Shown: positions 1-64,000 of the stretch, in pieces
Position numbering within the stretch: position 1 is the stretch's first letter
Layout of the letters: every line of letters begins with the position of its first letter
Made by a program: the position numbers and the translations under genes
Assembly: GCF_963921235.1 (NCBI RefSeq)
Contig: NC_086115.1
Location: forward strand, 24,986,001 to 25,050,000
Source: Mobula hypostoma
Taxonomy: Eukaryota
Direction of reading: 5' to 3'
Length of the DNA: 64,000 nt
Notes under the pieces: generated by a model
Databases searched by the model: none
Seen by the model: only the letters and a program-made list of their open reading frames with translations
Told to the model about the DNA's origin: nothing

Positions 1-424
1 CTAATATTTCTACCCTAGTGGTTTCTTGTCGTTACTCCCGTTTGAGGTACAGTGTCTCTTACAAATCACACACAAAACGTACACCGCAGCGGGCGAGTAG
101 CTATCTTTTGGGAATCAGTCGGCAAACGCCGTGAATAGAAGCGGGTGAACCGCTGGCTGGAAATCCTGAAGCTCGGAAAATGCCGAACGCCGATTGCCGA
201 TTTCCGATTTCCACCGGCGCTTCCTTGTACAGGGGGCGCTCCGTGCGAGGAGCGGCCAGGCAACTGGTGTTAGAGAGTGCACAGCGCCGATAGAGACAGT
301 GAGCCCAGAGGAGAAAGCGGGGAAGGCGGAGAACATGTGAGTGTAGGGAGTGCAGACGGAGAGAAGAGACATTGTGTACAGAGTGAAAAATAATACTAAA
401 GGAAGTAGGTAGAATAAGAAACAA

Positions 425-550
425 GAGAAAGTCTGCAGATGCTGGAAATCCAAGCAACGCACACAAAATGCTGGAGGAATCCAGCAGGCCAGGCAACATC
501 TATGGAAAGGAGCACAGTCGACGTTTCGGACCGAGGCCCTTCATCAGGAG
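425..550 (-). mobile_element. Short Penelope-derived element ending in a hammerhead motif
   Basis: Same 3' module as the 9778-10992 element (GCAGATGCTGGAAATC...ATGCTGGAGGAA...CAGCAGGCCAGGCA) followed by the reverse-complement hammerhead core. Confidence 0.8.
515..550 (-). ncRNA. Minimal type I hammerhead ribozyme motif (core intact, stem I weakened)
   Basis: Minus strand reads TC-CTGATGA-A-GGGC(CTCG)GTCC-GAAA-CG-TC-GACTG. Confidence 0.7.
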
Positions 551-735
551 TACTGGGAAGAACTTCAAACGATGTTACCTCCAAAAGGTGGCATCCATCA
601 TTAGAGACTCGCACCACCCACGCATCACTGCCACCAGAGAGGAGGCGCAGGAGCTTGAAGGCGCATAGGCAACGTCTCGGCGTTGCCACGAAACGACAAA
701 TTTCATGACGTGTTTGTAATAATAAACCTGATTCT
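551..735 (+). mobile_element. Rex1/Babar-like LINE 3' fragment
   Basis: KVASIIRDSHHP-type remnant and AATAAACCTGATTCT end shared with other copies in the window. Confidence 0.55.
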
Positions 736-1421
736 ATGGGGAAAAAGTGGGAATAAAACAGCGCAATTAATTAGCATACTATCCATTGCCCTGAACGTTA
801 GTTCCCTCAGTGGGACACCTAACGCAGTGCACCAAATGAGGAAAAGTGCTCAGGGATTGCAACTTCACTTGGAATAACTTTTGGGCACCTGGATGGTGGA
901 AGAGAAGGGGTAAACAGAAAGTTGCATCTCACAGTGCTGTCTCCTCTGCACCGGAGAAATCAAACTGGTGACTGCCTTGCGCAGCACCTGCAGAGAGTCC
1001 ATATGGTAATTACTTATAGTTCTGTGTTCCCCGCTTCTTTAATTCTCCATCCCATTCCAACTCCGAACCAACACCAACACAAATCATCCCACCTAAACCC
1101 CAGCCAGCCTTCTGGACTCAGTGTCAAACTTTGCACTTTCAGCTTCCTCTGCCTGTATTAGGATTGGCAATTCCAATGTAAATCATCCACCTGTTATTTT
1201 GACTCAGGTTTCATCCTTCCATTGGCATTGACTGACCTGCTAGGCCTGTCCCACGGCTCTCCATTGTGCAGCTTTCGCATGCCTTCGTGTTCTTGCTCCG
1301 TCTTTGGTAGCCCTTGTTAGTTTTCTCTCTCTCTCCTGCTGTCCAACTTAATCATTCAATCAGATGCTCTCTGCACTTATCCCCAAGGCAAACTTGACCT
1401 CTGCCTTTCATATACAGTGTA

Positions 1422-2236
1422 CAGGAGATTCCGTTTTGTTGGGCCATAGGTTAATCAAGGCAGCTGCTTATTTGGGACAACGCTTAAAGAACAAAACCAT
1501 TCAAGAAAACAGCCGGGATTCCCTTTGTTTGTTTGGGGCACTTTTCTGTTTATTTGGGGCAGGAATCTATTGCTGAACAGTTTCTAGTAAGTGTCAGTCT
1601 CATGCACTTGCATGGCTGTTAAACACTACACAATGCTTCAAGTGAACAGTTTTTAAATAGCGTCAGCTGCATGTGTTTGTCTTCACAAAGCAGTGATTTG
1701 TGTCACTGATAGTCGGTAAGTAATAAGCAGTAAGACAATACAGAGTTGTTTTGCTCACTGCAGTTTCAAGCATTCAAACTTGGAGATGCCAGAAACGGAG
1801 AGGAGTGAAAAATATTTCTCTACTTAAACAAGTTAAAAAATTATGAAAAAAATTAAAATATCGACAATCATCTTGAATGTTACAGTGAAAATGTAGATTT
1901 GGAGGTTGCAATCATCAGCAGCATTGTATGAAGGTAGTCCATCATCTGCACAAGGTGTCTGTGCTGATTTTGTGCATTTATAGTCAAAAGAACATGGTGT
2001 GGATGAATTCCTCCATTGATACATATTAGGAACTAATACACAGTTTTATAGTACCATAGTTGTATTGATAGCATTCTGATCTGTTCTGTTTTTCATTTTA
2101 GTACATCATGTGTTACTCACTTTGTCTTTTTTATACCTTCTTAACTAGTTCCATGAAACTTCAGCTATTAGGGCAGCCAGTTAATTGGGCCAAAATGTAC
2201 TGGTCCCAATGTGTCCCAATTAACCGGAATCCACTG
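1422..2236. mobile_element. Non-autonomous pogo/Tigger-like DNA transposon
   Basis: TA-flanked imperfect TIRs: CAGGAGATTCCG...TTGGGCCA at left, TGTCCCAATTAACCGGAATCCACTG at right; repeated subterminal motifs. Confidence 0.7.
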
Positions 2237-3059
2237 TATTCCCTTTGTCTTATCCATTGCTTCTCCACCATCTTTGCAGCTTAAAACTATCACGTGGTCT
2301 CTCTTTCCCTGTACTGACGAATGCCCTTTGAACTGGAAGAGTAATATTCTGTCTTTCCACAGATCATACCTGAGATGATATTTCCACCATTCCCAATTTC
2401 TATTTAACATTTCCAGTATCTGCAGTTCTTGTTTATTTAGCCTAAATATAGAAGAAGGTGAGTAAAGGAAGAATATGGTGATTGACCGTAGAGAATACAT
2501 TAAAGAGTAGGTGGGGAAATTATTGAAAGTATATTTAGATAGTAAATGTGAAGACTAATTTAAAGCAGTGAGTTTGTCAAAGTCAAAAGGCAAAGTAAAT
2601 TTATTATCAGAGTGTGTACATGTCACTAAATACTACCTTGAGATTCATTTTCTTGTAGGCATTTACAGGAAAATAAACAAATACAACAGAATTTATAAAA
2701 ACTGGCGAAGACTTGGAGAATGTTTGCTAGAATGGTTCCTTGGTCAAAGTCAAAGTAAATTTATTATCAAAGTATGTATTTCTCACCATATATTGCATGG
2801 AGATTCATTTTCATGTAGGCATTTAGAAGGAGAAAAAGAAATACAATAGAATTTATGAAAGCTACACGTGAAAGACTGATAATCACTGTGAAAAGGAAAC
2901 AAATGGTGCAGATAAAAATATAATATTGACAACATGAGTTGCAGAGTCATTGAAAGTGAGACTGTAGGCTGTGGAATCAGTTCAGTGTTGAGATGAGTGT
3001 AGTTATCCACACCGGTTCAGGAGCCTGATAGATGTAGGATAATAACGGTTCCTGGCAAT

Positions 3060-3480
3060 GAATCAGTAAATTTTGGTGATTGTAGAGAAGATGTTGAGTT
3101 TATGGAAGAAAAGAAAGACAATATATAGAGAAAGGCAGATCTGGAGGATAAAAAGAGGGTAAAGAGGTACCTAGAGGGTAAAATGAAAATATAGAGAATA
3201 GCAAGATCAATCAAGGTTGACCATAATAGAGAGAATAAATGGGAGAACAAAGGATAAAGGGAGAATATCGAGTAGGGAAAAGGAGAGCAGAGGAAATGAA
3301 GGGAAGGAGAAAGGGAAATGAAGGAGATATGAGGAAGTAAGAGAGTAACGGGAGAATTTTGGGAATGAAGATGAGATTAAGAATCTAAACAGAGGCAGAC
3401 TAAGAGACAGAAGGAATGTGATAAAATGAGTGTGAAGAGCATCAATACAATAAACAGATAACGGAGGTAAAAGAGAATAT
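3060..3480. repeat. Purine-rich (GA) low-complexity tract
   Basis: Strong A/G bias on the + strand. Confidence 0.6.
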
Positions 3481-3859
3481 CTTCTTGGATGATGCCTCAC
3501 TTGCATTCTGGTACAGTGCGATTCATATTGTGGAGTGGAAGTTATCTGCAGAAGGTTTCTTTTTTGATGTGCGCAGCCATGACATACCAGTTACCACACA
3601 GGCTTCACAGAACAAGATGATAATCCATTGGCCAGAGGGCCCAAGGTGACTGGAGATCTGACTCTGCTGCAGGGGTATTAACGTTCACAGATTACTGGGC
3701 ACACACCAAGATCCTTCCTGACGTGCAGTACTCCAAGTCTATTAACTAGTCCGGGCTAATAGAACTGCTACTCGACTGTCTTTGGAGCTACAAAACTAAT
3801 TTATCTTGGAAGTGAGAATGTATCAAGAGCAATGAAGATTTTTTTTAAATTTCCTTTTT

Positions 3860-4062
3860 TAGAGATACAGCATGAAACAGGCCCCTCATGCCCAATGAGC
3901 AGCTCACCTATTTAGCCCTAGCCTAATTACAGGACAATTTAACAATGACCATTTAACCTACTGAATGGAGAAGAAACCAGAGCACCTGGAGGAAACCCAC
4001 ACATTTACGGGGAGAATGTGTAAACTTCTTACAGGTGGAAGTGGGATTGAACTTTGGACTCT
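3860..4062 (-). mobile_element. V-SINE (HE1-like) fragment
   Basis: GAAACCAGAGCACCTGGAGGAAACCCAC is the reverse complement of the V-domain core. Confidence 0.6.
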
Positions 4063-4439
4063 GTAGAGTGGAACAGGGAACACAGCAAATTATGGGGAAC
4101 TATCTGAAGATGAGCATACTACATAAAAAGACAAAAAAAAAGTAAAATTGAGAAAATTAGACTTTGGAATATAAATAAAGTGTAAGGGAGATTAGAGATA
4201 GACAATAAGGAAGATAAACTAAAGGAAGAATGTGAAGTCATAAAAAGGCTCTGAAAATGAGTATACACAAGGGAGAATATAGGGAATAAAGTAGCATTTG
4301 TTAATCTTTTTCTTAACATGCCTTAATTTAAACATGGGAGATCTTCTGCAATTCCTAGATGATGCAATAGATATACAGTATATCAGTAGAGTTTTTATAC
4401 TGAAAATAAATTGACTTTGTGGCTAAGAACTGCTCCAAC

Positions 4440-5390
4440 AACATATACAAGTTTGTTGATAACACTGCAGCTGTGGGTCGTGTCAAAGGTGGTGATGAAT
4501 CAGCATACGGGAGGGAGATTTGAAACCTGGCTGAGTGGTGTGATAACAACAACCTTTCACTCAATCTCAATAAGACCAAAAAACAGATTGTAGACTTCAG
4601 CAGAGGGAGACCAGAAGTCTATGAATCAGTAATCGTCGAAGGATCAGAGGTGAAGAGGGTCAGCAACTTTAAGTTCCTGGGTGTCACTATCTTAGAGGAC
4701 CTGTCCTGGGCCCGTCAAATAAACATTATTGCGAAGAGAGCACCAAAGTGCCTCGAACACCATTACAGGAATTTCTGGAAGTTTGTCATCAGAAACCTTA
4801 GGAAACTTCTATAGATGTGTGATGTGAAGTGTGATGACTGGCTGTATTATGGCCTGGTATGGTAACACCAATGCCTTTAAATGGAAAATCCTGCAAAAGG
4901 TAGTGTATTCAGCCCAGTACATCACAGGTAAAACCCTCCCAACCATGGAGCACATCTACACGAAACATTGCTGTAAAAAAGCAGCTTGCATTATCAAAGA
5001 TCCTCACCACTCAGGCCATGCTCTTTCCTCGCTGTTGCCATCAGATAGAAGGTACAGGTGCCTCAGGACTACACACCACCAGGTTCAAGAACAGTCACGG
5101 CCCCTCAGGCATCAGACTCTTGCTTAAAAGGGGATAACAATACTCGTTCTATTTCTATTGTTCCCACAACCAACGGTCTCACTTTAAGGACTCTTTATCT
5201 TGTTATTTCATGCTCTTGTTATTTATTGCCATTTACTTATATTTGCATTGGCACAGTTTGTTGTTCACTGATCCTGCTTACAGTTACTGTTCTATAGATT
5301 TATCAAGTATGCCCACTTGAAAAAGAATCCCAGGGTTGTACGTGGTGACATGTATGTACTCTGATAATAAATTTTACTTCAATCTTTGAA
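4440..5390 (+). mobile_element. Rex1/Babar-like LINE, decayed RT C-terminal half plus 3' UTR
   Basis: Decayed DNTAAVG..GDESAY.REI, LTGCIMAWYGN and KAACIIKDPHH motifs; TGATAATAAA end. Confidence 0.7.
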
Positions 5391-5439
5391 ATGTAAAAGT
5401 TGTGTTATAGTGATGGAAGAAGACAAAAAACAAAGAGCA

Positions 5440-6150
5440 GATCATTGACGACAGGAGGAAGAAGCCAGAGTTTTATAAGCCAGCCCTCATTAGGGGATCA
5501 GAGGTGGAGAGGATCAGTAACTTTCCTCAGCGTTATCATATCCTGGGTCCAGCACGTAAGTGCCAACAGAAAGAAGGCACAGCTGTGTCTTAGCTTTCTT
5601 AGAAGTCTGCATAGAATTGGCAAGTGACCTAAAACTTTGACAAACTACTATAGATGCACAGTGGAGAATATCCTGACTGGTTGCATCACATGTAAGCATC
5701 AATGAACAGGAATGGAAAAGTCCACAGAAAGTGGAAGGAACAGCCCAGTCTATCACAGGGAAAACCTTCCCCTTCATTGAGCACATTTGCAAAGAATGCT
5801 GCCATAAGAAAGCAGCATCCCCATCATCCAGGCTATGCTCCCTCCTCGCAACAACCATTGGGCAGGAGGTACAGGAGTCTTGGATCCTACACCTCCGGGT
5901 TCAGGAACAGTTACTAGCCTACAACCGTCGTGATCCTGAACCAGCATGGAGAGCTTTCATTCCACAATCTATGGGCTCACTTTCAAGGACTCTAAAACTC
6001 ATGTTCTCAGTATTATTGTTTTATATTTGCACAATTTGTCTTCTTTTGCGCATTCTTTGTTTGCCATTCTTTGTTTATGTGTAATCTTTCATAAATTCTG
6101 TTGTATTTCTCCATTTTCCTGTAAATGCCTACAAGAAAATGAGTCACAAG
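5440..6150 (+). mobile_element. Rex1/Babar-like LINE fragment
   Basis: Homologous to 4640-5340 (TAQSITGKTFPFIEHI..CCHKKAAS). Confidence 0.65.
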
Positions 6151-8573
6151 GTAATAAGCTTGACTTTGGCAAAGAGAGGAATTCAATTAATTAAGAGAGT
6201 AGAAAGAGAGGAAATGAAGAATAAAAAGGAAGGAAACAGATTGAAAGGGAGATTTTGGAGACTCTGAACATGAAAATTACAAAGAACAAAAGACTGGTGA
6301 CTCCACATTCCAGGGTGTGGAATCTTCAGGCAAATCAGGGGAATGTAAGAGAAGATGGTATTCAATACTAATCAATGAGCCTATTATGCAGGTAGGAGCT
6401 GAGGTTTATCGTGGAAGGATCTTCAAACTGGCCCATATGGATTTAGCTCAAAAACCAAAAGGGAGCAATTATTTTGCTGGGGTTGTTCTGTGGCCTCCAA
6501 TTTGTCAGTAGGCAAGTCACAAAGAAATGTATAATTGTATGGTAGTCGTGGTGGTAGGTTTTAACTTCCCCAGTATTAACTGGATCACCCTTTGTGTGAA
6601 GTGGCGGAGGGAATTTTGAAGTTTTTTGAGCTTACGTGTAAATAGTCCCACAAGAGAAAGGACAGTGGACCTAATAGAGTCATTGAGTTATGCAGCACTA
6701 CAGCTGAGCAACAGGTCCTTCAGCCCATCTAGTCCATGCTGAATTGTTATTCTGCCTCGAGCCACCAACACGCACCTGAAACATAGTCTACCATACCCCT
6801 CCCATCCATGTACTTGTCCAAACTTCTCTTAAATATTGCAACTGAACCTATTGCATTCTTTGCACTTCTTCTGCAGCTTGCTCAGCACTCGTATCATGCT
6901 CTGAGTGAAAAAGTTTCCCCCTTAAATACCCCTGAGATATTTCACCTTTCACCATTACCCTATGACCTTTAGTTCTAGTCTCAATGGAAAAGCCTGCAGC
7001 ATTCACTCTATAATAGTTTGTATACCTCTATTAAATCTCCCCTCATTTTCCTATGCTCCAGGGAATAAAATTTTATTCAACCTTTCCCTATAACTCAGGT
7101 CCTCAAAACCCCGGCAACATCCTTGTAAATTTTTTTTCTGCACTTTTTCAAACTTATTTAAATCTTTGGTGTAGGTAAGGTAAACAGAACTGCTCACAAT
7201 ATGCAAAATTTGTCCTTACCAACATCTTATACAACTCCATCATAAGATCCTAACTCTTGCATCCAGTACTCTGATTTATAAAGGACAATGTGCCAAAAGC
7301 TTTTTTTATGACTTTATCTACCTATCGCGCCACTGTCAAGGAATTATAAATCTGTATTCCCAGATCTTATTTTGTACCATATTCCTCAGTACCCAACCAC
7401 TCACTGTGTAAATCTCACCCTGGTTTGTCCTCCCAAAGTGCATGTTTGTCTGCATTAAATTCCATCTGCTTTTTCAGCCTATTTTTCCAGCTGATCCAGA
7501 TCCCCCTACAAGCTTTGATAGTTTTTCTCACTACCCACAAAGCCCTGAATCTCCGAAAATTTGCTGATCTAGTTGACCACATTATCATCCGGATCATTAA
7601 TATAGATGACAAACAACAATGGACCCAGCACCAATCCCTGCAGCACAACACTAGGCACAGGCCTCCAGTCAATGAGGCAACCATCAAATACCAGTCTCCG
7701 GTTCTCCCACTAAGCCAATGTTGAATCCAATTTACTACTTCATTCTGAATGCCAAGCAACTGAACCTTTTAGAAAAGCCTCCAATGCGGACTTTGTCAAA
7801 AACCTTGCTAAAGTCCATGTAGACAACATCCACTACTTTTCCTTCATCAACTTTCCTGGTAACTCCCCTGAAAAACATTGGTGTTTGAAAGCCGAAAAAT
7901 TGGTTAGACATGTCCTACCATGCACAAAGGCATGTTAACCTGCCCTGATCAGGCCCTGACTATCCAAATATTTTGTCCTTCAGAATATCTTCCAATAGTA
8001 CACCCTCTACTGACGTCAGGCTCACTGGCTATAATTTCCCATCTTATTCTTAGAGACTTTCCTGAACAATGGAACAAAATCAGCTACCTCCCAGTCTTCT
8101 AGCATCTCACCAATGGTTAAGGACATTTTAATTCCCTCGACGAAGGCCCCAGCAATTTCTGCACTTGCCCCCCACATGGTCCAAGAGGACACCTTGAAGG
8201 CCCTGGGGACTTATTCACCCCTAATTTTCCTCAAGACAGCAAGCATCTCCTCTTCTGTAATCTGGATATAGTCCATGACCTCTCTTCTGTTTGGCCTCAG
8301 TTCTATAACTTCTGTGTCCATCTCCTAAGTAAATACAGATACAAAAAGGAGCCACAGTAGTGTAGCTATTAGCATAATGCTATTATAGTTTCGGGCGGTG
8401 GAGATCAGCGTTTAATCCCAGCACCCTCTGTAAGGAGTTGTACGTCTTCCCCATGAAATGCATGGGTTTCCTCCAGATGATCTGATTTTCTCTCACAGTC
8501 CAAAGACATACCAATTAGTAGGTTAATCAGTCATTGTAAATTGTCCCATTATTAGACTAGGGTTAAATCAGGC

Positions 8574-8999
8574 TGGTGAGGAGGGTGTGAGGACACCCAG
8601 CAGGACCAAAAACAAGACCTGACAAAGGGCGGATGAGCTCCTTGTGAGCCAACTGCCATCTTCCGTGGAAGAGATTAAAGCCTCACCACGTATCTACGAA
8701 TTGTATGCTATGCACCTAGTTAGAAGAGACATGATGAACTTGGGCGCTGCACCGTGTGCCTGGACCTGCCCAAGACCTCCGCCTAAGGAAGGGCCGAGCT
8801 CGAAGAAGCGGCCGCGGCTGGAGGCCGACATGGCCTCAGGCTTGAGTTTGGCGGAGGCGGTGGCAGGCGGTGCCAAGGCGGCCAGCGAGAACAAGCTGGA
8901 GGAAAGGCTGTACTTGGTGCTGTCGCAAGATCGAAGAACATGGAGGAGCATAGACGCCAACCCTGGATTTGGGACGGCACCCACTGACTGACTGACTGA
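8574..8999 (+). mobile_element. RTE-like non-autonomous chimeric insert with (ACTG)n tail
   Basis: 3' part encodes QDRRTWRS (RTE-clade C-terminal motif), then stop and ACTGACTGACTGACTGA. Confidence 0.5.
8740..8925 (+). pseudogene. Captured coding fragment resembling the CYHR1/ZFTRAF1 N-terminus
   Basis: CpG-rich island translating KKRPRLE...ENKLEERLYLVL, versus recalled CYHR1 KLEERLYSVLCC; TTG could derive from TCG by CpG decay. Confidence 0.55.
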
Positions 9000-9835
9000 A
9001 CTCAGTGGATTGATGGTGACGTACCTCAAAGGGCCTATTCAGTACTGTATCTCTAAATAAAAACAAAATTTTAAAAATCAATTTAAGATTTTCTTAGTCT
9101 CTTTTGGTTCCATGCATAGATGACTAAGCTGATCTACCAATTTTGTCCCTTGCTATCCATTTGCTTTTAACATATCTGTAGAATCCTCCTGGAACTCCAA
9201 TTTGTCTGCCAGGCAACCTCATGCCTCCCTCTTAAGTCCTCCCTTGCACTTCTTATACTCCTCAAGTGCCTCATTTGTTCCTCACTGTCTGTTTCTGCTT
9301 TGCACCTCCTTCTTCTTAACCAGGTCCTTAATACCCTTTGAAAGCTAAGGCTCCCTAAATCTGTTAGCCTTTCTTTTTATTTTAGCAGGAACACACAAAC
9401 ATTGTACTCTCGATATTTTACTTTTGAAGCCCGCCCCCAAGTACCAAGTATCCTTCCCCAGAAAATAGCCTATCCAAGTTCACACCTACCAGATTCATTC
9501 TAATACCATTAAAATAAGCCCTTCCCCAATTGAGAATCTCAACCCAAAGACCAGGACTATCATTTTCCATAATTATCTTGGAACTTATGGAAACTTATGG
9601 AATTATAATCACTAGATCTAAAGTGTTCCCCTACATACACTTCCGGTCTAAACCAACAGAACCCGAGAATATTGAGCTGCCAGTCCTGCCATTCCTGCAA
9701 CCAAGTCTCACTAATGGCTATAATATCATGATTCCATGTGCTGATCCATGCTCTAAGCTGATCTGCCTTACCTACAACATACATCAAAGTTGCTGGTGAA
9801 CGCAGCAGGCCAAGCAGCATCTATAGGAAGAGGCG

Positions 9836-9872
9836 CAGTTGACGTTTCAGGCCGAGACCCTTCGTCAGGACT
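9836..9872 (-). ncRNA. Minimal hammerhead ribozyme motif (first stem I pair mismatched)
   Basis: AGTC-CTGACGA-A-GGGT(CTCG)GCCT-GAAA-CG-TC-AACTG on the minus strand. Confidence 0.7.
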
Positions 9873-10861
9873 AACTGAAGGAAGAGTGAGTAAGGGATTT
9901 GAAAGTGGGAGGGGGAGGGGGAGATGTAAAATGATAGGAGAAGACAGGAGGGGGAGGGATAGAGCCGAGAGCTGGACGGGTGATAGGCAAAAGGGGATAC
10001 GAGAGGATCATGGGACAGGAGGTCCGGGAAGAAAGACAAGGAGGGGGGTGACCCAGAGGATGGGCAAGAGGTATATTCAGAGGGACAGAGGGAGAAAGAG
10101 AGAAAGAATGTGTGCATAAAAATGAGTAACAGATGGGGTACGAGGGGGAGGTGGGGCCTTAGCGGAAGTTAGAGAAGTTGATGTTCATGCCATCAGGTTG
10201 GAGGCTACCCAGACGGAATATAAGGTGTTGTTCCTCCAACCTGAGTGTGGCTTCATCTTTACAGCAGAGGAGGCCGTGGATAGACATGTCAGAATGGGAA
10301 TAGGATGTGGAATTAAAATGTGTGGCCACTGGGAGATCCTGCTTTCTCTGGCGGACAGAGCGTAGATGTTCAGCAAAGCGGTCTACCAGTCTGCGTCGGG
10401 TCTCACCAATATTCCACATCCCATTCCCATTCTGACATGTCTATCCACGGCCTCCTCTACTGTAAAGATGAAGCCACACTCAGGTTGGAGGAACAACACC
10501 TTATATTCCGTCTGGGTAGCCTCCAACCTGATGGCATGAACATCGACTTCTCTAACTTCCGCTAAGGCCCTACCTCCCCCTCGTACCCCATCTGTTACTC
10601 ATTTTTACGCACACATTCTTTCTCTCACTCTCCTTTTTCTCCCTCTGTCCCTCTGAATATACCTCTTGCCCATCCTCTGGGTCACCCCCCCTCCTTGTCT
10701 TTCTTCCCAGACCTCCTGTCCCATGATCCTCTCGTATCCCCTTTTGCCTATCACCTGTCCAGCTCTCGGCTCTATCCCTCCCCCTCCTGTCTTCTCCTAT
10801 CATTTTACATCTCCCCCTCCCCCTCCAGCTTTCAAATCCCTTACTCACTCTTCCTTCAGTT

Positions 10862-10897
10862 AGTCCTGATGAAGGGTCTCGGCCTGAAACGTCGACT
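10862..10897 (+). ncRNA. Minimal type I hammerhead ribozyme, intact; predicted cleavage after 10893
   Basis: AGTC-CTGATGA-A-GGGT(CTCG)GCCT-GAAA-CG-TC^GACT; stem I AGTC/GACT; palindromic ACGT in place of stem III. Confidence 0.85.
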
Positions 10898-11999
10898 GCA
10901 CCTCTTCCTATAGATGCTGCTTGGCCTGCTGCGTTCACCAGCAACTTTGATGTATGTTGCTTGAATTTCCAGCATCTGCAGAATTCCTGTTGTCTGCCTT
11001 ACCTACAATACTGCTTGCTTTGAAAAAGACGCAACTCAGAACATTGGTCCCTCCGTGCTCAACCTTTCAGTTCTTGTCTTTGTATGTAGGCTTAACATCT
11101 GCTTTCCCCACAACCACTCCACGAGCTGCTCTGGCACTCTAGTTCCCATCCCCTTGCAACTGCAACCTCTCACAGCACTGGCAAACCTTCGCACAAGGAT
11201 ATTGGACACCTTCCAGATCAGGTCCGAGCCGTCCCATTTGTACAGGTCCCACCTTCCATGGAAGAGAGGAAGTCCCTGTTGTACATACTATTTATTGTAA
11301 GTTGCTCATTGCACACTTAGACGGAGACATAACATAAAGATTTTTACCCCCGATGTATATGAAGGATGTAAGAAATAAAGTCAATTCAATTCAATGATCT
11401 AAAAGTTCTGAAGCCCTCACTCCTGCACTATGTCCTTAGCTGCATGTTAAACTGCATTATCTTCCTATTTCTAGTCTTACTAGCAGGCAGCTTGGGTAGC
11501 TATCCCAAGATCATCACCCTGGAGGTCCTGTCCTTTACCTTAGCACCTAAATCCCAGACCTCACTTTTTAGGACCTCATCACCCTCCCTGCCTATGTCAC
11601 TGGTACTGACATGGACCACATCTTCTAGCTGCTCCCCATCCCCCTTAAGAATACTATGAAATCAATCTGAGTATTTCTAGTCTGTTCCCCTAAACACTAA
11701 AACCCATCACTACTGCTCACTTCTTCTTCCCCTTCCCTTCCAGGTCACCGAGCCAGACTCATTGCCAGAGACCTGACCAGAGGTTTTCCTCTGTTCATAG
11801 TATTTAAAACAATATACTTGTTATTGATGGGAATGGCCTCGGGGTGTCCTGCACTGGCTGCCGATCGCCTTTCCCTCTCCTGAAGGTCACCCAGTTCTCT
11901 GTGTCCTACATCTAAAGTCTACAAGCTGCAGCTTAGTGATCTCAAGATCCACAGTAAATCATCAGGAGTGTAGCCGAGCAAATGGAGGCCATGTCAGTG

Positions 12000-14030
12000 A
12001 GGGTCATGAGGGAAACTCTGTAAGTTCTAAGGTTGTGATAGAGATGGATGAGATGGACCAGACATTAAGATAGCAAAATTTGACGAGGCTGACTTCAATA
12101 TGGGGTGACAGGATAAAAGTGGACTTGGAGCAGCTACTTGCAGTTAAGGTCATACATGACCAACGGGGGCCATTCAGAAATGAAACAGGGCTGAGGATCA
12201 ATATGTTCTCATAAAGGTGAACAGTAAGGCTAAAATTTCCAAAGAACCCTGAGTATCAAGGAGCATTAATGATTAGAAAAATTAAGAAAGCATAGCTTTT
12301 GGCAAGCTTAGAGAAAACGGAATAGGCCTGTCAGGGGATTGAAGGTCTAAGGAGGATGTGCAGAGGTCATAAGGGAATTCTCATCTATATTCACTATGAA
12401 AGAGAACATTATAATTGGGGAATTCAAGCAGTCTAGAACAACTTACCATGAAGAAGTATGAAATTACCATGAGGAAGATGCCTTTGTGGGTTTAAAAGGA
12501 TATTAATCACCAAGGCCTGATTAGATGTATTGGAGGCTGCTTTGGGAGGCAAGGAAGAAGGATGCACGGCTTTGACAGAGGTTTTCAAATCTTTGACCAC
12601 AGAAGACAATAGCAGGATGACTAGAGGACAGCAAATGTCCTTTACTAGAGAAGGGCAGCGGCGATAAGTCATGTAATTAGAAGCTGGTAAGTGTAACATC
12701 AGTGAAAAGGGAAGTTATTGAAAAAAGCTCTGAAGGACAGCATAAATCTGGACTTGGAGAGGCAGAACTTGACTAGTGACAGATAGGATTTGTTAAAGGG
12801 AAGTCCTGTTTAGTTAATTTGGTGACATTTTTTTGATAAGCATAGTGTAGTTGATGTAGTTTATATAGACTCTAGCTGGGTCTTTGACAAATTCAACTTT
12901 GGAGACAGGTTCAAACATAAAAATCCATAGGATCCTGGACAACTTGGTAACTGGATCTGAAACTGATTTAGTGAGAGTAGATATTGAGAATCTTTTCCCC
13001 TTATCAGAGATGTGATAGAAAGCAGAACAGCGATGGTTGATTTTGTAATTGGAAGCTTGTGACTAATGGCATGCCACAAGGAACACTGCTGAGGCCTGGG
13101 CTGTAAATTTTATATGTAAGGACCTGGATGAAGATACAGGAGGCATTGTTACTAAGTTTGCTGATGACACAAAGCTTGGTGGTGTTATTAATACTGAGCA
13201 CAGTAAACTTTGGCTACAGAACAGTATTGTTGAGATGGTAAGATGGGTAAAGAAATGGTAAATTTAAGTTAATTTTGGAAAATGTGAGGTACTGCGTATG
13301 GCTAAGATAAACAATGAATGGTGGGAGTAGTGAGGAGCACAGCAAATGAGTATACATAAACACAAAGAGATTCTGTAGGTGCTGGAGATCCAGACCAACA
13401 AATAAAATGAAATGCACGGCAGGTCGGGCAGCATCTGTGGAGGGAAATAAACAGTTGACATTTCAGGCCAAGACCCTTCATTAGGACTGGCAGATATTGA
13501 AGGCAACATGGCAGATAATTAAGGTCTTTAAGAAGCAATATTTGCCTTCAGTAGCCAGGACATGGAATATAAGTGCAGGGAGGTTACCTACCAACTACAT
13601 AAGAGATAAGTGCAGTTCTGATCATCACTATATAGGAAGGATTTAATTTCATTGGAGATTCCCTAGAACTATTCCCTGGGCTGGAGCGATTCAGCTATGA
13701 AGAGTGACTTGGAAAGGCTGGGTTTGTTTCCTTTGGAACATTGGAGGCTGATGGGGACTTGACTGAGGTATGAGGGGCATTGAGAGGGTAGATATTGAGA
13801 ATCTATTCCTCTTAACAGAGGTGTTCAGAGATGGCAAAGGAAATTTAGAGGGCATGTAAGGAAGATTCTGTTTTCACCCAGAGGGTAGTTGGAATCTGGA
13901 ATACTTTGCCAGAATGAATAGAAGATGCAGGTACTTCCACATTTAATAAGTACTTAGTTAAGGACTTGAATCACCATGGTATAGAAGGCTACAGGCCAAG
14001 AGCTGGAAAATGGGATCAGTATGACAGGTC
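12000..14030 (+). mobile_element. Old, heavily decayed CR1 LINE
   Basis: GFVKGKSC, KFADDTKLGG and CR1 C-terminal remnants with many stops and frameshifts. Confidence 0.7.
13357..13490 (-). mobile_element. Short Penelope-derived element with decayed hammerhead
   Basis: Same module; core mutated to CTAATGA...GAAATGTCAACTG. Confidence 0.7.
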
Positions 14031-14604
14031 AGACCACATTTGTAGTACTGTGAGCAATTTTGGACCCCATATCTAAGAAAGGACGGGCTGTCATTGCACA
14101 GGGTCTGAAGGAGATTTATGAGAATGATTCCGGTAATGGGTTAATATCTGGAGAGTGTATGATGGGACTGAGCCTGTGCTCACTGGAGTTTAGAAGAATG
14201 AGGGGGGATCTCAGTGAAACCCACTAAATATTGAAAGGCCTAGACATAGAGGATGTGAAGAGGATGTTTCAAATGGTTCAAGTAGTAACATAGACTAGGA
14301 CTCAAAGGCATAATCTTAGAATATGTTGCCTCTTTAGAACAGAGATGAGGAGGAATTCCTTTATCCAGAGGATGGTGCATCTGTGGAATGCATTGTCACA
14401 GATGACAATGGAGGCCAAGTCTTTCGGTAGATTTAAAGTGGAAGCTGAGAAGTTCTTGAAGAGTAAGGATGTCAAAGGTTACAGGAAGAAGGCAAGAGAA
14501 TAGGATTGAGAGGGAAAATAAATCTGCCATGATCAAATGGCAAAGCAGACTTAATAGGTTGAATGACCTAATTCTGCTCCTATGTCTTAAAGTCTTGTGG
14601 TCTT
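14026..14604 (+). mobile_element. CR1 LINE 3' fragment
   Basis: Homologous to 26365-26930, including the 3' hairpin and tail. Confidence 0.75.
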
Positions 14605-14874
14605 AAAGGCATTTGATAGCTGTCAAGCAAATGGTGAGCCAAGGGGTTTGTCGTGCGCTGTATGACTGTTGATCAGTGTCTGCTAAGGAATGATTCAAAG
14701 GTAGTGAACGGGAGAATACTGTGTATTAAAGGAGTAACTATATTTGAGTTACTCAAAGGGATAATATTGAGACTAAGATTACCAAAAACGGAAGGGAGCC
14801 ACAGAGAATAAAGACTGTGAGGTCATGTAGATTCAATAAACGTGGTGTATCTCTACAGATGTACCGTGGAGAGT

Positions 14875-14974
14875 TAGTCCTGACGAAGGGTCTCGGCCTG
14901 AAACGTCGACTGCACCTCTTCCTAGAGATGCTGCTTGGCCTGCTGCGTTCACCAGCAACTTTTATGTGTGTTGT
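14875..14974 (+). mobile_element. 100-bp Penelope-derived hammerhead mini-element with 9-bp TSD
   Basis: TSD GTGGAGAGT at 14866-14874 and 14975-14983; sequence nearly identical to 10861-10959. Confidence 0.85.
14876..14911 (+). ncRNA. Minimal type I hammerhead ribozyme, intact
   Basis: AGTC-CTGACGA-A-GGGT(CTCG)GCCT-GAAA-CG-TC^GACT. Confidence 0.85.
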
Positions 14975-16679
14975 GTGGAGAGTATGTGGCAGGTTGCATC
15001 ACTGTCTGTATGGAGGCACCAATGCACAGGACTGGAAAAGACTCCAGAGGGATATAAACTCAGCCAGCACCATCCTCCCCGCCATTGAACACATCTTCAA
15101 AATGCAAAATCTCAAGAAGTTGGCATCGATCATGATGGACTCCTGCACCCAGAACATGCCATCTTCTCATTATGAGGAGGTACAGGAGTCTGAAGGTACA
15201 TATTCAGTGCTTTAAAAACAGTTTCTTCCTTTCCACCATCCATGAACACTACCCCACTATTTTGTTCTCTTTCTACACTACCGATTCTTAAATATATTCT
15301 TATTGCAATAGATTGTCATTTTTATATCTCACACTGTACTGACGCTGCAAGGCAACGAACGTAACAACATGTGTCAGCAATAATAACCCTGATTTTGGTT
15401 CTGAAAACACGGAGAAAAGTTTGGAATTTTATGGGAATGAAAAGGAACACAGGAAGGCATAAACGGAATAAAGGTTTGAGGTTCCTGGTTTGGTCTCAGT
15501 GTCCAGGACTGTAATTCGCACGCTCTCTCTGTTCATACTTACCTGGTCTGATGCAGAGTCCTGATCATGCTGGCACAAAGCAACTCAGTATTCTGTTCTT
15601 GCAATTCTGATTTGGACCTGACATTCTAGGACATTTATAGAAAGTGAAGTAAATACATTATAAATTATAAAATAATATTTAAAATAAGGTTAACTAAGAA
15701 TACAATTAAAACACATAGCTAATTTTAAAAAGTAAATTAATACTAAGTAATTATAACAAGATACCTTTCCATTTGCTTCCTAGTCAGCAGCCTGGCAATT
15801 CCCTTTGGAAACAGTGGAATATTAGACCCTGCACCTGTTGAAGAATTGGAGAAGTGATACCCAAGACTAGTGCTGGGAGATATCAGCAAGACTCTGCTCC
15901 ACCATTCAGCTGCCTACAAGATCTTTCAGTAAATCCAGGATTTTAGGATTTTCCATGCATGAGACTTGCTGCCATTTAAGTGCTGGCACTTCTCAGAACC
16001 ACATATAGGGATTTGCATTGACCAGAGAGTGAATGCATGTACAATGATTAAATTCAGCGTGTAGATGATGTTTTCCATCTTGTCCCCGCCCTGCTTCCAA
16101 ACGTAAGATAAGTGACAGAAGATGCCACAAATTGAATGTTGTTACCATCCCCGAGTCCCCACCATTAATGTCAGTAAGGGGGGAGAAGGGAAGGTAACTA
16201 TTGACTAAAAATTCAACTGGTCTGCCACATAACTTCACTTGACTTTGTTCAAGATCAGGTGAGTATTCTGTAACCATGGAATAACACATAAATCTTTCTG
16301 CAAGACACAAGTCAAGAGAATAATGCTGGAATTGTTCTCCGTTGGATATCCCAATCCTGTTCGAATATACTCAGGGAACCTACTACGACCCAGAGATGTC
16401 AGTCTGCATTAGTACCACCTCAATCACATTAAGCATTAATTTCTTCTACCATTGTAGTTACAAAGTGTACCACCAACAAAATATACTGCAGTACCTGCAT
16501 TTGCTATTTTGAAAGAACCTTCCATGGATAAAGACTTCAAGCACGTGACATCTCATCTTGACATGGAAACATAATTGCTGTCTCTTCATCATTGCAGCAT
16601 CTAAATCCTGGAACTCTTTACCAAAGCTATCATGACAGTTCTTTCCCTGGACGGCATGGCGAAAGAAAGTGGCTCACTG

Positions 16680-17100
16680 TGCAGAGGAGATTACCAGGGT
16701 GCTGCCTGGACTAAAGAGCGTGTTTCATGAAGATAGTTTTGAGCAAGCTTGGGATGTTCTCATTTGAGCAAAGGAGGACGAGGGCTGACCTGAGAGTGGC
16801 ATAGATTGAGTGGATAGCCAGAGACTTTATTGCAGGGTGGAGATGGTTAATACAAGCAGGCAGAGTTTTAAGGTATTTGGAGGAAAATATAGAGCAGATG
16901 TCAGAGAGTGATGAGTGCATGGAACACTCTGCCGGGGTGGTGGTAGAGGCAGATACATTAACAGCATTTAAGAAACTCCTGGATAGGCACATGGATGATA
17001 GAAAAACGGAGGGTTATGTAGGAGGGAAGGGTTTTGGAGCAGGTTAAAAGGTCGACATAACATAACTGAAGGGCCTTATTGTGCTGTAACGTTCTAGGTT
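16680..17100 (+). mobile_element. CR1 LINE 3' fragment
   Basis: RRFTRVLPGL-type remnant and CR1 3' UTR. Confidence 0.7.
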
Positions 17101-18332
17101 CGATTACCTTTTCAGGGACAAACCAAATAGAAAATGCTGGGGATGCCCTGCAGGTCAGGTAGCATCTGTGGAGAGAGAAAAATAACATCTGAAGTCAATG
17201 ATAAGTCATTTAGATTTTTAGTGCCTTTGTTGCTTCTCACTTATCAAATGCTGCCGTTCAGAATGAAGCCCACATCCTAAAAAATCAATAGGTATCTGTG
17301 ACTAAAACATAAGAGCATGAATAAAAACAAATTTAAAGCATGAAATACAGAGGGTGGCAAACCATGAATATATACAATATCTAATAAGGTCCAAGAAAGG
17401 ACTGTCAATAGAGTGGACACTGTTCAATCAACAAACGGAACTGGGCTAATGTGCTGGGCAGTTAAAAGAGCAGAAGTCCAAATCCCGCGTACATTGTGAT
17501 TACTTTTTTTTTCAAAATCTTGCTCTTGTGTAATAAATTGTGGGTTTCAAGACTGAAGAGCGTTGTTTTCCGTTGTGGGGTGAAAGGAGAAGTGAATGCG
17601 AACCAGAGTCCAGAATTTAGATCACAGCTCCGCATCGAGAAAGTGACGCCCTGGCTACGAGAGGAAACGGGCTGTAGTATAACTCGGCTGTGATTTCGCA
17701 TGATTTCCAGGCAATTTTAATCTTCGAATCATTATGGTGCTAAAATTAGTAATGAATAAACTTTGTTTCCGGTTTCAGAGCAACCTGCAGGAGAGAATGA
17801 CCTGAGTGTGAGCCCAGTTGTTCGAATCAAACTCCGCTGTTTAGTTTTATGTGGATGACTTGGGAATGATCAAGAGCTGCATATTGGAATCAAGTGTCCC
17901 ATCCCGACACAGAAAATGCTTCATAATGTCCAACGCGCGCATACACACACACACACACCTACACCCTTGCAACCACTCCCCACAAATTCACATCCATGCC
18001 CTATAAATAACAAGAAGGGATACTACAAGATCACATCGAGGAAGACGGGAACGATGCCAGTAAGGGAAGTATAACGGTAAACGTACATTATCCGGCGCAC
18101 TTGGGCCGAGAGAACCTACAGTGAATATTGCAGGAAGAGGGCTGGATCAGACTGGAGGGAATGAAGGTGGCCGGCTGTTAGTTAACACGTGAAAATGCGT
18201 GAGAGAGGCAGTATAAACCAGAGACAAGAGCGTCTGTATGTGCCTGTGTGTGCGCGCGAGAGAGAGTTGAATGACCATGGATGAAGAATTCCATTAAAAA
18301 AAAAGTAGGAATTAGGCAGAATTGTTTAGAAA

Positions 18333-18470
18333 GGACAATCCACATTGTCCCATTTTTTCCCCTTACACTGCTTGTATGACCATATGAGAAATTTGGGTGT
18401 ACAATTGTTTCCTTAAAAACAATTGTTTCCGGAACATGAGATTCTCTGGCAAGTTGTTAATGCTGACTCA
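18333..18470. promoter_or_regulatory. Candidate EGR2 upstream enhancer (Sox palindrome, ETS, AP-1)
   Basis: GGACAAT-CCAC-ATTGTCC 18333-18350; ACAATTGTTTCC twice (18401, 18419); TTCCGGAA 18427-18434; TGACTCA 18464-18470. Confidence 0.45.
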
Positions 18471-18989
18471 ATCGTATATGCTCCCTCGCTAAAACTTATT
18501 GCGCGGGACAGTTCAGAAGCAGACTGTGAAGAGAGCAGCGCCGCGCGGCTCGCGACGACACTGTCACGTTGCCTTTTAAAGCATTTTATATATAGGTGAT
18601 TGGAGAGAAACGCGAGAGCAGAAACAGAAGTAATCGCCCAGCAAAAATCCCTATGCAATGAAAACTGTGGAAAAATTTTGAAATCGAAATTGCTCAAAGC
18701 GAAAAAGCTTCACAGATGCCACCACCTCCGCAATCCCAAACCAATGTTTATAAATCAAAGGGGAGGGAGGAGACAATGTGCAATGAATCGACTGAAATAA
18801 AAATTATCGCTATCCTGACATATAGATGCACATAAATTATTTTCGCTTTCTTTCTTTAAATAATTTCTGGCCAGCTATCCGTAGCGGCGGTTGTATGGAG
18901 CCCCACTGCGGTCTCCCGTTCCTTCCACTGGTCGGCTTCGCTGTGTTGTGTCTCACAGTCGCTCGTGTGGCTTTTGAGTTTCCGTGACT

Positions 18990-19430
18990 TATTTTCCGGA
19001 ATCTCACGCCAAATATGGGGAAAAGGCGGGGCGGAGGCGTCCTCTAAACCGCCCCTGTCCCCCGCCGGATCCTCTCGCCATACATGGACAGCCAAATGCA
19101 ACCGGAATCCCTCTCTTAACTCTTGGAAATGTTCGGCCGCGCAGAAGTATTCAGTTAGCAATAGCGCATCGCCAACCCGGGAATGGGGAGAGGGGAAGGA
19201 GGGAGTGGGATTTGTCCCTTCCGCTCTTGGCCCGAGTGCCGGCCGTGCCCAGGGGACTGCTCCCTACCCGCGCCGAGGGGAGGGGCAGCGCTGGCGGCTT
19301 GCAAACCCGTCCCTTTTCCGCCCACCGCGTCAGCGCGTCGCAGCCCTTTTCCTCTCTCATCCATATATGGTCTCTTACGTCACGGGGCATTCGTTGGGTC
19401 GGGATAAATAGTAAATGAAGCTCGAGAGAG
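18990..19430 (+). promoter_or_regulatory. EGR2 immediate-early promoter (CpG-rich)
   Basis: ETS TTCCGGAA 18994-19001; CArG CCAAATATGG 19009-19018; GC box near 19028; CArG-like CCATACATGG 19078-19087; CArG CCATATATGG 19361-19370; CRE-like TTACGTCA 19375-19382; TATA-like ATAAATA 19404-19410. Confidence 0.85.
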
Positions 19431-19670
19431 GGAGGCTGAAGCAGAGAGAAAGAGTGTGAGAGAACTGGCAGAGATTAGCAGCAGTTTAAAAGGAGCTAAA
19501 CATTTAATAAGCGGCAGGGGAAAGAGCCCTGCCACTTACTCAGGCTCTCCGAATCAGGGCAACCCCACACTGACATAGCCCGGCTTCACCACTGACACTA
19601 ACGATAATTGGAGGTAGGAGGAGAGGGAGAAAAGTTTTTATTCTGATCCGAATTCCGGCCAAAACAAACG

Positions 19671-19830
19671 ATGACAGCGAAAACGGTGGAGAAAATCCCG
19701 CTGCCGCTCGGAAGTCTCTTTCACCAGCTGCCCGAAAGCATGTTCCCCGTGGAGGAGATCAGTTCGATGCCCGCGTCCGTCACTATCTTCCCTAACCCGG
19801 AAATGGCACAGTATGAGCAGATGGCCTCAG
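19671..19830 (+). CDS. EGR2: Early growth response 2 (Krox20), coding exon 1
   Basis: MTAKTVEKIP...SVTIFPNPE matches the EGR2 N-terminus; donor CAG|GTAAG at 19830/19831, phase 1. Confidence 0.95.
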
Positions 19831-20248
19831 GTAAGCAACTTGGCACCGAGCACCTATTCGGTATGCGCGACTTGTAGGGGGGCTGGCACTGTTAGCGGCG
19901 GCTGGGCTGCTGGTAACCCCACGCGCATCTTTATTTACCTTTATTTCACGCAACAGTTTGTGTAGTAGCGCAGAGGCTACCGTTCTTTCCATCTCATTCA
20001 TTCATTTCGCGGGCGCTAGAAATCATTAACCAGGAAAATCGCGTGAATCCGACGTGAAAATAGAATGTGCCGTAATGTTATTTTTTAAAGTTAAATATCT
20101 TGAATGTGGGGTTGTTTTAAGTCGTTTGGTGAGCTGTTTAGTCTGGCATTCAGTCTGTTGTGTTTGGTGGGTCCTGTTTACTTGTTGATGAACCACTCTC
20201 AGGGGTTGTGTCTCAGGTGCGCCCTGTAAGTCCCACCTCCGCTTGTAG

Positions 20249-21406
<1,158 letters not shown>

Positions 21407-22647
21407 ACTGGAAACACAACCGCAAAGAAATGACACTACTGTACCCGAAGGCAAAGAACCTAAGGGCGTAGACAAAGTATTTATGGCAGATTGCACCCGA
21501 ATTTCTGACAGTTCTTTGATATACTGTTTGCTACTTCCTCCAGCTTCGTCTCCAAGAACATGAGAACGCCCCTCTCCCCTGAAGATCTTTTGGGGAAAGC
21601 ACATTGACTTTTTTTTCTTTAACTCGGCTTTTCTTTGTATTATTTTGCAGCACACGGTTTCTGGTTTCCCCACAACGGCTAAGGTAGTCAGGACATTGCA
21701 CATGCCGTGTTAACGATCGGTCTCACCCCTCACCTGCCAGTCCCTAACCGTAGTTCCGGGGCACAGCCATCCCTCCAAAGCCACTTCTTAAACGTGCAAC
21801 CGGCGTGAGGTGGCTTGAAAACGACCCTGGAGGGAAAGGACTTGAGGCGGCGAAGGTGTTGTTGCGGGGAACTTGTATGCAAGATAGGAAAGGGATGTTT
21901 TGTGGAAAAGGCAGCGAATGTTTTCTGAGGAAATTAGCTTCGGCACTTTTTTTATTGGTCACTAATATTTCCAACAACAAAAAAAAGCTAAGCATGATAA
22001 GCAGTGTAAAAGCTCTCTAATCTGATAAGCATAACCAGGAACCGGCTTCCTTTTGCTGAAGCCTTAAGTTTAGTACTGTGTGTACAGCAAACAATTCATA
22101 TTTTAATTCTTTCCTAGTGGTGTAACTGACGCCCAAAGGAAAAAGGGGGTTAGAGAATTCAAACCGGATCAGAGAATACTGAGAGACAACTTTATCCTGT
22201 GTTAGTTTAAATCGCAAGTGGATGTTTTGTACTTTCGCATTTGAACTCTGCATGCTGAGATTTTTTGGTGCCTTGTTTATTGTGGACGATTCTATATGTC
22301 TGCATGTAAATATCCAGCCTTAAAGACTGACCATGGCAATCGTGAAATCGCCAATAACCTTCACAAGCTGGCGAAACGGTTCAATTCCTGCCAATTAATA
22401 TGGAGTTTTTTAGAAAATATTTTTGTACGTGTTTTGTGCTAATATTTCCAAGTGTTTCACATTTTGTAGCAAAGCTCTGGTTATAAAGAGTGTGAATAAT
22501 TCTTATGTTGCTGATGCTGACCTGTCAAATGTTTAATGTATTGGTGTCAAACCACTAACTGGGTGAAAATTGAACTAATTGCTCCCATCAAACTTTACTG
22601 TTTTATGGTTATATTGATGTAAATATAATTTTACAAAATATGTATAT

Positions 22648-22651
22648 TGTG

Positions 22652-22683
<32 letters not shown>

Positions 22684-22684
22684 C
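22648..22684. repeat. (GT)n microsatellite in the EGR2 3' UTR
   Basis: TGTGTGTGTGCGTGTGTG... run. Confidence 0.9.
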
Positions 22685-22763
22685 GTTTTCATAAATTGGA
22701 TTCGAAATGCATCACTTATATGCCATTCGGATTTTTCTGATCTGAAATGTACTGTCTAAAGAC

Positions 22764-22769
22764 AATAAA
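22764..22769 (+). terminator. Candidate EGR2 polyadenylation signal
   Basis: First AATAAA seen after the stop codon, preceded by TGTA. Confidence 0.6.
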
Positions 22770-22974
22770 GCGGGGTCAATAATAATTTACGAAAAAGAAT
22801 TGGGTACATGAAAAAGAACAATTTTCACGAAATGTGTCAGTGACATTAAACCTGATTCTGATTCTGAAGAGGGGTAAAGAGAGAAGCAATGGATCTAAGT
22901 GGTTAGTGCAGATGCGACTGACCCAATACTTCTCTCTATGGAGAATAATCCACAATTCTGACCTTTTATTCGGA

Positions 22975-23100
22975 ACTTCCCGTCCCCTCAGTACTACAGT
23001 GAAGTGTCAGCCTGGACTGCGGATTCCAGATCAGGCAGGGATCTTGAATTCACGGGGTTGTGTGATTCAGAGACTGCACGCCAATGAGCCAGCAGCAGCA
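22975..23100 (-). mobile_element. Old Deu-domain-like SINE fragment
   Basis: CCCTCAGTACTACAGTGAAGTGTCAGCCTGGA...CTTGAATTCAC...GATTCAGAG...TGAGCCA resembles the reverse-complemented head of SacSINE/AmnSINE-like elements. Confidence 0.45.
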
Positions 23101-25056
23101 ACAACCGATTATGTATCTTCCATTTGGCGTCTATTAAGTCGCCGAGGAGCCCTATTCCTTAGCAGCCACTAACTTTCAAAAGCGCGGCGAGAATGCAGGC
23201 TGATAGGTGTGTATTCCCTTATGTGCAGATAATAGAGTCACTCTTGAATGTGCTTACCCCACGTAACTCACTTAGAACCTTAACTGGAAAAATAAGAAAT
23301 GGGGGCATACTTGGGGAAGTTTCTTTTTAACATATCACGAAAGATTGTTTACTCAGATAGTTCTGAATTGCTTTCGAACAGTCCTTTTCCATAACTGGGC
23401 TAAAAACTGGGTTCCTGAAGTAGGAAGCGCAGCTATGGCACCAGCCAACCAAAACTTCTCCCGCCGTTCTGTTTTCGTTTTACAATGTGTATTGGACAGA
23501 GTAAATAGAAGTCTTCTGCTCTCCAGATCAATTGACTTAATATCTGGATTTTCGGTCAGATTGTTTTATCCATCTGATATGATCGTCAATCGAAAGTAAC
23601 TCACATTTCGGCTTTGTGGAGCAAAATAATTTCTTTCCCCCCCCCCCCCAATGTGGTAAAATAATAACTGGACGAGTCGCTTTAAGATGCTGGAGCTGAA
23701 TTAGCTCTGAATCAAATTAAATCACCCACCGGCCCAGCTCCAGTTTTGAAACGTTTCTCAACTACAACGCAAGGAGCGCAAGGTTCTGTCGGCAGGGGAG
23801 ATCACATCTATATTGGAGGTGGGGGCCGAGTTGACTTAGTTCCTCAACCCCACCCCGTCCCCTGTCAGTTCCTACGCCAGTTGGTGGCGGTGGAGTCTTG
23901 TTGGGCGATGCAGTTTGCTGGTGGTCCATGCGGACTGTGTAGGGAAGTGGAACTTGAGCTGGTGTTTGAGCGAGGTGGCGTGCTGTTGGTGTTGGTGATT
24001 AATTGGGCACTGAGAAATTAGTGGTGGGTAATGGGGACTAAGGCGGCTATCCCCTCCCCCAGCCCTCCTTGAAACCAAGTTGAAGTCCGAGTCGCAATAT
24101 AAAGAACCCTGGTTAATGGACACCAAGTGTCACATATAAGCTTAGCCACTAACCTCTGCTTAGACGCCAGGTATCCTCAAATGTCCTATCAGACCGCACC
24201 ATATCCCCTCTCCTGCTTTGAACCCCATTAGTCCCAATACCAGCAAAGCCACACCACCACTACCCAGTACCAGATAAATGAACCATCCCAACACCCAACT
24301 GTGTCCTATCAACTCCACTTCGCAGCTCTCCACAAAACTAACTCCATTCCAGTTACCCCATCCCATTCCTCCGGATAACAATTCCCAATACTGATGTCTT
24401 TCACCAGTAACACCAACTTGGCTGTCTAAATCTCATCAATATCCCTCCCCGCTCACCACAACAGCTCAGTTGGATGGGGTTTCTCAGAAGTATGAAAGGT
24501 GGTCTCTGAAAAGCATGTTGATCAGACTAGCGGATGCACTCCATGTCCTTTTCTATTTAAGCCAGGAAAGAAGCCACCTGTAGTCCCACAGTTAAACCAC
24601 AATTACACCATCCGGATTTGGATGAAATTCCTGCTGATCCATTGCTGTGTGTCAGTCAGTGGAGGGGGAGAGCTGAGAATGCCAGCACTGTGGGCAATGT
24701 TACTGAGATGAGAAATTAATGTTCAATGATAAATCCGTGAGTAACTCCCAGTCACAAATGTGGAAGGACGAAGATTAGCTATTTCGGTTCCATTGCAGTA
24801 ATCGATGAGAATATGGCCATAAGACATGGGAACAGAATGAGGCCGAGTGGCCCATCGAATCTGCTCCAACATTTGATCGTAACTGATTTAGTAGCATCAC
24901 AGACTGCCAACTACACAATAGAAGTGGCCCACAGCCGGAGGCAGAGAAGCATTTATGCTTGATTTTACTATCCTGGGTAGAATTTGAAGAGTTTGAGCAG
25001 CAAATCTGCATCAATTTTGTTAACCTGAGCATTTTGAAATAGGCTAAACCTACATC

Positions 25057-26933
25057 AAACTGGCAGAGAACATAAAAACGGACTGTAAAAGCTTTTATAG
25101 ATATGTAAAAAGGAAAAGACTGGTAAAGACAAATGTAGGTCCCCTACAGACAGAAACAGGTGAATTGATTATGGGGAGCAAGGACATGGCAGACCAATTG
25201 AATAATTACTTTGGTTCTGTCTTCACTAAGGAGGACATAAATAATCTTCCAGAAATAGTAAGGGACAGAGGGTCCAGTGAGATGGAGGAACTGAGCGAAA
25301 TACATGTTAGTAGGGAAGTGGTGTTAGGTAAATTGAAGGGATTGAAGGCAGATAAATCCCCAGGGCCAGATGGTCTGCATCCTAGAGTGCTTAAGGAAGT
25401 AGCCCAAGAAATAGTGGATGCATTAGTGATAATTTTTCAAAACTCGTTAGATTCTGGACTAGTTCCTGAGGATTGGAGGGTGGCTAATGTAACCCCACTT
25501 TTTAAAAAAGGAGGGAGAGAGAAACCGGGGAATTATAGGCCGGTTAGCCTAACGTCGGTGGTGGGGAAACTGCTGGAGTCAGTTATCAAGGATGTGATAA
25601 CAGCACATTTGGAAAGCGGTGAAATGATCGGACAAAATCAGCATGGATTTGTGAAAGGAAAATCATGTCTGACGAATCTCATAGAATTTTTTGAGGATGT
25701 AACTAGTAGAGTGGATAGGGGAGAACCAGTGGATGTGGTATATTTGGATTTTCAAAAGGCTTTTGACAAGGTCCCACACAGGAGATTAGTGTGCAAACTT
25801 AAAGCACACGGTATTGGGGGTAAGGTATTGGTGTGGGTGGAGAATTGGTTAGCAGACAGGAAGCAAAGAGTGGGAATAAACGGGACCTTTTCAGAATGGC
25901 AGGCAGTAACAAGTGGGGTACCGCAAGGCTCAGTGCTGGGACCCCAGTTGTTTACAATATATATTAATGACTTAGATGAGGGAATTAAATGCAGCATCTC
26001 CAAGTTTGCGGATGACACGAAGCTGGGTGGCAGTGTTAGCAGTGAGGAGGATGCTAAGAGGATGCAGGGTGACTTGGATAGGTTGGGTGAGTGGGCAAAC
26101 TCATGGCAGATGCAATTTAATGTGGATAAATGTGAAGTTATCCACTTTGGTGGCAAAAATAGGAAAACAGATTATTATCTGAATGGTGGCCGATTAGGAA
26201 AAGGGGAGGTGCAACGAGACCTGGGTGTCATTATACACCAGTCATTGAAAGTGGGCATGCAGGTACAGCAGGCGGTGAAAAAGGCGAACGGTATGCTGGG
26301 ATTTATAGCGAGAGGATTCGAGTACAGGAGCAGGGAGGTACTACTGCAGTTGTACAAGGCCTTGGTGAGACCACACCTGGAGTATTGTGTGCAGTTTTGG
26401 TCCCCTAATCTGAGGAAAGACATCTTTGCCATAGAGGGAGTACAAAGAAGGTTCACCAGATTGATTCCTGGGATGGCAGGTCTTTCATATGAAGAAAGAC
26501 TGGATGAACTGGGCTTGTACTCGTTGGAATTTAGAAGATTGAGGGGGGATCTGATTGAAACGTATAAGATCCTAAAGGGATTGGACAGGCTAGATGCGGG
26601 AAGATTGTTCCCGATGTTGGGGAGGTCCAGAACGAGGGGCCACAGTATGAGGATAGAGGGGAAGCCTTTTAGGACCGAGATTAGGAAAAACTTCTTCACA
26701 CAGAGAGTGGTGAATCTGTGGAATTCTCTGCCACAGCAAACTGTTGAGGCCAGTTCATTGGCTATGTTTAAGAGGGAGTTAGATATGGCCCTTGTGGCTA
26801 CAGGGGTCAGGGGGTATGGAGGGAAGGCTGGGTTCTGAGTTGGATGATCAGCCATGATCATAATAAATGGCGGTGCAGGCACAAAGGGCCGAATGGCCTA
26901 CTCCTGCACCTATTTTCTATGTTTCTATGTTTC
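25057..26933 (+). mobile_element. Young 5'-truncated CR1 LINE
   Basis: Uninterrupted RT frame; 3' hairpin GGTGCAGG...CCTGCACC (26872-26910); (TTTCTATG)n tail; possible TSD TCAAAC at 25055-25060 and 26932-26937. Confidence 0.95.
25165..26838 (+). CDS. CR1 ORF2 reverse transcriptase domain (N-terminally truncated, no endonuclease)
   Basis: KSPGPDG, NYRPVSLTS, QHGF, YLDFQKAFDKV, GVPQGSVLGP, FADD, RPHLEYCVQFWSP; frame is open from 25057. Confidence 0.9.
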   Translation: MIMGSKDMADQLNNYFGSVFTKEDINNLPEIVRDRGSSEMEELSEIHVSREVVLGKLKGLKADKSPGPDGLHPRVLKEVAQEIVDALVIIFQNSLDSGLVPEDWRVANVTPLFKKGGREKPGNYRPVSLTSVVGKLLESVIKDVITAHLESGEMIGQNQHGFVKGKSCLTNLIEFFEDVTSRVDRGEPVDVVYLDFQKAFDKVPHRRLVCKLKAHGIGGKVLVWVENWLADRKQRVGINGTFSEWQAVTSGVPQGSVLGPQLFTIYINDLDEGIKCSISKFADDTKLGGSVSSEEDAKRMQGDLDRLGEWANSWQMQFNVDKCEVIHFGGKNRKTDYYLNGGRLGKGEVQRDLGVIIHQSLKVGMQVQQAVKKANGMLGFIARGFEYRSREVLLQLYKALVRPHLEYCVQFWSPNLRKDIFAIEGVQRRFTRLIPGMAGLSYEERLDELGLYSLEFRRLRGDLIETYKILKGLDRLDAGRLFPMLGRSRTRGHSMRIEGKPFRTEIRKNFFTQRVVNLWNSLPQQTVEASSLAMFKRELDMALVATGVRGYGGKAGF

Positions 26934-27119
26934 AAACACCAGTTTTGAGACAGTCAGATCAGGAGCAATCATCCCAAACCAAATGTATATCCCATCTTTA
27001 AATTCTTAAGAACACAGAGACAGAAGAAATAGAAACAATGTCACTATTCAAGAAGTTCATGTCAGATTTTTTTTAACTCAGTGCTATTTTCCTGTACCTC
27101 ATATCATTTCATTGCATAA

Positions 27120-27680
27120 GGCCATTAAACATTGGAGCAGAATTAGGCTATTCATCCCATTGAGTCTGCTCAGTCAGTTCATCATGATTGATTTATTATC
27201 CCTCTCAATCCCATCCTCCTGTCTTCTCTCCATAACCTTTGACATCCTTACTAATCAAGTATCTATCAACCTCTGCTTTAAATATGCCCAATGACTTGGC
27301 TCCACATCCCTCTATGGTAGGGGTTCCCAACATGAGGTCCATGAACCCCTTGCTTAATGGTATTGGTCCATGGCATAAAAATGGTTGGGAACCTCTGTTC
27401 TATGGCAATGAATTCCACAGATTTACCACCCTCAGGCTAAAGAAATTCCTCCTCATCCCTGTTCTAAATAGACGTTCCTCTATTCTGAGGCTGTGCCTCT
27501 GGTCCTAGACTCCCCTATTATAGGACACATCCACTCCACATTCACCCTTTCCAGGCCTTTTAATATTCAATAGGTTTCAATGAGATCAAACACTCCTCAT
27601 ATGCTAACCCTTTTTATTCCCAGAATCACTTTTGTGAACCTCATCTGAACCCTCTCGAATGCTAACACATTTTTTCTTAG
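27120..27680 (-). mobile_element. CR1 LINE 3' fragment
   Basis: Reverse complement of the CR1 3' end (GAATTCCACAGATTTACCACCCTC). Confidence 0.75.
27318..27397. mobile_element. 80-bp hAT (Charlie-like) MITE
   Basis: TIRs TAGGGGTTCCCAAC / GTTGGGAACCTCTG; 8-bp TSD CTCTATGG / TTCTATGG. Confidence 0.8.
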
Positions 27681-29264
27681 ATTCCTTTAGCACCTAAAGA
27701 TTAATATATCCTTGCCAGAGACTAAGCCAACAGGCTGGAGAATTCCAATGATTTTCTATCAACTGAATGATGGAATCTCTTCTCATTTCAGTTCTGAATA
27801 GTCCATCTTTACTTGAGACATTGAGTTCTGATCCTAGAAAACGGCTATAAAACAGTCAAGCTTGATACAAAGAATTATAAACACCTTGATAAGATTACTT
27901 CTCATTCTTCTAAACTCAGAATGGTGTACTGGTCCCACCTGGCTTAAGAATGACTGCCTATGAACAATCATTTGGGAAAGTGGTGGTATAGATTTCCCAG
28001 CTGCTGTAAAACTGCAGACATCTGGACATCTTCTGATGTGTGGGAACTCAATTTGCAGCTGCATTTCTAACTTGTGAGCTGTTTGGGTTATGGATAGTTC
28101 TCAGGACCGAAACCCTGTTGTAACCTTGGAAGGACATATGGCCCATGGTGTTGAATCTCCCCTAAACTGACAAACCTACTGTTCAGGAGTCAATCTGGTG
28201 AACCTTTGGTGCTATTTTTCATCTTTCTCTACTTCCATTAATTTCTCATGGCAGAGAAAGATGCTATTCGGATTTACGACAATCTTCATGGTTAGCCATG
28301 TTCCAGCTGTGAGTGATATTATGATGATAGTAGACATATAGACAATGGACTGTAATGGACAATGGTAGTAAAGCATTGAGATATTTATGAAATATTTATT
28401 CTCAATTATTAATCAATAAATATTAATCAAATATTTTGATGTATTACAAAAACTGCTTTACATTGGAGACAGACCAATGATCTTGCTAAGGAGGTGCAGA
28501 TATTGGTCTTAGATTATGTGAATGATTCTGTAATGGATAATGCAGATGGGAAAGTCTTGCCAATGTTGTGATCTTTTCTGTGATAGCAGAAGAGATAGCA
28601 CTTAGTGAGAGATGCAATTCTATCTTCAATGTTCTAAATATAATGACTGTTACTGTAATCCCACGTTAGCTGATGCCAGGATTATTTCACTGTGGGATTC
28701 TTGCATCATGTGAAGCTTTTTAGTGGAATTGACAACATTTTTGGCGTTGCTATTGCGTAATATTTTTGGCCTAGGATGTAAATCGCATGGTACATTTATA
28801 GTGCAATTTCTGTTTATGTCCACAAGTTGTCTACATAAGGAACTGCTAACACATCACAAGATTATGGCTAAACCTTGGTCAACGATTGGAAGTGACTATT
28901 GTGACTCACTCACTGTTCGTTAACCAAGTCACCAGCATCACTTGCATTTCCATGTAAGGTGGACAAACAGCATGCTTGCAAAATTTTTATACGTTTTTCT
29001 TGGTTTGGCCTTTAGGCTGTCATAATGATATAAAGGCATCATGTGTTTTAGTTCCAATACGTTTTAGCAAACACAATAAACTGTATGGAGGAAAAATGCA
29101 AGCAATCGTTCATAAATCCTGGTATCCCAATTGTTACTTGGTGTTCTCAGCACAAAGTCTGGGAGGTGAGACTGCCTAGTTATGGAATGCTTCACAAACG
29201 TCAGTTCCAATCTCCAGCCTAGCAATAATCTCATGATATGTTAGAGGTACCTTAACTGGACAAC

Positions 29265-29590
29265 AATCAGAATCAGAATCAGGTTTATTATCATGACATA
29301 TGTTGTAAAATTTGTTTTGCAGTAGCAGTACAGCATGGCATAAAACTTACTATAAGTTACAAAACTAATAGTACAAAATATGAATAACATGGATTCATGG
29401 ATCATTCAGAAATCTAATTGTGGAGGGGGAAGAAGTTGTTTCTCAAACACTCAGTGTGGGTGTTCAAGTTCCTGTATCTCCTCCCTGATGGTAATAACAT
29501 GAGGAGGGAACTTGCCGGGTGGTGAGGATCTTTAATGATGCATGCTACTTTTTGGAGTCACAGCCTATTAAAGATGTCCTCGACGATGCT
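29265..29590 (-). mobile_element. Rex1/Babar-like LINE 3' fragment
   Basis: (AATCAG)n tail followed by GTTTATTATCA; homologous to other copies. Confidence 0.6.
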
Positions 29591-31819
29591 CACCATTCTT
29601 CACCTATCTTCAGTCTACCCATCACCTACTAGCGCCATTGCACCTTTTTCCTCTGCTCTTTATGTTGGCTAGCTTACCAGTGTCAGTCTCATATGCAAGA
29701 TTTCAATTCAAAACAGCAACAATACTTTGTCCCCCATGGATACGACTGTATGCTTTGAGTTCATCCAGCAGTTTGCTCTTTGTTAACTTTTAACAGAGAT
29801 GGGAAAGACAACAGATGTGTCTTGACGTTAAAGAATAGGATAAAGACAATAGAAAAAGAGATCTAGGTTCAGTAGGTCAAGGAGTAGAATCAATGGAGAC
29901 ACAAGGTAATGCAGATATTGAAATCTGAAGCAACAAGCAATCTGCTGGAAGAACTCAATGGGCCATGCAGCATCTATGGGAGGAGTAGAATCATTTGGAG
30001 GCTGTTATAATTGTATATAAAGGCATCCAAACAAAAATTGGTAATAGCAATGAGCCAAGAAATTAGAGGTCGTTGTCATATGGGCAATACAATAATGATG
30101 GGGGATATAATCCATATACTAACTGGGAAAAATAAATGAGCAGAAAAAGTTGAAAGGACGCATTAATGGGCTGTGTAAGATATGGATTTCCAGATCTGCA
30201 TGTTCAGGAACCAATGAGGGAATTGCTATTTTAGATCCAAGATGATGTACATCAGAAAAGGTCAATTGATGATCTAGTAGTTAAGGGGTATTTAGGACGA
30301 AGACTACAGAAGCATGAACTTGGAAAGCGTTAGAATTGTGCAGAGGTAGCGTGTATTTATGGCTTGACAAATGTTTGGATTCTTCGTGGTAACCGACAGA
30401 GTAGATAAAAGTGACTTGATAGCATTAATCTGGAATTTCAGATGTTTCTTTTGATAATGTGTCATGCAAGAGGTTATTAAACAAAAGAAGAGTGTATAAT
30501 GAACAGTAAACGTAATAACCACTGTGGCTTTGGAAAGTGGGAGGAAAATGGAACACCTGGGCGTTACGAGCAGGACATGCAAACACCACACATACAGCAC
30601 CAGAAGTCGGAAGCAAACTCAGACAAACTCCCTGGAGGTGTGAGCACTGTCTGCTCTCAGAATCTACTGGTAAAGGTAGTCTAGATTTCCAACCAACGCA
30701 GGCTGGTAGGAAATTCCAGAATTTCACCCCAGCGATGTTGGATGAATTTTGAAATAATTCCAAGTCGGGCTGGATATAAAATCCTATGTAGTTACCAACT
30801 TAAATGTCATACACCTCTCATTATCTAAATAAAATATATTGATCTTATTGATACAATACAGTACCTGATACCACTGATAGCCTATGCTGATACTTCCAGT
30901 ATCCCATTAATTTCATCATTTTTACTGCACTTAATTATATCCATGCGAAGACAGGTTTTTCCACCCTGCAGAGTTTGCACAGCAATGGTTTCGATGAACT
31001 TCGAGGCCCAATTTATACTTTCACCATTCTTACCCGGATTGTTACATGTGCAGGCATACCACTTCACAGTGAGCAAACCCCATTCACCTGCAGTTCAACT
31101 GACAGTCCCAATGACCTTTTTCTTCAAGACTCAAAATGAACTGCAAACCTGGAAGTTTTGGACCTTTCCTGACCTAATTTTGTAAATATCAAGTATTAAT
31201 AGCTACTTGTTTTAAAATTTAAATTTATTGATAGGGCTGTAGTTTTGTGTAGCTTCCCTCCGCCTTTCAAACTTGTCATAAATAAAGCACCGTTAATGTG
31301 GTTCAAAAACTTAGGAAGGCTGATATTTTCAAAGAGTTGAATAGATGACACTATATAGGTCATGGATGTTAAAACAATCCTTCTGATTATAGATTTTTAA
31401 TAAAGAAATTCAGTTATCTCACCTGACAGTCCAAAAATTCTGAACAATATTTTGAATGTTTCAGGAAGTACCTGTGCATAGAGGGATGTATGGATGTTTT
31501 TTATGCTAACTTTTTATGAAATCCCAAAAACTAGTTTGCAATACTGAGGCCTGTGGAATTAAAGAATCAATAGATAAATGGATAGAAAATTGATAGAAAG
31601 CAACTCATGATGGTAGATGATTGTGTTGGAGTTGGTGCTTCTCAGGGATCAATGCCAGAAATTCAGTTTGGAGGTACAGATACGTGTTTCACGCTTGAAG
31701 GCCAGTGATTTGAACAGATGCTACAGGATATTTGTCGATATTAGGCCATTCCAGGTCTGGGGTTGGATGATCGTGCGAGCAGGAGACATGAGGAAGCCCA
31801 GGGACTGGTGAATTGGCAT

Positions 31820-33190
31820 GCCTGGAGTTTGGGGTCCCATATTCCGCTAGTCTGGGGGTCGGCACCAAAGACTGGAGCCTGAAGGTCAATTGGAAATCCG
31901 GAAGGCAAAGCCCAGTGGCCAAAGCCTGGAGCCTGGAGTCCTGTCCTGGAGTTGTAGGTCTGCCCACATGTGTGGGCGGGTGGGTTTGATTTGCTGTTGT
32001 TGTTTTGTTGCTTGCTCTGTTCTGTGTTGCTCAGCCAAGCATTATGGGCATGCTATGTTGGTACCAGATTGTATGGTGATACTTGTGAGCTGTCCCAAGC
32101 ACAGCCCTAGGTGATTTCCAAGGAATTTTTCATCAGTGATTGATTTGGGATTATTGTGTGATTTACACTAGGACTCAAAGCGAAATATTTATTTCACTAC
32201 AAATAAAGAATTTCCTCACCCTACAGAACCTATTTTTGATAAACTGCTGCAAACTGAATTTTATGACTAAAACTTCACCAGTCTCCTGTTGAGTGTGGGA
32301 TTATTTCTTTCATTTGGCTTTGATTATATCTGAATGCAGAAATCCCACGTGGAAATCCCAGACTTGATTACAGTGCTAGCATGGCATGGCAAAGTTCAGA
32401 TCAATATCCCCACGTGCCAGATACATTTGCCTGTATTTTACATATGGCCTTTGCCATCGGAATTAAGGTGCTTGGCTAATACAGTTTTGCTGTGATGGTT
32501 ATCACAAAATTTCTCTTGCTTTACAGTATTTGTATACTGTTTGTTGGGAAGATTCATGTTGAGGCTTTGAAAGTGCTGTCAGACTTTAGTCATAGTCATT
32601 GGTTTAGGAGGTGATCTTCTTCTTATGACTACAGTCACATGTGAGTGTGAATTTCAATTTCCAATGGTGGAAATAGTGATAGTTCCTCCCAGGGATAGCT
32701 TGCCATTGGCTGATGGCTGCTTAAATTTTTCAAGGCAGGTTGAGCCTGGTGCCACTTCCATGGTATTTTTGATGAGCTGTTTGTTAGAGATACTGCTCTG
32801 TCCCAGTACTCCTGCAATTGAATCACATTATTGACGTCAGTATGTTGGTGCCATTGAGTAGCTCTGCAGTAGCTTTGTTAACATGCAGGTCGGGGGGTGA
32901 TGTTGATGATTCGAGATTCAGATTTACTTCGCCGTGGCCACATTGAAACACAGAGTGAAATTTGCCATTGGTGTAAACAGCCGACACATCCAAGGTGTGC
33001 TGGAGGCAACCCACAAGTGTTGCCACATATTTTGGCACCAATGCTTGGCAGAACAACACAGAACAGCAAAAACAAACTCTGTTCCCCCCTCCCACCCACA
33101 CACATACACTGTTCTTGAACCCCAAAGAATGGGGTCTTCCTCAGACCCCAGGGGACTTGGACTCGGGCTTGCAGTCGGCGGGCTTCAATT
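31820..33190. repeat. Two inverted copies of a LINE-3'-end-like repeat (about 31820-32110 on +, 32900-33190 on -)
   Basis: Shared TTGTTTTG...CTGTTCTGTGTTG...ATGTTGGTACCAG...ACTTGTGAGCTG core; further copies at about 53690-53945 and 60365-60510. Confidence 0.55.
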
Positions 33191-33959
33191 TCCCTAAGGA
33201 ACTCATAGAGATTGGCAGACTTACTGAATTTAAAAATCCATTTCATGCAAATACATTTCATCGTTTGGCGAATTTGCGTTTCTCAGCAAATCTAAGATAG
33301 TGGAATTTCACACTGGCTCAGTAACTTTCAGGCTGATTAATTTTGTGTAATGGCCTAATTTTATTTCTGTTCTGTAAGCATGAAACTACATTGCAAAAAA
33401 TACTTGATTCATCAAGTAGGAATTCTATGAAACCACCTGAAATTAATAAAATCCACTATGCATCAACCATGATAAATAGATAATGGCAGCAGCTTCAATC
33501 ACAATAGATTGTGGAGAAGAAAAGCAGCAGACTAACCAAGGGAAAGTGATGTTACCAAAAACAGATTTGATGAAACAAGACCTGGACATAGGAAATAACA
33601 CAAGTGGAGTGACAGATCGATTTGAAACATTTTATAATGGAAAGTGAATGCAGAAACATGCAAAATGATTATGGGACTCAATTCAAGTTCTTTTCAGCAT
33701 TGCAAAGGAAGGAAGACATTGACTGATCTGCAAATCAAATTTATATAGTAGACCATGACATGAGAATGTCCAAAATACTTTTACCGTACATAAAGTAATG
33801 CAGAAAACATAACAGACAGCCCAGTTTGTGTACATCATAGCCCACAGGCAAAATGACAAAATAGAGAACTTTTACCATATTGCAGCATGTCTGTGTCTTA
33901 TACAAAGGAATTTAATTAAAGACCTGTTTGCTAAGTCAGATTGGCTCAGTTATGTACAG

Positions 33960-34645
33960 GTCCACAATACTTGTTTCTAGCCATTCATGTATGTGATTTG
34001 CAGTTTTGTGCCTGGAAGGCTGTTATCACTGGGGTTCCACAAAGCTTAGTACTCAGTCTCTCACTTCTTGTACATGATAATGATCTGGATTTAAAAACTG
34101 GAACCATGATACTGACGATTTTATATGACTGGAATGACATGAAGTGTGAAGGAACAGACAGACACAGTGCCCACAGATGCTTAAAAAACAGCACAGATAG
34201 ATATGATGGCTAAAAGAATACATAAAATGCAAAGAACCATGGAGTGATAATAGAAATATATATATACCTTGTTCAGCCACACTTCACTGTTATGCGTTCT
34301 AGTCCCCACACTACACCAAAGATGTGAATCCATGGAAAGGATATGGAGAAGATATTAAGGATGTCATCAAGACAGGAAAAAATAATCTTTGTGGAAAGTT
34401 GGGATAGACTGGGACAGAGAAGGGCCAAGACTGAGTAAATAGAAAGGAATTATTCCCCTTTCCTGTGGATCAAAAATTGGGATCCTGCATTTAAAGCAAT
34501 TGAGAGGATTAAATTGTTAATAAGGAAAAATCTGGAAGTCACTACCTGAAAGAATGAAAGAGGCAGAGATCTTCACCAGATTTAAAATATTAGGCTAAGT
34601 TACTTTTCTTTCAACCAGCATGGACGCAATGAACAAAATGACCAC
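33960..34645 (+). mobile_element. Old CR1 fragment
   Basis: WKAVITGVPQ remnant and decayed C-terminus. Confidence 0.55.
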
Positions 34646-35462
34646 CTGCAGAATCAGAATTAGGTTTATTATCAGTGACATATCATGACATTTGCTGTTT
34701 TACATCAGCAGTACAGTGCAATACATAAAAAATTACTATAAACAGCAATAAAAAAAAATAAATATTGCAAAGAGAGAGGTAAACAGTGAGGTCATGGGTT
34801 CATGGAATCTGACAGCAGACAGGAAGAAACTATTCCTAAAACAGAGTGTGCATTCCTCTGACTGCAGTATTGAGAAGAGGGCACATCCTGGATGGCGAGA
34901 ATTAAAGTAATGGCCATGAAATGAGAGAATTCTGCAGATACTGTACACAGCAGGTAAAGTGGAGAATTGATGTTACAGGCTGAGCCAGTGTGTCTGAAGT
35001 TGGAAAGAAATGGGCTAAGGGTGGAGGGGCAAAGGAAATATCTGTGAATGGGGGAGATTGAGAAAGATCAAGTTGCTCGTATGTTGTTACTGCAGTCCAA
35101 GAGAGGATGATGGATATGTGCTGATTACGCTTGATCTATCTGGAGGAGGTTCCCTTTTGCCATACATTTTCTGTGGTGCATGGGTGTCATGCAAAACAGA
35201 TTATTGCTGCAAGAGTAGAAAACATTCCACTTTAATCTGTTCACCAGCCTTTTGTCTGACAGAAAGATTTCTAGGTTAATGTGTTTTAGGGGTATTGATT
35301 CGAGTGCAAGTGTTCAGCAGAATATCCAGAGATGACTTCTGTCCTTTTTAAAATAGTTTTACACCATCCACAATGATGTCAATTTGAAGTTATCCTTCAG
35401 TTTAACACACATCAGAAAGACAGCATCTCTAACGCTATGACACCTCCACATCTTCAGCCAAG

Positions 35463-36175
35463 AACATAGAACATTGAATAGTACAGCACAGAACAGGCCC
35501 TTCAGCCCACAATATTGTGCCAACCCTCAAACCCTGCCTTCCATATTATCCCCCACCTTAGATTCCTCCATATACCTGTCTAGTAGTCGCTTAAACTTCA
35601 CTAGTGTATCTGCCTCCACCACTGACTCAGGCAGTGCATTCCACACACCAACCACTCTCTGAGAAAAAACCTTCCTCTAATATCCCCCTTGAACTTCCCA
35701 CCCCTTACCTTAAAGCCATGTCCTCTTGTATTGAGCAGTGGTGCCCTGGGGAAGAGGCGCTGGCTATCCACTCTATCTATTCCTCTTATTACCTTGTACA
35801 CCTCTATCATGTCTCCTCTCATCCTCCTTCTCTCCAAAGAGTAAAGCCCTAGCTCCCTTAATCTCTGATCATAATGCATACTTACTAAACCAGGCAGCAT
35901 CCTGGTAAATCTCCTCTGTACCCTTTCCAATGCTTCCACATCCTTCCTATAGTGAGGTGACCAGAACTGGACACAATACTCCAAGTGTGGCCTAACCAGA
36001 GTTTTATAGAGCTGCATCATTACATCGCGACTCTTAAACTCTGTCCCTCGACTTATGAAAGCTAACACCCCATAAGCTTTCTTAACTACCCTATCTACCT
36101 GTGAGGCAACTTTCAGGGATCTGTGGACATGTACCCCGAGATCCCTCTGCTCCTCCACACTACCAAGTATCCTGC
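35463..36175 (-). mobile_element. Young 5'-truncated CR1 LINE inserted in an old Deu-like SINE
   Basis: Near-intact frame EQRDLGVHVH...RPHLEYCVQFWSPHY...RGHGFK; (GAACATA) tail at left. Confidence 0.9.
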
Positions 36176-36339
36176 TAGAGTCCAGAGTGGGTCTTAAACT
36201 TAGACCTACATGATCAGAGATAAGCATGCTGTTGCCGAGTGAAGGCCACTGCAATGTGATTAAAGTGTAAAACCTACTGAACTTTGAATGCCTTAGTTTT
36301 GTTATAATCTTTGAAGAAGTCAGTAAAGATTACTTAAAG

Positions 36340-36545
36340 GCAAAAAAGTGCAGATGCTTGAAATCTAAAATTAAAAAGTTCTGGAAATATTCGACAGGTC
36401 ATGCAGCATCGGTGGAGAGAAAAACAGAGTAGATATTTTAGGTTGATGGCCTTTTGTCAGAATGAAGGATCATTGACTTGAATCATGAACATCATTTCTC
36501 TCTCCACAGAGGCTGCTTAACATGCCTAGAACTTCTCGCACTTGT
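36340..36545. mobile_element. Old fold-back Penelope-derived element
   Basis: GCAGATGCTTGAAATC...GCAGCATCGGTGGAGAGA with inverted TCTCTCCACAGAGGCTGC. Confidence 0.55.
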
Positions 36546-37534
36546 TTTAATTTCAATAGAAATTATATTTTGCAGAAGAGCAAGGCAATTGTGGTTAGGT
36601 GGTTCAAGCTTTTTTTAATGCATTTACAAACCAATTTACATCCTGTAATTTGCTTTATATTTTATGTGAGAATTCTGCACTTTACTTCCCCACTTGCTTC
36701 GCTATCCTTCAAATTGATTTTGTTCCCACTACTTTATTGATAATTATACTTTTTACCATGCCAAATGATGTACTTAAATAAAACTGCTTTGGTTAATGAC
36801 ATCAGTTGCAAGCATAAAAACATGAAAGAAATAGGCCGTTCTGCCAGGAAGTATGATCATGAGTGATCCTATCATAATATCATGTTCCAAATCACCAGGG
36901 AAACATCCTCCCTGTAACCAGTATATCTAACCATGCCATTTTTAAAAATGTTTTTCAATGAAATTTCCTCATTCTTCTAAATATAGCTCAGCTGATCCAA
37001 TTTCACATGCCAACTATCCCAGGAATCAGCGTAGTGAACTTTTGTGCCACTCCTTCTGTTACAAGTATGTTCTGTCTTACACAAGACTTAACCCTAAATT
37101 AAATACAACACTCTGGGCCTGGACACACCATTGTAGTGGCTTATCCTTGTACCACATACCATCTGCCTCCGTAACAGCTTGCTGCCCTTGCTTCGAGCCT
37201 CTGGCATGCAAGGCCATCCAGATCTCTTCTTACATCAACATTTCTCAATCTATCACCATTCTAATAATACTCTGCTTTTCTGTCTTTCCCGGCAAAGTGA
37301 TTTATCAATGTTATCTGCCACATACTTTCCCACTCAATCGAGAAACTTGAAATATATTGTGAGTAACAGAGGCCCAGGCAATATTCCCTGCAATACCTCC
37401 CACTTGAGGAAGACCACTTATTCTATAGTTTACTTCCAGTCTATTAATCAGTCCCAACACATCACATCTATGGTGCCCTTTTTCCTATTCTACCAGTTAC
37501 ACGTTTAAAAAGCTCCAAGTTTGTCGAACATATT

Positions 37535-38903
37535 TTTGACAAAGAGCCACACATGAGGCTACTTAACAAGTTAAGAGCCCATGGTATAACAGGAAGGATG
37601 CTAGCATGGATAGAGGATTGGCTGATTGGCAAGAGGCAAAGAGTGGGAATAAAGGGTTTCTGGTTGGCTGCTGGTGACCACTGGTGTTCCGCAGAGGTCG
37701 GTGTTTGGACCAGTTCTTTTCATGTTATATGTCAGTGATTTGGATGATGGTATTGATGGCTTTGGGGCCAAGTTTATCGATGATATGAACATAAGTAGAG
37801 GGGCAAGTAGTGTTGAGGAAGCAGGGAGTGTGCAGAAGGACTTAGATTGGGAGTACAAGCAATGAAGAGGCAGATGGAATATATATGTAGAGAAGTGTGT
37901 ATGGTCATGCACTTAGGTAGATGGAATAAAGGCATAGGCTATTTTCTAAATGGGGAGAAAATTCAAAAATCACAGGTGCAGAGGAATTTGGGAGTCCTCA
38001 TGCAGGATTCCCTAAAAGTTAACCTTCAAGATGAATCAGTGGTAAGGAGGGCAAATACAATGTTAGCATTCATCTCGAGAGGACTAGGGTATAAAAGCAA
38101 GGATGTAATAAGGCATTGGTCAGATCACACTTGGAGTATTGCAAGCATTTATTTATTTATTAAGACACAGTGCCCTGATCGTGGGAAAATTTACGACGAC
38201 CAATTAACCTACCACCCGATAGGTTTTTGGACTATGGGAGGAAACAGGAACACCTGGAGGAAACCCATGCAGTCGCAAGGAGAACACACTAACTCATTAC
38301 AGGCAGTGGCAGGAATTGAACCTGGGTTGCTGGCATGGTCAAGCGTTGTGCTAACCACTATGCTGCCGTGCCACCACTTAACTAAGAAAAGTAGCACTGG
38401 CATTGGAGAGGGTCCAGAGGAGGTTCATGAGAATGATTCCAGGAATGGAAGGTTTGATGTATGAGGAGCATTTGATGGGTCTGGGCCTGTACTCACTGGA
38501 GTTCTGAAGAATGAGGGGGAACCCCTTTGAAACCTATCGAATAGTGAAAGAGCTAGATAGATGTGGATGTGGAGAGATGTTTCCAGTAGTGCGGGAGTCT
38601 TGGACCAGAGGGGACAGCCTCCGAGTAGAGGGGTACCCATTTAGCACAGAGATGAGGAAGAACTGTAGGCAAAGAGGATAGTGAATCTGTGAAATTCATT
38701 GACACAGATGGTTGTGGAGGCCAAGGCACTGGGTATATTTAAAGCAGAGATTGATAGGTTCCTGATTAGTAAGAACATATAAGGTTATGGGGCAAAAGGC
38801 AGCAGAATGGGGTTGAAAGGAACAATAAATCAGCTATAATGGAATGGCATAACAGACTTGATGGGCCAAATGGCCTCACTCTGCTTCTAAGTCTTATGGT
38901 CTT
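37535..38903 (+). mobile_element. Decayed CR1 LINE interrupted by a SINE
   Basis: RLLNKLRAHGI, GVPQRSVFGP, KFIDD remnants; 3' hairpin and TCTTATGGTCTT tail. Confidence 0.8.
38150..38373 (-). mobile_element. V-SINE (HE1-like)
   Basis: Minus strand reads GGCACGGCAGCATAGTGGTTAGCAC (A box), GGTTCAATTCC (B box), then the V-domain. Confidence 0.8.
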
Positions 38904-38999
38904 GTGTTTCATTTTTGATAAATAAATCATCAAGTCCATTACCATTGTCCAATCCAGTTGGTATTTCTGAAGGATCCTGTTATTGCATCCTTTATTATA

Positions 39000-39464
39000 G
39001 ACTCAGTGGCTGCTTTAAGGTACAGCAGCGGAACTTGGTGCGGTCTTCTGCTGCTGCAGCCAATCCACTTCAAGGCTTGACACGATGCACATTCAGAGAT
39101 TCTCTTCCACACACCACTGTTGTAACGCATGGTTACTTGAGTTACTGTTGCCTTCTTGTCAGCTTGATCCATCTTGGGCATTCACCACTGATTTCTCTCA
39201 GTAACAAGGGATATCTGCCCACAGAGCCTCCACTCACTGGATGACTTTCACACCACACTCTCTAAACTCTGGAGACTGGTGTGTACTCCATGATCAAAGT
39301 CACTTAGATCACAGTTCTTTCCCATTCTGACGTTTGGTCTGAACAACAAGTTTATCTCTTGAAGCATCTCTCTCAATGCTTTTGTGCATTGAAGTGCTGC
39401 CACATGATTGTCTGATTAGATATTTGTGCTAATGTGGTGTACCTAATAAAGTGGCCACTGAGTG
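39000..39464. mobile_element. Non-autonomous Tc1-like DNA transposon
   Basis: TA-flanked TIRs GACTCAGTGGCTGCTTTAAGGTACA / TGTACCTAATAAAGTGGCCACTGAGTG. Confidence 0.7.
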
Positions 39465-42400
39465 TAGACACTAGCATTTTCCATATTATTGACATTCCAT
39501 GTTTTCTTCTCCACATCCTTTATAAATAGTACAATTATATCTGCCTCCCTCCAATTTCCAGGAACACTAACTTGAACTCTTTGATGCTTTAAAGAAATAA
39601 AATCATTTTGATTCATTTTTGACAAGGTGTCTAAGGATAATACCTGGTCTAAATTTGTTATGCAACAATATCCATTAATAAGGCACGTGGAACTACCATC
39701 TTGAATAAACAACCATCACATTAGAATATAGTTTCTCCACACTCCTTAAAAGCCCACCATTAACCTTGTACTCTCTCTTTAAAATCAACCTTACGAAGTG
39801 ATCACGTCACACTTTACCAGACTGAACTTTTTCTGCTACTTTTCAGCCCAGCTCTGCATCCCGTCAATGTACTGTTGTAACCTCTGACAACCTTCTACAC
39901 TACCCACAACTCAATCAACCTCATGTCATCTGCAAACCTACCTTTCTACTTCCTCAACCCCCCCTCCCCCAGCACAAGCCCTCTTCTCAGGAAGGAGGTA
40001 CAGAAGCCTGAAGGCACACACTCGGCAATTCAGGAACAGCTTCGTCCCCTCTGCCATCTGATTTCTAAATGGACATTGAACCCATGTGCCTCACTACTTT
40101 TTTTAAAATCTGTTTTTGTGCTACTTATTTTAATTTGACTATTTAATATACATATATACTTATTGCAAGTATTTTTTTCTATATTTATCATGTATTGCAT
40201 TGTACTGCTGCTGCAAAGTTAGCAAATTTCACATCTATATTTATATATTTATTCATTTATCTATTAAAAATATTACAAAGAGCAGGGTTCCCAGAACAAC
40301 ACCTTTTGTGTCCTCTTCCTTCAAACTTAGTGGCAGCAGTATGAACCACTGGAATGCTTATGCAATCACTATCAAATGTAATGGGGTACTAATGTAAATA
40401 TTACTTGTCGTAGAAAAGACAGGGTGCCACAAATCCATGGAAATTATGGAGTGGCATAGTAACAATAAGTCACTTATTACTGTGATTTCCTACAATTTGT
40501 ATGCTGCACTTCTATGGCACAACTTAAAAAAAAACAAAAGGCAATGTTTCCATAGTTTGGAATGTAATCCACACATTTCTCGTGGAGGCTGTGTCCTTTG
40601 GTTCTACTGTACTGGTTGTTTTGCAATAGCTTGTCATAAATAGGATAAACTAATCTATTTGAAATCCCAGAACCAGCAGGTGTATCACCTCTTAACGTTA
40701 ACTTTTCCATTGGCAATATGCCCAACTTTCAGTGCCATCATCTATTCCTTCCAATACCTGCTTGTTCTAGTTGCTCCATTTTGAATCCTTTCCCTTCTTA
40801 GTACAGTGTCATTGGAAGCAAATCCAGTTATCCCAAATACAACAGTGTTTTACAGTCCCTGCCCTCTGTACTCCTAGTTCCTATATTATTTCCCAGTAGT
40901 GCTTTTTTCCATTACATTTCGTTTTCCTGGCATTTTTTATATCCCAGATCATAATTAATAGAAGTTCTTAATTTTCATAAGTGTCATTTTCAGAGCAAAT
41001 GGTTGTACTTTTTCAATTGAATGGTAAAATTCTTTGAAGCGTTTGCTCATTGCCACATGTTTTACAATCTGTTTAAACCAATACTCAACAAGAGTCACCA
41101 CCGTGGTTATGCTTACATTACTAGTACCCAACCATGGCTTGCATAAATTCCTGTTCCTTCATGCTTACTAGGGAACACTGAGAATGAACTATTTAACACT
41201 AAATTGGTAATGCTTTTTCTATTTAGTGCTTAGCAAAATAGGCATTCAGCAGGTATAGCTGTGCTTAAATGGGTAGATTAACTCGTTAGTAGACCAACAT
41301 GCATATGCATTTTGAAGCAGAGTCAACAAAACTGACTGGACAGTAATCAAACACTGGAAATTTAGAAATGCTTAAAACTTGAGAGTGAAATATACTAACT
41401 TTTTATGGGGCTTCAAGGGTTCGCGAGCGATGGCTTAGGTGTCCAAAACAAAGGGCAACATCTGTAAAATAAGGGGGTTGGCTAGCATGGATCAAGGCGA
41501 GAAAGAATTTTATCATCCAGAGGATGGTGAAGTTTTGATATTCTCTACTGAAGACAGCAGTCACTGAGTATATGCAAGGTAAGGAGTGACAGATTTTTGT
41601 GCTTTAGGGAAATCATGAGATATAGAGCTAATACAGGAACATGGTGATTAGTCATGACCTATTCCTGCTTCAATTGCTCATGTTCTTAATTTCAGCAGGT
41701 CAGGGATATTCTGAAGAGAAACTAACTTTTAGGTCAATAACCTTACTTCAGTAATGGAATAAAAATTTAACAAAAACAAATTAAGATTTCTTGTATTCAG
41801 GATATGAATAATATGGAGGTAGTTGGGGCTGGTAGAGATATTACATGACAAAGAGGATGAAGGATGCTAATGGAGTATCCAATGAAATTGAAAGTTCCTA
41901 CATGAAGGTCCATGCTGTATTACTCTGATTCTATGACGAGTAACATAGTAATATTTTTGAGAAAGAGAAATCAGGACAATATCATATTAAATACCATTTT
42001 TTGTTTTTATTTCAGATTCCCAGCATTAACAAAATCTATCTTTCATTTCAGAGGCTACTTAGTCTACATTCTACTCAGCTTCTTCATTCCCCCTAACTTT
42101 CAATATTTTTTTTAAATAAGTCTTCTTCCAAAGTGCTTTATGACAGAATTAACATTCCAGAGTTTCTGTGTGTAAAGAGTTGATTCAGCCTCTTTTGATA
42201 TTCCCAATGTCACATCTCATTTCAAAGATTGTGGTTTTCAATTCCAGAAGTCATTGGATTATCAGAATCATCCTACCTTCCCATTGCTTTTATAGCAGAG
42301 ATCAGGGAGAAGATGTAGCATGAAAACCTGCTTTGAGCTCCTGTTGCTTTTTCCAATACCATTAAAGAGCATGAAAAGTCTGCTCCAGTGGACTAATCTC

Positions 42401-45400
42401 ATCTGCCCATCAGTGAGACCCAATAGCCAGGCGGGGGGTTCTGCAATACTTTGTGGGCGGTAAAGGGCATGACAAGACACAGAAGTAGTCATGGTCATCC
42501 ACTGCAGCCAAAGATCATCCCAGTTGTGATGACTACTCAGACCAGTGGACCCAGAATTGAGGTTGAGAGAGTGGAACTGTCCCAGTGCAACAACTTTTCC
42601 CAGTTTTAAAAACTGTCCTGCACAGTTTGCAAAATGACATAGTTGGATATGATGGACAACCAATTAAATAATTCAGTAACGAGGAAGCCAAACTACAGCC
42701 CATTTGGTTCAAACTTATTTTTAGGATGTTATTTCAAACAAAATTAAAAATGTTACCACATTCAGGGATCTCTGATAGTAACTCAGTGTATTCACAAGCA
42801 CCCATCTGCATCTTTGTCTACACAAAAATTTGGGGAAAAAAAGTTCACTGAAGATCTGATCTGGCATCTCCAATGCTTTCACTAAGGAAGCACATGAAAG
42901 GTTAATTTCTCCTGCAAAGATTTCTTTGAGAAGCAAACTGAGACACAGATCTTCATTTTTATACTAAATTATTTGTACATTTATTGAACAATATCATTCT
43001 GAGTCAGTGGCTACAGAATTTAGTCTCTTTTGATGTAAACACATTAAATCAAGTCTGATACTTTAGCATAGTATCACAGGAGTTACATTTTGAATGTGAC
43101 TTTGACACCAACATTCAGAAGTTCATAGACACCCAGGAATTACATAAATCAAGAAAGACTTTTTATCCCGAAATAATATTGCTAGTATAAATTATCAGCA
43201 CTATCTCAATATTTGTGAATCAGTATATTAAATCTGAAGTCATTCATCAAAAATTATTTTGGTTAAAATAGACCCATACATTCAGGACACCTTCCTGAAG
43301 TCATGAAAACTGCCATGCAGGGGCCCCCCAAAGAACAGAAGACCTAACTTATAAAAAATTAACTTCATGCAATTCTCCCACACACTTCTAGTGCATTTTT
43401 TCAAGGCAGAAGAGTTAGTTAAAAATATGAAAACATTTTCAGGGAGGTATGGAATAGGGATAGCAGTTAGTTCAAAAATAAACTGTGTACATGTAACAAC
43501 CTTGCAGTAATCAGATACGTACATTGTCCTTACCATTCCCACTGCTGGTTCACAGCAGGCCAATTAAAAGACCTGCTTTGGAAACTAACAAGGCAAACCT
43601 CTTCTATCAACACTTGTAAAATACCTTATCAAACAATGTAACCCTAAGGCCATCAAAACTGGCCATAGAATGTGGGGCATTCTGATTTTATACTGCTGTA
43701 ACTACACAGGAGCAGTAAATAAATAAACATAAGTCAACCTTCATTGAAATAGCATTTGAATTAATGAAAAGAATGGTTTATGGACAGTTCTTGGGAACTC
43801 GTCAATAACCTGGAAACCGTCTGTAAACATGATATAAATGCACATCATTTATATTTTTGTCTAGCATATGTCTTGTGTTTTTCTCAATTCAAAGTTACTC
43901 CATAAACAGGAATACATCCTAGGTAAATTTATTAATTTCATACATATATTTCTAAAGCTGATCTGTTGCGAAAAGTATTTTCAAGATTTATTTTTACTTT
44001 TTCCATACTGTAGGTGTGAAAATCAATGCAAAACTTAGAATTTTAAGACAACTTTGAAACAAATGTGCAACAGCTGGCTCTCAATAAATCAAAATGGATT
44101 CATACGTTAAACTTACTTTAAAAATCCATTAACTCTATCATGTTATTCTTCTTTTGCACTATTTTGTAACTTATGGTAATTTTTATATCTTGCATCATAC
44201 TGTTGCCATAAAACAAATTTCAGAACATATGCCAGTGATAATAAACTTCAGTCTCCTGATGTGGGAAATAATTTGCTCTAAAATTTAATTCCCCAACATT
44301 GAAATCCTTCTAAGAGAAAATTCTCAACAAGTACACTACTTTTCATCAGATCCATGTGAACCAGTTATCAAGTTATTACAGTTCAATGTTAATTGGTTCA
44401 AGAAATTTGAGTGACCTGTTTGATGAGGCAAAGTCGCCGAATCATCCCTTAGTAATTAAGCTTTACCCATAAATCAAGTTTAAAAAAAAGACATAGAATT
44501 CAAATCAATGCTTAAATTAAATCTGCATTTTTTAAAATATCTTAGTGAGTCCCCAAGACCTTTATTAGAGAACACTATCTTCTCTTCTTTCCACCCTCCA
44601 CTATAAAAGCCTTTTGCCATCAAGGAAATTCTTTATTTAGCAGAAACATTTGCACTTTTTCCAGTTTTGGCTTTATGCTGATGTACATCATTGGTCTGAT
44701 TAGCTCAATTAGTAATGCTCAAGAGAAGGTCATTATATATAAATAGCTGGCTATATTAGGCACATGTAAATAAACAGCAATGTTGGAGGGAGAATGCTGG
44801 TTACTTTAATACAACCATCTTGAAAACAGCATGGCAGAAAACATTAAAATTGCACTAATTTGTATTGGCATTAAATAACAGAAGCATCCAGTGCAAATCC
44901 AAACATACTTTTCAGTACAGAGATCCTGCCTCCTCATCCCACTAGAGGTGGTTGCAGTAAAATTATATTTGCCAGAGTCACTGAGAAAGTCTAAAGCGCC
45001 TATAGTAATGGGGGCTGGCTGTTTCTTAAAATTATCTTATTTTGTTTGAAATGTGCCAAGTTAAGATTCTAGTTTATGACATGGCCTAATGAAACTAAAT
45101 TAAGTCTCGGTCAAAACAAATGCAGATGTCAGAAATCTAAAATACGTCTACAATCAGAAAACACAAATGCAAAAGCTGACTTGAAAATTTAGTTCTGTTT
45201 CTTCTGCAGATGCAGTCTGATGTGCTGAGCATTTCATGCATCTTGTGTACTTATTTTAAGCCAGTCTGTGTATATGACCAAAGTACCTCTTCAATCCCTT
45301 ACCTGCCAATAAATTTCACATAACATTTCCCAATAGCATAATGCTTTTTCAAAAAGTCTATCCTTATATAAAAGAGCAATGATCACTACCAGTTTACACC

Positions 45401-45959
45401 ATACACAGTATACTGTCACTTGCTGAAGCTTTCAGCAGACTATATATTTTCAAACTCATTTTGTCACTGTTCTTTGCCAAATAGTTTCTTCATGACAATT
45501 GCAAACAGAGTAGATATAAAAATATGCTGTTGGAAAATACGACTGCAGAGGAGGACTCAAGAGTTCAGGCTTCATGGCACTCCCAACATGGAATACAGGG
45601 GCTCCCTGGTTTAAAGATTACCTAACTTACAGAAATTCTGAGTTTACACAAATTCTCCCATATATTTTAAAGCATCTTTCAAGATAGTACTAAAATAATG
45701 ACAGTATTGTCTGGTAATCATAAACAACTGAATACAGTATATATTACATAGGTTTAATACTAGGTGGTGTTAGGGTGAACGTTTGCTAAAATGAAAACAT
45801 TTCAAGTGTACGTAGAGCTATAGGATAATGGGTTGCTATAGAAAATGGACGCTTTTGAATTAGTGAGAAAAAAAAGAAAATCGACTTATGGACAGTGCTC
45901 CGAAAAACCTTACCAGGAACTCCTTAATGAAAAACAGGAATAAAATACAAAGCTTAATA

Positions 45960-46070
45960 CGAAAAAGTCTGTAAATACTGAAAATGCTGGAGGATCTCAG
46001 CAGGTCAGGCAGCACCTATGGAAATTAATAGATAGTTGACTTTTTGCACCAAGTCCCCTCTTCAGGACTT
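45960..46070 (-). mobile_element. Decayed Penelope-derived hammerhead element
   Basis: AATGCTGGAGGATCTCAGCAGGTCAGGCAGCA...AGTTGAC...TCTTCAGGACT. Confidence 0.55.
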
Positions 46071-46683
46071 AAGCCTGCACAATAAAAAAAATCAATGGCA
46101 AGGTCTAATCATTTATTGGTAATTTAGATATTTTTACTCAAGTAAACTATAATCCAAAGCTTGAACTTGATCATCACTTTAAGAGGCAGCAGACCAACCC
46201 ATACTGTACATCCATGCTTTCTCTTGTGAAATTGGATGGGGTCCTGCAAGCCCTTGCATGCATTTTACTATTCATTCACCCAGCTCTGCTTCAGGTTTAT
46301 GAACACAGCTCAAAATTCAAAGTAAATTTTTTTCCAAGTATGTGTATTTTATACAACCTTGAGATTTATTTTCTTGCAGGCAGCCACAGGAAAACAAACC
46401 AATGTGCAAAAGAGGGCAAATCATACAAATATTTTTTTAAAAAGTAAATAAGTAATACTGAGGATACAAGCTGCAGTCTCTGCAAGTGGTTTTTGGTCCA
46501 AGTCTCTAGTCTGTGTGCACCGAAACTCAGACTACCATCCAGTAATACACAGTATTGCTCAATGAGATACATTATTTGAGAACTTACAAGTATTATTATA
46601 TTTTGATGACACTGCTTTGCATGCTAAAAGTTCAAGAACTTACACCAAGGAATACAGTATCAGTAAAATCATACTTGGTATGT

Positions 46684-46689
46684 TTTATT
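46684..46689 (-). terminator. Candidate proximal ADO polyadenylation signal
   Basis: First AATAAA seen on the minus strand after the ADO stop, with T/GT-rich downstream sequence. Confidence 0.45.
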
Positions 46690-48616
46690 GCTTTTAATAT
46701 TTTCCAATATGCTATATAATCTCTCTCATATGTTTTTGAAATGGTACAACCACAGGAAAGTCCACATGGTATTAAGCATTTTTTACTCTTACCACTGGCC
46801 AATCCAATCAGTCTTCCAAATGGATCAGAAATTAAATTTCACACATTTATGCAACACCTGAATGAAATTAACAGCAAATCATTTTTCCACACCTCCATTG
46901 TCAGATGAAAACAAAAAAGATTGCTGCAGTCCTGCCAAGATTGGCTTAAGAGTTACAATACCATCACATGCAAACCAACATGGCAATCTAGTGCACAATG
47001 TTCTGAATTTTTCTTTAAAACAGGCATTTCATGAATTGAATGTCAACAGATTCTACAGCTTCAAGTCTGCAATAAAAACGTCCCCACCCTTCCTGAAAGG
47101 GTACTATGATTAAAAAAAATCCTAATGTAATATATTAAAAATACTTTTTTTCCTGGAAAAGTCATAAAATGTTAAAGACACACTTGACTGGAGCACTTAA
47201 GATGAGGAAATTTTATATTTCATGCACAAAGAACAGGTAAGAATTTCAGGATGGAAATATTATTTGATTAGTTACTATTTTTGAAGCTTTGCTTGGATAA
47301 TATGGCCATTCTGAACCAGGTACTGTCAACTGTTTCTTACAGCATCTTCAGCCATATTTTCTCCTCATAAAGCTATTGTTAGCTTTTAAAATGCATATCA
47401 GGGACGGGCACTGCAAACTGAATGTGGTCTACAACAAACTACAGCACCAGTTTACAAGTAAAGATTGTGTCTTACGATTACTTGTAATACAGGATTTTAC
47501 AGGCTCAATTTCAAGGCTCCATAACAAATCTGTTGTTAAGCTTCTGATTAATGGACGATTATCAATTTAATAATACTAACCAATAAATGCTATACATTAA
47601 ATGGAAGCAGTTCCTTACCATATGATTTGAAAGATAAATTATTTACTGAACATACAGGATTACAACAACCCTACTGGTTTAGAAGCCCAGATTCTGCCTA
47701 AGTACCTAAGTACTTTGAAGTTTAAAATTGATCAGTTGTCAGTGTTTTAGAAGTGTGCACAAACGCTCCGTTAGTGTAACTGGGGTAGCATTAAATACAA
47801 TAAGTAATCTTTAATCTAAACACAGGGACTCATTCTGATAACCACTAGGCCATTAAACTATCAGTTAGCCCTCTTCCTTAAAAGGAAACTTGCATATTAG
47901 GATTCAACTCCATTTAATGAAAATAATGTGTTTCTGCTTGGAGTGTTTGGATGCAACTCCTTTAAACAACAATGACAAAAATCTTCAAGTGTATCTTCTG
48001 ATGGCTGTCAAATGTTCAGATTGCTGACTACTTGAAAAGACATCTAAATGATTCTCTATGGGAAAATAAAATTTGGTTAGATGTACAGAAAAATACCCCA
48101 CTGTTATTAGTAAATGCTACCAGTAGTGTTTTTGTTCTTACTGGGAAAAGAATGTTTGTTCTCAAACTATATACTTAGGGCAAAAATAAACAAAAACACC
48201 TCACATACATTTGAATAAATTAATAATGAATAGAGGAAAGGAAATGGAAGTTCAATGGAGCTAGTATTTCAGTTAACTAATATTTGATTAAGTGAATACT
48301 TAGCGACGAAATTCCAGTAAATACATGCAATGAATGGGCTATATGCCACCAAGTGCTAGAATAGACTGAAAACCGAGCCGAAATAGATCTAAGCCAATAT
48401 AAAGTGTGTAACCTATTACACACGTATGCCCGCATTACCAAGAAACCCCAGGCTTTAAAGTTTCTTTAGTCTTCAGTGGAAGCTTGGGATGTCTAATAAA
48501 GATACTAAAATGACCTGCGAAAAGCACATTAAAGAATTCATCGCTGTACAAAGGAGGGAAAGGAGCTGGAGACACCATGAAAGTACGTTACTATTCTCTC
48601 CCTGTCAAGTGTTCCA

Positions 48617-49381
48617 TTATGGAGAGACCTTGGGACCAGGGTAAGGCTCCCCACCGCACCAGAAGTCGGCAGGTTGCGGCACCTCCAGGAGCCACACCGG
48701 CTGCGGTGGCGGTGTCTGCTGCTGCGGTGGGGGGCTAGAATTCCCCGCGTTCTCCGACACCTGCAACACCTCGAAATAGTGACAGTCCCTCCCCTCGTCC
48801 GGGTCGTACGGAGGCGCCAGAATGTCCAGGAAAGCGGCGGGCCCGTCCCTCGCCTCGATCTGGTGCATGTTGCCCTGCAGCGGGGTGAGCAGGCACGGGT
48901 CGCTCGCCTCGCTCAGCACGGCGCTCGACCTCCGCAGCGACCTCCGTAGCGCCGCCCGCTGGCACTGCAACAGCGGCGGGTTGAACTGCACGCTGTCCGC
49001 GCCCGCCGCCTCCCTCTCCTCCTCCTCCTTATCGAAGCACTTGACGGTCACCTGGCCGAACAGCACCTTCAGCAAGCCGTGCATACCCGGGTGGTCGTGC
49101 AACGGGATGCAGGCGCCGCTCTGCAGCAGGAACACCCCCATGGAGAAGCAGTCGGTCTCGCAAATGTGCATGTAGGTGACCGGAGGTCCCTGGTGAGGCT
49201 GCCCGCCGTTCCTCCGAGCGCCCAGGTTGAGGTCCTCGGCCCGGATCTTCTCCAGCAGCTTACGCAGCTGGGCGAGGTTGTCCTGGAAGGTGGTGGCGTC
49301 GCCCGACGGCAGCACCTTGAAGGTGGAGCGGGCTTGACGGGCGATCTTCTGGATCAGGGAGGCCATGTCGGCCCGCGGCAT
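48617..49381 (-). CDS. ADO: 2-aminoethanethiol (cysteamine) dioxygenase, single exon, 254 aa
   Basis: MPRADMASLIQKIARQA start; cupin metal ligands PLHDHPGM and NMHQI; FLDILAPPYD; RDCHY; C-terminal FWCGGEPYPGPKV; convergent with EGR2. Confidence 0.97.
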   Translation of the reverse strand: MPRADMASLIQKIARQARSTFKVLPSGDATTFQDNLAQLRKLLEKIRAEDLNLGARRNGGQPHQGPPVTYMHICETDCFSMGVFLLQSGACIPLHDHPGMHGLLKVLFGQVTVKCFDKEEEEREAAGADSVQFNPPLLQCQRAALRRSLRRSSAVLSEASDPCLLTPLQGNMHQIEARDGPAAFLDILAPPYDPDEGRDCHYFEVLQVSENAGNSSPPPQQQTPPPQPVWLLEVPQPADFWCGGEPYPGPKVSP

Positions 49382-49820
49382 CGTCCGGAGCCCTCGCAGC
49401 CCCTTCTCCTCCCGAAGGACCGAACCGACCCTCCTCTCGCTGCTGCCGAGGCCAGGGCCTCCCCCGACCACCTCAATCGAGATCCTTCTGGCCGCCGCCG
49501 CCGCGCGTCCAGACGCCTCGGACGGGCGCGCTCTCCCCGCCGATGGCCACCGCGTGCCCCCTCACTGCACGAACGCACGTAGGCTGTTCCGCCCCCCTCG
49601 TGCGTCACAGGCACTCGCGCGCCCTCCCTGCCCCAACTCGTCTCTGCTATTGGCCGGGGACGTGCGGAGCTGGAATCGTCAGCTCGGTTGATTTTCTCGA
49701 CACAGCGCCTATCGGAGCTGTCCGCATGCGGAACTACAACTCCCATCACCCCCCGTGCAGGCACATCCTTCGGTCACGGCGGCAGTAGCGTTGAATCTGT
49801 ACCGTTATCGCCCCGCCACA
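49382..49820 (-). promoter_or_regulatory. ADO CpG-island 5' UTR and promoter
   Basis: High CpG; GC boxes; CCAAT (ATTGG near 49649); NRF1-like palindrome CCGCATGCGG 49722-49731; ACTACAACTCCCA (ZNF143/THAP11-type) 49733-49745. Confidence 0.75.
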
Positions 49821-50764
49821 GGGTTTATTTATTGACTGAAGGTTTCAGGTGCCGCCTACATTCGAAATTTTAGTGCCAGAAGGAAGTTGCATTTACCTCG
49901 CATTTTTTCATTGGGAGTGATTTGGGCGGGCTTACACTTGGACTAGGTGCGGGTTTTGAGAAGTTCTTTGCACGCTCCTGTAACAGGTAGAGTAGGACAT
50001 ACCTGAGGGGCAAGCGGCTGTTAGCATTTGGGTGGTACTGGCCTCTTTTTGTCACTTCTGCTTGGCTTTCGAAAAAGCATTTCCTTCAGAGAGGCTCGAA
50101 GTGCTCTGTCTCTCATATCAGAATCAGATTTATCATCACTGACATCCGCCCTGAAATCTGTTGTTTTGAAGCAACGCTACAGTGCAATGTATAAAGTAAG
50201 AATTATACATAAATTAAACAAGTAGTGCAAAGGGGGAACAAATATAGTTGGGTAGTGTTCATGGACCGTTTCGAAATCTGACGGCGAAAGTGAAGCTAGA
50301 TTGCGAGAATCAATCAAAATACTGCCTTTTTTTAAAAGTTGCTTTGAGAAGGTTGTTCAGTTCTTTTTTTTCAATGGAAGTCTCTTACCGTGATAGAACC
50401 TAGTGTACTGTATCTATGTTGGAAGTCTGGCGTGAACATGATATGGCCAAATAGTCCTGGCCAGGAATGTCGAGAGCCTCGATGCTGGGCACTTCAATTT
50501 GGAAGGGGAAGCTGATGTTGAATCGCTTGTTCTCCCAATGGACGTGCAGGTATTTAGAGAGGGAATAATGGCGGTCTCTCTCCAGTTGGTAGTCCCTGTC
50601 GAAAAAAGTTTGCAGGGAGGCAAATTTCTTTCCTGTTAGGTAGAGCGCATGCTTGACGCCTGGTTTGTGGTCTTAATCTAAAAAGCGTTCTCCTCAGCTA
50701 GTCAAATCCTCTGTTGGTGCACTAGGGTTGGTGGTGAGTTTTGTGGGAAATAATCAGTGTTCGT

Positions 50765-50863
50765 AAACACAAAATACTCTGCAGATGCTGGGGTCAAAGC
50801 AACACTCACAACACGCTGGAGGAACTCAGCAGGTCGGGCAGCATCCGTGGAAACGTTTCGGGC
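50765..50863 (-). mobile_element. Short Penelope-derived element with internal deletion through the hammerhead
   Basis: Nearly identical to 51325-51432, but GAAACGATCAGTCAA(C/T)GTTTCGG is collapsed to GAAACGTTTCGG. Confidence 0.8.
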
Positions 50864-51414
50864 ATCGTTGTAGAGCTTTACTTTTGAGGGAACAATGTTG
50901 TGCAGTGGGGCAGGTTTGTAGAGGACAATCATATGATAAATGTAAGGTCTAAGCTGTCATTAACTTCCATAATAAATTGTTTAATGGCTTTAGTGATTCA
51001 ATGGAAAATCCAGGTTATTTGAAGATATCAAATGTCTTTAGAGATTTGGTAAAGATAAACAGTTTTAAGCTGGCAAAATGGTTTGACTTTCTTGAACACA
51101 ACAGTTATTCCCAGATACTTAGATTATATGATGGTTGCCGTCCACCTTTTCATGCATGCCTAAGTGCTGTTTAGAACGTAAGAACGTTTTCGACAAGGAC
51201 TGGCTATTTGGCCCAACAAAGCTGGCCAAATTCCTATTCACACTGTGTGTTGAAATAACTATCAAGTTTAGATTTGAAAATCTCTAAGATACTACTCTCA
51301 ACTACACAACTAGGTAGTTTGTTCACACAAAATACTCTGCAGATGCTGGGGTCAAAGCAACACTCACAACACACTGGAGGAACTCAGCAGGCCGGGCAGC
51401 ATCCGTGGAAACGA

Positions 51415-51454
51415 TCAGTCAATGTTTCGGGCCGGAACCCTTTGTCAGGACTGA
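51415..51454 (-). ncRNA. Hammerhead motif with core mutation (CTGACAA), probably inactive
   Basis: TCAGTC-CTGACAA-A-GGGT(TCCG)GCCC-GAAA-CA-TT-GACTGA on the minus strand. Confidence 0.6.
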
Positions 51455-51705
51455 AGAGGGAAGGGGTGGAAGCCTTATAAAGACGGTGGGTGGGGGTGGG
51501 AAGGAGAAGGCTGGAGAACCACCTCCTTCTACTACCCATTGTGTTTTCCCCTATTCCTTCTTCACCTTTCCTGCCTATCACCTCCCTGCTTCCCCTCCCC
51601 CACCCCTTTATCTTTCCCCTTACTGGTTTTTCACCTGGAACCTACCAGCCTTCTCCTTCCCACCCTCGCCCCACCTTCTTTATAGGGCCTCTGCCCCTTC
51701 CCTCT

Positions 51706-51745
51706 TCAGTCCTGACGAAGGGTTCCGGCCCGAAACGTTGACTGA
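51706..51745 (+). ncRNA. Minimal type I hammerhead ribozyme, intact, 6-bp stem I; predicted cleavage after 51739
   Basis: TCAGTC-CTGACGA-A-GGGT(TCCG)GCCC-GAAA-CG-TT^GACTGA. Confidence 0.85.
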
Positions 51746-53009
51746 TCGTTCCACGGATGCTGCCCGACCTGCTGAGTTCCTCCAGCGTGTTGTGAGTGTA
51801 GGTAGTTTGTTCCATGTGTCCTTAACTCACTGTGTTAAAAAATGCTTCCTGATGTTAGTCTGAAATCTACCTTTAACCGGTCTCCACCTATGGCCCTGTG
51901 TCCTTGCAGGTGGATTAATTTTGAAGTAGCAGCTGGCATTCACCTTACTTATACCTTTAATGATTTTGAGCACTTCAATCACGTCTCCTCTCATTCTGTG
52001 TCTACTTAGGCTAAAAAGTTTTAATTCTTTCACTCTTTCTTCATAGCTCATACCCTGCAAACCTGCAGGTATAGCTGAATGTAAGAAAGATCTACTAGTG
52101 TGCTGTAGTGCTCTATGACTAATATTTGCTGGGGTGGGGGCTGCAAATTAAAATTCACAGTGCATGGTTGTTAGCAGATGTCCTCATTTCTGCCGTTGTG
52201 GTGTTAAGAAGGTTATTGATGAAGCAGCTGAAAGGGACATTGCCCTGCAAAACTTATTCAGGGCTGAGATCATTGACCTCCAGCAAGCACAACCATCACC
52301 CTAGATATGCAGCAAACAGAAAACCTCCCTTTGATTCTTGTTGGCATCACTTTTACCAGGACTCCTAGACACCTTTGTTGATCGAATTCAGCACTGATTT
52401 ACGGCTGTTGTTCTTATCTGAAGTCTGGAGTACAGTTCCTGCCTCCACATGTTCAGCCAAGGCAACAGGAAGGTCTGGAGCCGAGATATCTGGATGAAAC
52501 CGAAACCGAGAATCGGTGAGCAAGTCATTGTAAGTGCCATGTTATAGCACTGTTGAAGCCACCTCCTATATGAAGAATAGTGTGAAGGGGTGATGACTCG
52601 ATGAGATATGGCGTCTTATTATGTCCTGAGAGTAAAACTTGGCTCCATCTGAATTCATCACCCAGGATGCTGCCACATGATCTATCCAGTTTTATTGAAT
52701 TTTAATGTAACCATTTTGATACAATTGAATAGCTTGCTAGTTAATAATCAACCACAGAGTTCAAATTCAAGTTATTTTCATGGGTGTACATACAAAGGGT
52801 ACAAGTACTATTAAAATTAGGTTTGTACAGCAGCAGCTCAGTACATTACAACCACAACAAAAATAAACTACATTAACCTAAATTAACATAAATTATACAT
52901 AACTTACATGGCACAATAAACAAAACTAATATAATGCCATTACTTCCATTGCCTGAACTTTGTTGGGTCTTTGCAGTTGCATGTAAATCAAACTGGATCA
53001 GAATGATAG

Positions 53010-53162
53010 GCACAAGAAATTCAGCAGATGCTGGAAATCCAGAGCAACACATACAAAATGCTGGAGGAATTCAGCAGGTTATAGTGGTCTATCAGTACAT
53101 ATACAGTACACTCTTTCCATTGATGCTACCTGACCTGCTGAGTTCCTCCAGCATTTTGTGTG
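53010..53162. mobile_element. Small fold-back Penelope-derived element lacking the hammerhead
   Basis: ACAAAATGCTGGAGGAATTCAGCAGGT with inverted ACCTGCTGAGTTCCTCCAGCATTTTGT. Confidence 0.7.
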
Positions 53163-54994
53163 GAAAAGGATCATTTCTTTTCCTCTGTGAACCTTATAGA
53201 TATTTTTAAAACCATAAGTCTTAAAAACATGCAGTTTCATAGTCATTATTTTCTAGTTTATTTTACTTGAATTCCACATCAGAAGGTAAATAACCCATTT
53301 GCTGAAGGGGGTGGGGGGGGGGAGTTTCATGCTTCTAAATGATAAAACTAGGTATCTCTTCTGTTTTTACCCTGGGTGCCATTAATTTTCAAGTTAGACT
53401 AGTTACAAAATCTGATTTAAAATTTTCATTTTTATTTTCTGCCTCATGTTTTTTAAAAATTAATGGAGGTTTAAGGAATAATTAGTGGTAAGTAATAAAA
53501 TGCCACTTTAGTGGGGATTTATCCCTCTCATAAGCAAGACTTCAAATAAATCTGCATGTTGTACTCATCTGTGAAACATTTTAAAAATTTAATTTAATTA
53601 TTATTTCAATATAAGATTTGTCCTTTATAATTATAAAGATGCGGAGATCCTGAGGATACATGTGGAAAGAATGCTTCCTTCATATGCAGAGTCATTTATT
53701 CATCACATGTACATTGAAACATATAGTGAAATTCACTAATTGCATTAATAACCAGCACACTTAAGGATGTGTAATTGTCACCACACATTCCAGCACCAAC
53801 ATAGTATGCTCACCATGTTCACAGTTCACACAAGCAACAAGAGAACAAGAGCAGCAAAACAAGTCCTTTAACACACACACACACACACACAGACCATCAT
53901 CCCCAGGGCAGATGGCCTCTGGGTCTCCAGCCTCCAGTGGACTCAGAATTGCAGGGAATCTAGAACAAGAGGTCACTGTTGAAAAATGCAGTATAAATAG
54001 AGGGGAAGCATTTTCTCCACTTGGACTTTGAAGTTCCTTGTCCAGGATGGTGGATGTAGCATGTTTGGATATATTTAAGGAAAGATGATGAAAAGTTACT
54101 GAGGATAGGTGAGAATATGGAATTGTGGTAAAAATCAAATCTGCCATAATGTTATTGAATGGAAGAGGAGCCTGAAACTCTGAGTGGCTTAGTCCACCTC
54201 CTACTTTGTATGTATGTATGTGGAATGGGTACTTTAATATCTCCTTTGAATTTTTTAAAATCTAAGATAAGATTAGAAGAACATATGTGTCAATGGTTCC
54301 CAGAGCTCTTATCTCATCATTAGCATTTTCTGAATCTGTTGTAGAATTTTTGATTATTCTGATCCAATAACTCATCCGTAAGTGTCAGGATGGTAAAAGG
54401 CAAATCTGATTTGTGAAATAGTTCCAATTATTTTTAAATGGCCTTGGGCTTTTTTAATAGAAGTATTGTTCAAGCTCTTGAAAATCTGATTGGGAATTGT
54501 TAAAGCCAGGAGAGGATATGTAACTGTGCCTCATCTTTAAACTAAGATATAGGTCATTCATGGATCATTTTAGCACATCTATGTTACGTGAAGTGGTAGC
54601 AGAATAGGAACAAACCACTTATTTCACTTCCTTTTCATGCTAGTGACTTTACAAAAGAGTTGACAGAACTTGACCCTACCAGATGTCAAAGCTCAAGACA
54701 GATGTGTAAATTAGGCTTCAGCTTTGCAAACAGGAATAGACCTATCCAAATAAATACTTGCCAATAGATTTACAGCACCATAAAAACTACTCCATGAATG
54801 AATACATTAATTCCATCGAAACCTTTTTTAAATTTTACTGCCACACATTTCGTTCACAGAAATGCAGATGATAATTAAATTCTTGGCACTCAAGGATCAA
54901 TCAGTTTGGCTCAATTTCTCCATTTATTTTCCCCAGCAGCAGTGACTTGCCATAATTATTTTTTTGATTTGCTAAATACATAAAAAGCAGGTGT

Positions 54995-55365
54995 ATAGTA
55001 GCAAAGTGATTATGTGATTAGACTAGCAGTCCAAAGATCTGGACTAATGATATTGAGACATGAATGTAAATCCCAACACAGAAACAGGGAAGCTTAATAC
55101 TTGGTTAATTAAATCAACCCTGGACTTTTAGTATCAGTAGTGTGATAATAACACAACAAGATTATTGTAAAAACCTGAATGACTCACTTACATCCTTAAG
55201 CCAAGAAAATCTGCTTTCTTGGCCTAACTTGATTGATTCTGGTCTCACAACAATGTAATTAACTCTTAACTGCCTTCTAAAATGGGCCAGATAGTTGTTC
55301 AGTTCAAGATCAATTAATGATGGGCAATAAATATTGGGCTTGCTACTGATGTTTATGTCCAAGCA
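54995..55365 (+). mobile_element. Old tRNA-derived SINE with LINE-like tail
   Basis: Decayed head GACTAGCAGTCCA...AAATCCCA, body TTGTAAAAACC...GAAAATCTGC, tail GATGGGCAATAAAT. Confidence 0.5.
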
Positions 55366-55789
55366 TAAAGGGGTTGAGATATGAAGAGAAGATGATATAT
55401 GAAGACAATGGACATCATTTCAGAACACAGGATTGCATACTTAAGCCTGAGCTGAGGAATTCTTTACTTTCGGAGAATTTTTGAAGGAGGAGTCATTGAA
55501 TATATTAATAAAAGGATTTGACAGAGAATCAAGGGACATGAGCAGATTCAGGAAAGCTGAATTGATGTCAAAATTTGATAAGACACTGCCTTATTGAAAG
55601 ATGAAGGAGGCTCAAGGGACAGATTGACCCATTTGTCCTGCTGTTTCTTATATTTTTATTAAATCGGGCTTTCACTTTGACTCCATTCACCAATTTTGTG
55701 TCCATGTCAATATGGCTGGACATCCTTACATTCAAAAAATCTATTAACTCCAATCTTGGGATTGAAATTTCCATACCTTGAGTTTTAAA

Positions 55790-56720
55790 TTGGTAAATTG
55801 GTGTATTTTTGTCGTATGTAATGAGCTACAATGAACATTTTTGTTTTGCATGTCTATTCAGATCATTTGATCACATCAGTGTACTGAGGTAGTACAAGGG
55901 AAAACAATAAGTAGGACAACGTGTTACAGCTACAGACAAAGTGCAGTGCAGGCAAACAATAAAATTGCAAGGTCATAATGAGGACGATTGTGAGATTAAG
56001 AGTCCACCTCATCAGACTAGGGGGCAATTCAGTACTGTTATAAAACAGGATAGGAGCTGTCCTTGAGTCTAATACATGCCTTCAGGTTTTTGTATCTTCT
56101 GCCTGATCCTCTGAGGGTGAAAAGAATATGTCCAGGTTGAGTAAGATCTTTGGCTGTCTTGGCTGCTTTACTGAGACAGCGAGAAATGTAGACAGAGTCC
56201 ATGCAGGAGAGGCTGGTTTCTGTGAAATCCGAGCTGCATCTACAACGTTCTTGACCATGTTGTCTATGTGGTTGGACAGGACAGCCTATTGGTGATGTTC
56301 GGTTCTGGAAACTTAAAAGATTTCAACCCTCTGAACGCTGGCACCGTCGATGCGAATAGGAGTGTGTGCATTGTCCCCCTTCCAAGACCAGCTCTTTTCT
56401 TTTGCTAATATGTAGGAAAGGCACCATGACACCATGTCACTAGATTCTGTATCTCCTTTTCTGTACTCTGACTCATCGTTATTTGAGATTTGACTCTCTA
56501 TGGTGGTGTTATCTGAAAACTTCTTACTGGAGATAGAGCAGAATCGCAGAATCTGGCCATGCAGTCACATGTGTACAGGGAATAGGACAGAAAATGACGC
56601 AGCCTTGTGGGGCACCAGTGTTGAGAATAATGGCGGAGGTGTTGCTGCCTATCCTTATTGATTGTAGTCTGTTGGTCAGGAAGTGAAGGATTCAATTGCA
56701 AAGGGATATGTTGAGTCCCC
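55790..56720 (-). mobile_element. Rex1/Babar-like LINE fragment
   Basis: Reverse-strand STGAPQG and FSDNTT remnants. Confidence 0.6.
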
Positions 56721-57359
56721 ACATTTCTACATATGTTGGAAATGTGCTTTTTGGTTTCAGTATTGAGTGACTTAATTCTGATTTTAAGATCTAAAGAGAA
56801 ATTAATCTTTGGTTACTCATGCTCTATGTAGGCAGTGTAGGCAAAATAGGACTTCATGACAAAGACACAAGTACCTCCCGATTCAGTCATTATCTCAGTT
56901 AAGACTAGAACATATCTTAAGTGGTTAAGTGGCTTTTATTTTTTTATATGTTCTATTTCAGACTTCAATGTCAATGTCCAACCTTTTAAGAACATTTTTA
57001 TTTGATATAGACATGGGGATATTGAAGTTTTTTTGCTTTTTTTCCTAGTAAAGAATAAAACTATGCTATTTATCCTCTTATTTGGTCAGTCTGCTGTTTC
57101 CATTAATGAAAAATAATTTGTTGACTATGTAATCACTGTGAACTCTAGAATTTATACATTTAAGGGTTTCTGGATTCCAAATATGTTTTCAATTGGAAGG
57201 AACAGTTCAGTGAAGAGTAGCTGAAAAAAAAACAGGGCCTAAATAATCGAGATTAAGATTTAATTCAGTTGTATAGTAACATTAGAGAGTCTGCAAGCTG
57301 CCTGTTTGAGTTCTCTGGAATGTTCTAGTTAACATTAATCTCTGAACTAATATCACACA

Positions 57360-57790
57360 GAATAAGACATAAGAGCAGATTTAGGCCATTTGGCCAATTG
57401 AGTCTGCTCATAGCGGATTTATTATCCCTCTCAACCCCATTCACCTGCCTTTTCCCTGTAATCTTTGCACCCTTCCTAATCAAGATCCTATCAGTCACCG
57501 CTTTAAATATACCCAATGACTTGGCCTCCATAGCTATATGTGGCAATGAATTCCACAGATTCATCATCCTCCGGCTAAAGAAGTTCCTCCTCATTTCTTT
57601 ACTAAAGGGATATTCTTGTATTCTGAGGCTGTGCCCTCTGGTCCTAGACTCCCCCTCTATAGGAAACATCTTCTCCATATCCATTCTATCTAGGCCAGTA
57701 TTCAATAGATTTCATTGAGATTTTCCCCCTTCCTTATTCTTCTATACCCCAGTGAGATGAGGCCTAGAACCATCAAATGCTTCTTCTAGG
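57360..57790 (-). mobile_element. CR1 LINE 3' fragment
   Basis: GLDRMDMEKMFP..ESRTRGHSLRI..RRNFFS..NLWNSLP. Confidence 0.8.
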
Positions 57791-58357
57791 AAGATAATCT
57801 GGTCAGCTATTGTAATGCTGTTTATAGAGCACTGTTGTGAATAGGATGACGTATGATTCTCTATTACAGCTGACCCTACCCTTCAAAAGAGTATTCGTAT
57901 GTACTGATATCATGGAAGAGATTATATCATTGGCGCACAGAGGCTTGCTTCTCATTCCAATCCTTGTCAGAATCTGAATGAGAATTATTGCCATATATGA
58001 TATGAAGATTCAAAAACAAGAGAACAGCTGCAGATGTTGGAAATCCAAACAACACACACAAAATGCTGGAGGAATTCAGCAGGCCAGGCTGAACAGAGTC
58101 AAAGTAGAGTCACTGCTGTGCCGTCTTCATGATTGCATCAATGTGTGAGGCCAGGACAGATCCTCAGAATTACTGAAACCCAGGATCTTAATGTTGGTTG
58201 CTCTTTCCACAGCTGGCTCCTCGATGAGAATTGGTACAGACTCTGTTTCCCCCTTTAAGGAGCCTGCACCGGAGCCCTTGACATGGTAACTTGAGTCAAT
58301 TTGGATACCAAATTCCTACCATTTTAGATTAACTATCCCAAATGTAATTGATTATTT

Positions 58358-59170
58358 ATAGAACATAGAACAATACAGCACAGGAACAGGCTATTCAACC
58401 AACAATGTTATGCCAATCCAGCTAAAAAGCAAATCAAAACACACAAACACTAATCTCTCCTACCTAAACCATGTCCATATCCCTCCAAATTCCTTCCTTC
58501 CATATGCCTATGCAAGCGTCTCTGAAACCTTCTAATAGATTTGCCTCTACCGCCATACCAGGCATCCACAACGCTGAGTAAAACAACATACCCCTTACAT
58601 CCCCCTTGAACCAACCCGCTCTCAACTTCCATGCATGGTCTCGGGTATTAGACGTTTCAATCCAGGGAAACAAATACTCTCTGTCCACTCTATCTATGCC
58701 TCTCATAATCTTGTAAACCTCTACAGATCTCCTCTCAGCCTCTGGTGCTCCAGAAGAAACAAACCAAATTTAGCCAGCCTCTCGTGATAGCACATGTCCC
58801 TGAAACCAGGCAGCATCCTAGTAAACCTGTTCTGCACTGTTTCCAAAGCCTTAACATCCTTCCTACAGTGGGGCGAATAAAACTATACACAATACTCCAG
58901 ATGTGCTCTAACCAGAGTTTTATAAAGTTGCAACATAACTTCTTGACTTTTGAAGTCAATGCTTCGACTTATAAAAGCAAGCATTCCATAAGCCTTCATA
59001 TAATAATAATATAATAATAAGCCACATATTCTGCCCCATCTAAACCCCTTACACTAAGAAGGTCCTGTTTTGTATTAGGGAAGTTGAAATCTCTCATGAC
59101 AACAACCCTATTATTTTTACACACTTCCTTAATCCTATTATCTCTGCTCCTCTTCCCACACCTCAGTGTT
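58358..59170 (-). mobile_element. CR1 LINE fragments
   Basis: MRGIDRVDREYLFP; (ATAGAAC) tail; separate endonuclease remnant VVMRDFNFPN near 59080. Confidence 0.75.
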
Positions 59171-59377
59171 TCCAGCATTTTGTGTTTTCTGGTAGGTGTC
59201 TCATTTATTAACATTTAGGCACTGCATGCATAAATCTATTGGTGACCCATTTGTTAATGAGATGGATTTCATAACCTGTAAATTGAAGTAATGAGATTAT
59301 AGCAGAGTGAAAGTTGGATTGCTGAAAGGTGATGTGAAATTTTCCAAATTTTAGTAGTTAGATATGTATTTGATGGG

Positions 59378-59475
59378 AAACACATAAAATGCTGGAGGAA
59401 CTCAGCGGGGCAGGCTGCATATATTGGAGGGAAATGAACAGGCAACAATACAGACAGAGGCCCATCATCAGGAAT
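59378..59475 (-). mobile_element. Decayed Penelope-derived hammerhead element
   Basis: AATGCTGGAGGAACTCAGC...GAGGCCCATCATCAGGA. Confidence 0.55.
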
Positions 59476-60509
59476 GGGATAAATGATGGTATGTGTGTGT
59501 GTGTGTGTTTTTTTTTGTGGTAAGGAAGTCAATATAAAAGAAAACAAATTAAAGGTGGGTAGAGGGTACAAACATTTATATTATTTTAATAATTGAAGTT
59601 TACTTTATAAGTTGGTGGATGTATTGAAATATATAATGGGATGTAGTTTTGATTTGGACAAACTGCTGTTGAAAATTTGGATGAATGAATGTTTCCAATA
59701 AAATGCATGAAACCACATACAGTATCATTAAATCCTGCATTTTACATAAGGAAACTTGACTGTCTGGCTGTTATTTCATGCATCCTTTGGATTGTCACTC
59801 TGGCATCTGGAATTGTGTGTCAATTCCATTTTATAAGTGCAAGACCTTTAATCAGGTGCACCAAAGTTGTGGGTTTTGTTGCTGATGTATCTGGACAGAG
59901 AGTGCAACATGTTTCCAGATTCACTTGTGAAACATAAGCTTTGTTACTACCAAGGTGGCAGTATATTTTCCTGGCATTGAACAGCTCAGTTTGAAGTGAA
60001 AGTTTTTAAAGAATACCAGGGGGTTGGTCTTCAGTTTTGTAGGACCTATGCAACAAAATTCCTTTCTTAAATTTGTTCACCTCTCTATTTGCAATACCTT
60101 AAAATGCTTAAAAGCTACTTTTTCTTTGATCCTTTGGAAACCTGTCCTAAATCGTCCAATGTGCCTTGCTAGTATTTTTTGTGACACAGCTCCACATAGC
60201 ACTTGAAATGGTTACGGTGTTCAAAAGGTGAATAACTATAAGTCACTACGATTGCTGTTGCTGCTGTACAAGGACCACAGCCAGACCAATGGGAAGAGAA
60301 AATGATCACCAGTGATACAACGTACGTGTCAAAGACTTTTAATCCAGGCACAGCTCAGATGAAAGTTTCAGATTAACTTTTTTTGTCACACGTTCATTGC
60401 AACATACAGAGAAATACATTGTTTGCATCAAATCAAATCAGTGAGTATCAGCTGGGGGCAGCCCACAAGTGTCGCCACGCTTCCGGCACCAACATAGCAT
60501 TCCCACCAC

Positions 60510-60675
60510 TTACTAACCCCATTTATCTGTCTTTAGAATGTGAGCAGAAACCGAAGCATCCAGAGAAAACCCACACAGTCATGAGGAGAATGTAGACAAA
60601 CAGTGGCAGGAATCAAACCCTGATCACTGATTGGTACTGTAAGGTGATTGTGCTAACCACTTTGCTACTGTGACA
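60510..60675 (-). mobile_element. V-SINE fragment
   Basis: GAAACCGAAGCATCCAGAGAAAACCCAC...TGCTAACCACT. Confidence 0.6.
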
Positions 60676-61342
60676 TCCACAACATAAGGGCACACAAGAC
60701 ACGATAAAAAAAACAGCAGTAATTAGCCACCCGATCACACAATCCTGCTCCACATTAAATACGATCATGACCAATCTGCTCCAAGTCTCAATTCCTCTTT
60801 TGTGCCAATTCCTTGTACAGGTATATCAAAATTTAACTACCCCTTTAAATATTTCCAGTGATCTAGCCTCCACAACTCTTCAGGGTAGAGAATTCCATAG
60901 AAATTCCCAATTACCCCAGTTTTGAATGACCATTCCCTCATCTTGTTCTCTTATTCAAGACTCTACCACTAGTAGTAACATCTCAGCATATACTCTGGCA
61001 TGATCCCTTAGGATCTTTATGTTTAATGAGATCAGGAGAAGAGTTTTTAAAAAATTGTTTGAGGAATTCAGTGGGTCAGGCAAAATCTAAAGAGACAGAG
61101 GGATATTTTAATTCACTGAGGCAGTGACACAATATTCAGCAGGTAGAAGATCACTGGGATTTGTTCACATTAGCTGTCCAACATGGTTACTTGTTCCTCC
61201 TTTGCTGTTAGTTTTAAAGAACCTTAACAGTAGAGCCTGGCTTTATAGTCTCATATCTCTGAGACATAAAACTATAGTGGGTGGTGTCTTAACAAAGCCC
61301 TCCTACAAACTCTGTCATGCAACCCATTTTTAAAAACTGGCA

Positions 61343-64000
61343 TGTTTTCTATTGTGTATTTAATATATCAGTAATATTTGAATAATATTGTAGACATACT
61401 ATTTGACTAAGCATTCTTTGTTTCAATAATTCATTATGGGTTGTATGTAAAAGTATGTGTGTCGCATATGTAACTCTGCCACCATGTCATATCTACATGA
61501 CTCGCTGAAAGTAAAAAAGAAACTGGACTCAAGTAATCCCTGGCTCTCCTTTGCTTATCTTTCAATTAATTTATGGAGTTACAAAACATAACAGTAGTGA
61601 TGAGGATGTTTTAAATGAAGTGCAGCGTGCAGTGTGCTTTCTTCGCAAGAGGAGAAGACAGCCGAGTTAAATGAAAGGCATAAATGGACAAAATTCACAG
61701 GTTCATAAACAGTGAGTACTGAGTGCTAATAATAACAATACTTTTTTTTTAAAAAAAAGCAGAAATGGCTGGCTGCATCGGAAATTGCACAAGAGATAAT
61801 TGGTTGATACATACTGAGTGAACAGAGTAGTATCTTGAAGCAAATGAAGTAGCCAATGAAACACGAGTGACCTTGTTATGTACATTGTGTAAAAAAGCAT
61901 ACCGTTTGCTTAGAAGTTTGACTACTCCAACCAACCAGCTTAAATGAGCTTTGCTGATATTGTGAAAGTAATGCAGGAACATTTAGAAACCATTGTTGTT
62001 TGCAAAACACTTTTGATTTCATAAACAGAATCAAAAGGAAGAGCAAACACGAGGAAATCTGCAGATGCTGGAAATTCAAGCAACACGCACAAAAAATTGC
62101 TGGTGAATGACTGGCACAAATCGAAGAAGAGTTAACCAGCTTCAAGATTCACAACCAATCCTCTGTTATCAAGGTCATATTAAGCTCTCTTTCCCAATCT
62201 TGCTAAATCTTAAGTAAAGGATAATTGTCCTGTTGTAATAGTAAATTATAAATTTTCCCAATAAAACCTTTCACTAAAGGGTTCATTTTTAAAATAATAT
62301 CTAACAGGTCAGAATCTTGTATATATGGAAAATTACTTAAATATTCTTGTAAAAAATGGCTGACCTGAAGATCTTGCAAAATATGCTGACCTGAAGATAT
62401 TGCAAAAAGTGCTGGTGAACGCAGCAGGCCAGGCAGCATCTATAGGAAGAGGTGCAGGTCCTGACGAAGGGTCCCAGCCCAAAACATCAACTGTACCTCC
62501 TCCTATAGATGCTGCCTGGCCTGCTGCGTTCACCAGCATTTTTTGTGTGTGTTGCTCAAAAGGAAGAACAGTCCATTTCAGTGTAGGTGGCTGAATTGAA
62601 GAGATTATCTGAGCGTTCTCAGTTCAGTGATAAGCCTAATGATGCACTGAAAGGTTGTTTTGTTTGTGGAATCTTGCAGGAAAGCATTCAAAAATGGCTG
62701 CTAATTGAGCAGTTGAATTCTGTGTATCATTGGAAACTGCAGACAGATGCAATTGAGTTGTGGTCAGGAATTAAAGTGAGTGAGAGCAAAATAGCAACAT
62801 CTAAACAGAAACTGGCCTGGTTGAGCAAGTTGTGTTACGTATGTGCCAGGAGCTCACATACATCAGACCAATAATGTTTTAAAGGTGAATCTTGCAGAAA
62901 ATGCAACAAAGTAGGACACATGCAAAGAGCATCTCGGGCAGACAAAAATAAATAGACTGCACAGGGATTGGAAAAAAAGATAAAAAGTCAAGTTGTGGTT
63001 TCAAAAAGAGCACTAATCTGCATGCTGTTGATAAAAAAATCTGATAATGATGAGAGTGACACAGGACTAAGTAGCCTTGAGATTTACAATGTGAAAACTA
63101 GCAAGAGAAAAGTAATATAACTTACACCAGAAGTGAACGGCAAATTAATTAGCATGGAAAAGGAACCAAGCTCAGCTGTTTCAGTCATTCCTCATAATGA
63201 GTTTGAACAGCATTTCAAAGATACTAGACTGAAACCTGCAGATATAAAACTAAAGACATACTGGAGAAAAGATAACTCTTGTGGGAATGACATTTTTAAC
63301 AGTGAAACACAACAACGAACAAGACAGATTGTGATATGTGGTAAAAACAGGGGAGGTAGCATTGTGGGCACGCGATTGGCTGAGGCATCTACAACTTGAT
63401 TGGTGGTCTATCCACCATTTCAATGCCACGTCTCCTGCAATAGGGTCCTGAAAGTGAATTAAGAAAGGTACTGGATGATGCCCCAGTAGTGTTTGATGAT
63501 GGCACTGGAAAACTCAAACATATCAAGGGTAAAATAGTATCAAATGAAAATGCCACACTCAAGTTTTACAAAGCCCATCTGTCTCCTATACCATCTGTGA
63601 TAAAATAGTCAGTGAGCTAGATTGCCTGGAGACTGGAGGAATTCTTTCCAAGGTTGAGTGAAACCTATGGGCAACACCAGTGGTCCCAGTAGCCAAGAAG
63701 TATAGGTCTGTTAGGATCTGTGGTGATTTTAGTGTTACCATCAACCCAATACTGAAAGTAGATCAGTAGCCACTGCCCAGGATGGAGAATATCTTTGCAA
63801 ACCTTTCTGGAGGAAAATAATTCAGTAAAGTGGACTTAGCTGAAGCCTACCTACAGATGGAGATGGAAGAAGAGTCCAAAGTGTTTCATACCATAAACCC
63901 TGACAACGCTTTATCACTATAATAGGCTTATTTCTGCAGTAGCATCTGTACCCGCACTCTGGCAGAAAGTCATGGACCAGGTGCTGCAAGGCCTCCCAGA
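61343..64000 (+). mobile_element. Decayed Ty3/Gypsy LTR retrotransposon (5' LTR about 61343-61593, gag, protease, RT; runs off the window)
   Basis: LTR ends ...CATAACA, then PBS-like GTAGTGATGAGGAT; two decayed CCHC knuckles (CYVCARSSH, CRKCNKVGH); protease remnant VNGKLISME...SAVSVI; [34 protein letters not shown] with stops. Confidence 0.85.
62043..62555. mobile_element. Chimeric Penelope-derived insertion in Gypsy gag, containing an L1-like ORF2 fragment; 12-bp TSD
   Basis: TSD TCAAAAGGAAGA at 62031-62042 and 62556-62567; PLE 3' end 62043-62107; L1-like segment about 62108-62400; fold-back 62404-62544. Confidence 0.75.

Follow-up and report, generated by a model that had tools for sequence, protein, structure and literature searches.

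Minimal hammerhead ribozymes are known from metazoan Penelope-like elements (PLEs), where they are of type I, lack helix III and loop 3, and carry a palindromic A-C-G-U (Cervera & de la Peña 2014, PMC4209133). They also have an unpaired nucleotide between A9 and position 10.1 and a short stem I of 5 to 6 bp, and they occur mostly as single, truncated, genome-dispersed copies, with some opposite-strand pairs 100 to 700 bp apart. We found all of these features in copies of a repeat within the 64-kb stretch of ray DNA analyzed here (the window). The window copies differ in having a stem II of only 4 bp, closed by a tetraloop, versus 7 to 8 bp reported for Schistosoma families, and one subfamily in the window has G.U at pair 10.1-11.1, unlike the published motifs. 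Cartilaginous fishes were not named in that paper. For minimal hammerheads, cleavage as dimers is credited to Lünse, Weinberg & Breaker (RNA Biol 2016/17), as cited in PMC6765202.

PLE insertions characteristically are strongly 5'-truncated, lie next to an inverted copy that is itself 5'-truncated, and may bear a tail of 30 to 40 bp at one end only (PMC8557442). The mechanism has been described for the Poseidon PLE of Anolis carolinensis (PAc; Frangieh et al. 2024, PMC11167929), in which two RT start sites set the tail and both target strands are cleaved and extended, accounting for tail-out fold-backs of the kind seen here. PAc and the window element also share the placing of the hammerhead shortly upstream of where the insertion ends on its 3' side, with approximately 85 to 92 nt from the cut site to the RT start in PAc and 66 and 100 nt in the window. 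In both, the 3' end takes one of two forms that differ by about 35 nt (the "tail"). The ORF of PAc begins inside the hammerhead, and the window holds no 5' part of the ray element for comparison. A candidate Anolis-like frame starting at a conserved ATG in the tail box (10914) runs into a stop in the young subfamily.

Two other systems are instructive. Nested truncations with a common 3' end and head-to-head inverted pairs within one TSD are also produced by L1 through 5' truncation and twin priming. Unlike L1, the window element would use a different class of enzyme (GIY-YIG nuclease, telomerase-like RT), lacks poly(A), and would have internal RT start sites that leave a one-sided tail. Meanwhile, animal non-LTR retrozymes (PMC7229834; Li, Clavereau & Pollet 2026 preprint 10.64898/2026.07.22.740005) resemble the window copies in being short and noncoding, in carrying a type-I hammerhead, and in their kinship to PLE terminal regions. 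However, they form direct tandems that release circularizing unit-length RNAs, whereas the window contains only dispersed 5'-truncated copies and inverted pairs.

Ten hammerhead sites in one repeat

To characterize the hammerhead sites, we aligned them across the 64-kb window. All ten were homologous copies of one repeat, with a common layout of stem I, CUGANGA, A, a 4-bp stem II, GAAA, CG, UH, and stem I' (Table 1). This bears out an earlier note on this DNA, which had listed ten hammerhead copies and singled out three as intact. Our check of core and stem I returned exactly those three, at 10860, 14874, and 51706. The minimal-hammerhead core (C3-A9, G12-A14, A15.1-U16.1, and H17) is intact in these and in two further copies, 9835, whose sole failure is a CpG change at position 1.1, and 513, which has one stem I mismatch. 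The unpaired extra nucleotide 9/10.1 is A in 8 of the 10 copies, with G or U in its place in the two copies that have decayed furthest, and pair 10.1-11.1 is G-C in five copies and G.U in five. Young copies have the palindromic ACGU by virtue of C15.2-G16.2. Judged by its letters, the motif has the features that define the minimal hammerheads of Penelope elements in the literature (Cervera & de la Peña 2014, PMC4209133), in line with the note, which had described a minimal hammerhead whose stem III is cut down to a palindromic ACGT.

The pattern CTGANGA..GAAAC has six exact matches in the window versus 0.53 expected, and none of 100 shuffles reached six. Five of the matches are family copies and the sixth, at 38504, is unrelated, so the excess reflects amplification of one repeat and not independent occurrences. 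A profile search of the window returned 22 hits in about 17 insertions. There are more hits than ribozyme sites because many copies are tail-only fragments without a ribozyme. The resulting density, approximately one per 4 kb, replaces the one per 6 kb estimated earlier. Rfam hammerhead models gave no hit at the gathering score, nor at E <= 10, in the whole window or in a 101-nt stretch, which is expected for a motif without helix III. Rfam did catch one old fold-back (36345-36542) as a weak miRNA-like hairpin.

TABLE 1 Members of the repeat family in the window and their parts
Feature	Position	Strand	Description
Insertion 1, left arm	9778..10412	-	5'-truncated; GIY-YIG ORF end 10162-10407, ~290-nt 3' UTR, short-form 3' end
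Hammerhead of insertion 1 left arm	9835-9874	-	1.1 G>A
Insertion 1, right arm	10413..10993	+	ORF end to stop 10563-10565, 3' UTR, long-form 3' end, ~34 extra bases
Hammerhead of insertion 1 right arm	10860-10899	+	Intact; predicted cleavage after C10893
Insertion 1 TSD	9763-9777 and 10994-11008		15 bp
101-bp insertion	14874..14974	+	Begins at stem I 5' strand; intact hammerhead 14874-14913; short-form tail
101-bp insertion TSD	14866-14873 and 14975-14982		8 bp
Insertion 2 (second subfamily), left arm	51325..51514	-	Long-form tail
Hammerhead of insertion 2 left arm	51415-51454	-	G8>A, G16.2>A
Insertion 2, right arm	51515..51799	+	Intact hammerhead 51706-51745 (GUU cleavage triplet, 6-bp stem I); short-form tail
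Insertion 2 TSD	51312-51324 and 51800-51812		13 bp
Insertion 3, left arm	62043..62457	-	Tail only, long form; start within 1-3 nt of predicted cleavage site, exact point ambiguous
Secondary insertion in insertion 3 left arm	62108-62409		302 bp, 10-bp TSD
Insertion 3, right arm	62458..62555	+	Starts inside stem I; short-form tail
Hammerhead of insertion 3 right arm	62455-62494	+	Decayed: G12>A plus CpG changes
Insertion 3 TSD	62031-62042 and 62556-62567		12 bp
Older copy	421..561	-	Hammerhead 513-552, core intact, stem I mismatch 2.3; long-form tail
Old copy	13360..13491	-	Hammerhead 13450-13489: G5>A, three CpG transitions; long-form tail
Old copy	45957..46071	-	Hammerhead 46032-46071, 12 changes; internal deletion in tail
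Old copy	59380..59477	-	Hammerhead 59438-59477, 13 changes
Tail-only insertion	29893..29980	-	88 bp, without hammerhead; 5' end 14 nt past cleavage site
88-bp tail-only insertion TSD	29880-29892 and 29981-29993		Exact, 13 bp
Second-subfamily copy	50767..50862	-	Truncated inside stem II 3' strand; long-form tail; 95% identical to 51317-51413
Old fold-back pair	36345..36542	- then +	Decayed hammerheads, both arms
Fold-back pair, tail-only arms	53010..53162	- then +	Left arm long form, right arm short form; without hammerhead
Tail-only fragment	58028..58091	-	Long form
Tail-only fragment	17130..17177	-	

Variation among the copies looks like decay. In the comparison, 95% of stem II cells are paired, and the earlier note had pointed to a stem II that varies while staying paired. 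All of that variation is one-sided switching between G-C and G-U. No pair has changed at both of its positions, and shuffled controls attained the observed pairing in 159 of 500 trials. It is not covariation. For stems I and II together, we found no compensatory covariation among the window's copies, and shuffles equaled the observed values. CpG transitions make up 19 of the 65 changes in the hammerhead and fall on 8 of its 41 columns. Individual copies decay neutrally, mostly at CpGs. MFE folding favors other pairings, including a GACG/CGUC helix that would sequester core bases when N7 is C, and MFE folds of monomers and dimers gave neither a hammerhead dimer nor a helix III duplex, a result that is uninformative because the motif relies on tertiary contacts. 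Long-range pairing within the tail, between AGAUGCUG and CAGCAUCU, is also predicted, but its energy is weak and it shows no compensatory change.

Insertion anatomy and Penelope origin

The approximately 17 insertions have arms of between 88 bp and about 635 bp and form nested 5' truncations with a common 3' end or ends. Their 5' ends are scattered across the ORF, 3' UTR, stem I, stem II, linker, and tail. Five insertions are tail-out fold-backs, that is, head-to-head inverted pairs. Three of the five each lie inside a single exact TSD (15, 13, and 12 bp), each of whose sequences occurs only twice in the window. Every one of the five joins a long-tail arm to a short-tail arm, the two differing by 34 to 37 bp. 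In insertion 1, both 3' ends occur within the same ORF-bearing insertion, 66 and 100 nt past the predicted cut. Together, the fold-backs, the 5' truncation, and the one-sided tail match the published anatomy and mechanism of PLEs. We also considered whether 5' ends cluster at the cleavage site, and rejected this. Only the left arm of insertion 3 begins near it, at a junction made ambiguous by the self-complementarity of stem I, and the other tail-only copies begin elsewhere.

At its upstream end, the longest copy still includes the C-terminal part of an ORF for a GIY-YIG endonuclease. Specifically, it retains an 82-aa stretch ending in a stop, and in this sole copy with both landmarks the hammerhead lies approximately 300 nt past the ORF stop. 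A Pfam search with the 82-aa remnant itself gave nothing significant, so its identity rests on long homologs. The remnant had 739 protein matches, including 109 at E <= 1e-10, which nearly always fell on C-termini, and the long matches P0088 and P0133 have RVT_1 followed by a C-terminal GIY-YIG domain. Furthermore, contigs from other runs carry the ORF on upstream of 10412 into ..FY|IGET.., the YIG motif. We found no RT domain of this family in the 64-kb window and no direct partial tandem (pseudo-LTRs, or pLTR) there, and such tandems may occur elsewhere in the genome. We therefore infer an autonomous element from the ORF end and the contigs. The ORF remnant, the fold-back insertions with their one-sided tails, and the TSDs together uphold the Penelope derivation that the earlier note had proposed.

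The same note's claims of high copy number and of more than one subfamily were likewise borne out. In four runs of 69 to 241 million letters, 17,292, 11,350, 2,732, and 423 contigs fell on the element, versus none on neighboring unique DNA (12053-13138) in the same runs, and at least two subfamilies are represented in the window itself. Short copies are 95 to 96% identical to the ORF-bearing copy over the part they share. Between subfamilies, identity is 68 to 85% in the hammerhead and 61 to 83% in the tail versus 44 to 59% in the 60 nt upstream and 47 to 69% in the linker, and contigs from other members of the family begin to differ immediately before 10862 and immediately after 10898. Hammerhead and tail are thus more conserved than their surroundings. 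Domain searches also confirmed an EGR gene (DUF3446 plus C2H2 fingers, 20267-21403, +) and an ADO gene (PCO_ADO, 48620-49471, -).

A best explanation and its alternatives

With a probability of roughly 0.85, we consider the copies to be dead-on-arrival insertions of one high-copy, endonuclease-encoding PLE family whose RNA carries a minimal type-I hammerhead. By analogy with the Anolis PLE in vitro, the element protein would nick both DNA strands and prime reverse transcription from both, and reverse transcription would begin at either of two internal RNA sites. Priming on both strands from two internal start sites would produce the fold-back shape and the one-sided tail. Lacking a helix III of its own, the hammerhead may pair its A-C-G-U with the identical tetranucleotide in another hammerhead. 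Cleavage would then require a dimer, formed on multimeric or paired transcripts of the element, and would probably be assisted by protein. In source elements, the hammerhead would process element RNA; in the scattered window copies, it is presumably a passenger decaying at CpG sites.

An unlikely alternative is that the motif is no longer a nuclease and is kept in source elements as a structured site for protein binding or positioning near the RT start sites. Joint conservation of hammerhead and tail between subfamilies is consistent with such a role, as is G.U in place of G-C at 10.1-11.1 in half of the copies. Published PLE minimal hammerheads have very low activity in vitro, and in Anolis, mutating the hammerhead left in vitro insertion unaffected and the cut site was not the end point of any RNA-seq read (PMC11167929). 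However, the same study found that C3 and G8 mutants abolish cleavage and that the double mutant restores it, with protein present, and in the ray the core, the cleavage triplet, and the palindromic ACGU are all kept in the youngest copies of two otherwise differing subfamilies.

The earlier note had favored a retrozyme-like, nonautonomous system, and this was not supported. None of the 22 profile hits forms a direct tandem, copies that lie close together are always inverted, and the nearest intact copies on the same strand (10860 and 14874) are separate insertions 4.0 kb apart. Copies share 3' ends with 5' truncation, and the longest, the only one reaching far enough upstream, enters the endonuclease ORF and is collinear with a coding element. 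A narrower version seems quite improbable to us, namely that units of about 100 bp consisting of hammerhead and tail (e.g., 14874-14974) form a self-standing nonautonomous lineage, SINE-like or a retrozyme forerunner, copied in trans by the Penelope enzyme. The 5' end of the 101-bp unit does coincide with the start of the 5' strand of stem I, and the unit is flanked by a TSD of its own; the right arm of insertion 3 also begins inside stem I. In two runs, 25 and 6 contigs lose similarity just before 10862, with heterogeneous letters upstream, and the 2026 preprint derives animal retrozymes from PLE pLTRs and reports them in the sole chondrichthyan it sampled. Yet 5' ends are scattered from ORF to tail, and absence of a direct tandem means that no unit-length RNA could be released or circularized. 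In the contigs that lose similarity before 10862, the sequence further upstream looks like the C/T-rich 3' UTR found in other subfamilies and not like random flanks, and the close identity of the short copies to the ORF-bearing one also argues against a separate lineage. It is doubtful that the unit is a minimal trans-mobilized template whose 5' end is fixed at stem I. If it were, it would be an elasmobranch example of a still-living intermediate that connects Penelope tails with animal retrozymes.

Finally, a chance resemblance to a hammerhead within a repeat, compatible with the lack of any Rfam score and of covariation in the window, is highly improbable, as the motif lies in the 3' region of a PLE (canonical PLEs are described as universally carrying such motifs there), forms a conserved island between subfamilies, and has three features beyond the bare core pattern (the extra nucleotide after A9, G10.1, and palindromic 15.2-16.2).

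Significance for elasmobranch repeats

Hammerhead motifs at the 3' ends of Penelope-like elements have already been described for this class of element, and the sighting reported here is real but ordinary, opening no new question. It adds a ray, and thus an elasmobranch, family to the long list of animals with Penelope-like elements bearing minimal hammerheads. The window also provides clean textbook examples of the PLE insertion signature, in the form of fold-backs within one TSD and a single-sided tail. These are of use for repeat annotation, given that Rfam-based ribozyme scans miss the motif and that the fold-backs mimic miRNA hairpins.

One repeat behind the ten hammerhead sites

The hammerhead pattern CTGANGA..GAAAC was found six times in the whole window against an expectation of 0.53. 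We attributed five of these six matches to one repeat, along with every one of the ten sites listed in the earlier note, which were real and proved to be copies of the same sequence. In sense orientation, the hammerhead of each copy is bounded by the two strands of stem I, ..AGUC on the 5' side and GACUG.. on the 3' side. Between them come, in order, CUGANGA, an additional A, a tetraloop-closed stem II of 4 bp, GAAA, C-G, and U-H. Three copies are intact and two are nearly so (see table), while the remaining five of the ten carry 7 to 13 changes each. A profile derived from the copies matched the window 22 times, representing about 17 insertions, many of which contain only the tail (the segment 3' of the hammerhead) and no ribozyme. 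The Rfam hammerhead models did not match the motif at any threshold tried, as fits a hammerhead without helix III.

Features in the window
Feature	Position	Strand	Detail
Hammerhead copy	513-552		near-intact; sole fault at position 2.3
Hammerhead copy	9835-9874		near-intact; sole fault at position 1.1
Hammerhead copy	10860-10899		intact core, stem I of 5-6 bp
Hammerhead copy	14874-14913		intact core, stem I of 5-6 bp
Hammerhead copy	51706-51745		intact core, stem I of 5-6 bp
Single insertion, hammerhead plus tail	14874-14974		101 bp; 8-bp TSD
Single insertion, tail only	29893-29980		88 bp; 13-bp TSD
Fold-back, insertion 2	51325-51799		exact 13-bp TSD
Fold-back, insertion 3	62043-62555		exact 12-bp TSD
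Older fold-back	36345-36542		
Older fold-back	53010-53162		
EGR	20267-21403	+	Pfam
ADO	48620-49471	-	Pfam
LINE-type RT (RVT_1) fragment	25165-26838	+	
LINE-type RT (RVT_1) fragment	35601-36254	-	
LINE-type RT (RVT_1) fragment	37847-38464	+	
LINE-type RT (RVT_1) fragment	57325-57705	-	

For minimal hammerheads of Penelope-like elements (PLEs), Cervera and de la Peña (2014) noted features that went beyond their search pattern (PMC4209133). The ray motif shows these features, including G10.1-C11.1 and a palindromic 15.2-16.2, although the 10.1-11.1 pair is G.U in half of the ray copies. Published activity of PLE minimal hammerheads is low, dimers included. In Anolis, the PLE hammerhead cleaves only with the element's protein; insertion in vitro proceeds without this cleavage, of which RNA-seq shows no trace (PMC11167929). 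With C at N7 in the ray, pairing becomes possible between the core-box GACG and the cleavage-site CGUC (10866-10893, 14880-14907, and 51712-51739), and minimum free energy folding chose this inactive helix for the copies at 14874 and 51706. The intact copies at 10860 and 14874 share a strand upstream of EGR2, with 4.0 kb between them; they could be joined only through a hypothetical read-through transcript. None of the three intact hammerheads falls inside an EGR or ADO exon.

Penelope origin and insertion anatomy

The longest copy (insertion 1, 9778-10993) consists of two inverted arms enclosed by exact 15-bp target-site duplications (TSDs; 9763-9777 and 10994-11008). Inward from the shared 3' end, both arms contain the hammerhead, a C/T-rich UTR of about 300 nt, and a stop-terminated open frame. 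The 82-residue ORF remnant matched 739 proteins, almost always C-terminally, and in the long matches a GIY-YIG nuclease at the C-terminus comes after a reverse-transcriptase domain, the defining architecture of endonuclease-bearing PLEs (PMC8557442, PMC11167929). Pfam, run directly on this short remnant, gave no score; in contigs of other sequencing runs, the frame carries on beyond 10412 in the upstream direction and reaches the YIG motif. PLE insertions are marked by strong 5' truncation, a neighboring inverted 5'-truncated copy, and a tail of 30 to 40 bp at one end only (PMC8557442), all of which recur in the ray. The Penelope origin proposed in the earlier note is correct.

In each of five fold-backs (two inverted arms with tails outward), one arm extends 34 to 37 bp beyond its partner. 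Published work traces the PLE tail to a pair of internal sites where reverse transcription starts; in vitro, the PLE enzyme acts on both target strands, nicking and extending each (PMC11167929). By analogy, such two-strand nicking and extension would generate the tail-out fold-backs of the ray and is their likely origin. A conserved box at the tail start, AGAUGCUG, is complementary to CAGCAUCU in the optional 34- to 37-nt extension (10910-10993 and homologous tails), and the short-form 3' end sits in the loop between them. This predicted nine-pair stem, for which we saw no compensatory changes among homologous tails, might be related to the stem-loop where the Anolis enzyme begins reverse transcription. 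In insertion 3, the fold-back junction (62449-62462) lies within 1 to 3 nt of the predicted cleavage site; its position is ambiguous because the stem I strands are mutually complementary and there is an additional C. A 302-bp AT-rich element (62108-62409) interrupts the left arm of this insertion, and the 10-bp duplication on either side of it reads TGCTGGTGAA (62098 and 62410).

Truncated copies or a separate system

In four small runs from four organisms (69 to 241 million letters), 17,292, 11,350, 2,732, and 423 contigs lay on the element, versus none on unique DNA at 12053-13138, evidence for a very high copy number and for the element's occurrence in several related organisms. The further reading of these copies as a retrozyme-like, non-autonomous system was unsupported. 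No direct tandem occurs in the window, every close pair is inverted, and the copies are nested truncations with one 3' end in common. PLE minimal hammerheads have been described as mostly single truncated copies, with some opposite-strand pairs 100 to 700 bp apart (PMC4209133). The residual case for a separate non-autonomous lineage is the unit of about 100 bp, whose 5' end falls exactly at stem I; across all copies, 5' ends are spread over the ORF, UTR, stem I, stem II, linker, and tail, and short young copies are 95 to 96% identical to the ORF-bearing copy across the common part. Nothing in the window requires a separate retrozyme-like system.

Decay of copies and probable constraint on source elements

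The earlier note pointed out that stem II varies while staying paired; as an argument for covariation this was not supported. Among the window copies no pair had changed on both sides, stem II varied only by G-C to G-U switches, and the 82.7% of cells that were paired was equaled with shuffled partners in 159 of 500 trials. CpG transitions made up 19 of 65 changes and were concentrated on 8 of 41 aligned columns. Individual copies decay neutrally and, since the columns hit include the N7-G8, C15.2-G16.2, and C17-G1.1 steps, each new copy is soon disabled. Between subfamilies, the hammerhead (68 to 85% identity) and tail (61 to 83%) were better kept than the 60 nt upstream (44 to 59%) and the linker (47 to 69%), and contigs from other family members cease to be similar immediately upstream of 10862 and immediately downstream of 10898. 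Together, these sequence comparisons point to constraint acting on the source elements.

Scattered through the window is a different retrotransposon family, represented by fragments of a LINE-type reverse transcriptase (RVT_1) that has a conserved C-terminal region. Weak miRNA-like Rfam matches to MIR8643 and mir-3192 (36386-36535 and 53062-53150) are hairpins of Penelope fold-back insertions, and such hairpins are likely to give rise to false miRNA calls in the ray genome.
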